DNA of 64,000 nucleotides, taken from NCBI GenBank assembly GCA_050184115.1, contig JBFXAQ010000013.1, positions 44,674 to 108,673 of the forward strand, in the 5' to 3' direction. Position numbers and translations under genes: made by a program. The notes beneath the pieces are model-generated. The model did no database searches and was not told where the DNA came from. It saw only the letters and a list, made by a program, of their open reading frames with translations. Shown here one piece after another: positions 1-64,000 of the stretch; within the stretch, counting starts at the first letter, position 1, and each line of letters starts with the position of its first letter. Source of the stretch: Gammaproteobacteria bacterium (GTDB lineage: Bacteria > Pseudomonadota > Gammaproteobacteria > Ga0077536).

Positions 1-792
1 ACGGACCGGCCCGGTCCGACGTTCGAACAGGTCGTCGACGCCTTCGACCTCGCGCCGCTGCTCGGTCGCGGCGTCGGCGGACTGTCCGGCGGCGAGCGCC
101 AGCGCGTCGCCATCGCCCGCGCGCTCCTCACGCGCCCGCGCCTGCTGCTGATGGACGAACCCTTGTCCGCCATCGACATCCGCCGCAAGGCCGATCTCCT
201 GCCCTACGTACGCGGTCTGCCGGCGCGCTTCGGCGTGCCGGTCGTCTATGTCTCCCATGCCCTCGACGAGGTCGCCTACCTCGCCGATCACGTGCTGGTG
301 ATGGAAGTCGGCCGGATGACCGCGGCGGGGCCGGCCGCGGCCGTGCTCGAACGCCTCGACCTCGGCCGCGGTGCCGGCTGGTACGAAGCCGGCACGGTGC
401 TGAGCGGGCAGGTCGTCGAGCAGGACGAGCGTTTCCAGTTGACCCGCGTGGCGGTTGGTGCGCACCGCATCGCCGTGCCACGGGTCGCGGCAGCGACGGG
501 CACCACGCTGCGCTTGCGGGTGCGCGCGCGCGATGTCGCCCTGGCGGTGCAGGTGCCCGTCGGCATCTCCATCCGCAACGTGCTCGAAGGCCGCCTCATC
601 GACCTTGTCGAGGATGCGGCCAGCGCTTACGCCGAAGCCCTCGTCGATATCGGGGCGGGGCACGTACGCTCGCGCCTCACGCGTGCCGCGGTGGCCGAAC
701 TCGGCCTCGCCGTGGGGGCCCGGGTGTTCGTGCTGGTGCGTTCGGTCACGGTCGACGAGCCGTTCGCGGAGCAGGCGCAGGCCCCGACCTGA
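1..792 (+). CDS. modC: Molybdate ABC transporter ATP-binding protein, 5'-truncated at the window edge (C-terminal part with TOBE domain)
   Basis: Frame 1 reads from nt 1 through the ABC signature LSGGERQRVAIARALLTRPRLLLMDEP, the D-loop region SAIDI and the H-loop VSHA. A C-terminal molybdate-binding TOBE-like domain follows. Stop at 790-792. Confidence 0.8.
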   Translation, partial: TDRPGPTFEQVVDAFDLAPLLGRGVGGLSGGERQRVAIARALLTRPRLLLMDEPLSAIDIRRKADLLPYVRGLPARFGVPVVYVSHALDEVAYLADHVLVMEVGRMTAAGPAAAVLERLDLGRGAGWYEAGTVLSGQVVEQDERFQLTRVAVGAHRIAVPRVAAATGTTLRLRVRARDVALAVQVPVGISIRNVLEGRLIDLVEDAASAYAEALVDIGAGHVRSRLTRAAVAELGLAVGARVFVLVRSVTVDEPFAEQAQAPT

Positions 793-993
793 GCCAGCGC
801 ACCGGGGCGGTAAGCCCGCGCGCGATGACTGACCCGAGTCAGGGGCGGAGACGCCCCGGCCGGGTCAAGATGCACCTTCTTCCATCGGACCCGGAGCCAC
901 CCGGGCCAGGGACTCCGCGATGAGCGCCAGGCGCGCACGGCTACGGTACGCTTTCCCCTGCCTGACCAGGCGCATCGCGCGCACGAGGCGGAC

Positions 994-3492
<2,499 letters not shown>

Positions 3493-3555
3493 GCGCAGCC
3501 GGGCGGTGGCCAGGCCGGCGCACCGGGCCGGGCGCCGGCTGTGCCGGGCGCGGCT

Positions 3556-4716
3556 TCAGTCGAGGAAGCTCTGGTACTTCTCCGAGAAGATGTCGCGGCC
3601 GATGATGAGGCGCATCACCTCCGAACTCCCGGCGTAGATGCGGCTCATGCGCGCGTCGGTGAACAGGCGCGAGATCTCGTATTCCTTCATGTAGCCGGCG
3701 CCGCCGTGCAACTGCAGGCCGAGGTCGACCATGCGCCATTCGATCTCGCTGCCGAGCATCTTGGCCTTGGCGGCGAGGTTGGCGTTCAGGCGCCCGGCGT
3801 TGTGCTCGGCCACGCAGTGATCGACGAAGACCTGCAGCATGTCGATCTCGGCGTCCATCTCGGCCATGCGGAACTGGGTGTTCTGCTGTTCGGACAATGC
3901 CTTGCCGAAGAGCTGGCGCTGCATGACGAATTCGCGCGTGACGTCGAAGGCGCGCCGCGCCGTGGCGAGGTAACCGCAGGCGGCGATGAGGCGTTCTTCG
4001 GCCAGCCCCTCCATCAGGTAGTAGAAGCCCTTGCCGGGTTCGCCGAGCACGTTGGCCTTCGGCACCTTGACGTCCTGGAAGAAGAGCTCGGCGGTGTCCT
4101 GGGCGTGGAGACCGATCTTCTCCAGGTTCCGGCCGCGCTCGAAGCCCGCCATGCCGCGCTCGACGACGAGCAGCACCATGGCGTGGCGGCTCTCGGCGCG
4201 GTGCAGCTTGGCGGCGGTGATGACGACGTCGGCATTGATGCCGTTCGAAATGTAGGTCTTCGAACCGTTGAGGAGGAAATGGTCGCCCATGTCCTTCGCC
4301 GTGGTGCGCATGCCGGCGAGGTCGGAACCGGCGTTGGGCTCGGTCATGCCGACGGCGAGAATGGTCTCGCCCGAGACGCATTTGGGCAGGAAGCGCTCGC
4401 GTTGCTCCGCGTTGCCGAAGCGCTGGAAGTAGGGGCCGACCAGGCGGCTGTGCAGGGTGTTGTACCACTCGCCGCAGCCAGCGCGGACGGTCTCCTCGAT
4501 GATGATCTGCTCGTAGCGGAAGTCGTCGTCGCCCATGCCGCCGTACTGTTCGTCCGGCCAGACCATGAGGAAGCCGAGTTCGCCGGCGCGGCGGAAGATG
4601 TTGCGGTCGACGATGCCTTCGGCGCGCCAGCGCTCCATGTGCGGGGCGACCTCGTTGGCGAGGAAGCGCCGATAGCTGTCGCGGAAGATGTTCTGTTCCT
4701 CGGTGAAGGCTCGCAT
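3556..4716 (-). CDS. Acyl-CoA dehydrogenase
   Basis: ACAD-family pattern (MTEPNAGSD, YISNG, catalytic C-terminal helix region). Start placed at MRAFTEEQ with an AGGA RBS; the longer ORF N-terminus has no RBS. Confidence 0.85.
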   Translation of the reverse strand: MRAFTEEQNIFRDSYRRFLANEVAPHMERWRAEGIVDRNIFRRAGELGFLMVWPDEQYGGMGDDDFRYEQIIIEETVRAGCGEWYNTLHSRLVGPYFQRFGNAEQRERFLPKCVSGETILAVGMTEPNAGSDLAGMRTTAKDMGDHFLLNGSKTYISNGINADVVITAAKLHRAESRHAMVLLVVERGMAGFERGRNLEKIGLHAQDTAELFFQDVKVPKANVLGEPGKGFYYLMEGLAEERLIAACGYLATARRAFDVTREFVMQRQLFGKALSEQQNTQFRMAEMDAEIDMLQVFVDHCVAEHNAGRLNANLAAKAKMLGSEIEWRMVDLGLQLHGGAGYMKEYEISRLFTDARMSRIYAGSSEVMRLIIGRDIFSEKYQSFLD

Positions 4717-4959
4717 GGGGTCTCGTCCTGTCGTGAAAGCGGAACGCGGCGGGCAGAGCCGGCGCGCGGGGGGCAATTATAGGCGACCCCCGCGGCCGCG
4801 GGCTTGCGGCGCGGCCGACCGCAGTGCGCGCGCCGTTGTGGGCGGGTACAACGCGGGCGCCGCGCGCTTGTGGCGTTCGCCGTTGACCCTGCCGACCGGC
4901 CTGTCGAGACTGCATCCCGAGCCGGCGCATGCCGGCGCCCAGCACCGGGGGAGAGCACC

Positions 4960-5796
4960 ATGGAGTTCAATCGCGTCGTCGGCTCGCGCCGCAGCATCCG
5001 CTACTACAAGACCTGGCAACCGGTCGAGGAGGCCAAGATCCAGCGCATCCTCGAGGCGGTGCGCTGGACCACCTGTCCGGGCAACCTGCAGCCCTGGCGG
5101 GCCATCGTCGTCTACCGCGACGAACTCGACGACGACACCCGCGAGCTCCTGCTGCGCGCCGACAACTGGCAGGGCGCCCACGTCCAGGCGCCGGTGTGGA
5201 TCTACTGGTTCGGCGACATGGCCGTGGCGCGGCCCGAGAACTTCGTGCGCAACACCATCGAACTGCTCGGCGCGGGCGCGATCCCCGCCGCCTATGGCTG
5301 GGCCAAGGACACCATCCTGGCCGCCATCGAGGGTGGCGAGGAGACGCCCGAAGGCATGGCCTCGATCCAGGAGATCCTGCACGACATGCCGGAAGAGGTG
5401 TCGCGCGCGATGGCCCACGGCGAGACCGTCGGCGCCTGCGCCGTCGCCACGCTCGCCGCCGTCGACGCGGGGCTCGGCACCTGCCTGCACACGATCGGCC
5501 GCCCGACCATGGTGGCGAAGGTCAAGCAGGCACTCGGCGCCCCGGACAGCTGGATCCCGGTGTGGGTGCAACTCCTCGGCTACCCGGCGGAGAGTGCCGA
5601 GGCGGGCGGGCAACGGCCGCGCAAGCCCTACGAGGAGCTCTACTTCCGCATGAAGTACGGCGAGCCCATGCAACGCGACCCGAAAGTCGTCGCCGAGCTC
5701 GAAGCGGAAGGCCTGCTGCAGGCGCCGGCGCCCCTGCCCGGGCGCGAGGACGAACTGCGCTACCTCGCGCGCATGTACGGCTACCCGGAGGAATGA
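4960..5796 (+). CDS. Nitroreductase-family protein
   Basis: Start at MEFNRVVGSRRSIRYYK, preceded by GGGGAGAG. The motif RRSIRYY/K is typical of NADH oxidase/nitroreductase-fold enzymes. Confidence 0.7.
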   Translation: MEFNRVVGSRRSIRYYKTWQPVEEAKIQRILEAVRWTTCPGNLQPWRAIVVYRDELDDDTRELLLRADNWQGAHVQAPVWIYWFGDMAVARPENFVRNTIELLGAGAIPAAYGWAKDTILAAIEGGEETPEGMASIQEILHDMPEEVSRAMAHGETVGACAVATLAAVDAGLGTCLHTIGRPTMVAKVKQALGAPDSWIPVWVQLLGYPAESAEAGGQRPRKPYEELYFRMKYGEPMQRDPKVVAELEAEGLLQAPAPLPGREDELRYLARMYGYPEE

Positions 5797-6176
5797 GCGC
5801 GCTCAGCGCGCGGACAACACCCATGAGCGACAGCGAACATCCCCTGCTGGCCCACGCCAGCGCGCGCACCTGGATCGAGGCGGGCGGCGCGCCGGGCCTG
5901 CGCCCCGGCGCCGACCGCGCGCGCAAGCTCGAGTGGCTGGCGCAGTACTGCGCCTACGTCGAGGCCGATCCGGACCGCATCATCGCCGCCGCGCGTGGCG
6001 ACGCGGCGACCAAGAACGACTACCTCAAGCGCCTCAAGGCCTGGGCCGATGGCCTGCCCGGCAGCGAACGTGCCCGCCACGACGCCGAGAACGCCATCCG
6101 CGGCTTCTTCATGCGCAACGGTTTCCGCGTCGTCGCGCGGCCCTACCGCGATGTCTACCAACGCCGCGGGAGCTGA
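5793..6176 (+). CDS. Hypothetical protein (127 aa), translationally coupled to the nitroreductase gene
   Basis: The ATG at 5793 overlaps the nitroreductase stop (ATGA) and is preceded by GGAGGA. Good codon usage for this genome. No recognisable domain. Confidence 0.45.
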   Translation: MSALSARTTPMSDSEHPLLAHASARTWIEAGGAPGLRPGADRARKLEWLAQYCAYVEADPDRIIAAARGDAATKNDYLKRLKAWADGLPGSERARHDAENAIRGFFMRNGFRVVARPYRDVYQRRGS

Positions 6177-6215
6177 GCGGGTGGCGCGTGTGCACCGCAT
6201 GGAGTGTGCGCGGCG

Positions 6216-7772
6216 ATGAACGCCGGCGACTTCCTCACCCACACCGCGCGCAGCCTGCCCGGGCGTACCGCCTTCATCTGGGGCGAACGCACGCGCAGCT
6301 ACGCCGAGTGCAACGCGCGTGCGGACGCCTTCGCCCACGAACTCGGCCGGCGCGGGCTGGCGCGCGGCGACCGCGTCGCCCTGCTGCTCGACAACTGCCC
6401 CGAGGTGATGGAGGCGATGTTCGGCTGCTGGAAGGCCGGGCTCGCGGTGGCGCCGCTCAACGCGCGCTTCACGCCGGGCGAGATCGAGTACCACCTCGCC
6501 GATTGCGGCGCGCGGCTGGTGGTGACCTCGCCCCGGCACCTCGCGGCCCTGGCGGCTTTGCGCCCGCGCCTGCCGGCGCTCGAGCACGTCATCGTGTGCG
6601 ACGGCGAGGCGGCCCACGCGGACGCCTGGGAACGCATCGTCGCGGCGCCCGCCGCGCCGTTTGCCAGCATCGCGGTCGAGCCCGACGAGCTGGCCTGGCT
6701 GGCCTACACCTCGGGCACCACCGGCCGCCCCAAGGGCGCCATGCTGACCCACGGCGTGCTCGTCTTCGAAGTGCTCGGCATGCTCGCCGACTTCTTCCCG
6801 CTGGAGGCCGAGCACGTCGGCATCCACGCCGCGCCGCTGACCCACGGCTCCGGGCACGTCGGCCTCGTCTTCACCGCCAAGGGCTGTACCCAGGTCATCC
6901 TCGCGCCGTCCGGCTTCGACCCGGCACGCTTCCTCGAACTGGTCGAGCGGCACCGCGTCAATGCGCTCTTCCTGGTACCGACCATCATCAAGATGGTGGT
7001 CGAGCACCCCGACGTCGCGCGGCGCGACCTGTCCTCGCTGCGCTGGGTCTTCTACGGCGGATCGCCGATGTACGTCGACGACCTGCGCCGCGCCATCGAG
7101 CGCCTCGGGCCGATCTTCATCCAGGGTTTCGGCCAGACCGAATCGCCCATGACCGGCACCTACCTGCCCGCCGCCGAGCACGACCTCGACGGCCTGCACG
7201 CGCACCGCCTGCTGTCCTGCGGGCGGGTCCGCACCGGCATCGACCTGCGCATCCTCGACGCCCGGGACAACGAGCTGTCGGCCGGCGAGATCGGCGAGAT
7301 CTGCATCCGCGGCGGTTCGGTCATGAAGGGTTACTGGCAGCGCCCGGACGAGACCGCCGAGACCCTGCGCAATGGCTGGCTGCACACCGGCGACCTCGGG
7401 CGCATGGATGTCGATGGCTACGTCTACATCCTCGACCGCAGCAAGGACATGGTGATCTCGGGCGGGCTCAACATCTACCCGCGCGAGATCGAGGAGCTGC
7501 TCACCGACCACCCCGACGTCGCCGAGGCCTGCGTCTTCGGCATCCCCGACAGCAAGTGGGGCGAGGCGCTCGCCGCCCACGTCGTCGTCCGTGCCGGCGC
7601 CACGCTCGACGCCGCGCAGCTCCTCGCACACCTCGCCGAGCGTGCGGCCGGCTACAAGAAGCCCAAGCACATCACCTTCGTCGATGCCCTGCCGAAGACG
7701 ACCTACGGCAAGGTCGACAAGAAGGCGGTGCGCGCGCCCTACTGGGAGGGACAGTCGCGCCAGGTGGGCTGA
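6216..7772 (+). CDS. AMP-dependent synthetase/ligase (acyl-CoA ligase)
   Basis: AMP-binding motifs YTSGTTGRPKGAML, GYGQTE-like QGFGQTE, and the TGDLGRMDVDGYVYILDRSKD hinge. C-terminal K at YGKVDK. Confidence 0.85.
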   Translation: MNAGDFLTHTARSLPGRTAFIWGERTRSYAECNARADAFAHELGRRGLARGDRVALLLDNCPEVMEAMFGCWKAGLAVAPLNARFTPGEIEYHLADCGARLVVTSPRHLAALAALRPRLPALEHVIVCDGEAAHADAWERIVAAPAAPFASIAVEPDELAWLAYTSGTTGRPKGAMLTHGVLVFEVLGMLADFFPLEAEHVGIHAAPLTHGSGHVGLVFTAKGCTQVILAPSGFDPARFLELVERHRVNALFLVPTIIKMVVEHPDVARRDLSSLRWVFYGGSPMYVDDLRRAIERLGPIFIQGFGQTESPMTGTYLPAAEHDLDGLHAHRLLSCGRVRTGIDLRILDARDNELSAGEIGEICIRGGSVMKGYWQRPDETAETLRNGWLHTGDLGRMDVDGYVYILDRSKDMVISGGLNIYPREIEELLTDHPDVAEACVFGIPDSKWGEALAAHVVVRAGATLDAAQLLAHLAERAAGYKKPKHITFVDALPKTTYGKVDKKAVRAPYWEGQSRQVG

Positions 7773-7851
7773 GCGCGCGTGGGAGCGGTGCGCGCGCGGC
7801 GGGCTAGAATCGGCCCGGCCACCGCCCGGTCCAATCCACCACGGGGAGCCC

Positions 7852-9015
7852 ATGCCCGACGCCGATGCCCGCTTCACGCGCGCCGTCCAGGCCTTCGAGG
7901 CCGATGCGGCCGCGCTCGCCGAACGCCAGGCCGCGGCGGTGCTCGAACGCTTCGCGTCCTACACCGACGCGGCGGTGCCGCGGGCCTCGCTGGTCGCTTC
8001 GGGACTGCGCAACGTCACGCAGCTCGTCGCCATCCTGCGCTCCGGCGCGCTGCCCGGCGCGGATGAACTCGACGAGGCCCGCCGCGCGCGCGAGCGCACC
8101 GCCCAGGGCGTGCCGGCGGACGATCTCTATGCCGCCTACCGCATGTGCCTGCGCCTGCTCACCGAGGCCTTCGTCGCACACGGTGAGCGCCTGCGCGTGC
8201 CGCGCGAGCGCCTGCTCGACACCATGCGCCTGTTATGGGAGAGCGCCGACCTGCTGACCTCGGCGGTGGTGGTGGCGCGGCTCGCCGCCGAACTCGACCT
8301 CGCCCGCCACGACGAAGGGCGCCGCCTCGACGTGCTCCGCGCCCTCCTGTTCGGCGGCGGCACGACGGTCGAGCGCCGCCAGCGGCTCGCCGCGCTGGGC
8401 CTGCCGCCCGATCGCAGCTACTACGTGCTGCGCGCCCGCGCCGCCACCGCGGCGGCGCGCGAAGCCCTGCGCGCACGGCTCGAAGCGTCGCTCAGGACCT
8501 ACGGTTGTCGCCCGTTGCTCGGCATCGTCGACGGCGACGTCGCCGGTATCGCGCCGCTGCGCCCGCCACGCGACGACCGCGGCTACACCGCCGGCATCGC
8601 CGGCCCCGGCGCCGTCGAGACCCTGCCGCAGGCCTTCGCCACCGCGACCCGCCTGCTCGGGGTCGCGCTGCGCTTCGCCGGCCCGGGGCCGCACGAACTC
8701 GGCGACCTTTCCCTGCGCGTCGCGGTCGCCGCTGACGCCGATCTCGCGCGGCTGCTCGACGAGCGCTACCTCGAGCCACTGCGCGGCGTGGGCGAATTCG
8801 GCGTCCAGGTCGTCGAGACCCTCGACGCCTACCTCGCCGCCGGCGCCCGCATCGGTGAGGCCGCAACCGCACTCGGCCTGCACCCCAACACGGTGCGCCA
8901 TCGCCTCAACCGTTTCACCGATCTCACCGGCGCTGCGCTCGACGACCTCGAAGTGCTGTTCGAACTGTGGTGGGTGCTGACCTGGTCACGCGGTGAGACG
9001 GCCGACCAACCATGA
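7852..9015 (+). CDS. PucR/CdaR-family transcriptional regulator
   Basis: C-terminal helix-turn-helix LDAYLAAGARIGEAATALGLHPNTVRHRLNRFTDLTG typical of PucR_C. Start at MPDADARF after ACGGGGAG. The track ORF starts further upstream, out of RBS context. Confidence 0.65.
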   Translation: MPDADARFTRAVQAFEADAAALAERQAAAVLERFASYTDAAVPRASLVASGLRNVTQLVAILRSGALPGADELDEARRARERTAQGVPADDLYAAYRMCLRLLTEAFVAHGERLRVPRERLLDTMRLLWESADLLTSAVVVARLAAELDLARHDEGRRLDVLRALLFGGGTTVERRQRLAALGLPPDRSYYVLRARAATAAAREALRARLEASLRTYGCRPLLGIVDGDVAGIAPLRPPRDDRGYTAGIAGPGAVETLPQAFATATRLLGVALRFAGPGPHELGDLSLRVAVAADADLARLLDERYLEPLRGVGEFGVQVVETLDAYLAAGARIGEAATALGLHPNTVRHRLNRFTDLTGAALDDLEVLFELWWVLTWSRGETADQP

Positions 9016-9103
9016 CGGTGACCGCGGCGTCCCGCTGGCCTTCCCGCTGCGCCTGCGTCAGGATAGCGGCCCTTGATCAACCCACGAGGAGAGGAACCCA
9101 ACG

Positions 9104-9484
9104 ATGTTTTCGCACATCATGGTCGGCAGCAACGATATCGCGCGTTCGAAGAAGTTCTATGACGCCCTGCTCGGCGCGATTGGCGCGAAGCCCGCCATCA
9201 CCGACGACAAGGGCCGCCTGATCTACATGCACAACGATGGCCTGTTCCTGGTCACCACCCCCATCGACGGCAAGCCGGCGAGCGGCGCCAACGGCGGCAC
9301 CATTGGTTTCGCCTGCACCTCCGAAGACCAGGTCAAGGCCTGGCATGCGGCCGGCGTCGCCAACGGCGGCACCAGCATCGAGGATCCGCCGGGCGTGCGC
9401 GAAGGCGGCTTCGGCAAGCTTTACCTCGCCTACGTGCGTGACCCGGACGGCAACAAGCTCTGCGCGCTGCACCGGGTGGGCTGA
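9104..9484 (+). CDS. VOC (glyoxalase/bleomycin-resistance/dioxygenase) family protein
   Basis: 126 aa with a small beta-alpha-beta-beta-beta VOC-like sequence pattern. Strong RBS GAGGAGAGGAA 8 nt upstream. Confidence 0.75.
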   Translation: MFSHIMVGSNDIARSKKFYDALLGAIGAKPAITDDKGRLIYMHNDGLFLVTTPIDGKPASGANGGTIGFACTSEDQVKAWHAAGVANGGTSIEDPPGVREGGFGKLYLAYVRDPDGNKLCALHRVG

Positions 9485-9561
9485 GTCCCACGCCTGTCGC
9501 CGACGCCCCGCGCGGCGGCGGTGGGCAAAACGCCCCGGGAAGCACGGCGACCGGGGCAGCG

Positions 9562-9592
9562 AAAGGCCACCCTCGCGGTGGCCTTTTCTTTG
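9562..9592 (+). terminator. Putative Rho-independent terminator (shared by the convergent VOC gene and histidine kinase)
   Basis: Hairpin aaaGGCCACCctcgcGGTGGCCttttctttg: a 7-bp GC stem followed by a T-run. Confidence 0.45.
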
Positions 9593-9603
9593 CGTCGGCG
9601 CGC

Positions 9604-11010
9604 TCAGGCCGCGCCGCGTTCGCGGGTCGACGACGGGAACTCGACGACGAAGCGCGTGCCGGGTTCCGCGCCACGGTCCTCGAGCCGTACATCACCACCG
9701 TGGGCGCGCGCAATCTCGCGCACGATCGGCAGGCCGAGGCCACAGCCTTCACCCGGACTGTTCGGTGGGCGGTAGAAGTGATCGAAGATCTGCGGTCGAT
9801 GCTCGGGCGGGATGCCGGGGCCGTCGTCCTCGACCGCGACCTGCACGCCGCGCGGCCCGCGCGCGACGCTGACCCAGACGTGCCCGCGCGGGCGCCCGTA
9901 GACGATCGCGTTCTCGACCAGGTTACGCAGCATCTCGTAGAGCAGGGCAGGGTCGCCCTGGACGTCGAGGCGCGTCTCGGGCGCAATCGCCGCCAGCGTG
10001 ATGCCTTGCTCCTGCGCGCTCGGTTCGAGTTCCTCGCAGCAGGCGTGGACCAGGGCGACCAGGTCGGTCGGCAGCGCGAGCGGTCCGCGGTCGAAGGCGA
10101 TCTCGGCGCGCGCCAGCTTGAGGAGCTGCGAGTTCACGTGCGTCATGTGATCGGCCGCGTTGGCAATCTGCTGCAGCGAGCGGCGCACCGCGTCGGGGTC
10201 GGTCTCACGTAGCGCGATCTGGCATTGCAGCTTGATGCCGGCCAGGGGCGTGCGCACCTGGTGGGCGATGTTGCCGATGAAGGCCTCGTGCGCGGTGAGC
10301 ATGTGGTCGATGCGGCCAAGCAGGCCATTGGTGTTCTCGATCAGCCCGCGGACTTCGAGCGGGGCGTCGTCGGCCGGGAAGGGCGTGAGTTCCCGCGGCG
10401 AGCGGCGCGCCAGCTCGCGCGACAGGCGGCGCAGCGGCGCAAAGCCGCGGTTGACCGCAACGGTGATGGCGACCATCGCCGCCAGCAACAGCAGGCCTTT
10501 CTTGACGGTGACCAGTGTCAGCACTTCGTTGGTCATGCCGCGGCGCTTGCGCAACGTCTCTGCGACCTGCACGACGATCTCGTCCGGCGCGCCGGGGTTG
10601 CTCAGGATCGAAACTGCACGCCCGGCCTGGCCGGCGAGGCGCACGTCGGCGAAGACGGGGCCTTCGCGCAGGCGATCGAGTTCGAACGGCAGGGTCAGCG
10701 GCAGGTCGCCGGCGATCACCGTACCGGCCGGGTCGATGATGCGGAAATAGGTGTCGTCCAGCTCGTCCCACTCGAACATGTCGACCGCATCGGCGGCGGC
10801 GATGAAATGCAGCGCGTCGTCCTCGAAGCGTACCTCCTGGCCGATCGAATGCGCCGAGTCGACCAGCCAGCGATCGAAGACCTGGTTGGCGGTGTGCAGG
10901 CCGACCAGGTAGGACACCACCGTCTCGATCAGGAGCAGCACCAGCAGCGGAATGCCGACCAGCAGCAGCACGTGGGTGCGCAGGGAGAAGTTGTGCATGG
11001 CGATGGGCAC
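9604..11010 (-). CDS. Sensor histidine kinase with a periplasmic sensor domain (TctE/QseC-like architecture)
   Basis: Two TM segments and a HAMP-like linker. HisKA H-box HEAFIGNIAHQVRTPL. HATPase_c motifs (N, G1 DDGPGIP, G2 GLGLPIV). The start could alternatively be MHNFSL at 10998. Confidence 0.85.
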   Translation of the reverse strand: MPIAMHNFSLRTHVLLLVGIPLLVLLLIETVVSYLVGLHTANQVFDRWLVDSAHSIGQEVRFEDDALHFIAAADAVDMFEWDELDDTYFRIIDPAGTVIAGDLPLTLPFELDRLREGPVFADVRLAGQAGRAVSILSNPGAPDEIVVQVAETLRKRRGMTNEVLTLVTVKKGLLLLAAMVAITVAVNRGFAPLRRLSRELARRSPRELTPFPADDAPLEVRGLIENTNGLLGRIDHMLTAHEAFIGNIAHQVRTPLAGIKLQCQIALRETDPDAVRRSLQQIANAADHMTHVNSQLLKLARAEIAFDRGPLALPTDLVALVHACCEELEPSAQEQGITLAAIAPETRLDVQGDPALLYEMLRNLVENAIVYGRPRGHVWVSVARGPRGVQVAVEDDGPGIPPEHRPQIFDHFYRPPNSPGEGCGLGLPIVREIARAHGGDVRLEDRGAEPGTRFVVEFPSSTRERGAA

Positions 11011-11016
11011 GGCGCG

Positions 11017-11682
11017 TCAACCCGTCTCGATGAGGTAGCCGACGCCGCGCAGGGTGCGGATGTTGAGGCCGTGCGCGCCGAGCCGCCGGCGCAGGCGGTG
11101 GATGTAGACCTCGACGGCGTTGTCGCCGATATCGTCGTTGCTCGCCGTCAGGCGCTGCGCGATGCGCGCCTTGGTGACGACCTTGTTGGCGTTCACGGCG
11201 AGGACTTCCAGCACCTCGAATTCGCGCACCGGCAGGTCGAGCAGCACGCCGTCGACGCGGACCTCGCGCGAGAACGGGTTGATGCTCACCACGCCGAGGC
11301 GAAGTTCGTCATCGAAGTCCATCTGGCTGCGGCGGAGCAGGGCGCGCACGCGCGCTTCGAGTTCGCGCAGGTCGAAGGGCTTCTCGAGGTAGTCGTCGGC
11401 ACCCGCGTCCAGTGCCGCGACGCGGTGCTCGACGCCGTCGCGCGCGGTGAGGATCAGCACCGGCAGGGCAAGGCGCCGGCGCCGCAGGTAGCGCAGGATG
11501 TCGAGACCGTCCTCGTCCGGGAGGCCGAGATCGAGGATGACGAGGTCGTAGTCGCCACCGTCGAGTGCGGCGCGTGCCCAGGCACCATCGGGTGCGTGTT
11601 CGACGGCGTAACCCGCTTGCTCGAGCGCGCGCACGAGGCCGGTACCGAGCAGCTTGTCGTCTTCGACGACGAGGATGTTCAT
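11017..11682 (-). CDS. OmpR-family response regulator (receiver plus winged-helix DNA-binding domain)
   Basis: MNILVVEDD...DLVILDLGLPDEDGL...LILTARD...DDYLEKPF receiver, followed by the trans_reg_C domain. Sits 7 nt upstream of the kinase gene. Confidence 0.9.
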   Translation of the reverse strand: MNILVVEDDKLLGTGLVRALEQAGYAVEHAPDGAWARAALDGGDYDLVILDLGLPDEDGLDILRYLRRRRLALPVLILTARDGVEHRVAALDAGADDYLEKPFDLRELEARVRALLRRSQMDFDDELRLGVVSINPFSREVRVDGVLLDLPVREFEVLEVLAVNANKVVTKARIAQRLTASNDDIGDNAVEVYIHRLRRRLGAHGLNIRTLRGVGYLIETG

Positions 11683-11716
11683 GGTCGTGTCGTCCTGAAA
11701 TAGGTGAGGCAGAAAA

Positions 11717-11851
11717 GCAGGCGGAAAGGGGACGGAAAAGGGACAGCAGACAAGGGGACAGATCTATTTTTCTTTATTAAAAAAAAATAAATCTGTCCCC
11801 TTTGCTGTTCCCGTCCCTTTCCGCCTCGCCGTTCTTCCTGCTCCGTTGCCT
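11717..11851. repeat. Long imperfect palindrome with an AT-rich centre, in the divergent regulator/sulP promoter region
   Basis: gcaggcggaaaggggacggaaaagggacagcagacaaggggacagatctattttt CTTTATTAAAAAAAAATAAA tctgtcccctttgctgttcccgtccctttccgcctcgccgttcttcctgc. Inner perfect arms GGGGACAGAT(c/t)TATTTTT lie at 11764-11781 and 11793-11810. Confidence 0.55.
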
Positions 11852-11991
11852 GCGGCGCGCCAGCTTAGCGCATCGTTCCTTGTAAGGTGCGCGTAAGCCA
11901 GGCGAAAGGCAGTCGTAAGCGCGGCCGGTCTACTCTGCCCTCCCGCGCCAGTGGCGCCACACGTTCCAAGCCGAACGGGAGCGAGACCGAC

Positions 11992-13572
11992 ATGTCCAGC
12001 CTGCGCCATCTCAAGCACGACCTGCCCGCGAGCCTCGTGGTGTTCTTCGTCGCCCTGCCGTTGTGTCTCGGCATCGCGCTCGCCTCGGGCGCGCCCCTGT
12101 TCTCGGGGCTCATCGCCGGCGTCATCGGCGGCATCGTGGTCGGCGCCCTGAGCCGTTCGCCGCTCGGTGTGTCGGGACCGGCGGCCGGGCTCGCCGTGAT
12201 CGTGCTGACGGCGATCGAATCCCTCGGCACTTTCGAAGCCTTCCTGCTCGCGGTCGTCCTCGGCGGCCTGCTGCAAATCGCGCTCGGCGCGCTGCGCGCC
12301 GGCGTCCTCGGCTACTTCTTCCCGGCCGCGGTCATCCAGGGCATGTTGTGCGGCATCGGCCTCATCATCGTCCTCAAGCAGATCCCGCACGCGCTCGGCT
12401 ACGACGCCGACCCCACCGGCGACATGGCCTACCAGCAGCCGGACGGCGGCACCACGTTCTCGGCCCTGTCGGACATGCTCGGTTACGTCGACCTGTCGGT
12501 GGTGATGGTGGCGGCGGTGTCCTTCGCCATCCTGCTGCTGTGGGAGCGCGTGCTGGTCAAGCGCCATCGCATCTTCCAGCTCCTGCCGGGACCCTTGGTG
12601 GCGGTGGCGTTCGGCATCACTTGGCAGTTCGTCACCAGCCGCTGGTCGGGCAACCTCGCCCTGTCGCCCGAACACCTGGTGTTCGTGCCGCTCGCGGGCA
12701 GTCTCGACGAGTTCGCCTCGTTGTTCGTGCTGCCGGATTTCAGCCAGTTGACCAACCCCGCGATCTGGACCGTCGCAGTGACCATCGCCGTGGTGGCGAG
12801 CCTGGAGACCCTGCTCTGCGTGGAAGCCACGGACAAGATGGACCCGCGCAAGCGCACCACGCCGACCAACCGCGAGCTGGTCGCGCAGGGTGTCGGCAAC
12901 ACCCTGTCCGGGCTCATCGGCGGACTGCCCATCACCCAGGTCATCGTGCGCAGCTCGGCCAACATCCATGCGGGCGCACGCACGCGGGCCTCGGCCATTG
13001 TTCACGGCGTGCTCCTCCTGGTGTGCGTGGCGACCCTGCCCCACGTGCTCAACCTGATCCCGCTCGGCGTGCTCGCCGCGGTGCTCATCCTCACCGGCTA
13101 CAAGCTGGCCCGGCCGGCCTTGTTCCGCGCCATGTGGCAGCACGGCTTCGAGCAGTTCCTGCCGTTCGTCGTCACCGTCGCCGGGGTCGTGCTGACCGAT
13201 CTCCTGACCGGCGTCGCGCTCGGCATCGCCGTCGCCGTTACCATGACCTTGCAGCGCAGCTACCGTAACTCGCACTTCCTGCACATCGAGACGCGCGACC
13301 CCGACGTCAACCGTCACCTCGTCACCATGCGCCTGGCCGAGGAAGTGACCTTCCTCAACAAGGGCGCGATCAAACAGGAGCTCGCCAACCTGCCGGCCGG
13401 TACGCGGCTGGTCATCGACCAGAGCAACTGCGTCTACATCAACCACGACGTGCGCGAGATCATCGACGACTTCGTCAAGGTCGCGCCGACGCGCAATATC
13501 ACGGTCAGCATCGTCGAGCAGGCGCCGTCGATGCGGGGCCTGGGCGTGCGCGATCTGCGAGTCGCGGCGTGA
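11992..13572 (+). CDS. SulP-family inorganic anion transporter with C-terminal STAS domain
   Basis: Sulfate-transporter signature region in TM helices (PLGVSGPAAG..., QGVGN), then a C-terminal STAS domain (HLVTMRLAEEVTFLNKGAIKQEL). Start at MSSLRHLK after GGGAG. Confidence 0.9.
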   Translation: MSSLRHLKHDLPASLVVFFVALPLCLGIALASGAPLFSGLIAGVIGGIVVGALSRSPLGVSGPAAGLAVIVLTAIESLGTFEAFLLAVVLGGLLQIALGALRAGVLGYFFPAAVIQGMLCGIGLIIVLKQIPHALGYDADPTGDMAYQQPDGGTTFSALSDMLGYVDLSVVMVAAVSFAILLLWERVLVKRHRIFQLLPGPLVAVAFGITWQFVTSRWSGNLALSPEHLVFVPLAGSLDEFASLFVLPDFSQLTNPAIWTVAVTIAVVASLETLLCVEATDKMDPRKRTTPTNRELVAQGVGNTLSGLIGGLPITQVIVRSSANIHAGARTRASAIVHGVLLLVCVATLPHVLNLIPLGVLAAVLILTGYKLARPALFRAMWQHGFEQFLPFVVTVAGVVLTDLLTGVALGIAVAVTMTLQRSYRNSHFLHIETRDPDVNRHLVTMRLAEEVTFLNKGAIKQELANLPAGTRLVIDQSNCVYINHDVREIIDDFVKVAPTRNITVSIVEQAPSMRGLGVRDLRVAA

Positions 13573-13622
13573 AACCCGCGGCACATCACGCCGTCCACGT
13601 ACACCCGAGGGGAGACAACACC

Positions 13623-14588
13623 ATGCGTATCCTGCTAGTCGCCGATGCCCGCACCGAGGCGCGGCTGGTCGCGGCCTACGTCGCCGAGCGCTTCGCCAGC
13701 GCCGCTGTCGACACTGCCATCGAGGTCGATGTCCTCACGGTCGTCGGACGCGGCGCCGACCGTCGTCGTCACGACGTCGACGTGGGTGCCGCGCGCGAAA
13801 CCGCCACCGCGGCCAACGAGGTCGCCGAGCGCTTGCGCGAACTGGTGGCCATCACCCGCATCGACACCCACGTCGAGCAGGCGGACGACGCCGTCACCGC
13901 GATCGCGGCGGCAGCGACGCACCTGCACAGCGATGTCGTGCTGCTGGAGACGGCCCCGCACGGGCTCGTCGCGCGCCTGCGCTCGGCGGGGCTGACCCGC
14001 GGCTTGCTGCGCGCGGCGCCCTGCGCGGTCGAGTTGATCAAGCCGTTTGCGGCCGCGCCGCGCTCGCTGTTCAACGTGCTGGTGCCGATCGCGGGGGATC
14101 GCCTGGCCGATTTTCCACTCCACCGTCTTGCGGCCCTGCCGTGGCCGGTGGCGACCCGCCTGCGCCTGCTCGCGACCCTGCCGGCTGCCGGGCTCGAGTT
14201 GCCGTCGGAGACCAACGTCCTGCGTGTCTTCGACAGCGTGGCGCGCAGCCACGCGGCGGCGAGCCGGACCGGCGCCGTGCTGGGCGAGATGGCGGACGAA
14301 CTTGCACTCGTGTTCGACGGCGCCGTCGAAGTCGATCACGCCATACTCGACACGGGCGGCAACCATGCCGTGCTCGGCGAGGCGGAACGTTACCGCGCCT
14401 CGCTCATCGTGACCTGCACCGCGGCGGTGTCGCCGGCACTCGACGCCGTGGCCTCGTCGCGCGACCCGGCGCTGCGCCTCGCGACCGCGGCGCGTTGCGC
14501 GGTCCTGGTCCTGCGCGAGGACGTGCAGCCTGCGCGCCGTGCACGCGCCCGCGCGCGAACGTTCAGCCCGGCCCTGGTGCGCGCCTGA
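13623..14588 (+). CDS. Universal stress protein, tandem UspA-like domains
   Basis: Two Usp-like halves (MRILLVADAR... and ...FNVLVPIAGD...). Placed immediately downstream of sulP, a common SulP-Usp pairing. Start after GAGGGGAGAC. Confidence 0.65.
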   Translation: MRILLVADARTEARLVAAYVAERFASAAVDTAIEVDVLTVVGRGADRRRHDVDVGAARETATAANEVAERLRELVAITRIDTHVEQADDAVTAIAAAATHLHSDVVLLETAPHGLVARLRSAGLTRGLLRAAPCAVELIKPFAAAPRSLFNVLVPIAGDRLADFPLHRLAALPWPVATRLRLLATLPAAGLELPSETNVLRVFDSVARSHAAASRTGAVLGEMADELALVFDGAVEVDHAILDTGGNHAVLGEAERYRASLIVTCTAAVSPALDAVASSRDPALRLATAARCAVLVLREDVQPARRARARARTFSPALVRA

Positions 14589-14628
14589 GCGCCGCCGGCT
14601 CCACACCGGTGTCGGGTGCGGTGCGCGG

Positions 14629-15270
14629 TCAGCGCGGGCCGGCTGCTTCCTGGCCGCGCACCAGTACCACCATGTAGCTGCCGTCGTAGAAGGCCGGCCG
14701 CGCCGCCGGCGGCAACAGCACGACGCGCGAGAAGGCCGTCACCCCGACCCGTGTCACGCCGGTCCAATACCAGCCCTCGGCGATGTTGGGCAGCATGGGC
14801 GAACCCGTCCGCGGCGGCTCGATGGTGGTCTGCGGCGCGGCATGCGTGAGCTCGGCGGCGGTCGGCAGGCGCCAGTCGTCGTAGCCGCACAGGTCGAGCC
14901 CGTTGATGTGCTCGACGTAAGCCTCGGTGTTGCACGAGCCGCCCGGCATCTCTCCGCGCACGCACTTGCCGCTGGCGGTATCCCGGAAACCGACGTAGCC
15001 ACCGTTGGTCGCCGGGTTGCTGTCGTAGGGCGTGTAGGTCCAGCGGCGGTCGCGCACGCTGCCGTCGAGGGTCTTCACTTCCCACACCAGCCCGGTGGAG
15101 CGGTCGAGCGAACACGACCAGTCTTCACTGCCTGGCGCGACCGCCTGGCCGGCGGCATCGAGTGGCACGAAGCCCGCCTCGGCGCGGGTGTTGCTGCCGG
15201 CGAATCCCAGCCCCAGCACCAGCACGAGGCCGGCGGCCGGCCGTGCCAGCCGCCGTTGCCTGCCCGGCAT
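14629..15270 (-). CDS. Secreted DUF1566 (Lcl C-terminal domain) protein
   Basis: Signal peptide MPGRQRRLARPAAGLVLVLGLGFAGS. DUF1566-like pattern ...WRLPTAAEL.... Its start overlaps the upstream gene stop by 1 nt (TGATG). Confidence 0.55.
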   Translation of the reverse strand: MPGRQRRLARPAAGLVLVLGLGFAGSNTRAEAGFVPLDAAGQAVAPGSEDWSCSLDRSTGLVWEVKTLDGSVRDRRWTYTPYDSNPATNGGYVGFRDTASGKCVRGEMPGGSCNTEAYVEHINGLDLCGYDDWRLPTAAELTHAAPQTTIEPPRTGSPMLPNIAEGWYWTGVTRVGVTAFSRVVLLPPAARPAFYDGSYMVVLVRGQEAAGPR

Positions 15271-16979
15271 CACTTGCCGGCCAGGGCGGTGCTGGCGCGA
15301 TCGCCGGTGTCGATGCAGATGCTCTCGGGCATGCCGCCTTCCAGCGCCGCCGCCGGGATCGGGTTGTTCGACGTGCACACCCAGCCCTTGTCGGTGAAGG
15401 TGAAATCGCGGGTGTAGGTGCCGCGCAGCGGCATCGGGTAGGTGATGAAGCGCTCCTCGGCGGGGATGAAGCGCCAGGCGACGTCGAGCATGGTGTCGTT
15501 GACCCAGACGTCCTGGTTGACCGGGTCGATGGCGAGCGCGTAGGGCGCCGGGATCTCGCCGGGTGCGATCACCGGCAGCTTGTAGATGGTGGCGTCACCA
15601 CTGGCCGGGTCGAAGCGCGCGATGCTGCCGTCGGAGAAACCTGCGATCCACAGGTAACCCGCGCGATCGAAGCGCTGGCGGCGCGGCGCGCGCACCGGTG
15701 AATCGATCTCGGTGACCGCGAGGGTCTCGGGGTCGATGCGCCCGATCTTGTCCGAGGCGAGCTTGGCATACCACACGCTGCCGTCCTTCGGATTGACGTC
15801 GATGCCGTAGGGCACGGCGCCGGCCGGTGCACTGAGCGACGCCGTCTTCGGCAGGGTGATGACCTTCATGTCCTTGGTCTGCGGGTCGAAGCGTCCGACC
15901 TGGTCGGTGAAGGCGATGGTGAACCAGACCACGCCGCCGGGTGCCACGCGCACGGTATGCGGGTAGAGCGCGCCGGCGCCGAGCGGATGACTCTCGAAGG
16001 CTTCGGTCTTCGGATCGAACACGGTCAGCGCCGCACCGATCGAATCAGTGAGGTACCAGCGGCCGTCGGGCCCCTGGGCGAGGCTGTGCGGCGCGCGCGG
16101 CGTGGTCAGGCCGTAGGGCACCGGCAGGCCGTTCTGGGTGAAGGCGCCGCCCGGCGGCAGGCCGTCGGCGGGCAGTTTGAAGTGGCGCGTCGTACCGGTT
16201 TCGAGGTTGGTTTCGAGGATCTCGCCGGCGAACATCTCCGAGGAGTAGATGTGGCCGTTGACGTGATCGAACTCGGCATCGTGCGGGACCACGGTGCCGG
16301 GCAGTGGGAACTGGTAGATGCGCGTGCCGGCGAGCGCCGGTTCGTCGGGCTGGGCCGGGTAATGGTCGAGCGGCGTGCCGTCGAAGGCCGCCGCCAGCAG
16401 TTCCGCGCGGCGCTCGACGAAGGCCATGTCGGCGTTGCCGAAGTACCCGTGCATGCGCTGCACGGTCGGTACCCAGCTCGCCGCCGGCCGCGGCCAGCGC
16501 GTGAAGCTGTTGCCGAGCGAATGACAGCTCAGGCAGTCACGCGCGAAGTTACCGCGTGAGAAGGGCGCGGTCTCGTCGGCATCGAAGGCAATGCGCGAGA
16601 AGTGGCTGAGCGAGGGCGCGGCATCGGACAGCGCCTTCGGATCGGTCAGCGGCGCGAGTTCCAGTGCGAGGTCGCGGACGTCGTCGGCCGCGAGCGTGAG
16701 GTCCTGCAGGACATCGTCGTAGTAGCGCTTGCGCACGCGGAGCGCGAGCTTGCCGGCGAGCGCGGTATCGAGTCGGAAGTGACCGGCGGCGTCGGTGAAG
16801 ACCGATTCGGCGAGCCCGCGCTCGTCGCGCAGGGTGACCATGACGCTTGCAAGGGGTACGGCATCACCGGTGGTGACGGTGCCGCTGACGGTAGCGGCGG
16901 CCACGGCGCCGCTGAACAACGCAGGCAGCAGGACTGCCGCCGTCACCGTAACAGCTGATAGCAGGGGCTGGTGGTTCAT
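15270..16979 (-). CDS. Secreted multidomain protein: CarboxypepD_reg-like domain, cytochrome c motif (CLSCH) and Vgb/streptogramin-lyase-like beta-propeller repeats
   Basis: Signal peptide MNHQPLLSAVTVTAAVLLPALFSGAVAA. VSGTVTT...VMVTLRD...DAAGHFRL resembles CarbopepD_reg. A single CXXCH occurs at ARDCLSCHSL. Repeated ...GRFDP / GRIDP / ARFDP propeller blades follow. RBS GGGAGGAGAC. Confidence 0.65.
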   Translation of the reverse strand: MNHQPLLSAVTVTAAVLLPALFSGAVAAATVSGTVTTGDAVPLASVMVTLRDERGLAESVFTDAAGHFRLDTALAGKLALRVRKRYYDDVLQDLTLAADDVRDLALELAPLTDPKALSDAAPSLSHFSRIAFDADETAPFSRGNFARDCLSCHSLGNSFTRWPRPAASWVPTVQRMHGYFGNADMAFVERRAELLAAAFDGTPLDHYPAQPDEPALAGTRIYQFPLPGTVVPHDAEFDHVNGHIYSSEMFAGEILETNLETGTTRHFKLPADGLPPGGAFTQNGLPVPYGLTTPRAPHSLAQGPDGRWYLTDSIGAALTVFDPKTEAFESHPLGAGALYPHTVRVAPGGVVWFTIAFTDQVGRFDPQTKDMKVITLPKTASLSAPAGAVPYGIDVNPKDGSVWYAKLASDKIGRIDPETLAVTEIDSPVRAPRRQRFDRAGYLWIAGFSDGSIARFDPASGDATIYKLPVIAPGEIPAPYALAIDPVNQDVWVNDTMLDVAWRFIPAEERFITYPMPLRGTYTRDFTFTDKGWVCTSNNPIPAAALEGGMPESICIDTGDRASTALAGK

Positions 16980-17160
16980 GGTCTCCTCCCTTCTTCGATA
17001 CCACGTAACATGTCGGACTGCACGGCGACGCGTGGGCGTCTGCCGCCGGTGCCCGGTGCGGCGGGGATTGTAGCCGGTACACCGCCCACCCGACGCTGGC
17101 ATCACGGTGTGTGCTTGATGCCGATCACGAGAACAGGCGGGCACGGCGAAGGGTGGAGGG

Positions 17161-17254
17161 ACAGGGGCTTCAGACCCCTGTTGCGACCAGCCACCGTAAA
17201 GCAAGGCGTCAGGTTCATTTTTCTTTTGAATTTTTCTCGAGAAATGGACCTGAC
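17161..17254. repeat. Perfect 7-bp-stem hairpin (ACAGGGGcttcagaCCCCTGT) plus AT-rich palindrome GTCAGGTTCATTTTTCTTTTGAATTTTTCTCGAGAAATGGACCTGAC
   Basis: Seen directly. Lies in the divergent promoter region between the Vgb-like gene and the MFS gene. The palindrome is related to the element at 44905-44969. Confidence 0.55.
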
Positions 17255-17299
17255 ACCTTTTTCGTGCCCCCTTTCCCGGATCAACGATCGACGAGTGAC

Positions 17300-18505
17300 A
17301 TGAGCGAACCCGAGACCAACACCCCGGCGCCCGGCACCGCCGCTGCTCCGATCGCACCCCAGCCCCTGCTGAGCACGCCCTTCGTTCTCATCCTGCTCTC
17401 GACGGCGCTCTACGGCATGGCCTTCTCGGCCTATTTCCTCTTCCCGAAGTACATGACCACCGTGTTCGCGGCCGACCCGGCGACCATCGGCGGGTTGAAC
17501 GCGGTGTCGATGTTCATGTCGGTGGTGTTCATGCCCATCGTCGGCGGCGCCGTCGACCGCCGCCGTCGCCGGCCGTTCGCGACCCTGGGCGCGGTGGTGT
17601 TCTGCATCTCCTGTCTTGGTTTCCTGGCCGTCGACGATGTCGGGCCCCTGCTGTGGCTGCTGCGCTCGTTGCAGGGCCTGGCCTTCTCGCTGTTCTTCAT
17701 CTCGCTGTCGACCTTGGCCACCGACCTCGCGCCGCCGCAGCGCATGGGCCAGGCCATCGGCCTGTTCGGCGGCGTCATGATATCGACCAATGCGCTGGGG
17801 CCGGCGCTGGCCGAATGGACGGCCCTGCAGTACGGCTGGCACGCGGTGTTCGCCACCACCGCGGTGTCGTCCGTGCTCGCCGCGCTGCTGACCACGCGCA
17901 TCGCCGAACGGCCGCACGCGCATGCCGAGGAGGCGCCGACCACCATGTGGGCGATGGTCACGCGCAGCGGGCTGCGACGGGTGCTGGTCGTCGCCAGCCT
18001 CGCCGGCGGCGCCATGGGCACGGTGTTCACCTTCTACCAGCCGTGGGCGCTGGAACTGGGCATCACCCACGTTTCCACCTATCTGCTCGGCTTTGCCGGC
18101 TGCGCGATGTTCGTGCGCTTCGGTCTCGGTGGCCTGGCCGACCGCCTCGGCCGGCAGCGCGTGGCGACGGTGTCGTTGTTCTTCTACGTCGCCGCGCCGC
18201 TCGCCTTGATCTGGGTCGACACGGTCGGCTTGCTCTTCGCCGGCTGCCTGCTCGGACTCTCGCATGGGCTGTTCTTTCCGGCGCTCAATGCCGTTGCGCT
18301 CGACCACGCGAGCCTGCGCGAGCGCGGCAAGGCGATGGCGGCCTACCACGGTGGCTTCAACATCGGCTTCGCCGGCGGCAGCTACCTGCTCGGCTTCGCC
18401 GCTGCCGCGCAGGGTTACCCGACCATCTTCGCCGTCGCCGGCGTGGGTTGCGTGGTCGCGTTCGTCCTGCTCGTGACCGCGCCGCGCGCAAGCCACGCGC
18501 ATTAG
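17300..18505 (+). CDS. MFS transporter
   Basis: 12 predicted TM segments and MFS motif-A-like GxLxDRxGRR (GGAVDRRRRRP; GGLADRLGRQR in the second half). Start at MSEPETN. Confidence 0.8.
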   Translation: MSEPETNTPAPGTAAAPIAPQPLLSTPFVLILLSTALYGMAFSAYFLFPKYMTTVFAADPATIGGLNAVSMFMSVVFMPIVGGAVDRRRRRPFATLGAVVFCISCLGFLAVDDVGPLLWLLRSLQGLAFSLFFISLSTLATDLAPPQRMGQAIGLFGGVMISTNALGPALAEWTALQYGWHAVFATTAVSSVLAALLTTRIAERPHAHAEEAPTTMWAMVTRSGLRRVLVVASLAGGAMGTVFTFYQPWALELGITHVSTYLLGFAGCAMFVRFGLGGLADRLGRQRVATVSLFFYVAAPLALIWVDTVGLLFAGCLLGLSHGLFFPALNAVALDHASLRERGKAMAAYHGGFNIGFAGGSYLLGFAAAAQGYPTIFAVAGVGCVVAFVLLVTAPRASHAH

Positions 18506-18569
18506 AGAACGGTGGTCCGCGGTGACCGCGTCGCCGCGAAACGCGGCTGGCGCGGTCGCTGATACGGTC

Positions 18570-19040
18570 TCAGGCCGGCGCGCTGTCGTCGGTCGGCCGC
18601 TTCATCATCATGCCCAGGCGCGTCGCTTCGCACACCACTTCGCCCTTCTGGTTGTAGCCCACGTGCTTGAAGGTGACGATGCCGGCCTGTGGGTACTTCT
18701 TCGACTCGCGGCGATCGACGATCTCCGTCTTCGTCGTGACGGTGTCGCCGGGGAACAGCGGGTTGGGGAACTTGATGCCCTCGAAGCCGAGGTTGCCCAT
18801 GGTCGTACCCTGGGTCAGTTCGCCGACGGTCACGCCGCAGATCAGCGCGAGCGTGAACATGCTGTTGATGATGCGCCCGCCGTACATGGTGGTCTTCGAG
18901 TATTCCTCGTCGAGGTGCAGCGGCGCCAGGTTGTGGGTGATGGCAGAGAACAGGGTGTTGTCGTACTCGCTGACGGTGCGGCGGATCGAGTGCTCGACGA
19001 CGAGCCCCGGGGTGAGCTCTTCGAAGTATTTGCCGGCCAT
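18570..19040 (-). CDS. MaoC-like (R)-specific enoyl-CoA hydratase/dehydratase (hot-dog fold)
   Basis: 156 aa with a hot-dog hydratase pattern (...HxDxxYA-like HLDEEYSKTTMYGGRIINSM...). Strong RBS GAGAGGAGA. Confidence 0.8.
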   Translation of the reverse strand: MAGKYFEELTPGLVVEHSIRRTVSEYDNTLFSAITHNLAPLHLDEEYSKTTMYGGRIINSMFTLALICGVTVGELTQGTTMGNLGFEGIKFPNPLFPGDTVTTKTEIVDRRESKKYPQAGIVTFKHVGYNQKGEVVCEATRLGMMMKRPTDDSAPA

Positions 19041-19070
19041 GGGAATCTCCTCTCAGGTTGGGTGGAAATT

Positions 19071-19090
19071 GGTGACAGTTACCGATTCAG
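19071..19090. promoter_or_regulatory. Candidate operator, copy 1: GGTGACAGTTACCGATTCAG
   Basis: Near-palindrome GGTGACaGTtACC, 30 bp upstream of the maoC-like start. A direct repeat of the site at 19194-19214. Confidence 0.4.
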
Positions 19091-19193
19091 ATAGAAATCC
19101 GTGACGCGGAAATGGATGACATTTACCTATTCGCGACCAGCTGCACGTCACACACTTGCGGCCGAGCAGAACCCATAAACGGGTGCATAAATA

Positions 19194-19214
19194 GGTGACT
19201 GTCACCGATTACAG
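19194..19214. promoter_or_regulatory. Candidate operator, copy 2: GGTGACTGTCACCGATTACAG (perfect palindrome GGTGAC-T-GTCACC)
   Basis: Seen directly. Lies 11 bp downstream of the CoA-transferase stop. The two sites bracket about 100 bp of AT-richer DNA. Confidence 0.4.
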
Positions 19215-19224
19215 TGCTGTTGCG

Positions 19225-20367
19225 TCAACCGATTGCGCCCGCCGTGCGCAGCGCCGCGATTGCATCGGGCGCGAAGCCCCAGTCGGCGAGCGACTCGTCG
19301 GTGTGCTGCCCGGGCCTGGGCGCACCGCGTTGGATGGCCGGCGCGGTGCGGCTGAAGCGCGGCGCCGGCGCCGGCTGCACGATGCCGTCGAACTCGACGA
19401 AGGTATTGCGTGCCGCGAGGTGCGGATGTTCGGGTGCTTCGCGCATCGACAGCACGGGTGCGAAACACACCTCCTCGCCGTCCATCAGCGCACACCATTC
19501 GTCACGTGTGCGAGTCTTGAACACGGCGGCAAACTTCTCGCGCATGGCTGGCCAGTGTGCGCGGTCTTCCTGGCCGGGCAGGTCTGTATCGGCGAGGCCG
19601 AGCAATTCGAGCGTGCGGCGGTAGAACTTGGGTTCGTTGGAGCCGAGCGCGACGTGCCTGCCGTCGCTGGTCTCGTAGACGTTGTAGTAGGGTGCGCCGG
19701 AGTCGAGCCGGTTCGAACCGCGCTGGTCGACCCACAGCCCGCCGGCGAGCATGCCGTACATGAGGGACATCAGGGAGGCGGCGCCGTCGACCATCGCCGC
19801 ATCGATGACCTGGCCCTGGCCGCTGCGCTGGCATTCCAGCAACGCGCTGACCATGCCGAGCGCGAGGTAGAGCGCACCGCCGCCGAAATCGCCGGTGAGA
19901 TTGAGGGGTGGTACCGGCGGCCCGCCGGGCGAGCCGATGGCGTGGAGCACGCCGGTCAGCGCGATGTAGTTGATGTCGTGGCCCGGCGTCTCGGCCAGCG
20001 GCCCGCCCTGGCCCCAGCCGGTCATGCGGCCGTAGACCAGGCGCGGGTTGGTCGCGAGGCAGTCGTCCGGGCCGATACCGAGGCGCTCGGCGACCCCAGG
20101 GCGGAAGCCCTCGATGACGGCATCGGCCTTGCAGAGCAGCTCGTGCAGGGCGGCAATCGCTTCCGGTTTCTTCAAGTCCATCGCCACCGAGCGCATGCCG
20201 CGATGGAGCAGCATGTACTTCGGATCCATCGCCAGCACGCCCTCGTTGGCGACGATGCGGTCGATGCGGATGACGTCTGCGCCGAGATCGGCGAGCAGCG
20301 CGGCGGCGAACGGCCCCGGACCAATGCCGCCGAGTTCGATGATGCGGATGCCTGCCAATGGGCCCAT
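19225..20367 (-). CDS. Family III CoA-transferase (CaiB/BaiF family)
   Basis: N-terminal GIRIIELGGIGPGPFAAALLADLGADVIRID and a conserved Asp region, with full-length collinearity to the family. Confidence 0.9.
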   Translation of the reverse strand: MGPLAGIRIIELGGIGPGPFAAALLADLGADVIRIDRIVANEGVLAMDPKYMLLHRGMRSVAMDLKKPEAIAALHELLCKADAVIEGFRPGVAERLGIGPDDCLATNPRLVYGRMTGWGQGGPLAETPGHDINYIALTGVLHAIGSPGGPPVPPLNLTGDFGGGALYLALGMVSALLECQRSGQGQVIDAAMVDGAASLMSLMYGMLAGGLWVDQRGSNRLDSGAPYYNVYETSDGRHVALGSNEPKFYRRTLELLGLADTDLPGQEDRAHWPAMREKFAAVFKTRTRDEWCALMDGEEVCFAPVLSMREAPEHPHLAARNTFVEFDGIVQPAPAPRFSRTAPAIQRGAPRPGQHTDESLADWGFAPDAIAALRTAGAIG

Positions 20368-20413
20368 GTCGGTCTCCGTACTGGATGTCGGGAATGCAGC
20401 GCGCGAAACGGGA

Positions 20414-21499
20414 TCAAGCGGCGATGACGAGACGTTCGCGCGCCTGGCGCAAGGCGGTGACCGTCTCCTCGACCAGGCGACGCAGCACCTCGCCAGCCGG
20501 CAGCACGTCGCGGATCAGGCTCGAACCCTGGCCGGCCGGCAGCGCCTGGTGCTCCTTGAGATCGGCTTCGGCGGCGGCGAAGCGGGTCGGGCTCTGCGCC
20601 ATGCGCTGCAGCGGGTAGGGCAGCATCTCGTCCTCGTGACCCTCCCACACCTCGGTGAAGCGGTTACGGATCTGGCGCACGTAGAGGCCATCGAAGAGCA
20701 GTGAGCGGATGGTCTGGTCGTAGCCGGCGTCGACAATGGACTGCTTGTAGTTGGGGCCCACCGTCGATTCGTTGGTCCCGATGAAACGCGTGCCGAGCCA
20801 CACGCCTTGCGCGCCCTGGGTGAGGAGCCCAGCGATCTGCGCGCCGTTGACGATGCCGCCGGCGGCGATCACCGGGACGGTGGCGAATTCCAGTACTTCG
20901 GCGAGCAGGGTGACGAGGCCGACGTCGCCGGTATGACCGCCACCCTCGGTGCCCTGCACGACGACGATGTCGGCGCCGTTGCGGATGGCCGAGCGCGCAT
21001 GGCGGGCGCTGCCGACCACGCCGATGACCTTGACGCCATGTTCGTGGCAGGCATCGACCGCCCACTTCGGCGTGCCCAGCGCGCAGGCCACGACTTCGAC
21101 CCGGTGGCGGAAGCAGATGTCGAGCTTCTCCTTGGCATCCTCGACGGCCATGGCCTGGTCGTCGACCGGTTTGACCGCTACGCCCAGAGCCTCGATCTCG
21201 AACTGCAACTGCCGGATCGGTCCCGGTACCGCGTCGAGTTTCAGTTCGGCGAGATCCTTCGGCGCGCGCGCCGGGAAGCCGATGTCGACGCAGAGCGGTT
21301 TGTCGGTGTGGCTGCGTACGAGCAGGATCTCCTGCTCGACCCGCTGCGGGGTCGGCGAGATGGCGGCGATGGTGCCGAGCCCGCCGGCCGCGGACACCGC
21401 CGCGGCCAGCGGCCCGAAGGCGACGCCGCCCATACCGGCCTGCAGGATGGGGTAGTCGATGCCGAGCAGATCACAGAGGGGCGTTCTCAAGGTCGTCAT
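20414..21499 (-). CDS. Nitronate monooxygenase (NMO/2-nitropropane dioxygenase-like FMN enzyme)
   Basis: GIDYPILQAGMGGVA N-terminal motif and TIM-barrel FMN pattern. Start at MTTLRTPL after AAGGA. The long upstream extension of the track ORF has no support. Confidence 0.75.
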   Translation of the reverse strand: MTTLRTPLCDLLGIDYPILQAGMGGVAFGPLAAAVSAAGGLGTIAAISPTPQRVEQEILLVRSHTDKPLCVDIGFPARAPKDLAELKLDAVPGPIRQLQFEIEALGVAVKPVDDQAMAVEDAKEKLDICFRHRVEVVACALGTPKWAVDACHEHGVKVIGVVGSARHARSAIRNGADIVVVQGTEGGGHTGDVGLVTLLAEVLEFATVPVIAAGGIVNGAQIAGLLTQGAQGVWLGTRFIGTNESTVGPNYKQSIVDAGYDQTIRSLLFDGLYVRQIRNRFTEVWEGHEDEMLPYPLQRMAQSPTRFAAAEADLKEHQALPAGQGSSLIRDVLPAGEVLRRLVEETVTALRQARERLVIAA

Positions 21500-21728
21500 C
21501 GTCGTGTCCTTGCTCGCGTGATGGGAACCGACGTTACGAGATCGCGATGCCCCGATCACGCGAGTTCTCGCGAGGACGCGCTTCGCCAACCGCGAATCGA
21601 CCCGACGCCGCGGCGCCGGCACACTGTGCGCCCATCGAAGGATGGTCGCACCGTCCGGCGCGGCCAGTGGAAGATCGCGGCGAACGCCGTCCGGCCGTGC
21701 CGCCGGTGAATTGCCCGAGGAGGCCTTG

Positions 21729-22022
21729 ATGACCTGCATGGTTCACATCGAGTTTCGCGCCAGCGCCGAAACCATCGACCAGATGCTCGCCTGGCTGCGC
21801 GAGATCCTGCCGGACACCCGCGCACGTGAAGGCTGCGTCTCGGTCGCGGTGACGCGCAACCAGGACGACCCGACCAACTTCGCCTTCGTCGAGCTGTGGG
21901 AGAGCCGCGCGCACTACGAGCGCTACTTCGCCTGGCGCGAGGAGACCGGTGTGCTGGCGGAGCTCGCCAAGCTGGTCGACGGCGAGGCGAGTTTCCGCTT
22001 CTTCGACATCGTCGGGTTGTAG
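21729..22022 (+). CDS. Antibiotic-biosynthesis-monooxygenase (ABM) domain protein
   Basis: About 97 aa with a ferredoxin-like ABM pattern (MVHIEF...FVELWESRAHYERYFAW). GAGGAGG RBS before the ATG at 21729. Confidence 0.65.
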   Translation: MTCMVHIEFRASAETIDQMLAWLREILPDTRAREGCVSVAVTRNQDDPTNFAFVELWESRAHYERYFAWREETGVLAELAKLVDGEASFRFFDIVGL

Positions 22023-22036
22023 CAGCTGTTCTGCCC

Positions 22037-22783
22037 GTGACGCACGATTTCGCCGGGCAGGTCGCGCTGGTCAACGCGGCGGCGGGCTCGGGGATCGGCG
22101 CGGCCATCGTGCGCGCCTTCCTCGCACGCGGCGCGCGGGTGATGGCGACGGATCTCAGCGCCTCGCGCATCGCGCGCCTGCACGAAGCGTTGTCTGTACA
22201 GTACGACACGTCGCGCTTCGCGACGCGGGTGGCCGATGCCGGCGACGAGGCGAGCGTGGCGGACGCGATCGCGGCGACCGTCGCGACCTTCGGCTGTCTC
22301 GACCTCTTGGTCAACAACGTCGGTTTCAATCGTCTCACCAGCCTGGCCGAGACCGGCCTCGCGGACTGGCGCGCGGTGCTCGACACCTCACTGACCGCCC
22401 ATTTTCTCCACATCAAGCATGCCTGGCCGCACCTGCTCGTGTCTGACGCGGCCAGCGTGGTCAACATCGCTTCGCTCGCGGGCGAGGCGCCGACCGCCAT
22501 GGGCGAGGCGGCCTATGCCGCGGCCAAGGCCGGGGTACTCGGCCTCACCCGGGCCGCTGCCGCCGAGGGCGCACCGCGTATCCGGGTGAACGCAGTGATG
22601 CCGGGTCTGATCTGGAACAAGAACCTGTCGCGCGGCGTGGCCGAGGATTACATCGAGGCCTACCGTTCGCGTTCCCCGCTGGGGCGCGCCGGCACGCCCG
22701 ACGAGGTCGCCGAGGTGGTGATGTTCCTGTGCTCGGCGGCCAGCACGCACGTCAGCGGCAGCGTGGTACGCGTCGCCTGTTGA
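22037..22783 (+). CDS. SDR-family oxidoreductase
   Basis: Glycine-rich AAAGSGIGAAI, NNVG, and catalytic S...Y..AAK (YAAAKAG). GTG start chosen because the only in-frame ATG overlaps the ABM gene by 126 nt. Weak RBS. Confidence 0.7.
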   Translation: MTHDFAGQVALVNAAAGSGIGAAIVRAFLARGARVMATDLSASRIARLHEALSVQYDTSRFATRVADAGDEASVADAIAATVATFGCLDLLVNNVGFNRLTSLAETGLADWRAVLDTSLTAHFLHIKHAWPHLLVSDAASVVNIASLAGEAPTAMGEAAYAAAKAGVLGLTRAAAAEGAPRIRVNAVMPGLIWNKNLSRGVAEDYIEAYRSRSPLGRAGTPDEVAEVVMFLCSAASTHVSGSVVRVAC

Positions 22784-23004
22784 GCCGGCGACGGCGGCGC
22801 GGCAAGCTCGCTCGCGCCGCACCGGACGTCGCTTCGTGGTGACCGCGGTGCGGTCGATCGTGCGGCTCGGCCCATCACCCCGCGCCGCTCGTCAGCAGCG
22901 CCCGGTCGAGTCACCGGCGACAACGACGAACGCGTTGTGGCCACGCCGTACCCATTCGTGCGACGAGTGGGTATCGTGTCCGCCTCGTACCAGGGGAGAA
23001 CACC

Positions 23005-23985
23005 ATGCATCCGCCACGTTTCGGCCTGTTCCTGCTGCCCGACGACGTCAAGATCGCCATCGAAGCCGCGCGCCGCGCCGAGGGTGACGGCTTCTACTCG
23101 GTCTCGGTCAACGACCACTTCTATTCGCCGTTCGGCGGTCCGCGCACACCGCAGCTCGAATGCTTCACCGTGCTGACCGCGATGGCGATGGTCACCGAGC
23201 GGGTCAAGCTCGCGCCGGCCGTGGTAGCGGCATCCTTCCGTACCCCGGCGCTCCTTGCGAAGTGCGCGACCACGCTGGACCACGCCAGTGAAGGGCGGCT
23301 CATTCTCGGTGTTGGCGCCGGCTGGCAGGTCAGCGAGTACGAGGCGCACGGCTACCCGTTCCCACCCGTTGCGCAGCGCGTCGAGGAACTGGCCGAGCAG
23401 ATCCAGGTCCTGAAGGCCCTGTGGACCCAGGATGAACCGGCCTTCGCCGGCAAGTATTTCCAGATGAAGAACGGCGGCAACCTGCCCCTGCCGGTGCAGC
23501 GACCGGGGCCGCCGATCATGCTGGGCGGCTCGGCGCCCTCGATCCTGGCGCTGGCCGCGGCCGAGGCCAGCGTGCTCAACATCATCCCACCGACCTCGAA
23601 CGGCAAGGATTTCCCCAACGACCCGGTCGCCACGCGGCGTTTCGACATGGCCGTGATGAAGAAGAAGATCGCGCGTCTGCACGAGCTCGAGCGCGAACAC
23701 GGCCGCAAGGCCGGCGATATCGAACTCGGCGGCCTCTTGCTGCTCGGCATGTCGCGTGACGAACACGACAGCGGTCTGCGCGAGATGGCGCGCCAGCTCG
23801 GCTTCGACGACTACGAAGCCGCAAGGCGCGCGCCGGTGGCCCTGCTCGGCACGCCGTCGCAGGTGCGCGACACCCTCGAGGAGCGCATTGCCGATACCGG
23901 TGTCACCTACTACATGATGTTCGCCGCCAACGACCAGTCGTGGTCGCTGTTCGCGAAAGAGGTGCTGCCGCACTTCACGAGCTGA
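23005..23985 (+). CDS. LLM-class (luciferase-like) flavin-dependent oxidoreductase
   Basis: TIM-barrel LLM pattern (FGLFLLP..., GRLILGVGAGW). RBS CAGGGGAGAA. Confidence 0.8.
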   Translation: MHPPRFGLFLLPDDVKIAIEAARRAEGDGFYSVSVNDHFYSPFGGPRTPQLECFTVLTAMAMVTERVKLAPAVVAASFRTPALLAKCATTLDHASEGRLILGVGAGWQVSEYEAHGYPFPPVAQRVEELAEQIQVLKALWTQDEPAFAGKYFQMKNGGNLPLPVQRPGPPIMLGGSAPSILALAAAEASVLNIIPPTSNGKDFPNDPVATRRFDMAVMKKKIARLHELEREHGRKAGDIELGGLLLLGMSRDEHDSGLREMARQLGFDDYEAARRAPVALLGTPSQVRDTLEERIADTGVTYYMMFAANDQSWSLFAKEVLPHFTS

Positions 23986-24027
23986 CGCGACGTCGAACAG
24001 GGCGCTGATTCAACCAGGAACGATCCG

Positions 24028-26091
24028 ATGGTCGAGGAATCCCGAAATCCTGGCACGAAGGTCGTTTCCGGTAAGGCCTCGTCGCCGGGTTCGAGCGCGG
24101 CTGGGGCGAGGCGCGAGTCGCGTGGCGACCGTGAAGCTCTCGAAGCCCGCGCGCGCCGCGTGCCGCCGGCAATGAGCTACGAGGACTTGTCCCGTGCCAT
24201 TGCCAAGTCGTTGAACGCCTTCGACGCCGTCGACGAGAACGGCCTGTTCGTCTACGTCAACGAAGCCTACGTGAACCTTTGGGGCTACGACAGTGCCGAC
24301 GAGATCATCGGCACCTCACCGGCGAGTCACTGCGCCGACGCGACAATGCCCGGCCGCATCATCGCCGAAGTCAGCGAAAAGGGTTCCGGAGACTTCTATT
24401 TCGACGCCCTGCGCAAGGACGGTTCGACGTTCAAGTGCCACATGCGGGTGTCCGTCCTGGACCGACCGGATGGAAGCCGCATCTACCACGGTTTCTCGCA
24501 AGACATCACCGAACTCGTCGCCGCCGAAGCCGAGCTCGCGAAGAGCCGCGATCGCCTGAAAGCCGCGGCGTCGGCAGGCGTCATCGGCGTGTGGGACTGG
24601 GACATCCTCGCCAACGATCTCTATTGGGACGACGTCATGTACCGGCTCTACGGCGGGTCCGCGGACGATTACCACTGCGCCTATGACGCCTGGTTCGCGA
24701 CGCTGCACCCGGACGACCAACCCGTCGTGGCTGCCGCGGTCGATGCCGCACTGCGCAAAGGAACGCAGTACGCGTCCGAGTTCCGCATCGTGTTGCCGTC
24801 CGGAGCGATGCGCTACATCCAGGCGAAAGCCCGGGTCGAATGTGACGACGACGGACGTCCGGTGCGCATGATCGGGGTGAACTACGACATCACTGAGCAG
24901 AAGACGGCGAGCGCAGCGGCCGAGGCTGCCAGCCGGGCCAAGAGCCGCTTCCTGGCGACCATGAGTCACGAGCTGCGCACGCCGATGAACGGTGTGCTCG
25001 GCATGGCGCACCTGTTGCGGCGCGGTGCGACCGAGCAGCAACTGCGGCGGCTCGATACGCTGGAAGCGTCGGGTCGGCACATGGTCGCCCTGATCAATGA
25101 CATCCTCGACCTCGCGAAGATCGATGAAGATCGGTTGCAGCTACACGAGACCGCGGTCGACGTCCGTGAAGTGGTGCAGGAGGCCATCCAGGGGGTAAGC
25201 GAAGAGGCGAGGGCGAAAGGCCTGGCCTTGCGCGTCGAGCTGCCGGAGCAGCTGCCACCAGTCCGGGTCGACGCGACGCGACTTCGCCAGGGGCTGTTCA
25301 ACTACCTGTCCAACGCGGTCAAGTTCACCGAGAGCGGGAGCATCGTCGCGAGGGTGACGTGCGAGATTCTCGCCAACGGTGACCGCAGGCTGCGCTTCGA
25401 GGTGGAAGATACCGGTTGCGGTATCAGCCTGGACGATCAAGGCCGGCTGTTTCAACGCTTTCAGCAAATCGACGATTCCGCGACGCGGATGTTCGGGGGT
25501 AGCGGCCTCGGCCTCGCCATCACCCGCGAGCTCGCGAGACTGATGGGCGGCGACGTCGGGGTGGAGAGCACGCCGGGTGTCGGCTCGATGTTCTGGTTCA
25601 CCGTGGTTGCGCAGCCAGCTGCGCAGTCGTCGTTGCCTGCGGAGCAGTCGATCAGCGATGCGGAAGAACGCTTGCGTGCCCTTCATGCGGGGCGGCGCAT
25701 CCTCGTCGCCGAGGACGATCCCATCAACCAGAAGCTCATTGAGGAGCTGCTCGCGGTGGCGAACCTCGAGGTCGACATCGTCGAGAACGGGCAGGCAGCC
25801 CTCGACAGGGTGGCCAAGGATTCCTACGACCTGGTCCTGATGGACATGTTGATGCCCGGGATGGGCGGCCTCGAGGCGGCGCGACGAATCCGCGCGCTGC
25901 CCGACATGGACAGCCTGCCGATCATCGCCTTCACCGCGAACGTACTGCCCGAACAGCGTTCCCGCTATCTCGCCGAAGGCGTGAACGACGTGCTGGAAAA
26001 GCCGGTCGATGTCGCGGCGCTGTACGCGACGATCAGGTATTGGTTGGATGCCGGGAAAGACCGGGCCGGGACGAGTTCCAGCGTCCGATGA
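24028..26091 (+). CDS. Hybrid sensor histidine kinase/response regulator with PAS domains
   Basis: Two PAS-like segments. HisKA SHELRTPMNGVLGMAHLL. HATPase_c (DTGCGISLDDQ, GGSGLGLAI). C-terminal receiver (ILVAEDDPINQ...DLVLMDMLMPGMGG). Confidence 0.85.
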   Translation: MVEESRNPGTKVVSGKASSPGSSAAGARRESRGDREALEARARRVPPAMSYEDLSRAIAKSLNAFDAVDENGLFVYVNEAYVNLWGYDSADEIIGTSPASHCADATMPGRIIAEVSEKGSGDFYFDALRKDGSTFKCHMRVSVLDRPDGSRIYHGFSQDITELVAAEAELAKSRDRLKAAASAGVIGVWDWDILANDLYWDDVMYRLYGGSADDYHCAYDAWFATLHPDDQPVVAAAVDAALRKGTQYASEFRIVLPSGAMRYIQAKARVECDDDGRPVRMIGVNYDITEQKTASAAAEAASRAKSRFLATMSHELRTPMNGVLGMAHLLRRGATEQQLRRLDTLEASGRHMVALINDILDLAKIDEDRLQLHETAVDVREVVQEAIQGVSEEARAKGLALRVELPEQLPPVRVDATRLRQGLFNYLSNAVKFTESGSIVARVTCEILANGDRRLRFEVEDTGCGISLDDQGRLFQRFQQIDDSATRMFGGSGLGLAITRELARLMGGDVGVESTPGVGSMFWFTVVAQPAAQSSLPAEQSISDAEERLRALHAGRRILVAEDDPINQKLIEELLAVANLEVDIVENGQAALDRVAKDSYDLVLMDMLMPGMGGLEAARRIRALPDMDSLPIIAFTANVLPEQRSRYLAEGVNDVLEKPVDVAALYATIRYWLDAGKDRAGTSSSVR

Positions 26092-26122
26092 GCGGGCATC
26101 AGGCCGTCCCTCGTCCAGCCCC

Positions 26123-27739
26123 TCAGGCCACCTCGAACTCCCGGTACCCGCCGGCCTTGATGTCGTCACAACGCTGCCGGTAGACGTCGACGCCGCCGGC
26201 ATAGGCCAGCAGGCTGCGGCGCTTGCCAGCGATGTTCGAGCCCATGTACCAGGAGTTGGCCTTGGAGACGAGGATGGCGTTGGCCACTTCTTCGTGGTGG
26301 GCGACCCATTCGGCTTCGGCCTTGGCCGTCGGTTCGATCGAGTGACCCTGGCGGTCACGTACGAACTCGATGCAGTCGGTGATCCAGTCGAGCTGCTGCT
26401 GGATGCAGGTCGGCACGTTGCAGAAGGCCGCGGCCGGCGACAGCGGTGCGCCGCACAGGAACATGTTCGGGAAGCCGTGCACCTGCAGGCCGAGCAGCGC
26501 GCGTACGCCGTCGGCCCAGGCATCGCGCAGGAGGACGCCGTCACGCCCGCGGATGTCGATGTGGGTCAGTGCACCGGTACCGGCGTCGAAGCCGGTGGCA
26601 TAAATCAGCATGTCCAGATCGTGCTCGCCGGCGGTGGTCCTGACCCCGCGCGGTGTGATGCACTCGACAGGGGTTTCGCGTAGGTCGACCAGGTCGACAT
26701 TGTCACGGTTGTAGGCTTCGTAGTAGCCCATTTCGAGCGGTACCCGGCGCGTGCCGAAGCCATAGCTGGTCGGTACGAGCTTCTCGGCCAGCTTCGGATC
26801 CTTGATCCGCGCGCGGATTTTCTCGCGCGCGAACTCGGAGAACTCCGCGCTGGCGCGTTCGTCGGTGAAGACGTCACGGAACGAGCCCACCCAGTAGGCC
26901 AGCGAGCCGTCCTCCCACAGTTCCTCCATGCGCTGGCGCCGTGCGGCTGCGTCCAGTTCGAAGAAGCTGCGCGCGTCGAAATCGAACTCGGCGCCGGAGA
27001 AGGTCTGGTGTACGCGCGCCTTGAGATCGCGGTAACGCGCGCGCTGCGCGGCACGCCCGGCATCGTCGTACTTCGGGTTCTTCATCGGGATGGTGTAGGT
27101 CGGCGTGCGCTGGAACACCGTCAGGTGACCGACTTCGGCGGCGATGGTCTGGACGACCTGGATGCCGGTCGCGCCGGTGCCGAAGAGCCCGACCCGCTTG
27201 TTGGCGAACGTGACCGGTTCCTTCGGCCAGCGCGCGGTGTGGTGCCACTCGCCGGCGAAGCTGTCGATGCCGGGATAGTCGGGCAGGACCGGTTCGGTCA
27301 GGGGCCCCGAACACATGACGAGGAAGCGTGCGCCCAACTGTTCGCCGGCCTCGGTGGTCACGGTCCAGTGGTCGCCCGAGGCATCGAGGTCTGCCGCCAC
27401 CACGCGGGTCTTGAACTGGATGTCGCGGCGCAGAGCGAACTTGTCGGCGACGAAATTCAGGTAGCGTTCGGTTTCCTCCTGTGCGGCGAAGCGCTCGCTC
27501 CAGTTCCATTCGTCGAGCAGTTCGTCGGAGAACCAGTACTGGTAGACGTCGGTGGTCGAGTCGGTGCGGGCACCGGGGTAGCGGTTCCAGTACCAGGTGC
27601 CGCCGACGTTCTCCGCCCGGTCCAGTACGCGGACGCGCAGGCCGCGTTCGCGCAGTTGGTAGAGCGCGTACAGCCCGCTGAATCCCGCCCCGATCACGAT
27701 CGCGTCGAATTCGCGATCCGTCCCTTGTACGTCGCCCAT
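26123..27739 (-). CDS. Baeyer-Villiger monooxygenase (type I, FAD/NADPH, cyclohexanone-monooxygenase-like)
   Basis: Rossmann GAGFSG. BVMO fingerprint FAGEWHHTARW (FxGxxxHxxxW). Second nucleotide-binding GTGATG. RBS GGAGGAGG. Confidence 0.9.
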   Translation of the reverse strand: MGDVQGTDREFDAIVIGAGFSGLYALYQLRERGLRVRVLDRAENVGGTWYWNRYPGARTDSTTDVYQYWFSDELLDEWNWSERFAAQEETERYLNFVADKFALRRDIQFKTRVVAADLDASGDHWTVTTEAGEQLGARFLVMCSGPLTEPVLPDYPGIDSFAGEWHHTARWPKEPVTFANKRVGLFGTGATGIQVVQTIAAEVGHLTVFQRTPTYTIPMKNPKYDDAGRAAQRARYRDLKARVHQTFSGAEFDFDARSFFELDAAARRQRMEELWEDGSLAYWVGSFRDVFTDERASAEFSEFAREKIRARIKDPKLAEKLVPTSYGFGTRRVPLEMGYYEAYNRDNVDLVDLRETPVECITPRGVRTTAGEHDLDMLIYATGFDAGTGALTHIDIRGRDGVLLRDAWADGVRALLGLQVHGFPNMFLCGAPLSPAAAFCNVPTCIQQQLDWITDCIEFVRDRQGHSIEPTAKAEAEWVAHHEEVANAILVSKANSWYMGSNIAGKRRSLLAYAGGVDVYRQRCDDIKAGGYREFEVA

Positions 27740-27801
27740 CGAATGAACCTCCTCCGGTTGAGTCGCTACCTGCGCAGTGCTTCGCGCTTGACGTTGCGTA
27801 A

Positions 27802-27823
27802 TAAGAATATAAGGATATTCTTA
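27802..27823. promoter_or_regulatory. Perfect 9-4-9 inverted repeat TAAGAATAT-aagg-ATATTCTTA in the divergent BVMO / ArsR-rhodanese promoter region
   Basis: Seen directly. Lies in the only AT-rich stretch of this intergenic region. A likely operator of the adjacent ArsR-type regulator. Confidence 0.45.
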
Positions 27824-27929
27824 AGTTCTTAAGGCAGAGTCAATTGCATCCGTCAGCTGATCGCTGCTGTGCAAGTGGCTCTGAGCAGAAGCCTGGCAGG
27901 GCATTCCTGTCGCAAGACGGAGGATCGGC

Positions 27930-28607
27930 ATGAAGAAACTCGACCGCAGCCTGACCGAATCCATCTTCGAGCAACTGGCGCGGATCGGTAAGGCCGTGGC
28001 GAGTCCCAAGCGCCTGGAGGTGCTGTACCTGTTGAGCCAGGCGCCGCGCACGGTCGATGTCCTGGCCGAGGCCACCCACACCAGCCAGGCCGGCATGTCG
28101 CAGCACCTGCGCGCGTTGCGCGAGGCCAACCTGATCGTCGGCGAGCGCGACGGCAACTTCATGCGTTACCGCATCGCCGACGAGCGCGTGGCGGAGTTCT
28201 ACCGCACCCTGGGTCTGCTGGCCGTGACCCACCTCGCCGATCTCGATCGCATCACGGGCGCCTATTTCACCGGCCAGGAAGCCGTCGAGCCGGTCGATCG
28301 CGAACAGCTGCTCGAGCGTGTGCGCAACGACGAGGCCACCATCATCGACGTGCGGCCGCACGTCGAGTACCAGAACGGTCACATCGAGGGCGCGGTATCG
28401 ATGCCGCTCGACGATCTCGAAGCGCGCCTGGCGGAACTGCCGCGGGACCAGGAGATCGTCGCCTACTGCCGGGGCCCTTACTGCGTGTGGTCCGGCCAGG
28501 CGGTGGCGTACCTGCTCGAACAGGGCTTCCGTGCCAGGCATCTCAGGGACGGCGTACTCGATTGGCGTGCGCATGGTCTGCCGGTGTCCGAGGAGGCCCG
28601 GCACTAG
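27930..28607 (+). CDS. ArsR/SmtB-family transcriptional regulator fused to a C-terminal rhodanese domain
   Basis: The N-terminal HTH_20 region (LARIGKAVASPKRLEVLYLLSQAPRTVDVLAEATHTSQAGMSQHLRALREANLI) and the C-terminal rhodanese region (TIIDVRPHVEYQNGHIEGAVSMP...IVAYCRGPYCVWS) with its active-site Cys loop are both recognisable. Confidence 0.85.
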   Translation: MKKLDRSLTESIFEQLARIGKAVASPKRLEVLYLLSQAPRTVDVLAEATHTSQAGMSQHLRALREANLIVGERDGNFMRYRIADERVAEFYRTLGLLAVTHLADLDRITGAYFTGQEAVEPVDREQLLERVRNDEATIIDVRPHVEYQNGHIEGAVSMPLDDLEARLAELPRDQEIVAYCRGPYCVWSGQAVAYLLEQGFRARHLRDGVLDWRAHGLPVSEEARH

Positions 28608-28608
28608 T

Positions 28609-28763
28609 GGGCTGTCCCGCAATCAACTTGCAATTCTCGCTGGTCCTTTTGCCGCGATACGTCGTTGCTCGTCGCTCACACGCCGAGCATGTCATCCGCT
28701 CCTCGCGCCTTGTTTCGCGACAAAGGTCCTGCGCGATTTATCGAACTTGATTGCGGGACAGCA
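28609..28763. repeat. About 155-bp element bounded by perfect 16-bp terminal inverted repeats GCTGTCCCGCAATCAA / TTGATTGCGGGACAGC (repeat family C, copy 1)
   Basis: TIRs at 28612-28627 and 28746-28761. The internal sequence is about 75 % identical to the element at 62879-63022. Confidence 0.6.
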
Positions 28764-28880
28764 CACAAGCGCGCGGAACGATTTCTACGGCGACGGGGTC
28801 GTGCCAACGGGCGCGGCCGCGTCGGAATTCTTGCCGGCCACACCCATCGATGGCCGGCTGCTCAAGGGGAGAACAGTGCA

Positions 28881-30707
28881 ATGAGTCAGGTCAGAAGCGA
28901 AGCCGGGGCGGTCGACGCCCTCGATCCGTCGGTGCTGGGATTCGATCCGGCGGAGGTTCGCCGCAAGTACGCCGAGGAGCGCGAGAAGCGCCTGCGGCCG
29001 GACGCCGGCGACCAGTTCGTCGAGGTCGTCGGTGAGAACGCCCATTACGAGGACGATCCCTACGTCGAACCGGGTTTCACCCGCGCAGCCATCCACGAGG
29101 ACATCGACGTCGCCATCCTCGGCGGCGGTTTCGGCGGGCTGCTCGCCGCGGCACGGCTGAAGGAAGCCGGCGTGACGAACGTCCGCATCATCGAGAAGGC
29201 CGGCGACTTCGGCGGCACCTGGTACTGGAACCGCTACCCCGGCGCGCAATGCGACATCGAGTCCTACATCTACCTGCCGCTGCTCGACGAGACCGGCTAC
29301 GTGCCGAAGGAGAAGTATTCCTTCCAGCCGGAGATCTTCGAACATGCCCAGCGCGTCGGCCGGTTCTACGATCTCTACCCGCGCGCCTGCTTCCAGACCC
29401 AGGTGAAAGACGCCCGCTGGTCGGACGAGGACGGCCGCTGGACGGTGACGACGGATCGCGATGACGTCTTCCGCGCCCGCTTTCTCGTCATGTCGAGCGG
29501 GCCGCTCAACCGGCCGCGGCTGCCCGGCATTCCCGGGCTGAACACGTTCAAGGGCCATGCATTCCATACCAGCCGCTGGGACTACGACTACACAGGCGGC
29601 AGTTCGGACGGCGTCCTCGACAAGCTCGGCGACAAGCGCGTCGCCATCATCGGCACCGGCGCGACCGCGGTACAGGCGGTGCCGCGCGTGGCCAGGTCGG
29701 CGCAGAAGCTCTACGTGTTCCAACGCACGCCATCCTTTGTCGACGAGCGCTGGAACCGGCCGACCGACCCAGCGTGGGCGAAATCACTGAAACCCGGCTG
29801 GCAGGCCGAACGCAACGAGAATTTCTGCACGATCCTGGCCGGTCTGCCGGTCGACGAAGACATGGTCGCCGACAAGTGGACCGACTTCTTCCGCCTCACC
29901 TACGAGATTCTCGCCTCGCATATGGGCGAGGTGTCCGACGAGCGCATGAAGCTGATCTCCGAAGTGGCCGATTACAAGAAGGGCAACGACGTGCGCGATC
30001 GCGTTGCGCGCACGGTCAGCGATCCGCAAACGGCCGAAGCGCTCAAACCCTGGTTCGGCCAGTGGTGCAAGCGGCCGCTGTTCAACGACGAGTACCTGCC
30101 GTGCTTCAACCAGCCAAACGTCGAACTGGTCGACACCCATGGCCAGGGTGTCGAGCGCATCACCGAGAACGGCGTGGTGGTCGACGGCGTCGAGTACGAA
30201 GTCGACTGCATCGTTTTCGCCACCGGCTTCGAGGTCAGCACGGCCTACACGCGCCGTTCAGAGTGTGAGGTCTACGGCCGCGACGGCGTGACCCTGACCG
30301 ACTACTGGGCCGACGGCATGAAGACCTTCCATGGTTTCCTGAGCCAGGGCTTTCCGAACTGCTTCCACATGGGCCTCACCCAGACCGGGCTCGCCTTCAA
30401 CTTCACTTACTCGTTGGGCGGCCAGGCGCGCCACATCGCCTACCTCGTCAAGCAGGTCTTCGACCGCGATGCCAAGTCGATCGAACCGACCGCGAAGGCC
30501 GAGGCCGACTGGGTGAAGCTCGTCACCGGGCCGAGCCCGATGCGCGACTACCAGGCGACCTGCACGCCCGGTTACTACAACCAGGAGGGTAAGAACGAGG
30601 GCCAGGGCTTCCTCGACAACCTCTACCCGGAAGGCGCGGTGCCGTTCTTCAGGTTGTTGAAGGCGTGGCGCGAGCAGGGGACCCTCGACGGCATCGACCT
30701 GCGCTGA
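28881..30707 (+). CDS. Baeyer-Villiger monooxygenase with N-terminal extension (HAPMO/CPDMO-like type I BVMO)
   Basis: GGGFGG Rossmann. FKGHAFHTSRW fingerprint. GTGATA second site. Start at MSQVRSEAG after AAGGGGAGAA. Confidence 0.9.
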   Translation: MSQVRSEAGAVDALDPSVLGFDPAEVRRKYAEEREKRLRPDAGDQFVEVVGENAHYEDDPYVEPGFTRAAIHEDIDVAILGGGFGGLLAAARLKEAGVTNVRIIEKAGDFGGTWYWNRYPGAQCDIESYIYLPLLDETGYVPKEKYSFQPEIFEHAQRVGRFYDLYPRACFQTQVKDARWSDEDGRWTVTTDRDDVFRARFLVMSSGPLNRPRLPGIPGLNTFKGHAFHTSRWDYDYTGGSSDGVLDKLGDKRVAIIGTGATAVQAVPRVARSAQKLYVFQRTPSFVDERWNRPTDPAWAKSLKPGWQAERNENFCTILAGLPVDEDMVADKWTDFFRLTYEILASHMGEVSDERMKLISEVADYKKGNDVRDRVARTVSDPQTAEALKPWFGQWCKRPLFNDEYLPCFNQPNVELVDTHGQGVERITENGVVVDGVEYEVDCIVFATGFEVSTAYTRRSECEVYGRDGVTLTDYWADGMKTFHGFLSQGFPNCFHMGLTQTGLAFNFTYSLGGQARHIAYLVKQVFDRDAKSIEPTAKAEADWVKLVTGPSPMRDYQATCTPGYYNQEGKNEGQGFLDNLYPEGAVPFFRLLKAWREQGTLDGIDLR

Positions 30708-30804
30708 GACCGCGCGTGGTGCCGGGCCTGGCGTCCGGCACCGCCGTTCCCGATCGCGTTCGGTGACAGTTTCCTTTTTGCGGCCCTGATGTTCCTGCCT
30801 TTCC

Positions 30805-30861
30805 GGGACAGACCACGGTTTGCGGACCACGGCGAGGCAACGCAAACCGTGGTCCGTCCCC
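30805..30861. repeat. MITE/REP-like element, family A copy 1: GGGACAGACCACGGTTTGCG ... CGCAAACCGTGGTCCGTCCCC
   Basis: 20-bp terminal inverted repeats (1 mismatch) with a 16-bp spacer. Lies between the BVMO and the benE-like gene. Confidence 0.6.
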
Positions 30862-30905
30862 GAATGAGAAGCTGTCCGTCACCGATTCTCCGATAAGCTT
30901 CCCGC

Positions 30906-32132
30906 ATGAGCCTCGAACGTCCCTCGGCGCCGCCGCCGGGTCTCCATGACATCGTCGCCGCTGCCGATCGGCACATCCTCGCCAATGCCCTGGTCGGTTT
31001 CCTGTTCGCGGCGACGGGGCCACTGGCCATCCTCATCGCCATCGGTACCGGCGGGGGACTCACCAGCGACGACATCGCGAGCTGGGTGTTCGGCTCCTAT
31101 GGCCTCACCGGGGTCATCACCATCGCGCTGAGCTGGTTGTGGCGCATGCCGCTGCCCATCGCCTGGACCATTCCCGGTGCCGTCCTGCTGATCCCCGCCT
31201 TCGGTCACCTGGGCTTCGCCGAGATCGTTGGCGCCACCCTGGTCTCCGGCGTGTTGATGACGGTGCTGGGGATCACCGGCTGGGTCGGTTGGCTCATGGC
31301 GCGTATCCCGATGCCCGTCGTCATGGGCATGGTGGCCGGGGTGTTCCTGCCGTTCGGCCTCGGCATCATCAAGGCATTCGAGGCCGAACCCGTGGTCGCC
31401 ACGGTTACCACGGTGGTATTCGTCGCACTGGCACGGGTCGCGCGCCTCGGACGCATCGTCCCGCCCGTGCTCGGCGCGCTGGCGGCAGGGTTCGTGCTGA
31501 TCTGGGCGACCGGTCGCTTCGAGGTCGGCGCGCTGGCCGGGGAGGTGTTGGTGAGGCCGCACTTCTACACTCCCCAATTCACACTGGAAGCGCTGATCGA
31601 GCTGGTTGTGCCGCTCGCGCTCACCGTGATCACCATCCAGAACGCGCAGGGCATTTCGATCCTGCGCATGGCGGGCTTTCCGCCGCCCACCAACCTACTA
31701 ACCGTCGCGTGTGGCCTCGGTACGTTGGCCGTGGGTGTCGTCGGCTCGGTACCGGCCTGTGTCACCGGCCCCTCCAACGCGATGATCAACGCCTCCGGAG
31801 CGCGCGACGATCGCTACGTGGGCGGCATGGCCTTCGGTGCGCTCATGCTGATGCTGGGGCTGTTCTCGCCGCTCGCGATCAGCTTCGCCCTTGCCCTGCC
31901 CAAGGCCTTCGTCGCGCTGCTCGGTGGGCTCGCCATGCTCCGCGTACTCGAATCCGCCTTCCTCGCAGCCTTCGGCGGCGGCTTCAGCTTTGGCGCGCTG
32001 GTGGCCTTCCTGGTGACCGTGGCCGATATCACCCTCTTCAACGTCGGCGCCGCTTTCTGGGGCCTGGTGTTCGGGTTTGCCACGGCCTGGGTGTTCGAGC
32101 GCAAGGACTTCGCGGTACCACGTTCACCGTAG
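30906..32132 (+). CDS. BenE-family (benzoate/H+ symporter-like) membrane transporter
   Basis: About 12 TM segments and family-typical glycine-rich helices. 408 aa. Confidence 0.75.
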   Translation: MSLERPSAPPPGLHDIVAAADRHILANALVGFLFAATGPLAILIAIGTGGGLTSDDIASWVFGSYGLTGVITIALSWLWRMPLPIAWTIPGAVLLIPAFGHLGFAEIVGATLVSGVLMTVLGITGWVGWLMARIPMPVVMGMVAGVFLPFGLGIIKAFEAEPVVATVTTVVFVALARVARLGRIVPPVLGALAAGFVLIWATGRFEVGALAGEVLVRPHFYTPQFTLEALIELVVPLALTVITIQNAQGISILRMAGFPPPTNLLTVACGLGTLAVGVVGSVPACVTGPSNAMINASGARDDRYVGGMAFGALMLMLGLFSPLAISFALALPKAFVALLGGLAMLRVLESAFLAAFGGGFSFGALVAFLVTVADITLFNVGAAFWGLVFGFATAWVFERKDFAVPRSP

Positions 32133-32143
32133 CCCCGTTCAAC

Positions 32144-33469
32144 TCATGCCATGTGAACCTGGCACCTCGAACCACGATGCCGGCCTCGAGCCAGCCTGCT
32201 CACCGGCCACATCGCCGACCCGAGCAGTGCCAGCGAAGGTGGTATGGGAACGGGTTCTGCCGTGACGGCCAGGATGCCACTGGTTGCAGTTGTCGTGAAA
32301 TCGAAATGCAGGCCCGCAATATCAGGAAACTGGATGGTGTCGAAAGCGCCCGTGATGGCTTGGGCCAACAGTATCGTGAAGACGTCGCCGGGAGCGGGCG
32401 TGTAGCCGTGGAGAAGAGAAACATCGAGAGTGCCATCGAGATTCAGGACATTCTCGACGTCGAGCACCGTGAACTCCCCGTCGTCTGCGCCGCTCAACCC
32501 GATGCGCACGGTGGCGGTCTCCAGAATGTCGAGATCTCCGGCGACATCGAACCCGCCGGTGTAATAGGTCGAGTCGCCAACCTGGAACTCTCCTGCCACG
32601 GTCACGTGACCGACCGCCGTTGCCGAGTCTCCGTGCAGGCGTGCGAACCGGTCGACGAAGATCTCGTCCGCAAGCAATTGGGCGCCGGGGCCAAGGTAGA
32701 TATTGTGAAACGCGAAGTCGTCCAGGGGTTGGTTGGACTCGAATCGAAACAGCGTTCCCGCGTCGAGTAATGAGGCGGGCTCGGTGACACGGATTTCGAC
32801 GAAGCGATCCGCGTCCGCGTTGACGACCAAGGCCGGGACGCTCATCTGTCCACCGTAGCTGATCGAAAGCGAATCGTTGCTCAGGTTGAATTGCCCGGAG
32901 CCACTGAACTGACCGTCATAGTCGATGTTCAGGAAAAGGCTGCTATCCATCGAGCCGTCGTTGACGATCGTGCCGTAGGTCAGACGGATAGCCGAGTCGT
33001 TGTCGATCGTTCCGCTGTTGGTGAGTGCGCGGTCGCCGGAAATTAGGACGTATCCCGGTGGGTGAAAGATCAACTCGCCGGCGTTCTCCAGGTGGCCGGA
33101 GTCGATCACGACGTTTCCGTAGTTGTCGACCAAACCATGATTTACCAGGGTTTGCCCAGACCGGATCTTGATGGCACCGTGATTGGTCAACGTACCTTGG
33201 TTGATGACGCGCCCGTTCCGTATCGTGAGCTCGCCGTGAGTATTGATTCCGTCATTGAGGATGGTGACGGTGTCGGCGGCCGAAATCGTCCAGTTGGTGT
33301 CGATGAAAGTCGGTTGATCGATGACGAAGTCCGTCGCGATGGCGGTATGCGTTACAAGCAGCGCAACGCTCGTGACGGCGGATGGCCACCACGCCGGGCG
33401 CTCGTGTCGGCGCGGCCTAGCAGTATCGCGAAGAGCTTTGGACGACGTAATGCCGGTCCGCTGGCGCAT
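32144..33469 (-). CDS. Secreted repeat protein with a PEP-CTERM sorting signal
   Basis: N-terminal signal. Body of degenerate beta-helix-like repeats (INTHGEL / INQGTL / VNHGLV / IDNDSA ...). C-terminus ...TAEPVPIPPSLALLGSAMWPVSRLARGRHRG = P-x-P, hydrophobic helix, Arg-rich tail, a divergent VPIP variant of the PEP motif. Confidence 0.55.
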   Translation of the reverse strand: MRQRTGITSSKALRDTARPRRHERPAWWPSAVTSVALLVTHTAIATDFVIDQPTFIDTNWTISAADTVTILNDGINTHGELTIRNGRVINQGTLTNHGAIKIRSGQTLVNHGLVDNYGNVVIDSGHLENAGELIFHPPGYVLISGDRALTNSGTIDNDSAIRLTYGTIVNDGSMDSSLFLNIDYDGQFSGSGQFNLSNDSLSISYGGQMSVPALVVNADADRFVEIRVTEPASLLDAGTLFRFESNQPLDDFAFHNIYLGPGAQLLADEIFVDRFARLHGDSATAVGHVTVAGEFQVGDSTYYTGGFDVAGDLDILETATVRIGLSGADDGEFTVLDVENVLNLDGTLDVSLLHGYTPAPGDVFTILLAQAITGAFDTIQFPDIAGLHFDFTTTATSGILAVTAEPVPIPPSLALLGSAMWPVSRLARGRHRGSRCQVHMA

Positions 33470-33629
33470 CGGTCATTCCACGAATGTGAGGCGGGGCACC
33501 AATCGTATACCGGCGATCGCGCCAGTGGGAATCCGTGTGCGCCGTCGAAACAGCGTATGACCGCAGACTAACAGCCGCTATTCGAGCGGGAGGGGCTGCC
33601 AGGCGGCCGGGTCCGTTTGCGCAATTTGA

Positions 33630-33750
33630 GGACAGACCACGGTTTGCGTAGCAGCGGCATAGCCGGCGAACGAGGGGGGGAGGCCGCTTTACTGAACCGT
33701 CGGCTGGCAAACGGATGAGCCGGCGTGTCGCTAAATCGTGGTCTGTCCCC
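33630..33750. repeat. MITE/REP-like element, family A copy 2: GGACAGACCACGGTTTGCG ... GCTAAATCGTGGTCTGTCCCC
   Basis: 19-21-bp terminal inverted repeats flanking about 80 bp. Lies between the PEP-CTERM gene start and the cupin gene end. Confidence 0.6.
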
Positions 33751-33768
33751 GAATAAATTCCGCAGGCG

Positions 33769-34254
33769 CTATTTCTCGAGGTACTGATCGAACGCCGCGT
33801 CGAAATGACTGCCGTCACCGAGCGGCTGCGCGCGTATGACCACTCCCAGCATGACGGCCGGTTCGTCGCCGATGGCCGACCAGCTGTGCATGACGCCGCG
33901 ATCGACAACGACGTCGCCGGCAGCGAGCTCGACCTCGCCTGCTTCGAGCGCGAGCCGCACCCGACCGGTCAGCACGACCACGTAGTCGAGCGTATCGGTC
34001 TGGTGCCAGGCCGGCGGCGTACCGGGTTGCTGCGTGAACAGCACGCAGAAACTCGACTTCTTGAAGGTGTCGAGGGTGAGGGGCGTGGCGGCTTCGGCAT
34101 TGCCGGCGTTGCTGGGCGGATAGTCGTCGCTCTGCCAGACGATCGCGGGATCGCCGCCACAGGCTGCGATCTGCTCGAGCGCGGCATCGGAAATCACGCA
34201 CGATTTCCCGTTGTCGTCGAGGCCGGTGACTACCCGGCGATTCTTGAAGGTCAT
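33769..34254 (-). CDS. Cupin-domain protein
   Basis: Conserved cupin barrel region (WHQTDTLDYVVVLTGRVRLALEAGEVELAAGDVVVDRGVMHSW). Start at MTFKNRRVV with a GGAGA RBS. Confidence 0.65.
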   Translation of the reverse strand: MTFKNRRVVTGLDDNGKSCVISDAALEQIAACGGDPAIVWQSDDYPPSNAGNAEAATPLTLDTFKKSSFCVLFTQQPGTPPAWHQTDTLDYVVVLTGRVRLALEAGEVELAAGDVVVDRGVMHSWSAIGDEPAVMLGVVIRAQPLGDGSHFDAAFDQYLEK

Positions 34255-34303
34255 GGGCTCATCTCCACTTGCCAATCGAGTCGGCGATACCGACGGGGAA
34301 TCC

Positions 34304-34387
34304 GCGGGAATCCGGGGACAGACCACGATTTATCCGGCCCAGGATTGACCCGGCCGGGGCCGGTGGAATCCGGGGACGAATATCGTG
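34304..34387. repeat. MITE/REP-like element, family A copy 3: GGGGACAGACCACGATTTAT ... GAATATCGTGGTCTGTCCCC
   Basis: 20-bp terminal inverted repeats (2 mismatches) flanking 44 bp. Lies inside the operon between the SDR and cupin genes. Confidence 0.6.
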
Positions 34388-34438
34388 GTCTGTCCCCGAT
34401 TAAAAGACGGGCGGACGTCGGACGCGACTGCGAACTGC

Positions 34439-35242
34439 TCAGGTATCCAACTCGATCGTCGCCAGATCGACCGCGCTGCCGCCGCCGTCGACGACCATCG
34501 TGTGGCCGGTCACCATGGCGGCATCGCTGGACGCCAGGAAGGCGCACACGGCGGCGATCTCTTCGGGCTGCGAGATGCGTCGCAGCGGGATGTGGCGGGT
34601 CGAGCGGGCCAGGGCTTCCTCGACGGTGATGCCGTCGCGCTGGGCGAGGTAGGCGATGGTGCCGTCGGCGAGCGCGGTCTTGGTCCAACCCGGGCACAGC
34701 GCATTCACGCGCACACCTTGTGGGCCGAACTCGCGCGCCAGCCAGCGCGCGAGCCCGACGATGCCGTGCTTGGCCGCGGTATAGCCGAGGCCGCCGACCG
34801 GGCCGGCGAAGAGCCCGGCGGTGGAGGCGATCAGCACCGCCGAGCCCTTGCGCTCGACCAGGTGCGGCATGGCCTCGCTGACCAGGTAGTAGGGGCCACT
34901 CAGGTTCACGTCCAGCCCGCGCAGCCACTTCTTGTCGCCGCGCGCGGTGGGTACGTCGCCGGTCACCGCGCCCTGGGTGGCGATGACGGCGTCGAGGCCG
35001 CCGTAGGTCGCGACGGTCTTGGTCACCACTTCGTTGAGCGCTTCGCGCGAAGTGCCGTCGGCGGGCAGCGCGAGGGCGCCGATGTCGTCAGCGAGCGCCG
35101 TGAGTGCCTCGGCGTTGATGTCGGTCACGGCGAGCTTGACGCCTTCGGCGGCGAAGCGGCGCGCGGTGGCCGAGCCGATGCCGCCAGCGGCGCCGCTGAC
35201 CAGGGCGACCGCGGGCATGGTGCGGCGATAGGGGTCGTTCAT
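34439..35242 (-). CDS. SDR-family oxidoreductase
   Basis: GAAGGIG, NAL, and catalytic S..Y...K (YTAAKHG). Confidence 0.85.
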   Translation of the reverse strand: MNDPYRRTMPAVALVSGAAGGIGSATARRFAAEGVKLAVTDINAEALTALADDIGALALPADGTSREALNEVVTKTVATYGGLDAVIATQGAVTGDVPTARGDKKWLRGLDVNLSGPYYLVSEAMPHLVERKGSAVLIASTAGLFAGPVGGLGYTAAKHGIVGLARWLAREFGPQGVRVNALCPGWTKTALADGTIAYLAQRDGITVEEALARSTRHIPLRRISQPEEIAAVCAFLASSDAAMVTGHTMVVDGGGSAVDLATIELDT

Positions 35243-35279
35243 GGGTTCTGCTCCAGGTGGGGCGGCGTACCGTCGGGCA

Positions 35280-35603
35280 TCAGCTCACGCGTTCGGTGAT
35301 GGCGGTGAACATCTGCATCGAGATGCTGGCGCGATCGAGGGTGTCGCTCATGTGCAGATGCGGCAGGGCGGCCTTGAGGGCGTCGAGTGCCGCGGCCGGA
35401 TCGCCTTCCACCTCGTACAGGGCGAGGTAGCCGTGCGCACCCGCGCCGCCCATCTGCGCCGGCGCGAGCGCGAAGCGTTGCGCGGCGACGAAGCCCGGCA
35501 CCGCGACGACTTCCTGGATGTGCACGTTCGAGTACCAATCGTTGAAGGCCTCTTCCTGGCCGGGGACCGGGTTCGTCAGCACCATCAATACACTCTTGCT
35601 CAT
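35280..35603 (-). CDS. EthD-family small protein (dimeric alpha+beta barrel)
   Basis: 107 aa. N-terminal MSKSVLMVLTNPVPGQEEAFNDWYSNVHIQEVVAVPGFVAAQRF matches the EthD pattern (EEF..W...H......PG...RF). RBS AGGAGA. The track ORF extends upstream without support. Confidence 0.5.
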   Translation of the reverse strand: MSKSVLMVLTNPVPGQEEAFNDWYSNVHIQEVVAVPGFVAAQRFALAPAQMGGAGAHGYLALYEVEGDPAAALDALKAALPHLHMSDTLDRASISMQMFTAITERVS

Positions 35604-35652
35604 GGATGTCTCCTGCAGGCGGTCAGGGTGTTCGGTTGCGTGTTCGACGACG

Positions 35653-36897
35653 CTAGATGACCTTGGCTGCGCGTAACTCGGCGAGCTCGTCGACGTCGAG
35701 GCCGAGCAGGCCGCCGTAGACGGCGCCATTGGCCGAGCCGAGCACGGGCGCAGGTTCGTCGAACTGGGCATGGCAGGCGGAGAAGTGGATCGGCAGGCCC
35801 ATGCCGGCAGCGCCCATCGCGCCGTGCGTCGGGTGTTCGAGATCGACCACCGCGCCGCGTGCGCGCAGCTGCGGGTCGTGCAGCACCTCGTCGGGGGTGC
35901 GCACCGGGGCACAGGGGATGCGACGCTTGTCCTGGAGCTCGGCCAGGATCTCGGCATTGGTGTGCGTGCGCGTCCAGGCCTCGACGATGGCATTCAATTC
36001 GGCGGCATGTTTCATGCGCGGCCCGCGGGTGGCGAAGCGCGGGTCCGCGGCCAGTTCGCTGCGACCGAGCACGTCGAGCAGGCCGGCGAACCACTCGGCG
36101 GTCATGGCCGCGATGGCGACGTAGCCGTCCTTGCTCGGATAGACCCCGAACGGCACCAGGCGGTCGTGGTAGTTGCCCGAGCGCCGCGCGTAGCCCGCTT
36201 GCTCGAAGACGTCGAAGTGCTCCTCGGCGAGCAGCGAGGCGAGACAGTCGAGCATCGAAACCTCGACATACTGGCCTTCGCCGGTGCGGCCACGGTGGAT
36301 CAGCGCGGCGAGGATGCCGTTGACGGCGAACAGCGGCGCGATGAGATCGGCGAATGGTACACCGCAGCGGGTCGGCGGGCCGTCGGCGAAACCGGTCACC
36401 TCCATCAGGCCGCTCAAGGCCTGCACGATGATGTCCATGCCCTTCAGGCCCGGTACCACGCTGGGATCGCCGAAAGCGCTGATCGAGGCATAGACGATGC
36501 GCGGGTTGTGTGCCTTGAGCGCTTCGTAACCGACGCCGAGGCGCTTCGCCGTGCCCTCGCTCATGTTCTCGACCACGACGTCGACTTCCTGCGCCAGCCG
36601 GTAGAGCAGTTCGCGGCCGCGCTCGCTCTTGAGATCGAGCGTGATGCTCTGCTTGTTGCGCGAGCGGTTGAGGTAGGAGATGGAGACGTCGTCGGCTTCC
36701 GCCACGCCGAAGTGGATGCCGTCGGCGCCGACGAAGGGCGGGTTGGTGCGCGCGATGTCGCTGCCACCCGGCGCCTCGACGCGGATGACCTCGGCACCCA
36801 GGCCGCCGAGCAGCATGGTGCCGTAGGGACCGGCCAGCGCCACGGTGAGATCGAGGACGCGGATGCCGGCAAGGGGGCGGGCGAGGGCGGGGATCAT
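35653..36897 (-). CDS. Family III CoA-transferase (CaiB/BaiF family; itaconate/succinyl-CoA transferase-like)
   Basis: LAGIRVLDLTVALAGPYGTMLLGGLGAEVIRVE N-terminus and full-length family collinearity. Confidence 0.9.
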   Translation of the reverse strand: MIPALARPLAGIRVLDLTVALAGPYGTMLLGGLGAEVIRVEAPGGSDIARTNPPFVGADGIHFGVAEADDVSISYLNRSRNKQSITLDLKSERGRELLYRLAQEVDVVVENMSEGTAKRLGVGYEALKAHNPRIVYASISAFGDPSVVPGLKGMDIIVQALSGLMEVTGFADGPPTRCGVPFADLIAPLFAVNGILAALIHRGRTGEGQYVEVSMLDCLASLLAEEHFDVFEQAGYARRSGNYHDRLVPFGVYPSKDGYVAIAAMTAEWFAGLLDVLGRSELAADPRFATRGPRMKHAAELNAIVEAWTRTHTNAEILAELQDKRRIPCAPVRTPDEVLHDPQLRARGAVVDLEHPTHGAMGAAGMGLPIHFSACHAQFDEPAPVLGSANGAVYGGLLGLDVDELAELRAAKVI

Positions 36898-36930
36898 GCG
36901 GATTGCTCCCGTGCTGGCACTGGCCTGGCG

Positions 36931-38121
36931 TCAGTAGGACTTCGGCAGGCCCAGCACCTTGTTCGAAATGAAGTTCAGCACCATCTCCTGCGACACCGGC
37001 GCCAAGCGGAGCAGGCGCACTTCGCGCCACAGGCGCTCGATGTGGTACTCCTTGGCGTAAGCGTAACCGCCATGCGTCTGCATGGCCTGGTCGCAGGCCT
37101 GGAAGCCGGCATCGGCGCCGAGGAACTTGGCAGCGTTCGATTCGGGTCCGCACGGCTTGCGCGCATCGTAGAGTTCCGCCGCGCGCATGGCGATGGCCTC
37201 GGCCGCCTCGAGCCGGATCCAGCGCTCGGCGAGCGGGTGGGCGACGGCCTGGTTCTTGCCGATGGGGCGATCGAAGACGATGCGCGAGTTGGCGTACTCG
37301 CAGGCGAGATCGAGCGCCGCGCGGCCGATACCGGTGCCTTCCACGCCGACCACGATGCGCTCGGGATTCAAGCCGTCGATGAGGTACTCGAAACCCTTGC
37401 CGACCTCGCCGACGACGTCCTCGTGGGCGACTTCGAGGCCGTCGATGAAGACCTCGTTGGAATCGACCGGCGCGCGGCCGAGCTTGTCGATCACGCGCAC
37501 GTCGCAGGCCTTGCGGTCGAGGTCGGCGACGAACAGCGTCATGCCGTCGAACGGGCGCTTCTCGTCGCGCGGCGAGGTGCGGGCGAGGAGCAGGATCTTG
37601 TTGGCGTTCTGCGCGTTGGTGGTCCACACCTTCTGGCCGTTGATGATCCAGCGATCACCCTTGCGTTCGGCGCGGGTGGTGATGCGCGAGGTGTCGACCC
37701 CGGCGGTCGGCTCGGTGACGCCGAAAGCCAGCAGCAGCTTGCCCTGCGCCATGCGCGGCAGGATGCGCGCTTTGAGGTCGGCCGAGCCGTGGCGCAGGAT
37801 GGGCTGCGGCGGAAAGACGTAGAAATGCACCGCCGAGGCGCCGCTCATGCCGGCGCCGGAACGCGCGATCTCGTGCAGCATGATGGCCGCTTCGGTCACG
37901 CCGAGATCCATGCCGCCGTATTCCTCCGGCAGCAGGATGCCGAGCCAGCCGCCGTCGGCGAAGGCGTTGACGAAGTCCCAGGGGTATTTCTCGGCCTTGT
38001 CGCACTCGCGCCAGTAGCTCAAGGGAAAGCTGCGCGCGAGCTTGGCCGCGGCTTCGCGGATTTCGTTCAACTCGGCGGCGCGCGCCTCGGCGGCGCGGGC
38101 GTAGTCGGTGGCGGTCGTCAT
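36931..38121 (-). CDS. Acyl-CoA dehydrogenase
   Basis: ACAD motifs (FGVTEPTAGVD, INGQKVWTTN, catalytic Glu region YAKEYHIERLWRE). Start at MTTATDYARA. The track ORF runs 330 codons further upstream, which is unsupported. Confidence 0.9.
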   Translation of the reverse strand: MTTATDYARAAEARAAELNEIREAAAKLARSFPLSYWRECDKAEKYPWDFVNAFADGGWLGILLPEEYGGMDLGVTEAAIMLHEIARSGAGMSGASAVHFYVFPPQPILRHGSADLKARILPRMAQGKLLLAFGVTEPTAGVDTSRITTRAERKGDRWIINGQKVWTTNAQNANKILLLARTSPRDEKRPFDGMTLFVADLDRKACDVRVIDKLGRAPVDSNEVFIDGLEVAHEDVVGEVGKGFEYLIDGLNPERIVVGVEGTGIGRAALDLACEYANSRIVFDRPIGKNQAVAHPLAERWIRLEAAEAIAMRAAELYDARKPCGPESNAAKFLGADAGFQACDQAMQTHGGYAYAKEYHIERLWREVRLLRLAPVSQEMVLNFISNKVLGLPKSY

Positions 38122-38162
38122 GGTGTGGCTCCGGGTTCGATTGCTGTCTGGGTGCGCATGAC

Positions 38163-39053
38163 TCACGCGCTCATCGAGGCGGCGAGTTCGATGACTTCGC
38201 GCGCGGTGGCGACGTGGGCGATGTCGATGTGCTCGCCGTCGTACATGCACGAAGCCCGGCCTTCGGCGACCGCTTTCTCGTGCGCTTCGATCATGCCCCG
38301 GTAGTAGGCGACCTCGTCGGCCGAGGGGCTGAAGGCCTGGTTGGCGATGGCGACGTTGGAGGGATGCAGCAACAGTTCGCCGGTCATGCCGAGTTCGCGG
38401 CTGGCAAGGAGAAAGTCGCGCAGGCCGTCGAGGTTCTTGACCTGCTGCCAGATGCCGCCGATGGGCAGCTTGCCGGCGGCACGCGCGGCCATCACCACGC
38501 GCGACTTGAAGTACAGCGATTCGCGCCCGCCGGCCGTCCACACGTAGCCGAGGGCGCGTTCGGTGTCGGCGTTCTTCGCCGTCGCGCCGACCAGGAAGGC
38601 GACGCGGTCGATCTGCGCGATCTCGTAGCAGAGTTCCATCGAGCGCGCCGTCTCGAGCAGCGGCGCGACCCGCGTGGTACCTATCGCCATGCCCTGGCGG
38701 AACTCGGCCTCGGCCAGCATCATCGAGATGCAATGGACGTCCTCGGGGCCGTTGGTCTTGGAGATGAACACACCTTCGAGATGCGGGCCGACGACGGCGA
38801 GGACGTCGTCGAAGTCGTACATGTGCGGGCTGCGGTTGACGCGCACCCAGGTGCGCTGACCCTGCGCGGCCAGCCACGGCAGCTTGTCGGTGACGATGGC
38901 GCGCGCTTCGAGCTTCTGGTCCAGCGGCACGCTGTCCTCGAGGTCGAGGATGAGGGCATCGGCGCCGGCTCCGACCGCCTTCTCGATCATCGAGGCCTTG
39001 TTGCCGGGCACGAACAGGAAGGATCGGACACGTTTCGTCGTTGCGGTGCTCAT
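38163..39053 (-). CDS. HpcH/HpaI aldolase / citrate-lyase-beta (CitE)-like CoA-ester lyase (citramalyl/malyl-CoA lyase family)
   Basis: RSFLFVPGNK...ADALILDLEDSV...ISKTNGPEDV motifs of CitE-like lyases. RBS GAGGAG. Confidence 0.8.
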   Translation of the reverse strand: MSTATTKRVRSFLFVPGNKASMIEKAVGAGADALILDLEDSVPLDQKLEARAIVTDKLPWLAAQGQRTWVRVNRSPHMYDFDDVLAVVGPHLEGVFISKTNGPEDVHCISMMLAEAEFRQGMAIGTTRVAPLLETARSMELCYEIAQIDRVAFLVGATAKNADTERALGYVWTAGGRESLYFKSRVVMAARAAGKLPIGGIWQQVKNLDGLRDFLLASRELGMTGELLLHPSNVAIANQAFSPSADEVAYYRGMIEAHEKAVAEGRASCMYDGEHIDIAHVATAREVIELAASMSA

Positions 39054-39349
39054 CGGTTGCGGTACTCCTCTGCGGGCGTGGTGCGCAGCACCCGGGTGGC
39101 GCAATGCACGTCGTCAAAGCTAGCGAGCCCTACCGCGTGCGCCAAGCGCAAAGTGGAGAAACGGGGATTCTTCGATGGCGAAGTCGTGGCCGCGCCGGTG
39201 CGCGGCACGATTCGCGTTCGGCGAAGCAGGCGGTTTCGAATCGGCAATTGCCAGCCGTGCGGTCGCTTCCTAAGCTGCGCCAGGTGGTTGTGCCGACGCC
39301 AAGCCCGACCGGCCAACGAACAATCCCGGGAGCCGCACTCTTGAGCGCC

Positions 39350-40756
39350 ATGCAAGCCGTTTCGAGCCCCACGCCAGATTGCCCGCCGCTCGAAGCGGCG
39401 GTGGTCGGCCTCGTCCAGAACCTGGCCTTCGAGCATCTCGACGCGGCGGCCCACGCCGGGGTCAACCGCCTCATGCGCGACCAGCTCGCGCTGCAGGTCG
39501 GCATCGCGCAGATGCCGTGGTCGCAGCAGCTCCTCGCCTACGCCCGCGCCCAGCTCCGCCCCGGGACGAGCCGGGTGGTCGCGAGCGACCTTACCCTGGC
39601 GCCCGCCGATGCCGCCTTCGTCAACGCGAGCTACGGCCACGGGTTCGAGTACGACGATGCCCACGGGCCCAGTGCCAGTCACCCTGGCAGCTGCGTGATC
39701 CCAGCCGCGCTCGCCATCGGGGAAGCACTCGACGCCACCCTCGCCGAGGTCATCACGGCGATGGTCGCCGGTTACGAGGTCTACGCGCGTATCGGCGTGC
39801 TGGCCGCGCCGGATCTCCTCAAGCGCGGTTTCCACCCGCACGCCGTCTTGTCGAACTTCGGCGCCGCGGCCGTCGCCGCACGGCTGCGCGGGCTCGACGC
39901 CGAGGCCACCCTGCATGCGCTCGCCATCGCGCTCAGCCACGCCTCGGGTACGACCGAGTACTCTTCGACCGGCGGTTCGATCAAGCGTCTGCATGCCGGC
40001 ATCGGCACCCGCAACGGCATGCTCGCCGCCGACATGGCCGCCGCCGGCATCACCGGTCCGCGCGCTTTCCTCGGTGGTAACAAGGGCTTCTTCCGCACCT
40101 TCCTGCAGCGCGGTGCGGGCGACGACGCACCGGCCGCCTTCGCCCTCGAGCGGCCGTTCGAAGTCGGCACGGCGTGGCTCAAGGCCTATTGCGCCTGCTA
40201 TTGCACGCATGCCTACATCGACGCCCTGCGCCCGTTCGCCGCGCGGGTCGACGCAGTGAGCGCGATCGAAGCGCGCATCCACCCGGCGTTCGACGTCGTC
40301 GTCGGTTCCGGCAATGCCAACGCCTACCGACCCCGCAACATCGAGCAGGTCCAGTTCAGCCTGCCGGCGCAAGCCGCCTTCACCCTGCTCGGATACGGCA
40401 ATGGTTACCGTGTCCATCGCGACTACCTCGACGGCAAGCTGGACATGGGCCCGGTGCTCGAGCTGGCCGAGCGCGTTGCCATCACGGCCGCGCCGGATCT
40501 CGAGGCGCGCTACCCGGGCAAGTTCGTCGCCGACGTCACCGTGCGCTTCCGCGACGGCGGTGCGGAGCAGGTTTTCGTCGAGGACCCCATCGGCACCGAC
40601 CTCAACCCGATGCCGGCGGCCGAGCAGGATGCCAAGTTCCTCGAACTGACCACCGACGTGCTCGGCGCCGGGCGCGCCGAGGCCCTGCTGGGCGTGCTCC
40701 ACGATCTCGACCCAACGATGCGCGTGAGCGATCTCATGGCCATGTGCATGCCCTGA
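39350..40756 (+). CDS. MmgE/PrpD-family protein
   Basis: 468 aa collinear with 2-methylcitrate-dehydratase/IRG1-family proteins (GHGFEYDDAHGPSASHPGS...). The start is uncertain: first in-frame ATG after a distant GGGAG. Divergent from the CitE-like gene. Confidence 0.75.
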   Translation: MQAVSSPTPDCPPLEAAVVGLVQNLAFEHLDAAAHAGVNRLMRDQLALQVGIAQMPWSQQLLAYARAQLRPGTSRVVASDLTLAPADAAFVNASYGHGFEYDDAHGPSASHPGSCVIPAALAIGEALDATLAEVITAMVAGYEVYARIGVLAAPDLLKRGFHPHAVLSNFGAAAVAARLRGLDAEATLHALAIALSHASGTTEYSSTGGSIKRLHAGIGTRNGMLAADMAAAGITGPRAFLGGNKGFFRTFLQRGAGDDAPAAFALERPFEVGTAWLKAYCACYCTHAYIDALRPFAARVDAVSAIEARIHPAFDVVVGSGNANAYRPRNIEQVQFSLPAQAAFTLLGYGNGYRVHRDYLDGKLDMGPVLELAERVAITAAPDLEARYPGKFVADVTVRFRDGGAEQVFVEDPIGTDLNPMPAAEQDAKFLELTTDVLGAGRAEALLGVLHDLDPTMRVSDLMAMCMP

Positions 40757-40796
40757 ACGTCGCGCCGGGTCGTCACGGCCCGATCATGCGCCCGCC

Positions 40797-41867
40797 TCAG
40801 AACTCGAACACCGCCTTGCCGCGGGTCTGTTTGTCGAACTCGGCATAGGCCTGCGCGGCGTCCTCCAGCTGCCAGCGATCGCTGAACAGGCGGTCGACGT
40901 CGATGCCGTGGTCGGCGACGAAGCGCACGCATTCGCCGAGACCGACGTTGGAGAACGTGTAGGAGCCGAAGATGGTGACCTGCTTGATGACGATGTCCGG
41001 CGAGGCATCGAGTTCGAGGTTGCCGCCGAGCCCGACCAGCACCACCCGGCCCCAGCGCCCGAGCGCCTTGGTCGCCGCGGCGCGCGCCGCCGGCACCCCG
41101 GCGCACTCGAGCGCGACGCTGGCGCCCTGGCCGCCGGTCAGTTCGCGGATCGCCGCCACCGGGTCGTCGTGGCTGGCATCGACGACGTGATGCGCCCCGA
41201 GCGCCTGCGCGGTGGCGAGGCGTTCGGCGGCGACGTCGACGGCGATGACCCGCGCGCCCATCACGCGTGCGAACTGGATCGCCGACTGCCCGATGGGGCC
41301 GAGGCCGAACACCGCCAGCGTGTCGAGGCCGTTGACGTCGGCGCGGCGCAGCGCGGCGAAGGCCGTGCCCGTGCCGCAGCCGATCGCGGCGCCGGCCGCA
41401 AAGCTGATTTCGTCCGGCAGGTGGACCAGGGTGTTGGCGGGGGCGAGCATGTAGTGGGCGTGTCCGCCGTGCGCGGTGGCGCCGTAGATGGTGGCGCCGG
41501 TCGCGCACATCTGTGTCCAGCCGCCGCGGCAGGAATCGCACACGCCGCAACCGCTGTAGTGGAACTGCACGACGCGGTCGCCGACCTTGAACGTGCGCGG
41601 GTCGACTCCGGTGCCGACCGCGGCGACGATGCCGCAGGGCTCGTGACCGGCGATGATCGGCGGCACCTCGGCCAGCCCGCGCGCAGCGAAGTCCTTGAAG
41701 CCGAGTGCGGCCAGCACGACCTCGGGCGGTTCGCGGTAGAATTTGAGATCGCTGCCGCAGAGGCCCGAGGCCTTGATCTCGATCACGACCTCGTTCGGGC
41801 CCGGCGTGGGGTCGGGAAAATCTCGCACCTCCAGCACGCGGTTGCCCTTGAACACCACCCCGCGCAT
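40797..41867 (-). CDS. Zinc-dependent alcohol dehydrogenase (MDR family)
   Basis: GHEPCGIV catalytic-Zn motif. Structural-Zn cysteines CGVCDSC. Rossmann GLGPIGQ. Confidence 0.9.
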   Translation of the reverse strand: MRGVVFKGNRVLEVRDFPDPTPGPNEVVIEIKASGLCGSDLKFYREPPEVVLAALGFKDFAARGLAEVPPIIAGHEPCGIVAAVGTGVDPRTFKVGDRVVQFHYSGCGVCDSCRGGWTQMCATGATIYGATAHGGHAHYMLAPANTLVHLPDEISFAAGAAIGCGTGTAFAALRRADVNGLDTLAVFGLGPIGQSAIQFARVMGARVIAVDVAAERLATAQALGAHHVVDASHDDPVAAIRELTGGQGASVALECAGVPAARAAATKALGRWGRVVLVGLGGNLELDASPDIVIKQVTIFGSYTFSNVGLGECVRFVADHGIDVDRLFSDRWQLEDAAQAYAEFDKQTRGKAVFEF

Positions 41868-42403
41868 CAGCGCACCCCCTTCATCATCGTGGCGACGACC
41901 ACGCAGGGCTCGTTGGTGCGGTTGCTCCAGATGTGCCGCACACCGCGGTTGACGATGGTGTCACCGGCCTTGAGCAGGGTTTCGGCGCCCTCGAGCACTG
42001 CGTAGACCTCGCCCGAGATCACGGTGACGACGTCGACGGTGTCGGTCTGGTGCCACAGGCCGCCGCCGTCGGCTGCCGCGGACTCGCCGTGCGCATCCTC
42101 GCCGTGGAAGGCGTCGAGGGAGGCTGCGTAGGCCGCCGGGTCGAACTCCGAGTCCGGCGGGAAAGCGGCCACACGCACGACCAGGCCCTGCGGCGGCGGG
42201 TCGATCACGGGCTCCGTGCCCAGCGTCGATGTGCCCATGAGCGGCGTCGGCAGGCGGTCGACCTGCCACAACTCGCAGACGGTGAAACCGGGCGTGGCCA
42301 CGCGCACCGCCGAATCGGCGTCGCTGACGATGGTCGATCGGCCATCCTCGTCGAGTCCCGAGACGACCAGTCGCGCCTGGGTGTCGAGGTGTGCTCCTGC
42401 CAT
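41867..42403 (-). CDS. Cupin-domain protein
   Basis: Cupin barrel (WHQTDTVDVVTVISGEVYAVLEGAETLLKAGDTIVNRGVRHIW). Paralogous to the cupin at 33769. Stop overlaps the ADH start by 1 nt. RBS AAGGAG. Confidence 0.65.
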   Translation of the reverse strand: MAGAHLDTQARLVVSGLDEDGRSTIVSDADSAVRVATPGFTVCELWQVDRLPTPLMGTSTLGTEPVIDPPPQGLVVRVAAFPPDSEFDPAAYAASLDAFHGEDAHGESAAADGGGLWHQTDTVDVVTVISGEVYAVLEGAETLLKAGDTIVNRGVRHIWSNRTNEPCVVVATMMKGVR

Positions 42404-42559
42404 GGTGGGGCTCCTTGTGCGGGTAGGGCCGGCCGCGGGGCGTGCGGGCGGATCGTGCGCAGGGCAATCTAGTTTTCACCGCCCGGGCTGCCAAGCGTCG
42501 ATCGAAGAAGCACGGATTCTCCGAACGCGAAGGCTCGGTTCGTCGACGACGGAGCCGGC

Positions 42560-42650
42560 AAGCTGGCGGAAATGGGGCGTTCGGAAAACGGCCGGAACGG
42601 GGAGGGGCGCGGAAATGGCAGAAAAATGAGTGCGTCCCCATTTTCCGCTT
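42560..42650. repeat. Hairpin-forming element GGCGGAAATGGGG ... CCCCATTTTCCGC with internal CGGAAAA/CGGAAAT direct repeats
   Basis: Seen directly in the divergent cupin / epoxide-hydrolase region. Shares the GCGGAAA(g/t)GGG motif with the palindrome at 11717-11851. Confidence 0.45.
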
Positions 42651-42734
42651 CGCCCACGAGCCCCTCGGCACCCGGCGCTGCGCAGTGGATAGCCTGCTAC
42701 CCTGCCTGCCGACCACGTCCGGGAGTACGCGACC

Positions 42735-43874
42735 ATGACCACCGACATCACCCCGTTCCGTATCGCCATACCCCAGCGCGCCCTCGACGACCTTGCGCAG
42801 CGCCTGGCGTTGACGCGCTGGCCGGAACCGGAGTTGGTCGCGGACTGGAGCCAGGGCGTGCCAGCGGCGTGGCTGCGGCGGGTATTCGACTACTGGCGGG
42901 ACGATTACGACTGGCGCGCGCGCGAGGCGGCGCTCAACCGTTTCGATCACTACACCACGCCTGTTGACGGTCTCGACATCCATTTCATCCACCAGCGCTC
43001 GCCGCACCCGGGCGCCCGACCGCTGCTGATCACGCACGGCTGGCCGGGTTCGATCGTCGAGTTCCACAAGGTCATCGAGCCGCTGGTCGACCCGGTCGCG
43101 CACGGCGGTGACGCCGCCGACGCCTTCCATGTCATCTGTCCGAGCCTGCCGGGCTACGGCTTCTCGGGTAAACCGGCGGTGCCGGGCTGGGGCGTGGAGC
43201 GCATCGCCGGGGCCTGGGCGGCGCTGATGGCCCGCCTCGGCTACTCGAGCTACCTCGCCCAGGGCGGCGACTGGGGCTCGGCGGTGACCCAGGTGCTCGG
43301 CTGGCAGGACGCCGCGCACTGCGCCGGCATCCACGTCACCCTCGCCATGAGCACGCGCCCCGCCATCGAGGGCGAACCAACGCCCGCGGAACAGCGCGCG
43401 CTCGACGGCCTCGCCTACTACCGCCAGTGGGATGCCGGTTATTCGAAGGAACAGGCGACGCGGCCGCAGACGATTGGCTATGCCCTGACCGATTCGCCGC
43501 TCGGCCAGGCGGCCTGGATCCTGGAGAAGTTCTGGGCCTGGACCGATTGCGACGGCGACCCCTTGAACGTCCTGTCGCTGGACGAACTCCTCGACAACCT
43601 CATGCTGTACTGGTTGACCGCCTCGGCGGCCTCCTCGGCGCGGCTCTACTGGCAGAGCTTCGGCCGCGTCGAGCGCAAACCCATCGAAGTGCCGACCGGG
43701 GTCGCGGTCTATCCGAAGGAGATCGTGCCGCCGGTGCGCGCCTGGATGGAGGCCGGTGACTACCGCAACATCGTGCACTGGGCGGAGATGCCGCGCGGCG
43801 GGCATTTCGCGGCCTTCGAGCAGCCGGCGCTGTACGTCGACGACGTGCGGGCGTGGGCGCGCAAACTGCGTTGA
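42735..43874 (+). CDS. Epoxide hydrolase (microsomal-EH-type N-terminal domain plus alpha/beta-hydrolase fold)
   Basis: EH_N domain (IAIPQRALDDLAQRLALTRWP). HGWPGS oxyanion motif. Nucleophile GGDWGS. Confidence 0.9.
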   Translation: MTTDITPFRIAIPQRALDDLAQRLALTRWPEPELVADWSQGVPAAWLRRVFDYWRDDYDWRAREAALNRFDHYTTPVDGLDIHFIHQRSPHPGARPLLITHGWPGSIVEFHKVIEPLVDPVAHGGDAADAFHVICPSLPGYGFSGKPAVPGWGVERIAGAWAALMARLGYSSYLAQGGDWGSAVTQVLGWQDAAHCAGIHVTLAMSTRPAIEGEPTPAEQRALDGLAYYRQWDAGYSKEQATRPQTIGYALTDSPLGQAAWILEKFWAWTDCDGDPLNVLSLDELLDNLMLYWLTASAASSARLYWQSFGRVERKPIEVPTGVAVYPKEIVPPVRAWMEAGDYRNIVHWAEMPRGGHFAAFEQPALYVDDVRAWARKLR

Positions 43875-44033
43875 AGGGCGGCGCGGCCAGTCAGCACGGC
43901 AGGCGCGGCCCGCTGCCCTGAGGATTGCTCGCCGCCGTTGCGGCGGGCGGCGTGACGCCGCACACTCCGACCACCGCGTGGCGGCCCCCGCCGGCGCCGG
44001 TTGTCGCTGTTCACCACACGAGGAGGAGCGTCC

Positions 44034-44891
44034 GTGAACCGTCTGAGCCCAGCCCTGTTCGCCACCCTGGCCCTGCTGTTACTGAGCCTCGCCGCCGTCC
44101 CGGCGCTGGCCGACGGCACCATCAAGCTCTACCAGGTCTCGAGCGGTACGCTCAAGCTCGACAAGGGCTATCTCACCGCCATGCGCGACGTCGGCAAGAT
44201 CGTCGAAGTACCGGTCGCCATGTACATCATCGATCACCCGCGCGGGCTGGTGGTCTACGACACCGGCAACAACGTCGCCGTCTCCGACGGCCAGTGCGAG
44301 CAGCACTGGGGCAAGATGTGCAGCTCGTCCTACCCGACCCAGAAGCGCGCCGACGTCATCGACAAGCAGTTGGAGCGCTTTGGCTACAAGACCAGCGACG
44401 TCAAGTACGTCATCGTCTCGCACATGCATCTCGACCACGGCGGCAACATCGAGATGTTCCCCAACGCGACCATCGTCGTGCAGAAGGACGAGATGAAGAC
44501 CGCGTGGTGGCCGGAGAAATACCAGCGCGGGGTGTTCGTGCTGGCCGATTACGACGACGCGCGTAACTTCAACTACCTGGAGCTGACCGGCGACTTCGAC
44601 CTCTTCGGCGACGGATCGCTGGTGGTGCTCGACACCAAGGGCCATACCCAGGGCCACCAGTCGCTGATGGTGAAGTTGAAGAACACCGGCACGCTGCTGC
44701 TCGCGGGTGACGCGGTCTACACGCCGGAGAACGAGGCCGGGGTGATTCCGGGCATCACCTGGAACACCTACATGTCGATGGAATCGATCAACCGCCTGAA
44801 GATGCTGCGCGATGCTCACCAGGGCGAGCTGTGGTTCTCACACGGCGCCGAGCAGTACGACCAGCACAAGCACGACGCCTACTACGACTGA
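44034..44891 (+). CDS. Secreted MBL-fold metallo-hydrolase, N-acyl-homoserine-lactonase-like
   Basis: Signal peptide VNRLSPALFATLALLLLSLAAVPALA. Zn motif SHMHLDHGG (HxHxDH). GTG start 5 nt after AGGAGGAG. The track ORF begins at an upstream TTG. Confidence 0.7.
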   Translation: MNRLSPALFATLALLLLSLAAVPALADGTIKLYQVSSGTLKLDKGYLTAMRDVGKIVEVPVAMYIIDHPRGLVVYDTGNNVAVSDGQCEQHWGKMCSSSYPTQKRADVIDKQLERFGYKTSDVKYVIVSHMHLDHGGNIEMFPNATIVVQKDEMKTAWWPEKYQRGVFVLADYDDARNFNYLELTGDFDLFGDGSLVVLDTKGHTQGHQSLMVKLKNTGTLLLAGDAVYTPENEAGVIPGITWNTYMSMESINRLKMLRDAHQGELWFSHGAEQYDQHKHDAYYD

Positions 44892-44904
44892 GCGCCCCGA
44901 TGGC

Positions 44905-44969
44905 GTCGAAAAGTAAAACGGGGTCAGGTTTGCTTTTGTGAGAGAAATAGACCTGCCCCCGCTTTCGAC
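44905..44969. terminator. Nested palindrome GTCGAAAAGtaaaacGGGGTCAGGTTTGCTTTTGTGAGAGAAATAGACCTGCCCCcGCTTTCGAC followed by CCCTTTTTACC: a likely bidirectional terminator (repeat family B)
   Basis: Sits between the convergent lactonase-like and LysR genes. The core is related to the palindrome at 17208-17254. Confidence 0.5.
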
Positions 44970-44983
44970 CCCTTTTTACCGCA

Positions 44984-45925
44984 TCACGACGGCGTGTCGG
45001 GCGTGCGCGCGGAGGCCGTGATCTGGGCGACGAAGGCCTCCGCGGCCGGTGACAGGGCCTGCCCGGCGAGGTAACCGATGCGGTAGCTGCGTTCGGCCCA
45101 CTCGCCCTCGACCGGCAGGGTCACGACCTGGTCGCGATCGTCGGCCGTGGCCATGCTGGCCGGTTGCAGGGCGACGCCGAGGCCGGCGCGTACGAGGCTG
45201 CGCGCGGCATCGACCGTGCTCACGGTGAAGCGCACGCGCGGTTCGCGGCCGACGGTGAGCGCGGCGTGGCGCAGCTGACTCATGATGGTCGTGCTCTCGC
45301 CGAGGCTGACGAGATCCTGGTCGAGCAGGTCGGCCAGGGTCACGCCGGCCGCCTGTGCGAGCGGGTGGCCGAGCGGCACCACCGCGGCAAGGCGGTCGCT
45401 GCGGCACTCGAAGCTCTCGATGCCCTCGTAGGCCGCGCCCTCGACGTGGGAGAAGAGGGCGAAATCGACCTCGCCGTCGCGCAGCGCGCGCAGCACCTCG
45501 GCATTGGTCGCGTTGAGCAGGGTGACTTCGACCTGCGGAAAGCGCTGGGCGAACTCGCCGAGTTCGCGGGCCAGGAACTGCACGATCATGATGCCCGGCG
45601 CGGCCACGCCGACATGGCCGCGCACGCCTTCGGACAATTCGGCGAGGTCGCGCCGCAGGTCCTCCAGGGTCGCCAGCATGTTGCGCACGTGGCGCTCCAC
45701 CACCCGCCCGGCCGGGCTCGGCACCACGCCGCGCGCGGAGCGATCGAAGAGCTTCAAGCCGAGCAGGTCCTCGAGATCCTGGATGCGCTTGGTCGCCGCC
45801 GAGGCGGCGAGGTGCTCGCGGAAGGCCGCGCGCCCGATCTGGCCTTCCTCGACGGCGGCGAGGAACAGTTTCAGCGTGAACAGGTCGACGCGGCGGATGA
45901 GGGACTGCACGGACAGGTTGGACAT
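44984..45925 (-). CDS. LysR-family transcriptional regulator
   Basis: N-terminal HTH (LFTLKLFLAAVEEGQIGRAAFREHLAASAATKRIQDLEDLLGLKLFDRS) followed by the LysR substrate-binding domain. Divergent from the operon at 46211. Confidence 0.9.
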   Translation of the reverse strand: MSNLSVQSLIRRVDLFTLKLFLAAVEEGQIGRAAFREHLAASAATKRIQDLEDLLGLKLFDRSARGVVPSPAGRVVERHVRNMLATLEDLRRDLAELSEGVRGHVGVAAPGIMIVQFLARELGEFAQRFPQVEVTLLNATNAEVLRALRDGEVDFALFSHVEGAAYEGIESFECRSDRLAAVVPLGHPLAQAAGVTLADLLDQDLVSLGESTTIMSQLRHAALTVGREPRVRFTVSTVDAARSLVRAGLGVALQPASMATADDRDQVVTLPVEGEWAERSYRIGYLAGQALSPAAEAFVAQITASARTPDTPS

Positions 45926-46210
45926 GACAGTGGTTGCCGTGAGGCGGGCGTCCTCGGATAGCGAGCGGCTTGCTGCGCTGCACGCATCGCACGGATTCGT
46001 CGTCGGCGAAGCAGCGCTTCGCGGGTGGGCGGTTGCCCGGCTTCGCCGCGCTCAGCAGAATGCGGTCGGAGTGCGATAGTAGCGCCATCGGTCAGCAGGA
46101 CGCGATGGCGCGCGTCCGGCGGCGCCGGGCGCTGCACGCGCGATGACGCCGCGGCCCGGCCGCACCACCCGTCATCCCGACCTTGGCCACGCAGGAGTTG
46201 ACGGTAAGCC

Positions 46211-47779
46211 ATGGGCACGAGCCTCGCCTGGATCACCGATGCCGTCACCGGCCAGGCGCCGGTCGTGGCGGCCGGTTGCCCGGCCCTGGCCTTCGACGAC
46301 CAGCCGCCACTGAGTTATGCCGCACTGCGCGAAGCCGAACTGGCCGCGGCGCGCGCCCTGGCCCGGGCCGGCGTCACGCGCGGCGACCGCGTCGGCCTGC
46401 TGCTGCGCAATTCCATCGACTACGTGGTGTTGTACCTCGCGCTGGCGCGCCTCGGGGCGATCTCGGTACGACTCAATTTCCGCCTCACCGCACCCGAGGT
46501 AGCCTTCATCCTCGGCGACTCGGGGGCGAAGGTGCTGATCTTCGACACCGACTTCGTCGGCAGCGTGGCGCCGGTGCTGGACGAACTCGCCGTCGTCACC
46601 TACGTCGCGCGCGAGGAGAGTGGGCCGGGGCCGGACTGGGCGGTACCGCTCGACGAGTTCCTGGCTGCCGGCGCCGGCCACGAGGTCACGTTCCCGGTGC
46701 TCGGCGCGGACGACGCGGTGACCCTGCTCTACACCTCGGGCACGACCGGAAGCCCCAAGGGCGCGATCTGGACCCATGGCAACACGCTGTGGTTCGCGGC
46801 CATGCAGAGCATGAAATGGGGCATCGACGGCGGTGCGGTCGCCTTCACCCCGGGGCCGCTGTTCCACGCCGGCAGCCTGGAGGTCCTGATCCTGCCGGCG
46901 CTGGTCAACCACGGCGTCGGCGTCACCTTCTCGTCCGGCGGCGTGACCCTCGAACGCCTGCTCGACGTGGCGCGCGCGCAGTCGGCCACCGTGCTGCTGC
47001 TCTACTCCTTCATGGTCTACGACTTCCTGCGCCTGCCCGACCTCGAAACCCGGGTGCCGGCGACGCTCCGGCGCATCATCTGCGGCGGCGACACCCTCAT
47101 GCCCTGGGTCTACGACGTGCTCGCCGAACGCCTGCCGCAGATCGAACTGGTGCAGGTCTACGGCCTGACCGAGGGCGGCGCCATCAGCACCTGTCTCGAC
47201 CACGGCTTCGCCCAGGCGCGCGCCGGCAGCGTCGGCCGGCCACTGCCGCTGTCCGAGGTGAAGATCCTCGACGAGCAGGGCCGGCCGGTGGCGACGGGCG
47301 CGGTCGGCGAGATCCACGTACGCAGCCCGAGCGTGAGTCCGGGCTACTGGCAGCGGCCGGAGGCGAACGCGGAGACCTTCGTCGACGGCTGGTGCCGGAC
47401 CGGCGACCTCGGCAGCGTCGACGCCGACGGCTTCCTCACCCTCGGCGGGCGCGCCAAGGACATGATTCGCAGCGGCGGCGAGAACGTCTACCCGGCCGAG
47501 ATCGAAGCGGTACTGACCAAGGCCCCCGGGGTCGCCGATGCCGCGGTGTTCGCGGTGCCCGACGCGAAGTACAACGAGGTCGGTTGCGCGGTGCTCATCG
47601 CCATCGAAGGCGCGACCCTCGATCTCGACGCGGTGCGCGCCTACTGCGGCGAGCGCCTCGCGCGTTTCAAGATCCCGAAGTACTTCGTCGTCGGCGACAC
47701 CCTGCCGCGTACCGCTTCGGGCAAGGTCAAGAAATTCGAATTGCGCGCGGCCTACGCCGCCATCGGCGACACCGCCTGA
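46211..47779 (+). CDS. AMP-dependent synthetase/ligase (acyl-CoA ligase)
   Basis: YTSGTTGSPKGAIWTH, the QVYGLTEGG motif, the TGDLGSVDADGFLTLGGRAKD hinge, and C-terminal GKVKK. Confidence 0.85.
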   Translation: MGTSLAWITDAVTGQAPVVAAGCPALAFDDQPPLSYAALREAELAAARALARAGVTRGDRVGLLLRNSIDYVVLYLALARLGAISVRLNFRLTAPEVAFILGDSGAKVLIFDTDFVGSVAPVLDELAVVTYVAREESGPGPDWAVPLDEFLAAGAGHEVTFPVLGADDAVTLLYTSGTTGSPKGAIWTHGNTLWFAAMQSMKWGIDGGAVAFTPGPLFHAGSLEVLILPALVNHGVGVTFSSGGVTLERLLDVARAQSATVLLLYSFMVYDFLRLPDLETRVPATLRRIICGGDTLMPWVYDVLAERLPQIELVQVYGLTEGGAISTCLDHGFAQARAGSVGRPLPLSEVKILDEQGRPVATGAVGEIHVRSPSVSPGYWQRPEANAETFVDGWCRTGDLGSVDADGFLTLGGRAKDMIRSGGENVYPAEIEAVLTKAPGVADAAVFAVPDAKYNEVGCAVLIAIEGATLDLDAVRAYCGERLARFKIPKYFVVGDTLPRTASGKVKKFELRAAYAAIGDTA

Positions 47780-47817
47780 CGGCGACGCCGCGCCGCGGGA
47801 ACCGAACGGGGAGCAAC

Positions 47818-48162
47818 ATGACGACCAAGCGCCTGCCAGCGGGCTTCGAGGACCTCGAGCCCTTTCTCGACGCCTGGGATCGACCGACGTCCCACGCACG
47901 CTGGATCCACCGCAACCAGGCGCCTTACGCCGAGGTCCTGCGCTTCTACGAGGCCATGCTGGCGCGCGTCGAGGAAGCGACCGCACTGGTCGAACGCCAC
48001 CCGCTCGACGCGCTGCCGGACGATGTCGCGCGGCTGTTCCGCCTCGTGCTGGCGCTGGCCCATGCCGCCATCGCCGTCGAACTGCACCAGGCCTCGCATT
48101 CGCCGTGGTCGCCGACCGAGCACGGCCTGCGCCTCGAGGCCGGCATCCAGCCCTGCGGCTGA
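47818..48162 (+). CDS. Hypothetical protein (114 aa)
   Basis: ATG after GGGGAGCAAC. Sits in-operon between the ligase and the Rieske oxygenase. No recognisable domain. Confidence 0.4.
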   Translation: MTTKRLPAGFEDLEPFLDAWDRPTSHARWIHRNQAPYAEVLRFYEAMLARVEEATALVERHPLDALPDDVARLFRLVLALAHAAIAVELHQASHSPWSPTEHGLRLEAGIQPCG

Positions 48163-48190
48163 CGTTGGCGACAGCATCCGGAGGATCACC

Positions 48191-49435
48191 GTGAACCGAC
48201 CGACCAGCACCCGGCCCAGCCTCACCGAGGCCTGCGGCCTCGACACCGGCCCGGTGCCGAGCCGTCTCTACACCGACCCGGCGCAGTACGAACTCGAGCG
48301 CGAGCGCATTTTCCGCCGCGCCTGGCTCAAGGTCGGACGGGTCGAGCAGATCCCTGACGCCGGCGACTACTTCGTCAAGGACATCGCCGTGTGCGCCGCC
48401 TCGATCCTGGTCACGCGGACGAAGGGCGGGGCGCTCAAGGCCTTCCACAACGTCTGCTCGCATCGCGGCAACCTCGTCGCGCTGTCGCCCTGCGGCAACG
48501 CCAGCCGCTTCACCTGCCGTTACCACAGCTGGACCTACGACAACGCCGGCAAGCTGGTCGGCGTGCCGGACGAGGCCGGCTTCTTCGGTCTCGACAAGAA
48601 GAGATGCGGCCTGACGCCGGTCGCGCTCGACACCTGGGAAGGCTGGATCTTCGTCAACCTGCAACCGGTGCCCGAAGTTTCGCTGGCCGAGTTCCTCGGC
48701 CCCTTCGGCACGGCCTTCAGCGGTGTCGATTACCCCTACGCCGACCATGCGCTGGTCATGCGGGGCGAGTTCAAGGCCAACTGGAAGGCCGTCGCCGACG
48801 CCTTCAGCGAGGCCTACCACATCGCCTCGATCCACCCGCGTACCTTCGCGCCGATCTACGCCGGGCGCGACAATCCGGGCAGCCGCCCGGTCAGCGCCAA
48901 CGTCTACGGCGCGCACCGCGCGTTCTCCACCTGGCTCAACGTCGACTACCAACCCGGGCCCAACGCACGCTTCGAGCGCTGGGTCTACCCGGCCGTCGCG
49001 ACCTTGACCGGCACGCGCCAGGAAGGCCAGGTCAACCCGCTCACCGAGCACCCCGCGATCAACCCGAGCAAGAGCACGACCTGGGCCAGCGACGTCAACT
49101 GGATCTTCCCCAACTGGCACATCCAGATCTCGGCCAACCGTTTCTGGTCGCACGAGTTCTGGCCGCTGAGCGCGGATACCACCCTGTGGGAAGGACGCTT
49201 CTACCAGCCGCGGCCGCAGAGCGCGCGCGAACGCATCCAGCTCGAACACTTCACCGCGCAGATGGCCGACGGCATGCTCGAAGATCTCTCCAACATCGAG
49301 AGCACCCAGCGCGGCATGGCCTCGGGCGCGAAGTCGCATCTGCACCTGCAGGATGGCGAGATTGCCATCCGCCACCAGCTCGCACAGGTGGTCAAGTGGT
49401 GCGAGGCGGCGACGGTGGCGGAGGCACTGGCGTGA
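48191..49435 (+). CDS. Rieske [2Fe-2S] non-heme-iron oxygenase, alpha subunit (KshA-like, alpha-only type)
   Basis: Rieske motif CSHRGNLV...CRYHSWTYD. Mononuclear-iron ligands in the catalytic domain (E..H..H-like AYHIASIHP). GTG start after GGAGGA. Confidence 0.8.
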   Translation: MNRPTSTRPSLTEACGLDTGPVPSRLYTDPAQYELERERIFRRAWLKVGRVEQIPDAGDYFVKDIAVCAASILVTRTKGGALKAFHNVCSHRGNLVALSPCGNASRFTCRYHSWTYDNAGKLVGVPDEAGFFGLDKKRCGLTPVALDTWEGWIFVNLQPVPEVSLAEFLGPFGTAFSGVDYPYADHALVMRGEFKANWKAVADAFSEAYHIASIHPRTFAPIYAGRDNPGSRPVSANVYGAHRAFSTWLNVDYQPGPNARFERWVYPAVATLTGTRQEGQVNPLTEHPAINPSKSTTWASDVNWIFPNWHIQISANRFWSHEFWPLSADTTLWEGRFYQPRPQSARERIQLEHFTAQMADGMLEDLSNIESTQRGMASGAKSHLHLQDGEIAIRHQLAQVVKWCEAATVAEALA

Positions 49436-51432
49436 CGCCAGCGGCCGCCGTCGATACGCCCGCCGGCGTCGCCTGGCAGCCCTCGGCGCGGCACCTTGCC
49501 GAGTCCGGGGTGGCGCGGCTGGTTCGCGCCCTGGGCGTGGACGACTACGATGCCCTGCTCGACATGGCCACCACCGATCCGGCGCGCTACTGGCAGACGG
49601 TCTGCGCGTTCTGCGACATCGCCTGGGACGTCGCGCCGAGCGGTTACGTCGATCTCGCAGGCGGGCGCGAATTCCCGCGCTGGTTCCCGGGCGGGCGCCT
49701 GAACTGGGTCAACACCGTGCTCGCCTGGGGTGAGCGCGCGGCCACCGCGGACGGTATCGCCATCGCGTCCGAAGACGAGCGCGGCGCGGTTGAATCGGTC
49801 ACCTACTCAGAACTCGGTCCGCGCGTGCGGCGCTTCGCCGCGGCGCTCGGTGCGCTCGGTGTCGAGGCCGGCGATCGCGTCGGCCTGTTCATGGAGAACG
49901 GTCTCGACGCCACCGTCGCGCTGCTCGCCATCGCCTACCGCGGTGCCGTCGCCGTGCCGCTGTTCAGCGGCTTCGGCGCCGAGGCCGTGGTCGCGCGCCT
50001 CGGCGCGGCGGAAGCGCGGGTGCTGCTCGCCGCGCCGTCGTTCGAGCGTCGCGGCCGCGCGGTCGAACTCGAAGGCATCGTGCGCGAAGCCTGGACGCAA
50101 TTGCCGGCGCTCGAGCGCGTGGTGTGGAAAGGCGGGCCGGCCGCGGTGCGCGGCGCGCGCGAGCTGGCCTGGGACGCGTTCCTCGCCGCCGGCGCGGGCG
50201 CCGCGGCCGCGCCGGCCAGCGTCGACCCCGACCATCCGTTCCTGCTCATCTACACCTCGGGCACGACCGGCAAGCCCAAGGGCATCGTGCACGTGCACGG
50301 CGGCTTCCCGCTCAAGATCGCCCACGACGCCGTCGTCCATCTCGACATCGGCCCGGGTGATGCCTTCTCCTGGCCGGCCGACATCGGCTGGATCGCCGGC
50401 ACCCTGGTGGCGAGCTGCGCCCTGCTGCGCGGGGCGAAACTGGTGTGCTACACCGGCGCGCCCGACGTGCCCGACTTCTCGCGCATGGCGCGCCTCATCG
50501 AGCGCCACCGCGTCACCCACTACGGCGCCGCGCCGACCCTCATTCGCAGCCTCGCCAGCCACGAGGCCGAAGCACTCGCCGGCGACCGGTCGAGCATCCG
50601 CCTGTTGATGACGGCGGGCGAGGGCATCGATCCCGAGCACTTCGGCTGGTTCCAGCGCCACTTCGGCGCCGGTACCGCGCCGCTCGTCAACTACACCGGC
50701 GGCACCGAGGTGTCCGGCGCGCTGCTCGCCTCGGTGGTGGTGCGGCCGATCGTGGCGAGCGCCTTCAACAGTACCTCGCCCGGGGTCGCGGTCGACGTCG
50801 TCGGGCCGGACGGCGCGCCGCTCACCGATGCCGTCGGTGAACTCGCCGTGCGCGCGCCCTTCGTCGGCATGACACGGTCGTTCTGGCGCGACGACGAGCG
50901 CTATCTCGAGACCTACTGGCAGACCGTTCCGGGCCTCTGGATCCACGGCGACCTCGCGCTGCGCCGCGGCGACGGCCAGCTCTTCCTGCGCGGGCGCTCC
51001 GACGACACCCTCAAGGTCGCCGGCAAGCGCCTCGGCCCGGCCGAGGTCGAGGAAGCCGTGCTCCGGGTCGAGGGCGTGGTCGAGGCCGCCGCCATCGGCG
51101 TGGCCGACCCAGCCAAGGGCGAACGCCTGGTGGTGTTCGTCACCGCCAGCGCCGGCATCGCCGCTGCCGGCGATGCGCTCGCGGCGCGGGTGACCGATGC
51201 CGTCGCGGCGGCCCTCGGCCGCGCCTTCCGCCCGGCCGCCGTGCATGTCGTCACGCAATTGCCCAAGACCCGTAGCGGCAAGATCCTGCGCCGCGTGGTG
51301 CGCAATCTCTACGCCGGCCTGCCGCCCGGCGACCTGTCCTCGCTCGACGACCCGGCCGCGCTCGACGAAGTGCGCCGCGCCGCCGCGCACGTCACTCAGA
51401 TTCCTGCCCAGTCCCAGGGGAGCAAGCCATGA
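49432..51432 (+). CDS. Acetoacetyl-CoA synthetase-like acyl-CoA synthetase (ACS family with N-terminal ACAS_N-like region)
   Basis: 666 aa. AMP-binding motifs YTSGTTGKPKGIVH and YTGGTEV... C-terminal KTRSGKILRR. GTG start overlaps the Rieske stop (GTGA) after GGAGG. Confidence 0.75.
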   Translation: MTPAAAVDTPAGVAWQPSARHLAESGVARLVRALGVDDYDALLDMATTDPARYWQTVCAFCDIAWDVAPSGYVDLAGGREFPRWFPGGRLNWVNTVLAWGERAATADGIAIASEDERGAVESVTYSELGPRVRRFAAALGALGVEAGDRVGLFMENGLDATVALLAIAYRGAVAVPLFSGFGAEAVVARLGAAEARVLLAAPSFERRGRAVELEGIVREAWTQLPALERVVWKGGPAAVRGARELAWDAFLAAGAGAAAAPASVDPDHPFLLIYTSGTTGKPKGIVHVHGGFPLKIAHDAVVHLDIGPGDAFSWPADIGWIAGTLVASCALLRGAKLVCYTGAPDVPDFSRMARLIERHRVTHYGAAPTLIRSLASHEAEALAGDRSSIRLLMTAGEGIDPEHFGWFQRHFGAGTAPLVNYTGGTEVSGALLASVVVRPIVASAFNSTSPGVAVDVVGPDGAPLTDAVGELAVRAPFVGMTRSFWRDDERYLETYWQTVPGLWIHGDLALRRGDGQLFLRGRSDDTLKVAGKRLGPAEVEEAVLRVEGVVEAAAIGVADPAKGERLVVFVTASAGIAAAGDALAARVTDAVAAALGRAFRPAAVHVVTQLPKTRSGKILRRVVRNLYAGLPPGDLSSLDDPAALDEVRRAAAHVTQIPAQSQGSKP

Positions 51433-52889
51433 GCAGAACGATCGTCGAACAACTGGCCGATTTCACCACCGCGTGCACCTTCGACGCCCTGCCGGACGCG
51501 GTCGTCCACGAGTGCAAGCGCATCGTGCTCGATTCGCTCGGTTGCGCGCTCGCCGCCGTCGAGGAACCCAAGGGCCGCATCGGCATCCAGTACGGGCGCC
51601 TGCTCGGCGGCGCAGCGGGCGATGCGACCATCATCGGCTCGCCCGGGCGCACCTCGCTCTTCGGCGCCGCCTTCGCCAACGGCGAACTCATCAATACCCT
51701 CGACTACGATTGCGTGCTGCCGCCGGGCCATGTCACGCCCTACGTGCTGCCGGGTGCGCTGGCTTCAGCCGAGAGCGCCGGGCAATCGGGGCGCGAGCTC
51801 ATCACCGCCATGGCGCTGTCGCACGAGATGTCCTACCGCCTCGGCAAGGCCATGGACTACCTGCGCGATACCAAGGACGGCAAGGTCAACCCGCCGCCGG
51901 TGTACGGGTACAGCAGCACCATCTTCGGCGCCACCGCGGCCATCGCGAAGCTCAAGGGCTACGACAGCGCCGTCACCGCCCACGCGCTCGGCATCGCCGG
52001 CTGCATCTCGCCGGTGCAGTCGCAGGTGGCCTGGTTCCAGCACGCGCCGAGTTCGACCATCAAGTACCTGCTCGCCGGCACCCTGGTCCAGGAAGCGCTG
52101 ACCGCGGCGCACATGGCCGAGTTCGGGCATCGCGGCGACGTCCAGGTGCTCGACGATCGCGAGTACGGCTGGGCGCGCTTCATCGGTACGCGGCGCTGGG
52201 AAGCCGAGCGCATCACGCCGGGACTCGGCAGCGAGTGGCTGTTCACGCGCGAACAGGCCTACAAGCCCTACCCGCACTGCCGCATCCTGCACGCGCTGCT
52301 CGACGCCCAGCGCGAGATCATGGAGACGAACGACATCGCGCCGGACGAGATCGACGGCATGAAGGCCTGGGTCGAGGGCTTCGTCGAGCAGCCGGTGTGG
52401 GAGAACCGCAGCATCGAGCACGTCCACGACGCGCAGTTCAGCATTGCCCACGGCCTCGCCTTCGGCGCCATGGGCGTGCCGCCCGGCCGTGCCTGGCAGG
52501 AACCGGAGCGGGTGTTCGATCCGGCCGTGCTGGCGCTGATGGACAAGACCAGCTACGAGGTCCATCCGGACTACGTCGAGCTGCTGCTGAGCCAGGGCGC
52601 GAGCCGCCCGGCGCGGATCGAGATCCAGGCCCGCGGCGAGACCTTCGTCGGCGAGCGGCGCTACCCCAAGGGCAGCCCGTCGCCCGAGCCGGGCTCGGCC
52701 ATGAGCGACGAGGAACTCGTCGCCAAGTTCCGCCACAACGCCGAGGGCGCGATCGCCGCGGCCGACGCCGAGCGCGTGGTCGAGGCGGTGTTCGCGCTCG
52801 AGTCGATCGGTGACATCGGCGAGGTCATGCAACTCGTTGCCGGCGGTGACACGGCCGGCGCGACACGCCGCCCGCACCAGGCGGCATGA
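51429..52889 (+). CDS. MmgE/PrpD-family protein
   Basis: Full-length collinearity with the PrpD/MmgE/IRG1 family. ATG overlaps the upstream stop (ATGA). Confidence 0.85.
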   Translation: MSRTIVEQLADFTTACTFDALPDAVVHECKRIVLDSLGCALAAVEEPKGRIGIQYGRLLGGAAGDATIIGSPGRTSLFGAAFANGELINTLDYDCVLPPGHVTPYVLPGALASAESAGQSGRELITAMALSHEMSYRLGKAMDYLRDTKDGKVNPPPVYGYSSTIFGATAAIAKLKGYDSAVTAHALGIAGCISPVQSQVAWFQHAPSSTIKYLLAGTLVQEALTAAHMAEFGHRGDVQVLDDREYGWARFIGTRRWEAERITPGLGSEWLFTREQAYKPYPHCRILHALLDAQREIMETNDIAPDEIDGMKAWVEGFVEQPVWENRSIEHVHDAQFSIAHGLAFGAMGVPPGRAWQEPERVFDPAVLALMDKTSYEVHPDYVELLLSQGASRPARIEIQARGETFVGERRYPKGSPSPEPGSAMSDEELVAKFRHNAEGAIAAADAERVVEAVFALESIGDIGEVMQLVAGGDTAGATRRPHQAA

Positions 52890-53800
52890 GCGGGACGGTC
52901 GCGCCAGGCGCCACGGGCGCCGGCGGGGCGGCGGGCGACCGTCGCCGCCTGCCCGGCACGCCGGAACCGACGCAATGCTGGGTCACACCCGCCGGCCTGC
53001 GTCTGTGTGGCGATGCCTGGGGACCGGAACAAGGCCCCCAGGTCCTGATGATCCACGGCGGCGGCCAGAACCGGCATGCCTGGGCGCGTTCGGGGAAAGC
53101 CCTGGGCGCCGCCGGCTGGCGCGCCATCGCGCTCGATTCGCGCGGGCACGGCGATTCGGACTGGGCGCCGGATGGCGACTACGGTCAGGATGCCTTCATC
53201 GCCGACCTCGCTGCCGTCGTTGCCGCACTCGGCGATCGCAGCCCGGTGTTGGTCGGCGCCTCGCTCGGTGGCTTGAACGCCCTGCTCGCGGTCGGCGAGG
53301 GTCGCGTCCACGCGCGCGCCCTGGTCCTGGTCGACATCGCACCGCGCACCGAACGCGCCGGTTCCGAGCGAGTGCGCGATTTCCTCGCCGCCCATGCAGC
53401 GGGCTTCGAATCGCTGGACGCGGTGGCCGAGGCGATCGCGGCCTTCCGTCCCGGCAGCCCGCGCAAGGCCAACCCGCAGAGCCTCGCCCGCAACGTGCGC
53501 GAAGGCGCCGACGGGCGCTACTACTGGCACTGGGATCCGCGTTTCCTCGACGGCCGCGAGCACGATCTCGCGACGCGCTACGAACGCCTGGTGCCGGCGG
53601 CACGCGGCCTGACCATCCCGACCCTGCTGGTGCGCGGTGGAAGTTCGGATGTCGTCAGCCGCGAGGCGGTCGACGAGTTCCTCGAACTCTGTCCGCACGC
53701 CGAGTACGTCGACATCCTCGACGCCGGGCACATGATCACCGGGGACAGCAACGAGCGCTTCGGCCAGGCGATGGGGGAGTTCCTCGCGCGCCTGGACTGA
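52886..53800 (+). CDS. Alpha/beta-hydrolase fold protein
   Basis: HGGGQN oxyanion region. Nucleophile elbow GASLGG. C-terminal His in DAGHM. ATG overlaps the upstream stop (ATGA). Confidence 0.8.
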   Translation: MSGTVAPGATGAGGAAGDRRRLPGTPEPTQCWVTPAGLRLCGDAWGPEQGPQVLMIHGGGQNRHAWARSGKALGAAGWRAIALDSRGHGDSDWAPDGDYGQDAFIADLAAVVAALGDRSPVLVGASLGGLNALLAVGEGRVHARALVLVDIAPRTERAGSERVRDFLAAHAAGFESLDAVAEAIAAFRPGSPRKANPQSLARNVREGADGRYYWHWDPRFLDGREHDLATRYERLVPAARGLTIPTLLVRGGSSDVVSREAVDEFLELCPHAEYVDILDAGHMITGDSNERFGQAMGEFLARLD

Positions 53801-53965
53801 GCCAGCGCGCATCCGCTGGTCGCGGCGCCAGTTCGCACGAGGAGAAGTCCGGATTCACCCATGTCCGCTTGATCGGGCCGAGGAGCCGCCCCACCATCCA
53901 TGCCACGCCATTTCCGTTAGCATCGGCGCCACGGCGGGCCCGCCGCGCCACCAGGGGAGAACACG

Positions 53966-54199
53966 ATGAGCAATTTCCAGTTTCCACGGCCGGTCGAGGA
54001 ACGCCCGGTCCAGGCGCGCGAGCCGGTCGCGGGCCGCTGTGCCGAATGCGGCGCCGAGCACCTCGCCCGTTACCCGGTGCTGTCGGAAGGCGGCTGGTTC
54101 ATGGCCGTGAAATGCCAGGACTGCCTCGCCTCGCAGAGCCGCGAGAAGTGGCACCGGCTCGGCCACGTCGTGCTCGCCACCGATTCACTGCCGCGCTGA
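53966..54199 (+). CDS. Small Cys4 zinc-ribbon protein (77 aa)
   Basis: CAECG-n26-CQDC. RBS CAGGGGAGAA. Lies 52 bp upstream of the hydantoinase A-family gene. Confidence 0.5.
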   Translation: MSNFQFPRPVEERPVQAREPVAGRCAECGAEHLARYPVLSEGGWFMAVKCQDCLASQSREKWHRLGHVVLATDSLPR

Positions 54200-54251
54200 A
54201 CGCACACACCATCCGGTCCGATACGGGACCGCACCACGAGGGGAACAACAC

Positions 54252-56291
54252 ATGATGGCAGTCGATGTAGGCGGCACGTTCACCGATGTCGTCGCGGTCG
54301 TCGATGGCAACATCCGCACCGCCAAGGTCTCCACCCGGGTCGGCGAGGTCGACGCCGGCGTGGTCGAGGGCGCGGCCGAACTCGGCGTCGCCGAGGTGCC
54401 GGTCTTCAACCACGCCAGCACCCACGGCCTGAACGCGATCATCACCCGCGCCCTGCCCAAGATCGGTTTCCTCACCACCGCCGGGCACCGCGACATGCTC
54501 GACATCGGGCGCTGCTGGCGCCCGGCCGAGGCGCTCACCGACCCGAGCTGGCGGCGCGGCTTCGGCGATGCCGCGCGGCCGCTGGTGCAGCGTTACCTGC
54601 GCCGCGGCGTGCTCGAACGCATCAAGGCCGATGGCAGCGTGTTCACGCCGCTCGACGAAGCCCAGGCGCGCGCTCAGCTGCAGGTGCTGAAACGCTGCAA
54701 CGTGCAGGGCGTCGCCATCTGCCTGCTCAACGCCTACACCAATGGCAGCCATGAACAGCGCCTGCGCGAACTCGTACGCGAGGAACTCGGTGACGTTCCG
54801 TGCTCGGTGTCGAGCGACATCTCGCCGCTGGCCAAGGAGTACGCGCGCGCCTCGACCACCGTGGTCGACGTGTTCATGAAGATCATCTACGACGATTACA
54901 CCCGGCGCCTCGACGCCGGCTTACGCGCCAACGGCTTCCAGGGTCAGCTCAACTTCGCCGACTGCACGGCCAACCTGATCCCGGCCGAGGACGCGATGGA
55001 GGCGCCGTTCCGCGTGGTCTTCGCCGGACCGGCCGCGGGCACCATGGGCAGCGCCCACTTCGGCGCCATGATCGACCTGCCCAACCTGCTCTGCGCCGAC
55101 GTCGGCGGCACCTCCTGCGACATCAGCGTGGTCACCGCCGGGCAGCCCTTCGTCAACACCACCTTCGAGCTCGAGCACGACCTCATCGTCAACGCCCTGT
55201 CGAACGACATCTCGAGCATCGGCGCCGGCGGCGGCAGCATCGTCGCCATCTCGCCCTCGGGCGACATCACGGTGGGCCCCGACTCGGCCGGTGCCGCGCC
55301 CGGCCCGGCCTGCTACGGTCGCGGCGGCACGCGCCCGACCATGACCGACATCTGCCTGCTGGCCGGCCTGCTCGACCCGGACGGCTTCGCCGGCGGCAAG
55401 ATGAAGCTCGACGTCAATCTCTCGCGCCAGGCCTTCGAGGGCCTGGCCACACCGCTGTCGTTCGAGCACCGCGTGCGCTACGCCTGGGACATCGGGTTGA
55501 ACAACATCGCCGAGGGCATCTTCAACATCGCCATCAAGCACGGCATCGATCCGCGCGACTACGCACTGATGGCCTTCGGCGCCGCGGGGCCGCTGCTGTT
55601 GCCGGCACTGGCCGATCTCATCAACGTGCGCAGCGTGATCGTGCCGCCGCACCCGGGCCTCTTCTCGGCGCTCGGCCTGCTCTCGGCCGACCAGGCCTAT
55701 TCGATCAGCCAGAGCGCCTACACCGTGCTCACGCCGGATGCCGCCGGCGGCATCGCGCGCATCTTCGACGACATGGAACGGCGCCTGCGCAAGCGTCTCG
55801 GCCGGCATTCGCACGTCGAACTGGTGCGCTCCTTCGATGGTCAGCTGGTCGGTCAGACCTGGGAGACGCCGTTCGTGCCGGTGCCGTCGGGACCGATCAC
55901 GGCGGCGGCCATCGAGGCCATGATCGCGAACTTCCACGACGCCTACGCCGCGCGCAACGGCAACCGTTTCGAGGCCATCCCGGTGCAGGGCGTGACCTAC
56001 CGCCTGAGCGCCATGGTGCGCACCGACAAGGTCAGCTACGGCGAGCTGCCGGCGCGCGGTGCGGAGCCGCTGCGCCCGGTCGGCACCAGCCGCCTGCGCT
56101 ACCTCGCCGACGCCGAGCAGCTGGCCCAGGTCTATGCCCGCGAGGCGCTGTGCGCGGGCGACGAGATCCGCGGGCCGGCGATCGTGCGCGAAGCATTGTC
56201 GACCACCTACATCACCCAGAACCAGGTCGCGTGGATCGGGCGCTACGGCGAGATGGTCATCCGCCGCGCGAGCGCGGGAGAGCAGCCATGA
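54252..56291 (+). CDS. Hydantoinase A / oxoprolinase / acetone-carboxylase-family ATPase subunit (HyuA-like)
   Basis: Hydant_A_N (MMAVDVGGTFTDVV) and Hydantoinase_A domains (ADVGGTSCDISVV), full length 679 aa. Confidence 0.9.
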   Translation: MMAVDVGGTFTDVVAVVDGNIRTAKVSTRVGEVDAGVVEGAAELGVAEVPVFNHASTHGLNAIITRALPKIGFLTTAGHRDMLDIGRCWRPAEALTDPSWRRGFGDAARPLVQRYLRRGVLERIKADGSVFTPLDEAQARAQLQVLKRCNVQGVAICLLNAYTNGSHEQRLRELVREELGDVPCSVSSDISPLAKEYARASTTVVDVFMKIIYDDYTRRLDAGLRANGFQGQLNFADCTANLIPAEDAMEAPFRVVFAGPAAGTMGSAHFGAMIDLPNLLCADVGGTSCDISVVTAGQPFVNTTFELEHDLIVNALSNDISSIGAGGGSIVAISPSGDITVGPDSAGAAPGPACYGRGGTRPTMTDICLLAGLLDPDGFAGGKMKLDVNLSRQAFEGLATPLSFEHRVRYAWDIGLNNIAEGIFNIAIKHGIDPRDYALMAFGAAGPLLLPALADLINVRSVIVPPHPGLFSALGLLSADQAYSISQSAYTVLTPDAAGGIARIFDDMERRLRKRLGRHSHVELVRSFDGQLVGQTWETPFVPVPSGPITAAAIEAMIANFHDAYAARNGNRFEAIPVQGVTYRLSAMVRTDKVSYGELPARGAEPLRPVGTSRLRYLADAEQLAQVYAREALCAGDEIRGPAIVREALSTTYITQNQVAWIGRYGEMVIRRASAGEQP

Positions 56292-58258
56292 GCACACGTC
56301 CCGACTTCCAGGCCGAGTTCGACGAGCGGCGTCCGGCGCGCCTGCGCGACTGGAGCGAAGCGCAGTTCGAGCGCTTCTACCACTGCGATCGCTTCACCGC
56401 GATGGTGCTGACCAACCGCTTCCGCTACACCGTCGATCACATGAGCACGGGGCTCATGTTCAGCGCCTTCTCGCCGATCATCCGCGATTGGTACGACTTC
56501 GCCATCACCATCTCCGGCCCGCCCGACATGGACTACCCGATGACGGCGGTGTCGAACTCGCTGGTGGTGTTCCTCGGCACGATGGAGGACGGCGTGCGCA
56601 ACGTCGTCGAGGAATACGGTCTCGAACGCCTGAAGCCCGGCGACGTGCTGCTGTGCAACGACCCCTACCGCAGCGGCAACCACGTCAACGACGCCCTGTT
56701 CATCCGCCCGGTGTTCCACGACGGCCGCGTCATCGCCTTCGTCAACGCTCGCGCCCACCAGCTCGACATGGGCGGCATCGCCGCTGGCGGCTTCAGCGGG
56801 TCGAAGGCGAACATCTACGAGAACGGCCTGGTCATCGGCCCGACGCTGCTCTTCGAGCACGACCGCCCGGTGCGTTCCACCTTCAGCCTGGTGTTCGACA
56901 ACACCCGTTTCCCGGGGCTCCTCGCACCCGACTTCATGACCATGGCCGAGCAGCTCAAGCTCGGCGAGCGCCTGGTCGCCGAGAGCATCGCGCGCTACGG
57001 CGAGGCGGCCTACCGTGGCGCCGTGCGCTACGTCTGCGACGCCTCGGCCGAGGCCATGGGCGACGCCATCGAGCGCATTCCGGACGGCGACTACGCCTTC
57101 GAAGAACCGCTCGATGCCGACGGCGCCGGCGACGACGAACCGCTGGTCGTGCGCGGCACCCTCTACAAGCGTGGGCGGCGCGTCGAACTCGACTGCAGCG
57201 GCTCCTCGCGCCAGGCGCGCACCTGCATCAATGCCGGCGCGCTCGACGCCAAGACCGCCGTCGGCGTCGCGCTCAAGTTCCTCGTCGACCGCGAAACGCC
57301 GTTCACCTCCGGTTCCTACCGGCCCATCGACGTCGTCGTGCCGCCGGGCACGCTGGTCTCCGCCATGCCGCCTGACGGCGCCATCATGATCTACTGGGAG
57401 GTCACCCAGGCGCTCCTGTCCGGCATCCTGCGCGAGGTCGGCCGCGCCATCGGCGACGAGGCCTTCGGCGGCGACATGGGCGGCATCTCGGTGCACAACG
57501 CGCACGGCATGAACGACGACGGCACGCCGTGGGCCAACATCGGTCTGGTCGGCGGCGAACACGGCCCGTGGGGTGCCGACCGTCATCACGATGCTGACAG
57601 CTACGTCGTCACCTACATGATCGACGGCCTCGACCCGGCGGCCGAGGGCATGGAGCAGGATTCTCCCGTGCTCCTGCTGCGCAAGGAGTTCGTCACCGAC
57701 AGCGCCGGCCCGGGCTACAACCGCGGCGGTGCCGCGGTGATCAAGGACGCCCACTGGGAGACCGCGGGCACGCATTACTCGGTGCCACTGCGTTTCAAGC
57801 AGCCGGCCGGATTCGGCGCGGCCGGTGGTGGGGCAGGTGCCACCGGCGGTTGCTGGTTGTTCGAGCCGGACGACCCGGGCCGCGCCAACGCCGGCAGCAT
57901 CATTGGCCTGGATGCCGGCGCCTACGCGCACTCGACCCCCATCGCGGGGGTCGTCGACCCGCAGACGCGGGCACTCGACCCCGCGGGTGAGTACGCCTAC
58001 TACGGCCGCCAGCCGACCTGGCACACGCGCCCGGGCGCCTATTCGCGCTATATCACCAACGGTGGCGGCGGCTGGGGCGATCCGTTCACACGCGAGCCCG
58101 AGCGCGTGCTGGCCGATGTGCGCAACGAGTACGTCAGCATCGCCGGCGCGGCGCGGGACTACGGTGTGGTGGTGATCGGCGATCCGGCCAACGACCCGGA
58201 AGGCCTGCGTATCGACGCGCCAGCAACCGCGGAACTGCGTGCCGCCCGCCGCGGCTGA
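56288..58258 (+). CDS. Hydantoinase B / oxoprolinase-family subunit (HyuB-like)
   Basis: 656 aa collinear with the Hydantoinase_B family. ATG overlaps the hyuA-like stop (ATGA). Confidence 0.9.
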   Translation: MSTRPDFQAEFDERRPARLRDWSEAQFERFYHCDRFTAMVLTNRFRYTVDHMSTGLMFSAFSPIIRDWYDFAITISGPPDMDYPMTAVSNSLVVFLGTMEDGVRNVVEEYGLERLKPGDVLLCNDPYRSGNHVNDALFIRPVFHDGRVIAFVNARAHQLDMGGIAAGGFSGSKANIYENGLVIGPTLLFEHDRPVRSTFSLVFDNTRFPGLLAPDFMTMAEQLKLGERLVAESIARYGEAAYRGAVRYVCDASAEAMGDAIERIPDGDYAFEEPLDADGAGDDEPLVVRGTLYKRGRRVELDCSGSSRQARTCINAGALDAKTAVGVALKFLVDRETPFTSGSYRPIDVVVPPGTLVSAMPPDGAIMIYWEVTQALLSGILREVGRAIGDEAFGGDMGGISVHNAHGMNDDGTPWANIGLVGGEHGPWGADRHHDADSYVVTYMIDGLDPAAEGMEQDSPVLLLRKEFVTDSAGPGYNRGGAAVIKDAHWETAGTHYSVPLRFKQPAGFGAAGGGAGATGGCWLFEPDDPGRANAGSIIGLDAGAYAHSTPIAGVVDPQTRALDPAGEYAYYGRQPTWHTRPGAYSRYITNGGGGWGDPFTREPERVLADVRNEYVSIAGAARDYGVVVIGDPANDPEGLRIDAPATAELRAARRG

Positions 58259-58262
58259 GTCT

Positions 58263-59762
58263 TCAGCCGGCGTCGAGGCTGGCGCGGTTCAAGCCGCTGG
58301 CCGGATCGTAATCGAGGCGCACGCGACGACCGATGACGTTGTCGCCAGTCAGCGCGGCGAAGGTGGCGTCGTTCTCGTCGCTGTTGGCGACGAAGCGCAG
58401 GCCTTCGTCGGTGCGGCCGTAGACGATGCCGCGCGACGGTGATTGGTCGCGCGCGTAGACCACTGTCCAGGTTTCGATGACGCCGCCGCCGCTGGCCTGC
58501 TCGGTACGCGCGACCGGGCCGTCGCCGGCGAGCGGCGCGGCGGCATCGTCGAGATCGTGCCGGCCGAGATCGGTGTCGCCGGGGGTGTCGGCGTAGATGC
58601 CGACGGCGTGCTTGTGCATGAACCAACCCAAGGCCGTCGCCATGGCGCTGTGCAGACGACCGGCGGCGATGTTCTCCGCCAGGCTGGCGATGCCGTGCAG
58701 GGCGTAGTTGCTGCCCGGTCCGCCGAAGTAGCCGAGACCGCCGGTCTGGGTCAGCGGGCGCGGGTCGTCGTCGCCAATGCCGAGCTCGCCGCGGGCGACG
58801 TTGACCGCGCAGGGGAAGCAACTGTAGAGATCGAAACCCTCGAGCTCGGATACGCGCAGGCCGGCGCGGGCCTGGGCCTTGGCAGCCGCCTGCGCCAGCG
58901 GTGGGCTGCGCGTGTAGTCGGCCTTGTCGACGAGGAAGCGCTGGCGATCCTTGGCGAAGCCGCCGCCGCGGAAATACACCGCGCGGCCGGCACCGTCGCG
59001 CAGGGAGCGTGCGATCTCGTCGGTCGTCATCAGTACCGCCGCGCCGAGATCGGCCATCACCAGCGAGACCATGCGCTTGGTGTAGGGGAAGCAGATGGGG
59101 CGGTTGTCGGGTGCGGGCGTGGTGATCGCCGCGGCGCCCAGCGGCGCACGAGTCCAGGCGTTGGGATGACCGGCGGCGACCTCGCTGAAGCGCGCGAGTT
59201 GGCCTCCGACCTTGGCCAGCCAGGCGTCGAGCGGCAGGCCGGAGCGCGCCCACAGCGCGTTCTCGAACAGTGGGAAACCATGGATGGGCAGGGTCACGCC
59301 ATGGCGCTGTTCGTAGTCGTCGCTGCCGACCGCGTCCTCGGCGTCGTAGTCCGCGGGGATGCCCTGGATGAGGGCGGCCTCGCCACGCACGTCGGTGTCG
59401 GCGCGCGGGTAGAAGGTCTCCGCGCCGCAGATGAGCACCGCGCGGGCCTCGCCGCGGGCGAGCATGCCGGCGGCCTGGTTGACGAAGTTCTGCGGCACCT
59501 CGCCGCCGATCCCGGAGATCCTCACGTGGGCCGGGTCGATGCCGAGGCGGCGCGCGATCTCCGTGCCCGGCTCGACGAGCATGCGGCTCTGTGTGCGGAC
59601 CACCAGCAGGGCGTCGACCAGCGGCCAGATGCCGGCCCCGGCGACGGCACCGGCATCGCGCGCGGCGCGTTCCATCATGTCGATCGGATCGAGGTAAGGT
59701 GGCGTGGCGGACTTCGGCTGCGTGACCTGGCCCCAGCCGACGATGACGACGTGTTCTGGCAT
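58263..59762 (-). CDS. Thiolase-like (SCP2-thiolase-type) protein fused to a C-terminal DUF35/OB-fold domain
   Basis: N-terminal thiolase fold with Cys in the LICGAETF region. C-terminal OB-fold-like segment (GGGVIETWTVVYARD...GIVYGRTDEGLRFVAN). RBS GAGGAG. Confidence 0.7.
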   Translation of the reverse strand: MPEHVVIVGWGQVTQPKSATPPYLDPIDMMERAARDAGAVAGAGIWPLVDALLVVRTQSRMLVEPGTEIARRLGIDPAHVRISGIGGEVPQNFVNQAAGMLARGEARAVLICGAETFYPRADTDVRGEAALIQGIPADYDAEDAVGSDDYEQRHGVTLPIHGFPLFENALWARSGLPLDAWLAKVGGQLARFSEVAAGHPNAWTRAPLGAAAITTPAPDNRPICFPYTKRMVSLVMADLGAAVLMTTDEIARSLRDGAGRAVYFRGGGFAKDRQRFLVDKADYTRSPPLAQAAAKAQARAGLRVSELEGFDLYSCFPCAVNVARGELGIGDDDPRPLTQTGGLGYFGGPGSNYALHGIASLAENIAAGRLHSAMATALGWFMHKHAVGIYADTPGDTDLGRHDLDDAAAPLAGDGPVARTEQASGGGVIETWTVVYARDQSPSRGIVYGRTDEGLRFVANSDENDATFAALTGDNVIGRRVRLDYDPASGLNRASLDAG

Positions 59763-59923
59763 GACTTTCTCCTCACCACGGCAAGCCGCGACTATAGCGC
59801 AAGCGGTTCTGTCTCAGGCCGTAAGGCCGACACTTGCGGCGTGTAAATCGCCTGCACAGAATACCGCCAGCACGTGACGGCCGTGGTCGCATTCTGTACC
59901 ACGCACACGCGGGGGGAGTGGCG

Positions 59924-60865
59924 ATGGCCATGTTCGTTCAGGACGCAACGACGACGACCGGCGACGCGCGCATCGCGCACTTTTCCTATGCGTCGTGGCT
60001 CTCGCTGTTCGCCGGCGTGTGGCTGCTCATCGTCGACCAGCGCCTGCAGACGGTGCTCACCACAGTGGCCGGCCGTGGCGCTGCACATCCGCTGTCGAGT
60101 CCGAGCCGGCTACTGCCACTGCTGTGCGTTGCGTATGTCTGCTTCCGGCTCGTGCGACCCTTTCCCTTCCTGGCGCCGCGCGCCGCTGAGCCATCGGGCG
60201 GCCTCTACGTTCTCGGTGTGGCCCTGACGAGGGCAGCCGCGCTCTCCGCGTTGGCCTGCGCTACCTGGATCGTCGCCCTGCCTTACCTTGTCGCGGGATT
60301 GGCCATGATGCAGATCGCTCTGCCGATTCTCGTGTTAGGCGGTTTTCTGTGCGTCGAAGCGGCAGTGCGGCGGGCACCCGCGGCGCAGCGTCGGAACGCG
60401 CGCTACCTCGACGGCGGACTCGTGGCGGCGCTGTTCATGACGACCGCGCTCAGTGTCTGGTTCGTGCTGCATCTGGCTCCACGCTCCGGCGTGGCTTTGC
60501 TGGTGTTGAGGACCTTGAGCAATCCGACTGACGCGATCCTCGTGATCATCGGTACCGGCATGGCATTCGGATTCCTATGGACCTTGCTCGAGCGACCGCG
60601 ACGCGTGCTGCGACGGTACGCGTTATGGCGCGCGATCGTCTGCGGATGCTGGGTTCCTGCGATTTACGCGTTCGCGGTCCTGGGCGTCGGCGCTCACCAC
60701 CGGCAGCTCGATTCGAGCTTCGGTTCCGATAGGCTGTGGCGTGGGTTGTACGAGGCGCTTGGTGGCGGTACACACGTGCCGACGCCCGTTCTCATTGCCT
60801 GGGGCGTCGTGACGTTTGCTGCCTTGCTTGTTCATCTGGCGCAGCGGCGCGAGGTTCGGTCATGA
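59924..60865 (+). CDS. Hypothetical polytopic membrane protein (about 8 TM helices)
   Basis: Hydrophobic helices throughout. Start at MAMFVQ after GGGGGGAGTGG. No recognisable domain. Confidence 0.5.
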   Translation: MAMFVQDATTTTGDARIAHFSYASWLSLFAGVWLLIVDQRLQTVLTTVAGRGAAHPLSSPSRLLPLLCVAYVCFRLVRPFPFLAPRAAEPSGGLYVLGVALTRAAALSALACATWIVALPYLVAGLAMMQIALPILVLGGFLCVEAAVRRAPAAQRRNARYLDGGLVAALFMTTALSVWFVLHLAPRSGVALLVLRTLSNPTDAILVIIGTGMAFGFLWTLLERPRRVLRRYALWRAIVCGCWVPAIYAFAVLGVGAHHRQLDSSFGSDRLWRGLYEALGGGTHVPTPVLIAWGVVTFAALLVHLAQRREVRS

Positions 60866-62847
60866 GCGGACGTGTATTGCTCATTGCGATCTGTGCGTTG
60901 GTGTTCGTGGCCGCCATCGAGGCCACCACCGGGCGCGCTGCGTTGACGCGGAGTTTTCCCAACGGCGTAGCGCTGCAGGATTATGTCCGCGACGAGGGCG
61001 AAACAAGGGCGACCTGCCAGGCGGTCAACGAGTTCGAGATAGCCGCGCTGCCATTGAGAGGCCGCGTCGTACACGTCAGTGGCCGTGCGCAAGAGGTCCA
61101 CAAGGCCGAGATCAAGCGAATCATCGAACAGCGCTTTCGCGACAGCGAGGTCTACGTCGATGACGTTCAACAGCGTGCTATCCGGGGCATCGTGTCGCAT
61201 TACATGCGAGGTGGCGTCCCGGTGGAAGCCGTCACCGTGGAAGTCGAGGAGCGTGGGCTCAATCCGCCGCGCAAACTCGCGCGCCAGCGTACGCTCAGCA
61301 CCTACCATCAGGTGACTATCCGGGCTGCCGGCAGTGCAGTGACGGCGCGTTGGCAAGGCGTCCTCGGCAACACATGTGGCGAACTGCACGAGGTCACCCC
61401 GTTCGCAAAGTTCATCGAAGCTGCCGCAGCGGCAGCAGGTGACACCAGTCCACCGAATTTTGCTGAGCTTTACGGCGCCTCACTGGAAGCGGAACTGGTC
61501 ACCATCGATGCCGACTACGTGGCGCGCCGCGATGAATTCTCCGCGCCTCTGGTCGCCGATGACTGCCTCGCCTACATCAGTGACAGCGAGAAGCGTCGCG
61601 CGAAACGGCTGACGGTGCCGACGACGGGCGGGACCGTCACGCTCGAACCTGTCGCGACCGAGCCAGTACCGCCCGCGGTGGTGTGCAGTGCGGGGCGTAC
61701 GGTGCTCGTCGTGCGGAACCTCGACCGGATCGCTGTCGTCGCTGTGGACCGCGATGGCAGCTTGCTGGGTGCGACCGAGTTGAAAGTGGCGAACGTCGGT
61801 CTGCGCGAGGCATTCAGGGACGCGCAGGTCGATGGCGACCGGGTCTCGGTGGCGCTGGTAGCCTATGCCGTCAACGACGACGGTCGTCTCGTCGCCACGA
61901 GCACGCACGGCTTGAATGTCTACCTCCCGCCGCCAGTCGCGGCGGACCCGGGCGAAGTGCCCAAGGCCCAGCGCGCCTGCCTGGCAGCGCCGTTGCCCGA
62001 ACTCGCTCGAATTCCCCTCCACGAGTTCCAGCTGAACGCGCTGGGCGGCAGCGGCTTGGTCCGACCCGCCGACCACCGTCCGATATCGCTGCGGTACCTG
62101 GTGGTCGACGCGCTCTACGAGGACCTGGCGTTGTCGATCCGCGGCCTGGAATCGCCCAGCGTGTTCTACGTCACCGTCGTGCCGGGTACCAGGCTGCGCT
62201 ATATCGAAGTCGTTGGTCGTGGTGAGCAGATCGTGGTGGTCGACGATGCAGAGACGATCGTGAACGTGGCAACGGCGCCAGACTGCCCGAGCTACATCGA
62301 CGCCGAGGGCCGCGCGCGGGATTCTCGTGTCGAGCGCGTGAGTGCCGCCGCGCAGCGCAGTCCACGCAAGGTGATGCGCGTGGTGGGTGCAACGCGTAGT
62401 GACCCCGCTGCGGACTGGCAGGCAGTCGATTCGGCCCTGCAAAAGCTCGGCTACACCCGCTTTCGGGACAGCGCTGACTATTTTTCGACGTTGGCGCGCA
62501 GTGGGCTTCTGGTCGAGCCGAGCGGCAAGGATTTTGTCAGACTGCGGCAGCTGTATTATGAGGGTCTGCCCACGCGTGAAAAGCTGTGGTCGTGGTTCAG
62601 CGCGCGCCCGGGCCTCGACTTGCGGGCACACTTCCGGGTGGACCAGATGCGCCTGGTCAAGGCGCCGCTGGCGTTGCCCGACCTCGGCAAGTCCTTCGTC
62701 CCGCTCTCCGAGCCGGTGTTCATCATCGAGGCCGGGGTGCCGCTCCCCGACGGCGATGTCTACCGGTACATGGTCCTGGATGTCACTACGCTGAGTTGCA
62801 AGGGGCAGGTCGACCGCTGCCCCTGGCGGGGTGGTGCACGCGATTGA
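60862..62847 (+). CDS. Hypothetical 661-aa protein with N-terminal signal anchor, no recognisable domain
   Basis: ATG overlaps the upstream stop (ATGA). N-terminal MSGRVLLIAICALVFVAAIEA. Coding-like composition throughout. Confidence 0.5.
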   Translation: MSGRVLLIAICALVFVAAIEATTGRAALTRSFPNGVALQDYVRDEGETRATCQAVNEFEIAALPLRGRVVHVSGRAQEVHKAEIKRIIEQRFRDSEVYVDDVQQRAIRGIVSHYMRGGVPVEAVTVEVEERGLNPPRKLARQRTLSTYHQVTIRAAGSAVTARWQGVLGNTCGELHEVTPFAKFIEAAAAAAGDTSPPNFAELYGASLEAELVTIDADYVARRDEFSAPLVADDCLAYISDSEKRRAKRLTVPTTGGTVTLEPVATEPVPPAVVCSAGRTVLVVRNLDRIAVVAVDRDGSLLGATELKVANVGLREAFRDAQVDGDRVSVALVAYAVNDDGRLVATSTHGLNVYLPPPVAADPGEVPKAQRACLAAPLPELARIPLHEFQLNALGGSGLVRPADHRPISLRYLVVDALYEDLALSIRGLESPSVFYVTVVPGTRLRYIEVVGRGEQIVVVDDAETIVNVATAPDCPSYIDAEGRARDSRVERVSAAAQRSPRKVMRVVGATRSDPAADWQAVDSALQKLGYTRFRDSADYFSTLARSGLLVEPSGKDFVRLRQLYYEGLPTREKLWSWFSARPGLDLRAHFRVDQMRLVKAPLALPDLGKSFVPLSEPVFIIEAGVPLPDGDVYRYMVLDVTTLSCKGQVDRCPWRGGARD

Positions 62848-62878
62848 GATAGATCGACCATGACTGGCGTTCAGGTCG

Positions 62879-63022
62879 GTGGGCAGCCCGCAATTCTCGC
62901 CGGTACGCTGGTTGCGATATGTCGTCGTTCGTTGCTGGTACGGCGCGCCTGAACAGTGCTCCTCGTGCTTTGTCTCGCGCCAAGTAGGATGCGCGGCTCA
63001 TCGATCTTGCTCGTGAGGCAGG
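62879..63022. repeat. Repeat family C, copy 2 (about 75 % identical to 28609-28763), overlapping the 3' end of the methyltransferase gene
   Basis: Shared blocks CCCGCAAT..TCTCGC, TGCGATAyGTCGTyGTTyG and GCTCCTCGyGCyTTGTyTCGCG, plus an ATCGAaCTTG-like terminus. Confidence 0.55.
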
Positions 63023-63798
63023 ACGCTCGCGGGGCGGACGAAGCGCAGCACGAAGCGATCGGTGCGATGCCTGATGGCGTCTTCGAATACGTTGAGGCTG
63101 CGGTCGTCATCCGGATTGCGCAGGACGTCGCTTCGCGCGGCGAGCTCGAAGCCGGCGCGCTGCCAGTCGGCGATGGCGTAGTCCTCGTCGATACGGTGAA
63201 GTTGCTGTGCGGCGATCGCGCCGCTGCGGGCCATCGCGGCATGATCGACGATGACCACGCTGCCACCCGGCTTGAGCGCGCGCATGACCTGGCCGAAGAA
63301 CCACTCCCGCCCCGGCAGCGGCGAGAAGTCGGCGAAGAAATAGAGGTCGTGGTAGCCGAGGCCGATGAAGATCAGGTCGAAGCGTGCTTCGCCGAGGCCG
63401 AGGTCGTTGATCTCGGCATCGTGCACCGTCACGCCGGGCACGCGCCCGCCGTCGAAGCGGGCGTCGAGCAACCTGCCCGCGAAGTTGCGGTAGGCGGTAT
63501 TGGTATGGGCGACGACGCTGCCGGCGGAGCCGACGGCGCGGGCGAAGAGTTCCGCCCAGTAGCCGCCGCCGGTGAACAGATCGAGCACCCTCATACCCGG
63601 CTGGACGCCGGCGAAGGCGAGAATCGCGGCGGGCTCGTCGTATGCATCGCGCTGGCGGTCGCGCTGCCAGCGGGCGTCGTCGTCCACAGCCGTGGCGATG
63701 TGCGACGGGGTTTCGGCGCGCGCGCCGAGCGGTACACACAGGCCAACGCTCAGGGCGAGGGCGAACAGGAGCAGGGTTCGTCGTTGAAGGCGGGGCAT
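62998..63798 (-). CDS. Secreted class I SAM-dependent methyltransferase
   Basis: Signal peptide MPRLQRRTLLLFALALSVGLCVPLGARA. SAM motif I VLDLFTGGGYW and post-I acidic residue. RBS GGAGAG. Confidence 0.7.
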   Translation of the reverse strand: MPRLQRRTLLLFALALSVGLCVPLGARAETPSHIATAVDDDARWQRDRQRDAYDEPAAILAFAGVQPGMRVLDLFTGGGYWAELFARAVGSAGSVVAHTNTAYRNFAGRLLDARFDGGRVPGVTVHDAEINDLGLGEARFDLIFIGLGYHDLYFFADFSPLPGREWFFGQVMRALKPGGSVVIVDHAAMARSGAIAAQQLHRIDEDYAIADWQRAGFELAARSDVLRNPDDDRSLNVFEDAIRHRTDRFVLRFVRPASVLPHEQDR

Positions 63799-64000
63799 GA
63801 CGGTGCTCTCCGAGAGTGCTATGGCGGCCGCACCCATGATAAGGGGGTGAGGGACAGCGCGGGTCATGGCAACGGTGCACCGCGGACCCGCCGCGACGCT
63901 AGATTCGATGTTGCGCGCCAGAAGCGGGTGACGCTTGCCGTATCGCGCCAGACGCCCCCGGCATCGGCTGGCGCTGGCGTGGCGCGATGGCTATCTTGAA

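What the first reader, a model, noticed from the sequence alone, without database searches (positions are those of the whole stretch)
26123..30707. Two Baeyer-Villiger monooxygenases flanking an ArsR-rhodanese fusion regulator with a perfect 9-4-9 operator-like palindrome
The divergent region between BVMO-1 and the regulator contains TAAGAATATaaggATATTCTTA (27802-27823), the only AT-rich patch there. The regulator joins an ArsR/SmtB HTH to a catalytic-looking rhodanese domain (CRGPYC loop). Established knowledge: ArsR-family persulfide sensors (BigR/SqrR type) use cysteine chemistry, and rhodanese domains carry persulfides. Inference: a sulfane-sulfur or redox-responsive switch controlling ketone-oxidising BVMOs would be an unusual regulatory logic for Baeyer-Villiger chemistry.
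Basis: partly seen in the sequence, partly recalled or inferred. Interest (0 to 1): 0.55.

Follow-up and report, generated by a model that had tools for sequence, protein, structure and literature searches.

The report
ArsR-rhodanese regulator wired to two BVMOs
A DNA-binding repressor fused to a sulfur-carrying (rhodanese) domain sits between two ketone-oxidising monooxygenase genes with a 22-bp mirror-image site in its promoter; the same arrangement recurs in related bacteria, so a regulator family normally tied to sulfur metabolism appears to have been re-wired to control oxygenases.

Summary
The perfect 9-4-9 palindrome, both type I BVMOs and the ArsR-rhodanese fusion (only cysteines C180 and C185, in the CRGPYC loop) are all present. 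BVMO-2 starts at 28881, not 28665.

The fusion belongs to a very large, uncharacterised family of about 225 aa. Across 160 distant loci (43-65% identity) none is near a BVMO. Of the 128 with enough flank, 71 sit beside DsrE, SQR-like, rhodanese-MBL or cysteine-desulfurase genes. 131 of 153 carry ATTCAA-N8-TTGAAT just upstream of the gene.

The window protein lies in a sub-clade (at least 69% identity, 11 lineages) with an altered recognition helix. This clade lacks that operator and has no sulfur neighbours. It has its own AT-rich dyad with core ATAT-AAGG-ATAT.

In five lineages of the clade, plus one truncated regulator remnant, the regulator is followed by a BVMO-2 orthologue. Two of them also have BVMO-1 divergent, so the BVMO link is not chance. 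The other lineages pair the regulator with an NtaA/DmoA-type monooxygenase, a desaturase and a Lar cluster.

Best reading: an autoregulated repressor on the dyad, sensing through the rhodanese cysteine pair, probably sulfane sulfur. The SqrR/BigR cysteine pair is absent. The signal and the DNA binding are untested. This is a new variant of a known kind.

The parts
26123..27739 (-). BVMO-1, a 538-aa type I Baeyer-Villiger monooxygenase (PAMO/STMO/CHMO-like), transcribed divergently from the regulator.
   Evidence: Carries GAGFSG, GGTWYWNRYPG, FAGEWHHTARWP and GTGATG. Best solved relative is phenylacetone monooxygenase 1w4x, E 7e-159. Pfam FMO-like. Orthologues of 83% (L175) and 92% (L174, fragment) identity are also divergent from the regulator.
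27740..27929 (.). 190-bp divergent intergenic region shared by BVMO-1 and the regulator operon.
   Evidence: 53% GC overall, with a single AT-rich patch. No strict sigma-70 consensus and no terminator were found. No Rfam family matched.
27802..27823 (.). Perfect 9-4-9 palindrome TAAGAATAT-AAGG-ATATTCTTA, the candidate operator. It lies 63-84 nt from the BVMO-1 ATG and 107-128 nt from the regulator ATG.
   Evidence: Unique in the window. p about 0.006-0.009 within the intergenic region. Related sites matching 14-21 of 22 positions occur upstream of the regulator in all clade lineages, against a maximum of 14 of 22 in 340 control windows. Its 22-bp length equals the minimal SqrR operator reported in 10.64898/2026.05.15.721447.
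27818..27833 (+). Tandem direct repeat TTCTTAAG TTCTTAAG overlapping the right arm. It offers a possible third TTCTTA half-site 8 bp downstream.
   Evidence: Read directly from the sequence. It is not conserved in L174, so its significance is unknown.
27930..28607 (+). ArsR/SmtB-rhodanese fusion regulator, 225 aa.
   Evidence: Pfam HTH_5 and Rhodanese. NCBIfam HTH_metalloreg 74 bits against a cut-off of 55. Identical to an NCBI protein annotated 'MAG: ArsR/SmtB family transcription factor [Gammaproteobacteria bacterium]'. AF2 model has mean pLDDT 78, with alpha1-alpha5, a long alpha5 helix (85-113) and a rhodanese fold.
28002..28136 (+). Winged-helix DNA-binding core (residues 25-69), including the recognition helix TSQAGMSQHLRALRE.
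   Evidence: The helix reads AGMS...R.LRE in the window clade and AN[AT]S...Q.LR in the rest of the family.
28302..28571 (+). Rhodanese domain (residues 125-214).
   Evidence: PF00581, 62.6 bits against a cut-off of 22.2. It aligns with the rhodanese domain of the Shewanella persulfide reductase 3nta.
28467..28484 (+). Active-site loop C180-R-G-P-Y-C185, the only cysteines in the protein and the proposed sensor.
   Evidence: Both cysteines are invariant in the 29 aligned homologues. C180 aligns with the catalytic C531 of 3nta, by my count from the alignment and the mutant names.
28608..28880 (+). 273-nt spacer between the regulator and BVMO-2, with no terminator-like site and no second copy of the dyad. 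The two genes are probably co-transcribed.
   Evidence: The spacer is 93-126 nt in the relatives, which share only the GGGGAGAACA ribosome-binding region.
28881..30707 (+). BVMO-2, a 608-aa type I BVMO with an N-terminal extension (PockeMO/PtlE-like group).
   Evidence: Carries GGGFGG, GGTWYWNRYPG, FKGHAFHTSRWD and GTGATA. Best solved relative is 5mq6, E 1e-131. PtlE model 716 bits, below its 1100 cut-off. Orthologues of 85-92% identity sit directly downstream of the regulator in L087, L089, L174 and L175.

Best explanation
The three genes form a regulatory module.

The ArsR-rhodanese protein binds as a dimer to the 22-bp dyad in the divergent promoter region. From there it represses BVMO-1 on one side and its own transcript, which continues into BVMO-2, on the other.

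The ArsR domain has no cysteine and no metal-site residues. The signal is therefore received by the C-terminal rhodanese domain. C180 takes up sulfane sulfur as a persulfide, C185 four residues later resolves or bridges it (di-, tri- or polysulfide), and the change passes through the long alpha5 helix to the DNA-binding domain and releases the operator.

This clade kept the family's sensor but changed its recognition helix, its operator and its target genes, moving from sulfur-relay and sulfide-oxidation genes to O2-dependent oxygenases.

Shown here: the domain architecture, the invariant cysteines, the conserved gene order, the conserved cis-element and the family-wide sulfur context.

Inferred: binding to the dyad, repression, co-transcription with BVMO-2, the chemistry at the cysteine pair and the identity of the signal.
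For: Gene order:
- The regulator is followed by BVMO-2 in W, L174 (regulator 90% identical), L089-92 (76%), L087/88 (75%) and L175/176 (74%). A regulator remnant (residues 175-225) directly precedes the BVMO-2 orthologue in L179.
- BVMO-1 is divergent in L174 and L175.
- Outer flanks differ between loci: histidine kinase and BenE, AraC and a cyclase, isochorismatase, SnoaL with OYE, a DEAD helicase.

Cis-element:
- Sites matching 14-21 of 22 positions of the palindrome lie upstream of the regulator in every clade lineage. Their orientation and distance (59-167 nt) vary, and they occur whatever the divergent gene is.
- 340 control windows reach at most 14 of 22.
- An unbiased k-mer count gives ATATAAG in 8 of 11 lineages and ATATAAGG, TATAAGGA and ATAAGGAT in 5 of 11.

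Family habit of autoregulation through a dyad: ATTCAA-N8-TTGAAT at 10 or more of 12 positions in 131 of 153 family upstream regions, against 185 of 9059 control windows, a median of 16 nt before the start codon.

The operator change matches a recognition-helix change. SqrR specificity resides in that helix.

Sensor:
- C180 and C185 are invariant, and C180 aligns with the catalytic cysteine of the persulfide reductase rhodanese domain.
- 71 of 128 family loci have a DsrE, SQR-like, rhodanese-MBL or cysteine-desulfurase gene within 5 kb.
- Among members with no cysteine in the ArsR domain the figure is 30 of 46, so the sulfur link does not need an ArsR-domain dithiol.

Precedent for a sulfide-responsive ArsR regulator controlling non-sulfur genes: YgaV (PMC9774250).
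Against: - The window clade itself has no sulfur-type neighbour (0 of 15 loci), and none occurs anywhere in the 64-kb window. The sulfur signal is therefore extrapolated from relatives 43-65% identical.
- The perfect symmetry is not conserved. The 90%-identical relative L174 has TTTAAATAT-TAGA-ATATTCTTA (6 of 9 arm pairs), and several lineages keep only one good arm.
- The asymmetric centre AAGG is conserved, which a simple spacer would not be.
- The patch is AT-rich and full of -10-like hexamers, so promoter function could explain part of the conservation. No clean sigma-70 promoter could be placed.
- No second site precedes BVMO-2 across the 273-nt gap.
- A BVMO-2 homologue of 72% identity uses a MarR-like neighbour instead.
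- No experimental paper on this fusion was found in the held library.
- The loop conservation in the genome loci is partly by ascertainment, because AYCRGPYC was the search pattern.
Confidence: 0.5

Rival explanations
1. The architecture and operator are as in the best explanation, but the C180-X4-C185 pair senses oxidants or thiol-disulfide stress by forming a disulfide, not sulfane sulfur. Possible sources include H2O2 from uncoupled flavin monooxygenases, or electrophiles. The module would then be a redox safety switch for oxygenases.
For: - Two cysteines four residues apart in one loop can form a disulfide.
- The window clade has lost every sulfur-gene neighbour and instead sits beside O2- and flavin-dependent enzymes: BVMOs, an NtaA/DmoA-family monooxygenase, a fatty-acid desaturase and an OYE.
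- BigR is reported to form a disulfide (PMC9774250).
Against: - The loop is identical to that of family members embedded in DsrE, SQR-like and persulfide-dioxygenase-like contexts.
- C180 occupies the canonical persulfide-carrying position of a short-loop, sulfur-type rhodanese.
- SqrR-type sensors are selective for persulfides over oxidants (10.1101/2020.03.22.001966).
Confidence: 0.2
2. The AT-rich patch is mainly the shared core promoter (-10 and UP-like elements) of the divergent genes in a GC-rich genome. The perfect 9-4-9 symmetry in this genome is incidental. The regulator recognises something smaller, such as a single CTTATAT/ATATAAG element, or a different site.
For: - Symmetry decays quickly: L174 has 6 of 9 arm pairs and L089 has 6 of 9.
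- The best-conserved words are TATAAG-like.
- A weak TTGACT-N17-GAATAT can be read by eye on the BVMO-1 strand overlapping the right arm. This is my reading and falls below the tool's threshold.
Against: - The element keeps dyad character (ATAT-N4-ATAT plus CTTA flanks) in most lineages.
- It flips orientation relative to the gene.
- It stays upstream of the regulator even where there is no divergent gene (L087, with AraC upstream on the same strand).
- The chance of a 9-bp perfect arm in the spacer is below 1%.
- The wider family shows an unmistakable dyad at the equivalent place.
Confidence: 0.15
3. The regulator only autoregulates or acts on distant genes. Its adjacency to the BVMOs reflects co-inheritance of a mobile block without regulatory coupling.
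For: - In the wider family the conserved dyad lies immediately before the regulator's own start.
- There is no dyad copy in front of BVMO-2.
- The 273-nt gap in this genome could hold an independent promoter.
Against: - The pair regulator-then-BVMO-2 is kept in six lineages with gaps of only 93-126 nt in the others, no terminator, and unrelated outer flanks.
- The dyad lies in the promoter region shared with BVMO-1.
Confidence: 0.1

Closest known systems
SqrR (Rhodobacter capsulatus), BigR (Xylella) and YgaV (E. coli): ArsR-family persulfide or sulfide sensors
   Same: ArsR/SmtB winged-helix fold (Foldseek and phmmer hits to 6o8k/6o8o and 3cuo). Cysteine-based sensing is proposed. The operator is a 22-bp dyad built from GAAT/ATTC tetrads. 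Autoregulated repressor logic. YgaV also controls non-sulfur genes.
   Different: The alpha2/alpha5 cysteine pair (C41/C107 in SqrR) is absent, as the ArsR domain has no cysteine at all. The BigR model scores 32 bits against a cut-off of 155. The half-site order is GAAT-N8-ATTC, not ATTC-N8-GAAT. The sensor is a fused rhodanese domain.
E. coli ygaV-ygaP operon (ArsR regulator plus a separate rhodanese)
   Same: It shows the same functional pairing of an ArsR regulator with a rhodanese. Both 3cuo (YgaV) and 5hbl (YgaP) are hit by the two halves of the window protein (PMC9774250).
   Different: Here the two are one polypeptide. YgaP is a membrane protein with a different loop. YgaV senses through its own cysteines.
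Mycobacterium Rv0324/Mb0332 (PDB 2kko and 3gw2, 'fragment 1-100')
   Same: It is the closest solved structure to the N-terminal domain: E 2e-14, 37% identity, TM 0.77. Rv0324 is an ArsR-family regulator implicated in bedaquiline tolerance. That it carries a C-terminal rhodanese domain is my recollection; it agrees with the PDB entries being fragments but was not tested here.
   Different: It is only distantly related. Its operator, signal and regulon mechanism are not described in the papers I could read, and there is no BVMO link.
The wider family of about 225-aa ArsR-rhodanese (AYCRGPYC) proteins found here in Acidobacteriota, Myxococcota, Actinomycetota, Binatia and other phyla
   Same: Same length, domain order, invariant C180/C185 loop and many invariant residues.
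   Different: The family operator ATTCAA-N8-TTGAAT is absent: 0 of 18 clade loci and 0 matches in the window. The recognition helix is changed. There are no DsrE, SQR-like or rhodanese-MBL neighbours. The alpha2/alpha5 cysteines present in 100 of 179 members are absent.
Rhodanese domains fused to redox enzymes (Npsr 3nta, CoADR-RHD 3icr)
   Same: These are the best solved relatives of the C-terminal domain, and the catalytic cysteine aligns with C180.
   Different: There the partner is a flavoprotein reductase, not a DNA-binding domain, and the loop lacks the second cysteine (FCQVGLRG against YCRGPYCV).
Known BVMO gene regulators (ChnR of the AraC family for cyclohexanone monooxygenase, EthR of the TetR family for EthA): from memory, not tested
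   Same: A dedicated regulator gene sits adjacent to or divergent from the BVMO gene. An AraC gene does lie upstream of the module in L087, and a MarR-like gene precedes a 72% BVMO-2 homologue in L180.
   Different: Those regulators respond to substrate-like ligands. An ArsR-rhodanese partner for a BVMO did not appear in the literature searches.

Membership tests
ArsR/SmtB transcription factors | Winged helix-turn-helix domain matching the family models above their cut-offs | tested here: met
   PF01022 HTH_5 45.7 bits (cut-off 22). NF033788 74 bits (cut-off 55).
ArsR/SmtB transcription factors | alpha1-alpha2-alpha3-alpha4-beta1-beta2-alpha5 fold | tested here: met
   The AF2 model has helices 6-22, 26-37, 42-49 and 53-65, strands 69-74 and 77-82, and helix 85-113. 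Foldseek gives TM 0.72-0.83 to CzrA, SmtB, SqrR and Mb0332. The dimer state is not testable with these tools.
Metal- or arsenic-sensing ArsR/SmtB | Metal ligands: alpha3 Cys-x-Cys or the alpha5 His/Asp/Glu cluster | tested here: not met
   There is no cysteine in residues 1-179, and alpha5 (85-113) contains a single His (H101). Read from the sequence.
SqrR/BigR-type persulfide sensors | Conserved cysteine pair in alpha2 and alpha5 that forms a di- or tetrasulfide | tested here: not met
   The only cysteines are C180 and C185 in the rhodanese loop. The feature is defined in 10.1101/2020.03.22.001966.
SqrR/BigR-type persulfide sensors | Curated BigR equivalog model NF040642 | tested here: not met
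   32 bits against a cut-off of 155.
SqrR/BigR-type persulfide sensors | Operator ATTC-N8-GAAT | tested here: not met
   The window site reads GAAT-N8-ATTC, with the half-sites in opposite order.
Rhodanese (sulfurtransferase) domain | Domain model above its cut-off | tested here: met
   PF00581 62.6 bits (cut-off 22.2), residues 125-214.
Rhodanese (sulfurtransferase) domain | Catalytic cysteine at the start of a short active-site loop after the central beta-strand (sulfur/selenium type, not the longer CX5R arsenate or phosphatase type) | tested here: met
   In IVAY-C180-RGPY-C185-V, C180 aligns with C531 of persulfide reductase 3nta. The loop-length rule is as stated in PMC5525254. The sixth loop position is Cys instead of the usual Arg, Ser or Thr.
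Rhodanese (sulfurtransferase) domain | Sulfur-transfer activity or persulfide formation | not testable with these tools
   Needs an enzyme assay or mass spectrometry.
ArsR-rhodanese fusion family (about 225 aa, AYCRGPYC) | Domain order, length and the invariant AYCRGPYC loop | tested here: met
   All 120 best homologues are 223-297 aa (nearly all 224-234) with both domains. 55 residues are invariant, including C180 and C185.
ArsR-rhodanese fusion family (about 225 aa, AYCRGPYC) | Upstream dyad ATTCAA-N8-TTGAAT (found here in 131 of 153 loci) | tested here: not met
   0 matches in the window with up to 2 mismatches. 0 of 18 clade loci reach 10 of 12.
ArsR-rhodanese fusion family (about 225 aa, AYCRGPYC) | Neighbourhood of DsrE, SQR-like, rhodanese-MBL or cysteine-desulfurase genes (71 of 128 loci) | tested here: not met
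   0 of 15 clade loci, and none in the 64-kb window.
Type I Baeyer-Villiger monooxygenases (both flanking genes) | Two Rossmann GxGxxG/A motifs, FxGxxxHxxxW[P/D] and GGxWxxxxYPG | tested here: met
   All motifs are present in both proteins. Full-length matches to solved BVMOs.
PtlE/PntE pentalenolactone D synthase (BVMO-2) | Equivalog model NF045818 at its cut-off | tested here: not met
   716 bits against a cut-off of 1100. It is the same subgroup but not an equivalog.

The most novel reading that the evidence does not exclude
ArsR-rhodanese fusions are a distinct, very widespread class of one-component sensors. In them a catalytic rhodanese domain, not thiols in the ArsR fold, is the receiver: signalling works by enzymatic sulfur transfer onto a CX4C loop. 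In this gammaproteobacterial clade the sensor was re-targeted by changes in the recognition helix and the operator. It now gates O2- and flavin-dependent oxygenases (two BVMOs here; an NtaA/DmoA monooxygenase, a desaturase and a nickel-pincer cluster in sister lineages). This would couple the cell's sulfane-sulfur or sulfide status to oxygenase expression, or mark these BVMOs as organosulfur S-oxygenases.
Probability: 0.3. Interest if true: 0.65.

Novelty: new variant of a known kind. Interest (0 to 1): 0.5.

Why it matters
If the model holds, it matters in four ways.

1. It gives a first mechanistic handle on a family with thousands of members across many phyla for which I found no experimental paper. 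From memory, that family includes M. tuberculosis Rv0324, a bedaquiline-tolerance regulator.
2. It predicts two concrete operators that can be tested at once: ATTCAA-N8-TTGAAT for the family and TAAGAATAT-AAGG-ATATTCTTA for this clade.
3. It shows a clean natural case of regulon re-wiring. The sensor is conserved while the recognition helix, the operator and the target genes all changed.
4. It links Baeyer-Villiger and flavin oxygenases to a sulfur or redox signal rather than the usual substrate-sensing AraC, TetR or MarR regulators. That bears on what these uncharacterised BVMOs oxidise, ketones or organosulfur compounds. It could also provide a compact persulfide-responsive switch for biosensing.

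Tried and rejected
- SqrR/BigR membership: rejected. No cysteines in the ArsR domain, a sub-threshold BigR model score, and the wrong half-site order.
- Metal or arsenic sensor: rejected. No ligand residues, and no ars or metal genes nearby.
- Acr2/Cdc25-like arsenate reductase loop (CX5R): rejected, because the loop is the short type.
- A general association of the fusion with BVMOs: rejected, 0 of 160 loci outside the clade.
- A second operator copy before BVMO-2 or elsewhere in the window: none found.
- The family operator in the window: none found.
- Riboswitch or other RNA element in 24000-33000: none found.
- Strict sigma-70 promoter or intrinsic terminator in 27600-29000: none found.
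It did not enlarge the close clade.
- The hybrid histidine kinase (24028-26091) as part of the module: not conserved in any related locus.
- Literature searches for 'ArsR-rhodanese', 'CRGPYC', 'C-terminal rhodanese' with ArsR, 'Rv0324' with rhodanese, and TsoR/TsoB gave nothing relevant. Peterson 2016 (PMC5010021) is not held.
- The 594-aa partner protein of the sister lineages has no Pfam, NCBIfam or PDB sequence match.

Full report
**1. What is in the window**

The sequence TAAGAATAT-AAGG-ATATTCTTA is at 27802-27823 exactly as reported.
- It is unique in the 64-kb window even with three mismatches allowed, against 0 of 100 shuffles.
- It is the only AT-rich one (18% GC) among the window's perfect inverted repeats with 9-bp arms. 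Perfect 9-bp palindromes as such are not rare here: 17 hits including nested ones, against about 10 in block shuffles. All the others are 64-100% GC.
- Inside the 190-bp intergenic region, an arm of at least 9 bp arises in 0.6-0.9% of shuffles.
- Local GC falls to 20% at the site, against 57-63% in the rest of the spacer.

The flanking genes are as described.
- BVMO-1 (26123-27739, minus strand, 538 aa) and BVMO-2 carry both Rossmann motifs, GGTWYWNRYPG and the FxGxxxHxxxW[P/D] fingerprint.
- BVMO-1 is closest to phenylacetone, steroid and cyclohexanone monooxygenases (1w4x, E 7e-159).
- BVMO-2 is closest to 5mq6 (E 1e-131; from memory this is PockeMO) and to the PtlE model, below its cut-off.
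- BVMO-2 starts at ATG 28881 (608 aa), not at the TTG of the long ORF at 28665.

The regulator (27930-28607, 225 aa) has HTH_5 at residues 25-69 and Rhodanese at residues 125-214. Its only cysteines are C180 and C185, in IVAY-CRGPYC-VW.

Nothing in Rfam matches the region. No strict sigma-70 promoter or intrinsic terminator is called.

**2. The fusion is a large, unstudied family**

- The protein search returned more than 7,000 hits. All 120 best are two-domain proteins of about 225 aa.
- In an alignment of 29 homologues (56-100% identity), 55 residues are invariant, including C180 and C185.
- No full-length structure exists. The best solved relative of the N-terminal half is the 'fragment 1-100' of M. 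bovis Mb0332 (2kko/3gw2). The best relatives of the C-terminal half are rhodanese domains of persulfide and CoA-disulfide reductases. By my count from the alignment, C180 aligns with the catalytic C531 of 3nta.
- The AF2 model (pLDDT 78) shows a canonical ArsR fold. Its alpha5 continues as a long helix (85-113) into a rhodanese fold.
- I found no paper on the mechanism of such fusions in the held library.

**3. What the family is usually next to, and its operator**

I clustered ORFs around 83 loci and named the recurrent clusters with Pfam. I then re-scored all 160 loci with regulators 43-65% identical to the window protein.
- None has a BVMO within the fetched flanks.
- Of the 128 loci with at least 2 kb of flank, 50 have a DsrE-family gene. 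25 have a Pyr_redox_2 (SQR-like) gene, 25 a rhodanese-metallo-beta-lactamase gene and 17 a cysteine desulfurase.
- 71 of the 128 have at least one of these. MFS, FA_hydroxylase and methyltransferase genes also recur.
- In the 150 nt upstream of the regulator, 131 of 153 loci carry ATTCAA-N8-TTGAAT at 10 or more of 12 positions, against 2% of 9,059 control windows. The spacer is 8 nt in 114 of the 131, and the site ends a median of 16 nt before the start codon.

This is a strong comparative prediction that family members are autoregulated dyad-binding repressors.

100 of 179 members also have cysteines at the positions of window residues 36 (end of alpha2) and 88 (start of alpha5). Members without these cysteines are at least as often next to sulfur genes (30 of 46, against 33 of 72). 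The sulfur link therefore does not depend on an ArsR-domain dithiol.

**4. The window protein belongs to a re-wired sub-clade**

Regulators at least 69% identical form 11 non-redundant lineages, 69-90% identical to one another.
- All lack C36 and C88.
- None has the family operator (0 of 18 loci).
- None has a sulfur-type neighbour (0 of 15 loci).
- No sulfur-type gene occurs anywhere in the window.
- The recognition helix reads TSQAGMSQHLRALRE, where the rest of the family has AN[AT]S.HLQ.LR.

Two context types occur.

Type A is the BVMO type.
- The window itself.
- L174 (90%), with fragments of both BVMOs flanking the regulator.
- L175/176 (74%), with BVMO-1 at 83% divergent and BVMO-2 at 90% downstream, then SnoaL and OYE genes.
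- L087/88 (75%), with an AraC gene upstream and BVMO-2 at 85% downstream.
- L089-92 (76%), with BVMO-2 at 89% downstream.
- L179, where an 89% BVMO-2 orthologue is preceded by a 5'-truncated regulator remnant (residues 175-225).

Type B is found in L001, L002/3, L004-6, L177, L178 and L093.
- Divergent from the regulator: a 594-aa protein with no family match, followed by LarC, LarE and LarB genes.
- Downstream: a fatty-acid desaturase, an NtaA/DmoA-family monooxygenase and a DUF2938 gene.

All six BVMO-2 orthologues of at least 85% identity that I could examine have the regulator or its remnant directly upstream. At 72% identity (L180) the BVMO-2 homologue has a MarR-like neighbour and a frameshifted BVMO-1-like gene nearby. 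The BVMO pair is therefore older than its link to this regulator.

**5. The cis-element in the clade**

- Every clade lineage has an isolated AT-rich patch 59-167 nt upstream of the regulator start. The best matches to the window palindrome are 14-21 of 22 positions, against a maximum of 14 of 22 (mode 11) in 340 control windows of the same loci.
- Examples: L087 TTAGAATAT-AAGG-ATATTCTTA on the opposite strand, L002 TAAGTATAT-AAGG-ATATATTTA, L089 TTATTATAT-AAGG-ATATGCTTA, L001 TAAGTATAT-AAGG-ATTTAATGA.
- The element occurs in either orientation relative to the gene and is present whatever lies upstream: BVMO-1, the 594-aa gene, or a co-directional AraC gene.
- An unbiased k-mer count finds ATATAAG in 8 of 11 lineages and ATATAAGG, TATAAGGA and ATAAGGAT in 5 of 11.

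Three cautions apply.
- The nearest relative, L174, keeps only the right arm and a 5-of-6 inner repeat (AAATAT-TAGA-ATATTC).
- The centre AAGG is conserved although it is asymmetric.
- The patch contains -10-like hexamers.

I conclude that a conserved regulator-associated element exists and has dyad character. The perfect 9-4-9 is the best-preserved version of it. Promoter and operator functions probably overlap.

The site is 22 bp long, the minimal SqrR operator length. It contains GAAT-N8-ATTC, the reverse half-site order of the SqrR/YgaV box ATTC-N8-GAAT.

**6. Mechanism proposed**

I take this to be an ArsR-type repressor dimer on the dyad. It controls BVMO-1 divergently and its own transcript, which most likely runs on into BVMO-2. 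There is no terminator, and the gap is 93-126 nt in the relatives against 273 nt here.

Sensing is through the rhodanese loop. C180 forms a persulfide that is resolved or bridged by C185, and the change is transmitted through the extended alpha5 helix.

The sulfur signal is inferred from three things: the canonical catalytic position of C180, the short sulfur-type loop, and the family's gene neighbourhoods. It is not shown for this clade. Oxidant sensing by the CX4C pair is the main rival.

Why BVMOs would answer to such a signal is open. They could act as S-oxygenases of organosulfur compounds; BVMO sulfoxidation is established knowledge, from memory. The sister lineages carry an NtaA/DmoA-family enzyme and LarE, a sulfur transferase. 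Alternatively, sulfide or persulfide could serve as a physiological cue for O2-dependent metabolism, as for YgaV.

**7. Comparison, novelty and verdict**

The protein works like the SqrR/BigR/YgaV class but is not a member. The defining cysteine pair, the curated model and the operator were all tested and not met.

It is a member of the ArsR-rhodanese fusion family by architecture. It departs from that family's operator and gene context.

The BVMO link is recurrent within a sub-clade rather than accidental. The wider family is indeed sulfur-associated. The 'BigR/SqrR-type' analogy does not hold at the residue level.

I rate it a new variant of a known kind, with interest 0.5. All functional steps (binding, signal, direction of control) await the experiments listed.

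Noticed in passing
L001 3929-5710, L002 4004-5785, L004 3987-5768, L177 3830-5611, L178 2272-4053 (all minus strand): A 594-aa protein, 93-95% identical between loci, has no Pfam, NCBIfam or PDB sequence match. It is always divergent from the clade's regulator and followed by LarC (split), LarE (TIGR00268) and LarB (AIRC) genes. It may be an unrecognised enzyme that depends on the nickel-pincer cofactor.
   Followed up: partly
Upstream 150 nt of the regulator in L007-L173 (for example L038, L079, L010): The wider ArsR-rhodanese family has a sharply defined dyad, A[T/A]TCAA-N8-TTGAAT. It is found in 131 of 153 loci against 2% of control windows and ends a median of 16 nt before the start codon. 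I found no description of it in the papers searched.
   Followed up: yes
Regulator alignment, window residues 36 and 88 (L021, L038, L045 and others): 100 of 179 family members have a cysteine pair at the end of alpha2 and the start of alpha5. Going by the HMMER coordinate offset to SqrR (about +9), these are not the positions of SqrR C41 and C107. The window clade has S36 and A88. The pair may be a second, relay-type sensing site in part of the family.
   Followed up: partly
L179 5728-5880: A 5'-truncated remnant of the regulator (residues 175-225, 78% identity) lies directly upstream of an 89% BVMO-2 orthologue and downstream of a DEAD-box helicase gene. It reflects either loss of the regulator in that lineage or a chimeric contig.
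   Followed up: partly
L180 4291-8861: A 72% BVMO-2 homologue is preceded by a 132-aa MarR-like (HTH_27) gene and followed, convergently, by a BVMO-1-like gene (49% identity) split into two ORFs, an apparent frameshift. P450, epoxide-hydrolase and SDR genes lie nearby. This suggests that the regulator of an older BVMO pair was replaced.
   Followed up: partly
window 27818-27833: A tandem TTCTTAAG TTCTTAAG repeat overlaps the palindrome's right arm (CTTAAG is itself a palindrome). It is not present in the 90% relative L174.
   Followed up: partly
window 28345-28366: A perfect GC-rich palindrome, TCGACGTGCGGCCGCACGTCGA, lies inside the regulator's coding sequence, at the conserved IDVRPHVE stretch of the rhodanese domain. 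It is probably a coding coincidence.
   Followed up: no
window 28608-28880: The regulator-BVMO-2 spacer is 273 nt here but 93-126 nt in all relatives. The extra roughly 150 nt have no counterpart in them and no recognisable element.
   Followed up: partly
window 24028-26091: A hybrid sensor kinase (PAS-PAS-HisKA-HATPase-REC, 687 aa) lies convergent with BVMO-1. It is not conserved next to the module in any related locus.
   Followed up: partly
window 32144-33469 (minus strand): A 441-aa ORF with no Pfam match lies downstream of the BenE-family transporter gene (30906-32132). Wider surroundings: two family-III CoA-transferases, an acyl-CoA dehydrogenase, two SDRs, a nitronate monooxygenase and a luciferase-like monooxygenase. 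This looks like a lipid or alicyclic-acid catabolic neighbourhood.
   Followed up: no
L007-L009, 8900-12500: Regulators 64-65% identical (Binatia, Thermodesulfobacteriota) are followed by a TPR protein of about 570 aa and an unknown protein of 411-467 aa. Upstream they carry a long palindrome (L007: AACATTCTTATATAA-N8-TTATATAAGAATGTT) that shares ATATAAG and AAGAAT words with the window site. This may be an intermediate operator type.
   Followed up: partly

Follow-up and report, generated by a model that had tools for sequence, protein, structure and literature searches.

Two copies of a repeat in the window

The window, a stretch of 64,000 nt of gammaproteobacterial DNA, contains genes for an ArsR-rhodanese regulator and the monooxygenase BVMO-2 and, at another locus, a methyltransferase gene. 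An initial annotation described a repeat with one copy in the gap from the regulator stop to the BVMO-2 start and another at the end of the methyltransferase gene. Both copies are present, in the same orientation: copy 1 spans positions 28607–28766 (+) and copy 2 positions 62879–63026 (+). Their local alignment score of 49 is far above chance, as random window segments gave 9.2 ± 1.6 (maximum 18, n = 1952) and shuffled sequences 8.9 ± 1.3, and blastn within the window paired the copies with E = 8e-17. Identity had been judged to be about 75% and proved lower, 67–68% over 135–152 ungapped nt. The mismatches show no codon periodicity, and the sequences flanking copy 1 and copy 2 are dissimilar. 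A profile made only from elements of other genomes independently retrieved both on the same strand (copy 1, E = 4.6e-28; copy 2, E = 3.4e-3) and no third element within the 64-kb window, which holds two copies only.

Copy 1 is 160 bp long and intact, as judged from sequence, fold, family profile and empty sites. Its placement had been described correctly, and the regulator stop codon adjoins it directly: in this TAG (28605–28607) the TA represents the left target-site duplication (28605–28606), assigned from the sequence and the family flank profile C-TA...TA-G, and the G is the element's own. On the right side the duplication is imperfect (flanks TA / (A)A); the AA at 28767–28768 is read from the sequence as a remnant of the right TA of which the A alone was kept. 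The terminal inverted repeats measure 20 nt, GTGGGCTGTCCCGCAATCAA on the left (28607–28626, +) and, as the reverse complement, GTGTGCTGTCCCGCAATCAA on the right (28747–28766, −), with a single mismatch (28610 versus 28763). Within them, the perfect 16-nt arms noticed initially are found at 28611–28626 and 28747–28762; the positions first given for them were off by 2 nt and 1 nt. The plus strand carries a pyrimidine tract and the minus strand is the purine-rich, better-folding one. Taken as a whole, copy 1 looks competent for transposition.

Copy 2 is a degenerate version of the same element, recognized by alignment and by the family profile. As first noted, its termini are degenerate: the terminal repeats have decayed and the TA flanks now read CG and TC. 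It also carries an 11-nt deletion near its left end. What had been taken for a 12-bp internal duplication in copy 1 is the normal architecture of the family, and it is in copy 2 that some 11 nt are missing from between two GCAAT repeats. Translation confirmed that its right end overlaps the last codons and the stop of the methyltransferase gene. Comparison with homologs, which terminate at ...RF(V/I/R)KP(R)* and do not have the tail encoded by copy 2, assigns to the element ten added C-terminal codons (ASVLPHEQDR) plus the stop (62998–63030, −). The methyltransferase stop thus appears to have been replaced by copy 2, with a gain of 10 residues. We infer that copy 2 is a dead relic.

A dispersed family inserted at CTAG

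Species-representative genomes were scanned with the terminal-repeat core as the pattern, and this search for further copies returned at least 120 loci. The core TGTCCCGCAAT is common to every family member by construction, as the pattern required it, and the distance of 126–154 nt between repeat cores is a range that the pattern imposed. The terminal inverted repeats of the family are 20–23 nt long with the core CTGTCCCGCAAT. Among the matches listed, most are from Streptomyces, others come from Gammaproteobacteria, Nocardioides, Polyangia, Leminorella and Abyssobacteria, and single genomes carry up to 10 or more copies. Elements from one gammaproteobacterial metagenome-assembled genome (MAG) are 74–76% identical to copy 1. 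The Streptomyces subfamily also occurs on plasmids (89–107 records, 195–230 places), where it is unannotated. No open reading frame is conserved across the copies, and an ATG in the loop is not conserved either. As a separate observation, other insertion sequences are attracted to the flanks of family elements.

TA stands at both flanks in 85 of 120 unique elements among the matches listed, and for 69 of these 85 the inferred target is CTAG. Since four elements (L016, L067, L076 and L101) have direct TG..TG flanks, the flanking dinucleotide is a duplication and not a part of the inverted repeat. Again among the matches listed, 41 of 113 insertions use the TA of the stop codon of a long ORF. 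CTAG is very rare in these GC-rich genomes, with 0.14 unoccupied sites per kb in the same loci, and about half of these sites are TAG stops (45 of 91 end a long ORF); insertions would therefore be concentrated exactly at gene ends.

Copy 1 is missing from four orthologous regulator–BVMO loci (L133, 90% amino acid identity; L134, 76%; L137 and L138, 75%), which for this reason are regarded as empty sites. The intergenic region measures 93–126 bp in these orthologs versus 273 bp in the window, and L133 has a TAA stop at the insertion point of copy 1. The break is not base-precise, as about 21 additional nt differ.

Hairpin, covariation and a tandem-G.A helix

Copy 1 folds strongly into a hairpin of about 75 bp without a T-run, with z-scores of −5.6 (+) and −7.3 (−) as RNA and −5.8 (+) and −7.7 (−) as DNA. 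In copy 2 the fold is lost (z-scores of +0.8 and +1.6). The hairpin covaries across the family: in the Streptomyces subfamily the structure has 54 pairs, of which 95.6% are paired compared with 34–54% in slid controls, and 22 pairs changed on both sides versus 6.9 ± 1.8 in shuffles (0/500). This subfamily also has seven conserved G.U positions. The gammaproteobacterial subfamily together with copy 1 has 52 pairs, 17 of them compensatory.

On the minus strand of copy 1 the hairpin includes a tandem-G.A helix, formed by the 5′ tract GCGAGGAG (28699–28706, alignment A5 columns 61–68) and the 3′ tract CGACGAGC (28667–28674, columns 93–100). The two tracts pair in the order G-C, C-G, (G.A, A.G), G-C, (G.A, A.G), G-C. 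Across the 11 elements of A5 the G.A positions are fixed, and the Watson–Crick pairs 65:96 and 68:93 are CG in six and GC in five elements. As a mirror motif X-GA-Y...Y′-GA-X′, the helix is found in 66 of 78 and 16 of 29 cases on the purine strand versus 1/78 and 1/29 on the other, and it occurs in the subfamilies of Actinomycetota, Gammaproteobacteria and Polyangia. It is absent from the Nocardioides-, Abyssobacteria- and L026/L117-type subfamilies, and a Streptomyces profile restricted to internal sequence did not detect the gammaproteobacterial subfamily. The purine strand was the better folder in 71 of 72 Streptomyces-type and 6 of 7 gammaproteobacterial elements, an asymmetry that is partly circular because strands were assigned via pyrimidine motifs, and G-rich strands fold better anyway. 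The strand-specific G.A helix hints at a constraint acting on a single strand, RNA or ssDNA.

The repeats as copies of a non-autonomous mobile element

The initial annotation had offered a decayed MITE family, a structured small RNA and a terminator module as readings. The elements stay below the MITE length of about 300 bp and are non-coding, have terminal repeats and TA duplications within CTAG, occur as dispersed copies and are matched by empty sites, all of which bears out the first of these. We are confident that the repeats represent a non-autonomous, unannotated MITE of about 150–160 bp, copy 1 being intact and copy 2 decayed. Spread from Streptomyces to Gammaproteobacteria, the family is widespread and hence ordinary in kind; the conservation of the hairpin on one strand is unusual.

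Such an element would move by cut-and-paste with a DDE transposase supplied in trans, which would bind the terminal repeats and make a staggered cut at TA. Insertion of copy 1 would have preserved the regulator stop, composed of TA and the element's G, and insertion of copy 2 would have cost the methyltransferase its own stop and led to the 10-residue extension. The long hairpin, with the tandem-G.A helix on one strand, would be maintained by compensatory change, and an RNA transcribed through the regulator–BVMO-2 region would contain a highly stable stem-loop.

The source of the transposase was considered in relation to two families. A TA duplication is not confined to IS630: some IS5/IS427-group elements, such as IS1301, duplicate TA at YTAG, and an enzyme of this family (IS427/IS1031 group) is the main alternative to an IS630-type one. 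In its favor, an IS5-family element in the Streptomyces locus L127 has the ends TAA|GACGGTGTCCTACATGG, which share with MITE ends (Nocardioides type TA|GGGCGTGTCCCGCAAT) a layout of 4 nt, GTGTCC and YRCA, and none of the IS630 copies inspected has MITE ends. The resemblance is short and was judged without statistics, however, and the duplication of the L127 element is a 3-bp TAA instead of a 2-bp TA; we consider mobilization by an IS5-family enzyme rather unlikely. IS630-family elements duplicate TA (PMC2170065), and IS630 itself, as stated in a passage of the same source citing Tenzen & Ohtsubo 1991, favors CTAG. The family displays this textbook IS630 behavior, namely the 2-bp TA duplication and the CTAG preference (69/85 among the matches listed). 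With regard to the terminal repeats, five Streptomyces IS630 copies from few lineages have ends that start with CTGAG (CTGAGGTTTTCG, CTGAGCTTGTAG, CTGAGTTTGGGG and CTGAGATTGAAC; with flanks, TA|CTGAGGTTTTCG and TA|CTGAGATTGAAC), and these sampled ends are unrelated to AGGGCTGTCCCGCAAT. A full-length element with matching ends and a transposase gene was not found in 0.9 Mb of family loci, nor was a partner with matching ends found on Streptomyces plasmids (PLSDB), metagenome contigs, viral contigs or in E. coli. An IS630/Tc1-mariner-type transposase is the most likely mobilizing enzyme, an assignment that we favor with moderate confidence.

Both copies lie at gene boundaries, copy 1 as a strong hairpin between the regulator and monooxygenase genes, so they could be read as a local duplication or as an immobile cis-regulatory module shared by the two loci, such as an operator, attenuator or intrinsic terminator. 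This is effectively refuted by the same element at 120 or more unrelated loci in several phyla, the TA/CTAG targets, the orthologous loci that lack copy 1 and the dissimilar flanks of the copies, and we regard it as extremely improbable. A terminator in particular is not supported: no terminator-like site or U-tract is found in 28300–29100, and the orientation of elements relative to the gene whose stop was hit is random (23:23). The reading as a structured RNA fares somewhat better. In this case the unit of about 150 nt would primarily be a functional single-stranded nucleic acid (structured RNA or ssDNA hairpin) of the purine-rich strand, with selection keeping the structure and mobility serving its spread, or with the mobilizing enzyme recognizing the folded strand. 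Covariation in the Streptomyces and gammaproteobacterial subfamilies, the flipping of Watson–Crick pairs beside fixed G.A positions and the near confinement of the mirror motif to the better-folding purine strand are in its favor. Compensatory evolution of the whole hairpin and strand asymmetry are not required by plain double-stranded cut-and-paste. On the other hand, template-switch repair in quasi-palindromes can yield compensatory changes without selection, the strand choice is in part circular, and several subfamilies lack the G.A motif or escape the internal profile. The random orientation also speaks against it, copy 1 has no promoter consensus, and the fold of copy 2 was lost with no apparent consequence. 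At the gathering score, neither the window nor 14 loci matched any Rfam family. In E-value mode a Streptomyces element reached only 49 bits (gathering 168–268) with generic long hairpins, namely plant hairpin miRNA families, and those families are probably MITE-derived. We thus consider a primarily single-stranded function improbable. Equally doubtful is the proposal that a module of about 150 nt keeps a strand-asymmetric fold (long stem, apical hairpin and G.A helix) in Actinomycetota, Gammaproteobacteria and Polyangia and works as a folded strand, either as the enzyme-recognized form or as a regulatory RNA. If true, an enzyme-recognized folded strand would make this a TA-targeting element with a new kind of mechanism, and as RNA the module could regulate its transposase or flanking genes.

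For the window, the MITE accounts for the 160-bp stem-loop between the regulator and monooxygenase genes and for the 10-residue tail of the methyltransferase, and the two repeats do not constitute a regulatory link between the loci. The family is abundant yet overlooked by annotation pipelines. Because CTAG is targeted, stop codons are hit in GC-rich genomes, and an insertion there can alter C-termini and 3′ ends. The occurrence of nearly the same repeat core in distant phyla suggests a putative transposase lineage that is unrecognized and widely transferred. Should the one-strand G.A helix prove functional, the family would be well suited for studying a structured mobile element; with either outcome, MAG annotation, strain typing and work on Streptomyces genome plasticity would benefit.

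Comparison with known elements

Several known repeats resemble the family in architecture. ERIC/IRU and REP/REPIN sequences are likewise dispersed, imperfectly palindromic, intergenic and transcribed as hairpins. REPs, about 35 bp long and with a GTAG motif, are mobilized by RAYT and do not duplicate TA. Membership in REP/REPIN or ERIC was rejected since the architecture differs and the Leminorella-type member was not matched in any of 5,426 E. coli genomes. Stowaway MITEs of plants share short inverted repeats, TA duplication, in trans mobilization (mariner-like) and long hairpins, but are eukaryotic and unrelated in sequence.

Correia elements of Neisseria duplicate TA and are processed by RNase III, and we know of no CTAG preference in them. 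Also called CREE or NEMIS, they are comparable in size (107–155 bp), with terminal inverted repeats and stem-loops when transcribed, they occupy gene-boundary sites, and an autonomous partner has likewise not been identified (PMC2229807). Correia ends contain an IHF site and promoter elements, however, neither of which was seen here, and the sequences are unrelated.

RUP, the repeat unit of pneumococcus, is with IS630-Spn1 a known MITE of this type. It is similarly small (107 bp) and non-coding, with terminal inverted repeats, TA insertion and many copies, and an IS630-family transposase is believed to mobilize it in trans (PMC2229807). RUP ends match those of IS630-Spn1, whereas the searches above yielded no IS with matching ends for our family, and the sequences are dissimilar; RUP is also confined to a single Gram-positive genus, in contrast to a repeat core present in several phyla. 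IS630 and ISY100, insertion sequences of the bacterial Tc1-mariner family, are autonomous, 1.0–1.4 kb long and encode an HTH and DDE transposase, whereas the family is non-coding and 150–160 bp long. A passage of PMC2170065 describes for them the same TA duplication and CTAG preference, along with occasional insertions flanked by TA at one end and by A alone at the other, as in copy 1.

Two copies of the repeat

Copy 1 carries perfect 16-nt arms, GCTGTCCCGCAATCAA at 28611-28626 and TTGATTGCGGGACAGC at 28747-28762; the initial annotation had described it as framed by perfect 16-bp inverted repeats, and these arms are real but their positions were off by one to two bases. The whole unit comprises 160 bp (28607-28766) and, allowing one mismatch, its inverted repeat spans 20 nt. 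The ungapped alignment of copy 2 (about 62879-63026) with copy 1 shows 67-68% identity over 135-152 nt, lower than the roughly 75% first estimated. The local alignment score is 49, compared with 8.9 ± 1.3 for shuffled sequences, the control originally proposed, and 9.2 ± 1.6 (maximum 18, n = 1952) for random segments of the window. Blastn within the window returned the pair with an E-value of 8e-17. The similarity of the two copies is not due to chance.

Copy 1 folds into an end-to-end hairpin, with z-scores of -5.6 (+ strand) and -7.3 (- strand) as RNA and -5.8 (+) and -7.7 (-) as DNA; the fold of copy 2 is no better than that of shuffled sequences. No promoter-like or terminator-like consensus was found in copy 1.

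A dispersed repeat family

Scanning one genome per species with the pattern TGTCCCGCAAT N103-133 ATTGCGGGACA gave at least 120 loci. Among the matches listed the majority belong to Streptomyces, whose genomes carry several copies each, with a core-to-core distance of mostly 152 nt; further listed matches come from Kitasatospora, Nocardioides and other Actinomycetota, several Gammaproteobacteria MAGs, one Polyangia MAG, Leminorella grimontii and Candidatus Abyssobacteria. Over its full length, copy 1 shares 74-76% identity with elements carried by one gammaproteobacterial MAG. A family profile of ten elements like those of this MAG, built with the window excluded, detected copy 1 (E = 4.6e-28) and copy 2 (E = 3.4e-3) on the same strand and no third copy anywhere in the 64-kb window. 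In PLSDB the Streptomyces subfamily occupies 195-230 places in 89-107 plasmid records, nearly always without an annotated feature. A plasmid search with the window repeat itself gave no match, so a plasmid origin is unsupported. No Rfam family was matched by the element, and searches of the available literature on the repeat string and on Streptomyces MITEs yielded nothing relevant. Actinobacterial and gammaproteobacterial elements match with E-values of about 0.003-0.01 when the terminal repeats are kept; once these are removed the similarity of the interiors is not significant, and deep sequence homology between them is not established.

The Leminorella-type member has partial matches of 74-77% identity on enterobacterial plasmids, namely NZ_CP136728.1 of Citrobacter braakii (database locus H161, 89793-89902) and NZ_MT039221.1 of Serratia proteamaculans (database locus H162, 272520-272595); one of the two lies beneath the 3′ end of rfbD. 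In 5,426 E. coli genomes this member was not matched. A 34-bp micro-derivative, in which 12 nt from the left terminal repeat are fused to the 22-nt right repeat with CTG...CAG flanks, was seen on plasmid pSP01 of Streptomyces sp. PAMC 26508 (fetched locus L126, 3001-3034).

Target site and insertion

For the 120 unique elements among the matches listed, the flanks follow the consensus C-TA / element / TA-G. TA is found on both sides at equal distance in 85 of these 120, and CTAG is the inferred target in 69 of the 85. Four elements are flanked by direct repeats of TG, which shows that the dinucleotide is a duplication and not part of the inverted repeat. TA duplication is a hallmark of IS630/Tc1-mariner elements (PMC2170065), and a CTAG preference is reported for IS630 itself in the same article, which cites Tenzen & Ohtsubo 1991.

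Copy 1 has TA at its left flank and only A(A) at its right. In four orthologous regulator-monooxygenase loci (regulator identity 90%, 76%, 75% and 75%) the intergenic region measures 93-126 bp versus 273 bp in the window, and the family profile detected no element there. The regulator stop TAA of the closest ortholog stands exactly at the position of the window's TA plus element. These empty orthologous sites show that copy 1 is an insertion, with a break that is not base-precise, as about 21 more nucleotides differ from the closest ortholog.

Among the matches listed, the TA is part of a stop codon in 41 of 113 elements (36%). A special preference for stop codons was rejected: CTAG is rare in the high-GC loci of this set (only 0.14 per kb), and a long, high-GC3 ORF has its stop at 45 of the 91 free CTAG sites (49%), so the insertions at stops are accounted for by the target itself. 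Their orientation relative to the upstream gene whose stop is used is unbiased (23:23).

Other ISs were observed exactly at, or tens of bases from, the TA/TTAG flanks of the MITEs, namely IS4, IS701-like (DDE_5), ISAzo13-family and IS630-family elements (fetched loci L111, 2234-5526, and L040, 5006-6679 (Streptomyces sp. NBC_01013); L130, 2001-3750; L143, 1789-2000). Judging by these positions, the MITE ends (CCCTTAG) seem to create insertion hot spots for other ISs.

Hairpin covariation and a tandem-G.A helix

The consensus hairpin of the Streptomyces-type elements comprises 54 pairs and is 95.6% paired in 26 non-redundant elements, compared with 34-54% in slid controls. In the covariation analysis proposed by the initial annotation, 22 of the 54 pairs are changed on both sides versus 6.9 ± 1.8 in shuffles (0/500), and 17 of 52 pairs are compensatory in the gammaproteobacterial subfamily together with copy 1, although template switching in quasi-palindromes can imitate compensatory change. 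In the Streptomyces type the covariation extends beyond the terminal repeats to internal helices. The better-folding strand is the purine-rich one in 71 of 72 Streptomyces-type and 6 of 7 gammaproteobacterial elements, an asymmetry to be read with the caveats that the elements were oriented by pyrimidine motifs and that G-rich strands generally fold better.

Between elements, CTCCTC and CGTCGTC tracts show a coupled swap, which is explained on the purine strand because the tracts pair there as a tandem-G.A helix, in which Watson-Crick pairs alternate with tandem G.A/A.G mismatches. In copy 1 this helix is formed on the purine strand by GCGAGGAG (28706-28699) with CGACGAGC (28674-28667); in other elements both Watson-Crick pairs are flipped (CG:6 / GC:5) and the G.A positions stay fixed. 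The corresponding mirror motif X-GA-Y...Y'-GA-X', about 60-66 nt from each end, occurs in 66 of 78 Streptomyces-type and 16 of 29 other elements, and on the opposite strand in one of 78 and one of 29, respectively. It is present in the gammaproteobacterial, Leminorella, Jatrophihabitantaceae and Polyangia types and absent from the Nocardioides and Abyssobacteria types and that of fetched loci L026/L117.

Other explanations of these features were weighed. Inversion or recombination as the origin of the coupled swap was rejected: the reverse complement fails to give the other type, which base-pair covariation does. A reading of GGAGG as the Shine-Dalgarno sequence of a transposase start was rejected too, since this tract forms one arm of the tandem-G.A helix and the ATG lies too far from it and at too variable a distance. 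A coding relic or small ORF was likewise rejected: mismatches between the two window copies lack 3-periodicity, ORFs across the element are not kept among copies, nor is the apical-loop ATG conserved.

Search for a partner transposase

In 0.9 Mb of fetched loci, no family ends paired 0.3-4 kb apart enclose a transposase. Generic inverted-repeat and inter-locus repeat searches of the fetched loci yielded no parent IS; the only kilobase-sized repeated elements were IS4 and IS701-like ISs, both inserted beside a MITE. Solo terminal-repeat matches on plasmids were truncated copies, micro-derivatives (one of 34 bp) or accompanied by an ISAzo13-family IS, again with no parent. Five IS630-family copies on Streptomyces plasmids, located by tblastn with the IS630 N-terminal domain, have ends that all start with CTGAG (for example TA followed by CTGAGGTTTTCG or CTGAGATTGAAC) and do not match the MITE. 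One IS5-family element, with ends of TAA followed by GACGGTGTCCTACATGG, bears only a loose likeness to the MITE ends. Scans of metagenome contigs, viral contigs and E. coli for a parent IS gave 0 matches each.

Gene surroundings

As originally annotated, copy 1 lies between the stop of the ArsR-rhodanese regulator gene (27930-28607), its upstream neighbour, and the start of the Baeyer-Villiger-type flavin monooxygenase gene BVMO-2 (28881-30707, +); its first base is the G that completes the TAG stop of the regulator. Diverged BVMO-like paralogs (26123-27739, -, and 28881-30707, +) stand inverted on either side of the regulator gene and correspond to inverted-repeat pairs I1-I3 and I8, 71-80% complementary. 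A further 48-nt inverted pair, I6 (30818-30865 and 33624-33671, 75% complementary), flanks the gene for the BenE transporter together with the adjacent gene; within each arm is a palindrome-like CGGACCACGG...CCGTGGTCCG, which could be an operator. Three AMP-binding (acyl-CoA synthetase-like) paralogs (6333-6756, 46349-46781 and 49837-50302), 65-72% identical in their motif regions, make up repeat families D1 and D3.

Copy 2 overlaps the 3′ end of the class I SAM-dependent methyltransferase gene (62998-63867, -), as had been noted. Homologs of this protein end in ...RF(V/I/R)KP(R), and the window protein adds ASVLPHEQDR, encoded by copy 2; judging by the alignment, loss of the T in the duplicated TA probably removed the stop. 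A related MAG (GCA_024235015.1) lacks a 3.2-kb segment (59802-63036) that has copy 2 at its edge; in that MAG, the ortholog of window 58263-59762 follows 84 bp after the methyltransferase. The segment has a lower GC content (62-66% vs about 71%), and its two ORFs (59834-60865 and 60736-62847) have no Pfam, NCBIfam or PADLOC match. The larger ORF is the 661-aa NCBI hypothetical protein AB7Q81_22995, for which 1.84 billion representatives yielded only seven full-length, distant homologs (25-32% identity); its beta-rich AlphaFold model (pLDDT 75.7) has no significant fold match in the PDB.

Identity of the repeat

The initial annotation had raised a decayed MITE family, and with TA/TA flanks in 85 of the 120 listed elements and empty orthologous sites the repeat is very probably a MITE, represented here by an intact copy 1 and by copy 2, a relic. 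From the TA/CTAG signature we lean towards an IS630/Tc1-mariner-type transposase as the most likely mover; matching ends in a known IS630 element, one of the defining features, were not found in a small sample. Of interest are the near-identical repeat core across distant phyla and the strand-specific G.A helix. The family appears new to literature and annotation, though elements of this kind are well known: RUP and Correia (both PMC2229807) as well as Stowaway are its familiar analogues.

What the first reader, a model, noticed from the sequence alone, without database searches (positions are those of the whole stretch)
30805..34387. Family of MITE/REP-like elements with GGGGACAGACCACG terminal inverted repeats (three copies within 3.6 kb, one variant at 11764-11810)
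Elements at 30805-30861, 33630-33750 and 34304-34387 share 19-21-bp TIRs (GGGACAGACCACG(G/A)TTT...) and differ in internal length (16, about 80 and 44 bp). Each is followed by CCCCGA(A)T(A/G)A. A hairpin at 11764-11810 has arms GGGGACAGAT(c/t)TATTTTT starting with the same 9-mer. All lie in intergenic DNA, one inside an operon. No transposase is present in the window, consistent with non-autonomous elements or a genome-specific REP family.
Basis: seen in the sequence. Interest (0 to 1): 0.55.

Follow-up and report, generated by a model that had tools for sequence, protein, structure and literature searches.

The report
TIRYT-type inverted-repeat miniature elements
The three hairpin repeats are real, transposase-less copies of the ends of a known but little-studied bacterial mobile element (a "TIRtron", moved by a RAYT-like tyrosine transposase called TIRYT), so this is an ordinary new instance of a known kind.

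Summary
The window contains exactly six copies of a ~26-nt module, AAT(C/A)GGGGACAGACCACGNTTT. They form three inverted pairs: 30798-30867, 33622-33756 and 34308-34403. Shuffled controls give none.

The module is not genome-specific. A scan of one genome per species hit its 120-stretch limit, with matches in Gamma- and Betaproteobacteria, Desulfobacterota and Acidobacteriota. In 16 of those loci the module directly flanks a 240-251 aa Y1/HUH transposase gene, always with GGGG facing outward. That protein is 63% identical to a published TIRYT (Di Nocera 2013), whose inverted repeats share GGGGWSAS. GGGGACAG fits that consensus.

The hairpin near 11.75 kb belongs to a sister repeat type, GGGGACAGATYTATTTT. 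That type flanks TIRYT genes in Pseudomonas brassicacearum and on a P. aeruginosa plasmid.

I found no target-site duplication, no terminator-like tail and no Rfam match. Orthologous metagenome loci show an empty site, a short dimer, or a 3-kb segment between the two repeats at the same junction, which indicates mobility or rearrangement at the repeats.

No TIRYT gene lies in the window, so the copies here are non-autonomous or fossil. Verdict: a new member of a known kind. The single-strand HUH mechanism is inferred, not shown.

The parts
30798..30823 (+). Left inverted-repeat (TIR) module of dimer 1, CCTTTCCGGGACAGACCACGGTTTGC. Slightly decayed: CGGG instead of GGGG.
   Evidence: Weight-matrix score 19.9. 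Arm of inverted repeat I3.
30842..30867 (-). Right TIR module of dimer 1. Reverse complement is TCATTCGGGGACGGACCACGGTTTGC, with one A>G change in the core.
   Evidence: Weight-matrix score 23.4. Hairpin of -41 to -49 kcal/mol, z about -6. Lies 39 nt upstream of the BenE ATG at 30906.
33622..33647 (+). Left TIR module of dimer 2, CAATTTGAGGACAGACCACGGTTTGC (GAGG instead of GGGG).
   Evidence: Weight-matrix score 25.8. Arm of I9.
33731..33756 (-). Right TIR module of dimer 2. Reverse complement is TTATTCGGGGACAGACCACGATTTAG. Ends 13 nt before the stop codon of the cupin gene (minus strand; stop at 33769-33771).
   Evidence: Weight-matrix score 38.1..
34308..34333 (+). Left TIR module of dimer 3, GAATCCGGGGACAGACCACGATTTAT.
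   Evidence: Weight-matrix score 38.6. Perfect 17-nt arm, I15.
34378..34403 (-). Right TIR module of dimer 3. Reverse complement is TTAATCGGGGACAGACCACGATATTC.
   Evidence: Weight-matrix score 37.6. Hairpin of -59 to -63 kcal/mol.
34295..34313 (+). Partial 'stutter' copies of the outer TIR end (GGGGAATCC GCGGGAATCC) just outside dimer 3. A further partial copy, GGAATCCGGGGAC, lies inside the dimer at 34365-34377.
   Evidence: Direct repeat D14. Similar partial outer duplications appear next to TIRs in L002, L034, L055, L080, L081, L121 and L202.
11717..11829 (.). Long palindrome whose inner arms are a sister TIR type: 11754-11772 GGGGACAGATCTATTTTTC and 11782-11800 (inverted). The loop is AT-rich and the outer arms carry partial GGGAC repeats. 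It lies between a response-regulator gene (11017-11682, minus) and a SulP permease gene (11887-13572, plus).
   Evidence: The same 17-mer, GGGGACAGATNTATTTT, flanks TIRYT genes in L008 and L202.

Best explanation
The three elements are 'TIR dimers': the two terminal inverted repeats of a TIRtron, joined by a short non-conserved spacer and lacking the transposase gene. A TIRtron is a small mobile unit made of a TIRYT gene bracketed by 24-28-bp inverted repeats that begin with GGGGWSAS. TIRYT is a RAYT-like Y1/HUH tyrosine transposase with a C-terminal extension of about 90 aa. The hairpin at 11.75 kb is the same kind of dimer from a sister TIR/TIRYT lineage.

**Proposed mechanism (inferred from homology to IS200/IS605 TnpA and to E. 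coli TnpA-REP, PDB 4ER8).** On single-stranded DNA the two inverted modules snap back into a hairpin with GGGG/CCCC at its foot. A TIRYT supplied in trans recognises the conserved module. It cuts and rejoins single strands through a 5'-phosphotyrosine intermediate. This moves or copies the dimer without making a target-site duplication.

**Status in this window.** There is no TIRYT gene here, and two of the three dimers carry arm mutations. The copies are therefore non-autonomous. They may be fossil if the rest of the genome also lacks a cognate TIRYT.

**What is shown:** the sequence family, its polarity, its physical association with TIRYT genes, the absence of a duplication, and presence/absence differences between related genomes.

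**What is inferred:** the catalysis, the single-stranded intermediate, and current activity in this genome.
For: 1. Six modules in three +/- pairs, none in controls.
2. The 18-mer GGGGACAGACCACGNTTT hit the 120-stretch limit in one-genome-per-species contigs across Gamma- and Betaproteobacteria, Desulfobacterota and Acidobacteriota. By my own estimate from collection size, about 70 chance matches would be expected in the whole collection.
3. Conservation is confined to about 24-26 nt, AAT(C/A)GGGGACAGACCACGNTTT.
4. Polarity is strict. Among neighbouring exact-core pairs within 300 nt, 54 are GGGG-outward and 0 are the reverse. With the weight matrix, 70 versus 2.
5. ORF clustering found a 240-251 aa protein in 16 loci at a median of 14 nt from the motif. 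It matches Pfam Y1_Tnp at 49-52 bits (cut-off 23) and NCBIfam REP_Tyr_transpos at 69-77 bits. Its only PDB hit is TnpA-REP 4ER8.
6. The HUH motif and the catalytic Tyr are invariant in the alignment.
7. Gene anatomy: 1-4 direct modules upstream of the gene and an inverted module right after the stop codon.
8. The protein is 63% identical (E = 1e-111) to the published TIRYT 'pfs 148A'. The variant-type protein is 65% identical to 'tkm 1558'.
9. The published TIR consensus GGGGWSAS fits GGGGACAG (PMC3733652, PMC6006769).
10. There is no target-site duplication above a random control.
11. Orthologous loci differ at one junction: L170 is empty, L192 and L185 carry a short dimer, and L166 has 3 kb between the two repeats. 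Tandem module number also differs between two tubeworm symbionts.
Against: - No TIRYT gene lies in the 64-kb window, and the rest of the genome could not be examined. Mobilisation in this organism is therefore unproven.
- No TIRYT has, to my knowledge, been tested biochemically. The papers I read propose such assays rather than report them.
- The transposase scores just under NCBIfam's RAYT equivalog cut-off of 80 bits.
- The expected C-terminal helix-turn-helix was not detected by Pfam.
- All six modules cluster within 3.6 kb rather than being dispersed over the window. A purely random transposition model does not explain this.
- The polymorphic junction in L166/L170/L185/L192 is complex and comes from metagenome contigs. 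Deletion or assembly effects cannot be fully excluded.
Confidence: 0.85

Rival explanations
1. The hairpins act mainly at the RNA level, as terminators, attenuators or mRNA-stabilising stem-loops between co-directional genes. They would be kept for that host function rather than being transposon remnants.
For: The predicted hairpins are very stable: -41 to -66 kcal/mol, z from -3.6 to -6.7. All three lie between co-directional genes. REPs are reported to have such secondary roles (background of PMC3733652).
Against: - No terminator-like site was found in 30000-35500; shuffles gave a mean of 3.1.
- There is no U-tract after any stem.
- For dimers 1 and 2 the better-folding strand is the one opposite to the flanking genes.
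- No Rfam family matches.
- The spacer is not conserved, and the module also occurs singly and in direct arrays.
- RNA function does not explain why the module flanks TIRYT genes.
Confidence: 0.07
2. They are classical MITEs: deletion derivatives of an insertion sequence with a DDE transposase, for example Tn3-family miniature elements whose repeats also begin with GGGG.
For: The elements have terminal inverted repeats of about 24 bp with GGGG outward, variable internal length and no coding capacity. That Tn3-family repeats also start with GGGG is my own knowledge.
Against: - Flanks of 51 dimers show no target-site duplication beyond a random control.
- Among 120 loci, the only recurrent gene bracketed by the motif is a Y1/HUH transposase. 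The next-largest cluster was ABC-transporter-like by its sequence, at a median of 358 nt, and is not a transposase.
- The repeat is 24-28 bp, not the 38 bp of Tn3-family ends (Tn3 length from my own knowledge).
Confidence: 0.03
3. They are operator sites for a local transcription factor controlling the FMO/BenE/cupin/SDR gene cluster.
For: All six sites cluster within 3.6 kb of functionally plausible aromatic-compound genes, and none occurs in the other 60 kb. They are palindromic.
Against: - The identical 18-mer occurs in at least 120 loci of unrelated gene context across phyla.
- Half-site spacing ranges from 7 to 117 nt.
- The motif brackets a transposase gene.
Confidence: 0.02

Closest known systems
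TIRtrons / TIRYT-associated TIR repeat families (Di Nocera, De Gregorio & Rocco 2013, PMC3733652). Probably TnpA-REP subclass 2.1 of Quentin et al. 2018, PMC6006769.
   Same: - The inverted repeats start with GGGGWSAS.
- They bracket a RAYT-like Y1/HUH transposase that has a long C-terminal extension.
- The repeats also occur away from the gene as singles, dimers and groups.
- The proteins are 63-65% identical to listed TIRYTs.
   Different: - Only the gene-less dimers are present in this window.
- The breadth I saw, one exact 18-mer in at least 120 loci from several phyla, is wider than the 'moderately abundant families in some microorganisms' described.
- Pfam did not detect the helix-turn-helix reported for subclass 2.1.
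REP / REPIN-RAYT systems (Nunvar 2010; Bertels & Rainey 2011; Bertels 2017)
   Same: - Inverted doublets form hairpins.
- They are non-autonomous and associated with a Y1/HUH transposase that they flank.
- They occur as singlets, doublets and clusters.
- There is no target duplication.
   Different: - The unit has no GTAG/CGTC tag and is not demonstrably self-palindromic.
- The doublet spacer is highly variable, 7-117 nt.
- The transposase falls below the RAYT equivalog cut-off.
- The repeat sequence is shared across phyla rather than being lineage-specific.
- Bertels' 'Group 1' RAYTs (wide distribution, on plasmids, about 12 copies of flanking 16-mers) probably correspond to this family. That is inference only.
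IS200/IS605 family (TnpA Y1 transposase; IS608, ISDra2)
   Same: They share the catalytic fold and motifs (Pfam Y1_Tnp; HUH and Tyr invariant). They are expected to share single-strand cut-and-join chemistry without target duplication.
   Different: IS200/IS605 ends are different subterminal hairpins, not terminal inverted repeats. The NCBIfam IS200 model matches only weakly (E about 1e-4; 20-22 bits against a cut-off of 55).
Bacterial MITEs such as Correia/NEMIS, ERIC and RUP
   Same: They are short and non-coding, with inverted-repeat ends, an intergenic location and strong hairpin potential.
   Different: Those are thought to be moved by DDE transposases and make target duplications (my own knowledge). 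Here there is no duplication and the partner enzyme is a tyrosine HUH transposase.

Membership tests
TIRYT-associated TIR repeats (TIRtron family, Di Nocera 2013) | The repeat carries the GGGGWSAS motif at its outer end. | tested here: met
   GGGGACAG fits GGGG[AT][CG]A[CG]. It is present in all six modules, three of them with one substitution. Consensus taken.
TIRYT-associated TIR repeats (TIRtron family, Di Nocera 2013) | The same repeats flank, in inverted orientation, a gene for a tyrosine (Y1/HUH) transposase homologous to published TIRYTs. | tested here: met
   Met in other genomes: 16 loci. Pfam Y1_Tnp match. 63% identity to TIRYT 'pfs 148A', and 65% for the variant type to 'tkm 1558'.
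TIRYT-associated TIR repeats (TIRtron family, Di Nocera 2013) | A cognate TIRYT gene is present in the same genome. | not testable with these tools
   None in the 64-kb window.
TIRYT-associated TIR repeats (TIRtron family, Di Nocera 2013) | Repeats occur away from the gene as singles, dimers or groups. | tested here: met
   58 dimers, 85 singles and about 30 direct or mixed arrays in 120 loci. Three dimers in the window.
TnpA-REP subclass 2.1 (Quentin 2018) | Long protein with a conserved C-terminal extension resembling a helix-turn-helix (Bac_DnaA_C, HTH_23 or HTH_28). | tested here: inconclusive
   A conserved C-terminal region of about 90 aa is present, with the pattern IRxATNGN..LG..F...I...GRRV..G..GRP. 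No Pfam helix-turn-helix family matched at E <= 1.
Canonical REP / REPIN-RAYT | The REP unit is a 20-40 nt imperfect palindrome tagged by GTAG (or CGTC). | tested here: not met
   There is no GTAG or CGTC in the conserved module. Outer A-run / inner T-run pairing is possible but shows no covariation (mutual information <= 0.09).
Canonical REP / REPIN-RAYT | The associated transposase passes the RAYT equivalog model (NCBIfam NF047646, cut-off 80 bits). | tested here: not met
   69-77 bits. It is the best-matching model but falls below the cut-off.
Canonical REP / REPIN-RAYT | Inverted doublets able to form a hairpin. | tested here: met
DDE-type MITE | Target-site duplication flanking the inverted repeats. 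| tested here: not met
   35 of 51 dimers have none. The length distribution equals that of the random control.
Intrinsic (Rho-independent) terminator | GC-rich stem followed by a U-tract. | tested here: not met
   0 sites in 30000-35500; shuffles gave a mean of 3.1. Sequence.

The most novel reading that the evidence does not exclude
The most novel reading not excluded has three parts.

1. This TIR type is a single, horizontally spreading family. Its 24-nt recognition module has stayed letter-perfect across at least four phyla while its transposase diverged to 53-59% identity.
2. Its inverted repeats can bracket and move host cargo. In L166 a 3-kb segment that includes a cytochrome b561-like gene sits between two repeats, where relatives have a dimer of about 50-nt spacer.
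3. The repeats can remodel gene starts. In L192 and L185 the BenE start codon appears to lie inside the dimer.

On that reading, the tight cluster of three dimers around BenE, the 441-aa ORF and the cupin gene in this window would mark TIRYT-mediated shuffling of these genes.
Probability: 0.12. Interest if true: 0.55.

Novelty: new member of a known kind. Interest (0 to 1): 0.25.

Why it matters
The finding mainly serves as correct annotation. These hairpins should be labelled as TIRYT-type inverted-repeat elements, not as regulatory sites, terminators or a novel repeat class.

TIRYT/TIRtron systems are a poorly studied branch of the HUH tyrosine-transposase world. The papers read here report no biochemical test of any TIRYT.

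- One exact 18-mer is shared by well over a hundred species.
- The polarity is strict, with GGGG outward.
- There is no target duplication.
- Tandem modules lie upstream of the transposase gene.

For this particular window, none of that changes the biology of the neighbouring genes in any demonstrated way.

Tried and rejected
- **Rfam, whole window, gathering thresholds:** no match.
- **Promoter and terminator scan, 30000-35500:** nothing.
- **Empty sites for the window's own three insertions.** I fetched BenE relatives from metagenomes, but the closest is only 53% identical, so there are no orthologous intergenic regions. The same loci did yield an unrelated lineage with informative polymorphism.
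- **Extending the window.** Exact-protein look-ups for ORFs near the window ends found nothing on record. The BenE look-up returned only a 6.1-kb identical contig from Logan SRR27751815.
- **All-against-all comparison of the 120 loci.** It gave few homologous pairs. L045/L056 was too messy to interpret.
- **Literature search for the motif string:** only eukaryotic primer hits.
- **Viral contigs:** only 6 stretches, so phages are not an obvious vehicle.
- **Self-hairpin test.** I tested whether a single module is itself a small hairpin (outer A-run pairing with inner T-run). There is no covariation, so this is not supported.
- **Pfam search for a C-terminal helix-turn-helix in the transposase:** none.
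- **'Stutter' enrichment.** Counting GGGAC outside the repeats was confounded by neighbouring modules in arrays, so it remains anecdotal.
- **Considered and dismissed on anatomy alone, without a dedicated test:** CRISPR arrays, integron attC sites, Tn7/Mu-type multi-site ends and dif/Xer sites.


Full report

Yes. GGGGACAGACCACG with up to 2 mismatches occurs six times in the window, against 1.06 expected. The six sites form three inverted pairs:
- 30801-30824 / 30841-30864.
- 33624-33645 / 33733-33754.
- 34313-34329 / 34382-34398.

A 26-nt weight matrix built from instances in other genomes recovers exactly these six sites and nothing else in 64 kb. None of 20 Markov controls gave a hit. Each pair folds into a hairpin far more stable than shuffled sequence, with z from -3.6 to -6.7.

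The third element runs to about 34403. The variant hairpin core is 11754-11800, inside a palindrome of about 113 nt at 11717-11829.

All copies are intergenic:
- FMO-like (28665-30707) | BenE (30906-32132).
- 441-aa ORF (32144-33469, minus) | cupin (33769-34254, minus).
- Cupin | SDR (34439-35242, minus).
- The variant lies between a divergent response regulator and a SulP permease.

**2. What is it?**

I scanned one genome for each of 185,579 species for GGGGACAGACCACGNTTT. The scan stopped at its 120-stretch limit. Matches came from:
- Gammaproteobacteria, including Pseudomonas, Chromatiaceae, Halioglobus and tubeworm and clam symbionts.
- Betaproteobacteria, including Janthinobacterium, Noviherbaspirillum, Accumulibacter, Gallionella and Aromatoleum.
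- Desulfobacterota.
- Acidobacteriota.

By my own estimate from collection size, chance would give about 70 matches in the whole collection. The family is therefore dispersed and far from genome-specific.

I aligned 239 oriented instances. Conservation is confined to about 24-26 nt, AAT(C/A)GGGGACAGACCACGNTTT(Y), with nothing conserved beyond it.

The arrangement is strongly polar. Among neighbouring modules within 300 nt, 54 pairs have GGGG facing outward and none has the reverse order; 29 are direct repeats. With the weight matrix the counts are 70 versus 2, and the groups break down as 58 dimers, 85 singles and about 30 direct or mixed arrays. Dimer spacers range from 7 to 117 nt and are unrelated in sequence.

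**3. The partner gene**

I clustered ORFs lying near the motif. One protein of 240-251 aa recurs in 16 loci, at a median distance of 14 nt from the motif. Its matches are:
- Pfam Y1_Tnp at 49-52 bits, against a cut-off of 23.
- NCBIfam 'REP-associated tyrosine transposase' at 69-77 bits, just below the cut-off of 80.
- A single PDB match, E. coli TnpA-REP 4ER8.

The HUH motif (HVH) and the catalytic tyrosine (YRYIELNP) are invariant. A C-terminal region of about 90 aa is conserved.

The gene's anatomy is constant. One to four direct modules lie upstream, pointing toward the gene. One inverted module follows immediately after the stop codon, so the unit reads GGGG...gene...CCCC.

No such gene lies in the window.

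**4. Comparison with what is known**

Di Nocera et al. 2013 (PMC3733652) described RAYT-like genes flanked not by REPs but by terminal inverted repeats. They named the genes TIRYTs and the units TIRtrons. They noted that many of the repeats share GGGGWSAS. They also reported 'moderately abundant' repeat families occurring as singles, dimers or groups.

Quentin et al. 2018 (PMC6006769) place most TIRYTs in TnpA-REP subclass 2.1, which comprises long proteins with a C-terminal extension resembling a helix-turn-helix.

GGGGACAG fits GGGGWSAS. The L019 protein is 63% identical (E = 1e-111) to the published TIRYT 'pfs 148A'. Membership in the TIRYT family is therefore supported by both sequence and anatomy.

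The canonical REP criteria are not met:
- There is no GTAG tag.
- No covariation supports a self-palindromic unit.
- The protein scores below the RAYT equivalog cut-off.

Bertels et al. 2017 describe 'Group 1' RAYTs as widely distributed, present on plasmids and associated with about 12 flanking 16-mers per replicon. This group probably corresponds to the TIRYT family, but I could not test that.

**5. The variant at 11.75 kb**

Its arm, GGGGACAGATCTATTTT, is the inverted repeat of a sister TIRYT lineage. The same 17-mer pattern brackets TIRYT genes in P. brassicacearum (L008) and on P. aeruginosa plasmid NZ_CP116719.1 (L202). That protein is 65% identical to the published TIRYT 'tkm 1558'.

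A third type, GGGGTCAGAGCAAA, flanks a homologue that is 48% identical on an Iodobacter plasmid. Transposase lineage and repeat type therefore co-vary.

**6. Mechanism**

Shown:
- Flanks of 51 dimers carry no target-site duplication above a random control. This fits HUH/Y1 chemistry and argues against a DDE-type MITE.
- There is no terminator-like tail and no Rfam match.
- For dimers 1 and 2, the better-folding strand is opposite to the flanking genes. This gives no support for selection at the RNA level.
- Related genomes differ at the repeats. At the adenylosuccinate-lyase | BenE junction of four orthologous metagenome loci (77-89% nucleotide identity), L170 has no element. L192 and L185 have a short dimer. 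L166 has the two repeats separated by 3 kb that includes a cytochrome b561-like gene.
- Two tubeworm symbionts differ in the number of tandem modules upstream of the TIRYT gene, four versus two.

Inferred, by homology to IS200/IS605 TnpA and TnpA-REP: the inverted modules fold into a hairpin on single-stranded DNA. TIRYT, supplied in trans, cuts and rejoins at its foot through a phosphotyrosine intermediate.

Whether the window's copies are still mobile is unknown. Two of the three dimers carry arm substitutions, and no TIRYT is in view.

**7. Rivals**

- RNA-level function as the primary role: confidence 0.07.
- DDE-type MITE: confidence 0.03.
- Local operator sites: confidence 0.02.

Each fails on the evidence above. 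A secondary effect on transcripts cannot be excluded without RNA data.

**8. Verdict**

It is a new instance of a known, though sparsely studied, kind.

A few observations go modestly beyond the literature I could read:
- An exact 18-mer is shared across phyla while the transposases are only 53-59% identical to one another.
- The polarity is strict.
- Modules form tandem arrays upstream of the gene.
- Partial 'stutter' copies of the outer end recur next to the repeats.

These raise the interest a little, but not the category.

Noticed in passing
L166 5939-9069; L185 7213-8966; L192 2222-3565; L170 1444-1457 (metagenome loci fetched only for BenE homology); window 30798-34403: Four of the 80 loci retrieved purely as BenE homologues (about 50% aa identity to the window's BenE) carry the same TIR modules right beside BenE. 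Two of them have a TIRYT gene about 1 kb downstream. They are one lineage (77-89% nucleotide identity). In the window, all six modules also sit around BenE and none lies in the other 60 kb. This could be coincidence, local hopping near a TIRYT, or a real BenE association.
   Followed up: partly
L192 2262-2300; L185 5998-6040, compared with L170 239 and L166 6022: Where the dimer is present, the native TTG start and first codons of BenE (MTPPALRR...) are replaced. The only in-frame start lies inside the dimer spacer, so translation would read through the right repeat (..NRGLSP/R..). The element appears to supply a new gene start.
   Followed up: partly
L166 2945-5952: Two repeats in GGGG-outward orientation enclose about 3 kb, including a cytochrome b561-like ORF. 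Relatives have a short-spacer dimer of about 50 nt at the same place. This may be cargo between the repeats, or an insertion into a dimer.
   Followed up: partly
window 34295-34313, 34365-34377 and 11722-11753; L002 3578-3610; L034 3623-3640; L055; L080; L081; L121; L202 440-475: Partial 'stutter' duplications of the outermost 9-12 nt of the repeat (..AATNGGGGAC..) recur just outside, and sometimes inside, the full module, in both TIR types. No explanation was tested. They might be footprints of cleavage and rejoining, or extra binding half-sites.
   Followed up: no
L034 3422-3623 compared with L082 325-420: The number of tandem TIR modules upstream of the TIRYT gene differs between two closely related tubeworm endosymbionts: four in Escarpia and two in Lamellibrachia.
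   Followed up: partly
window 32144-33469 (minus strand): A 441-aa ORF with no Pfam match lies in the lowest-GC stretch of the window (0.61 against about 0.68), between BenE and dimer 2. It is called as a gene on the identical Logan contig, L001.
   Followed up: no
L170 1420-1800: After BenE and a TIR module, this contig continues with about 125 nt matching the TIR and upstream leader of the TIRYT gene in L166 (up to about its start codon). A 270-nt duplicate of the BenE 3' end follows. This is either a TIR-associated rearrangement or a metagenome assembly chimera.
   Followed up: no
L106 (MAG labelled Streptomycetaceae) and L061 (MAG labelled Enterobacteriaceae): Perfect TIR dimers occur on contigs binned to taxa far from the other hosts. 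This may be mis-binning or genuine wider spread.
   Followed up: no
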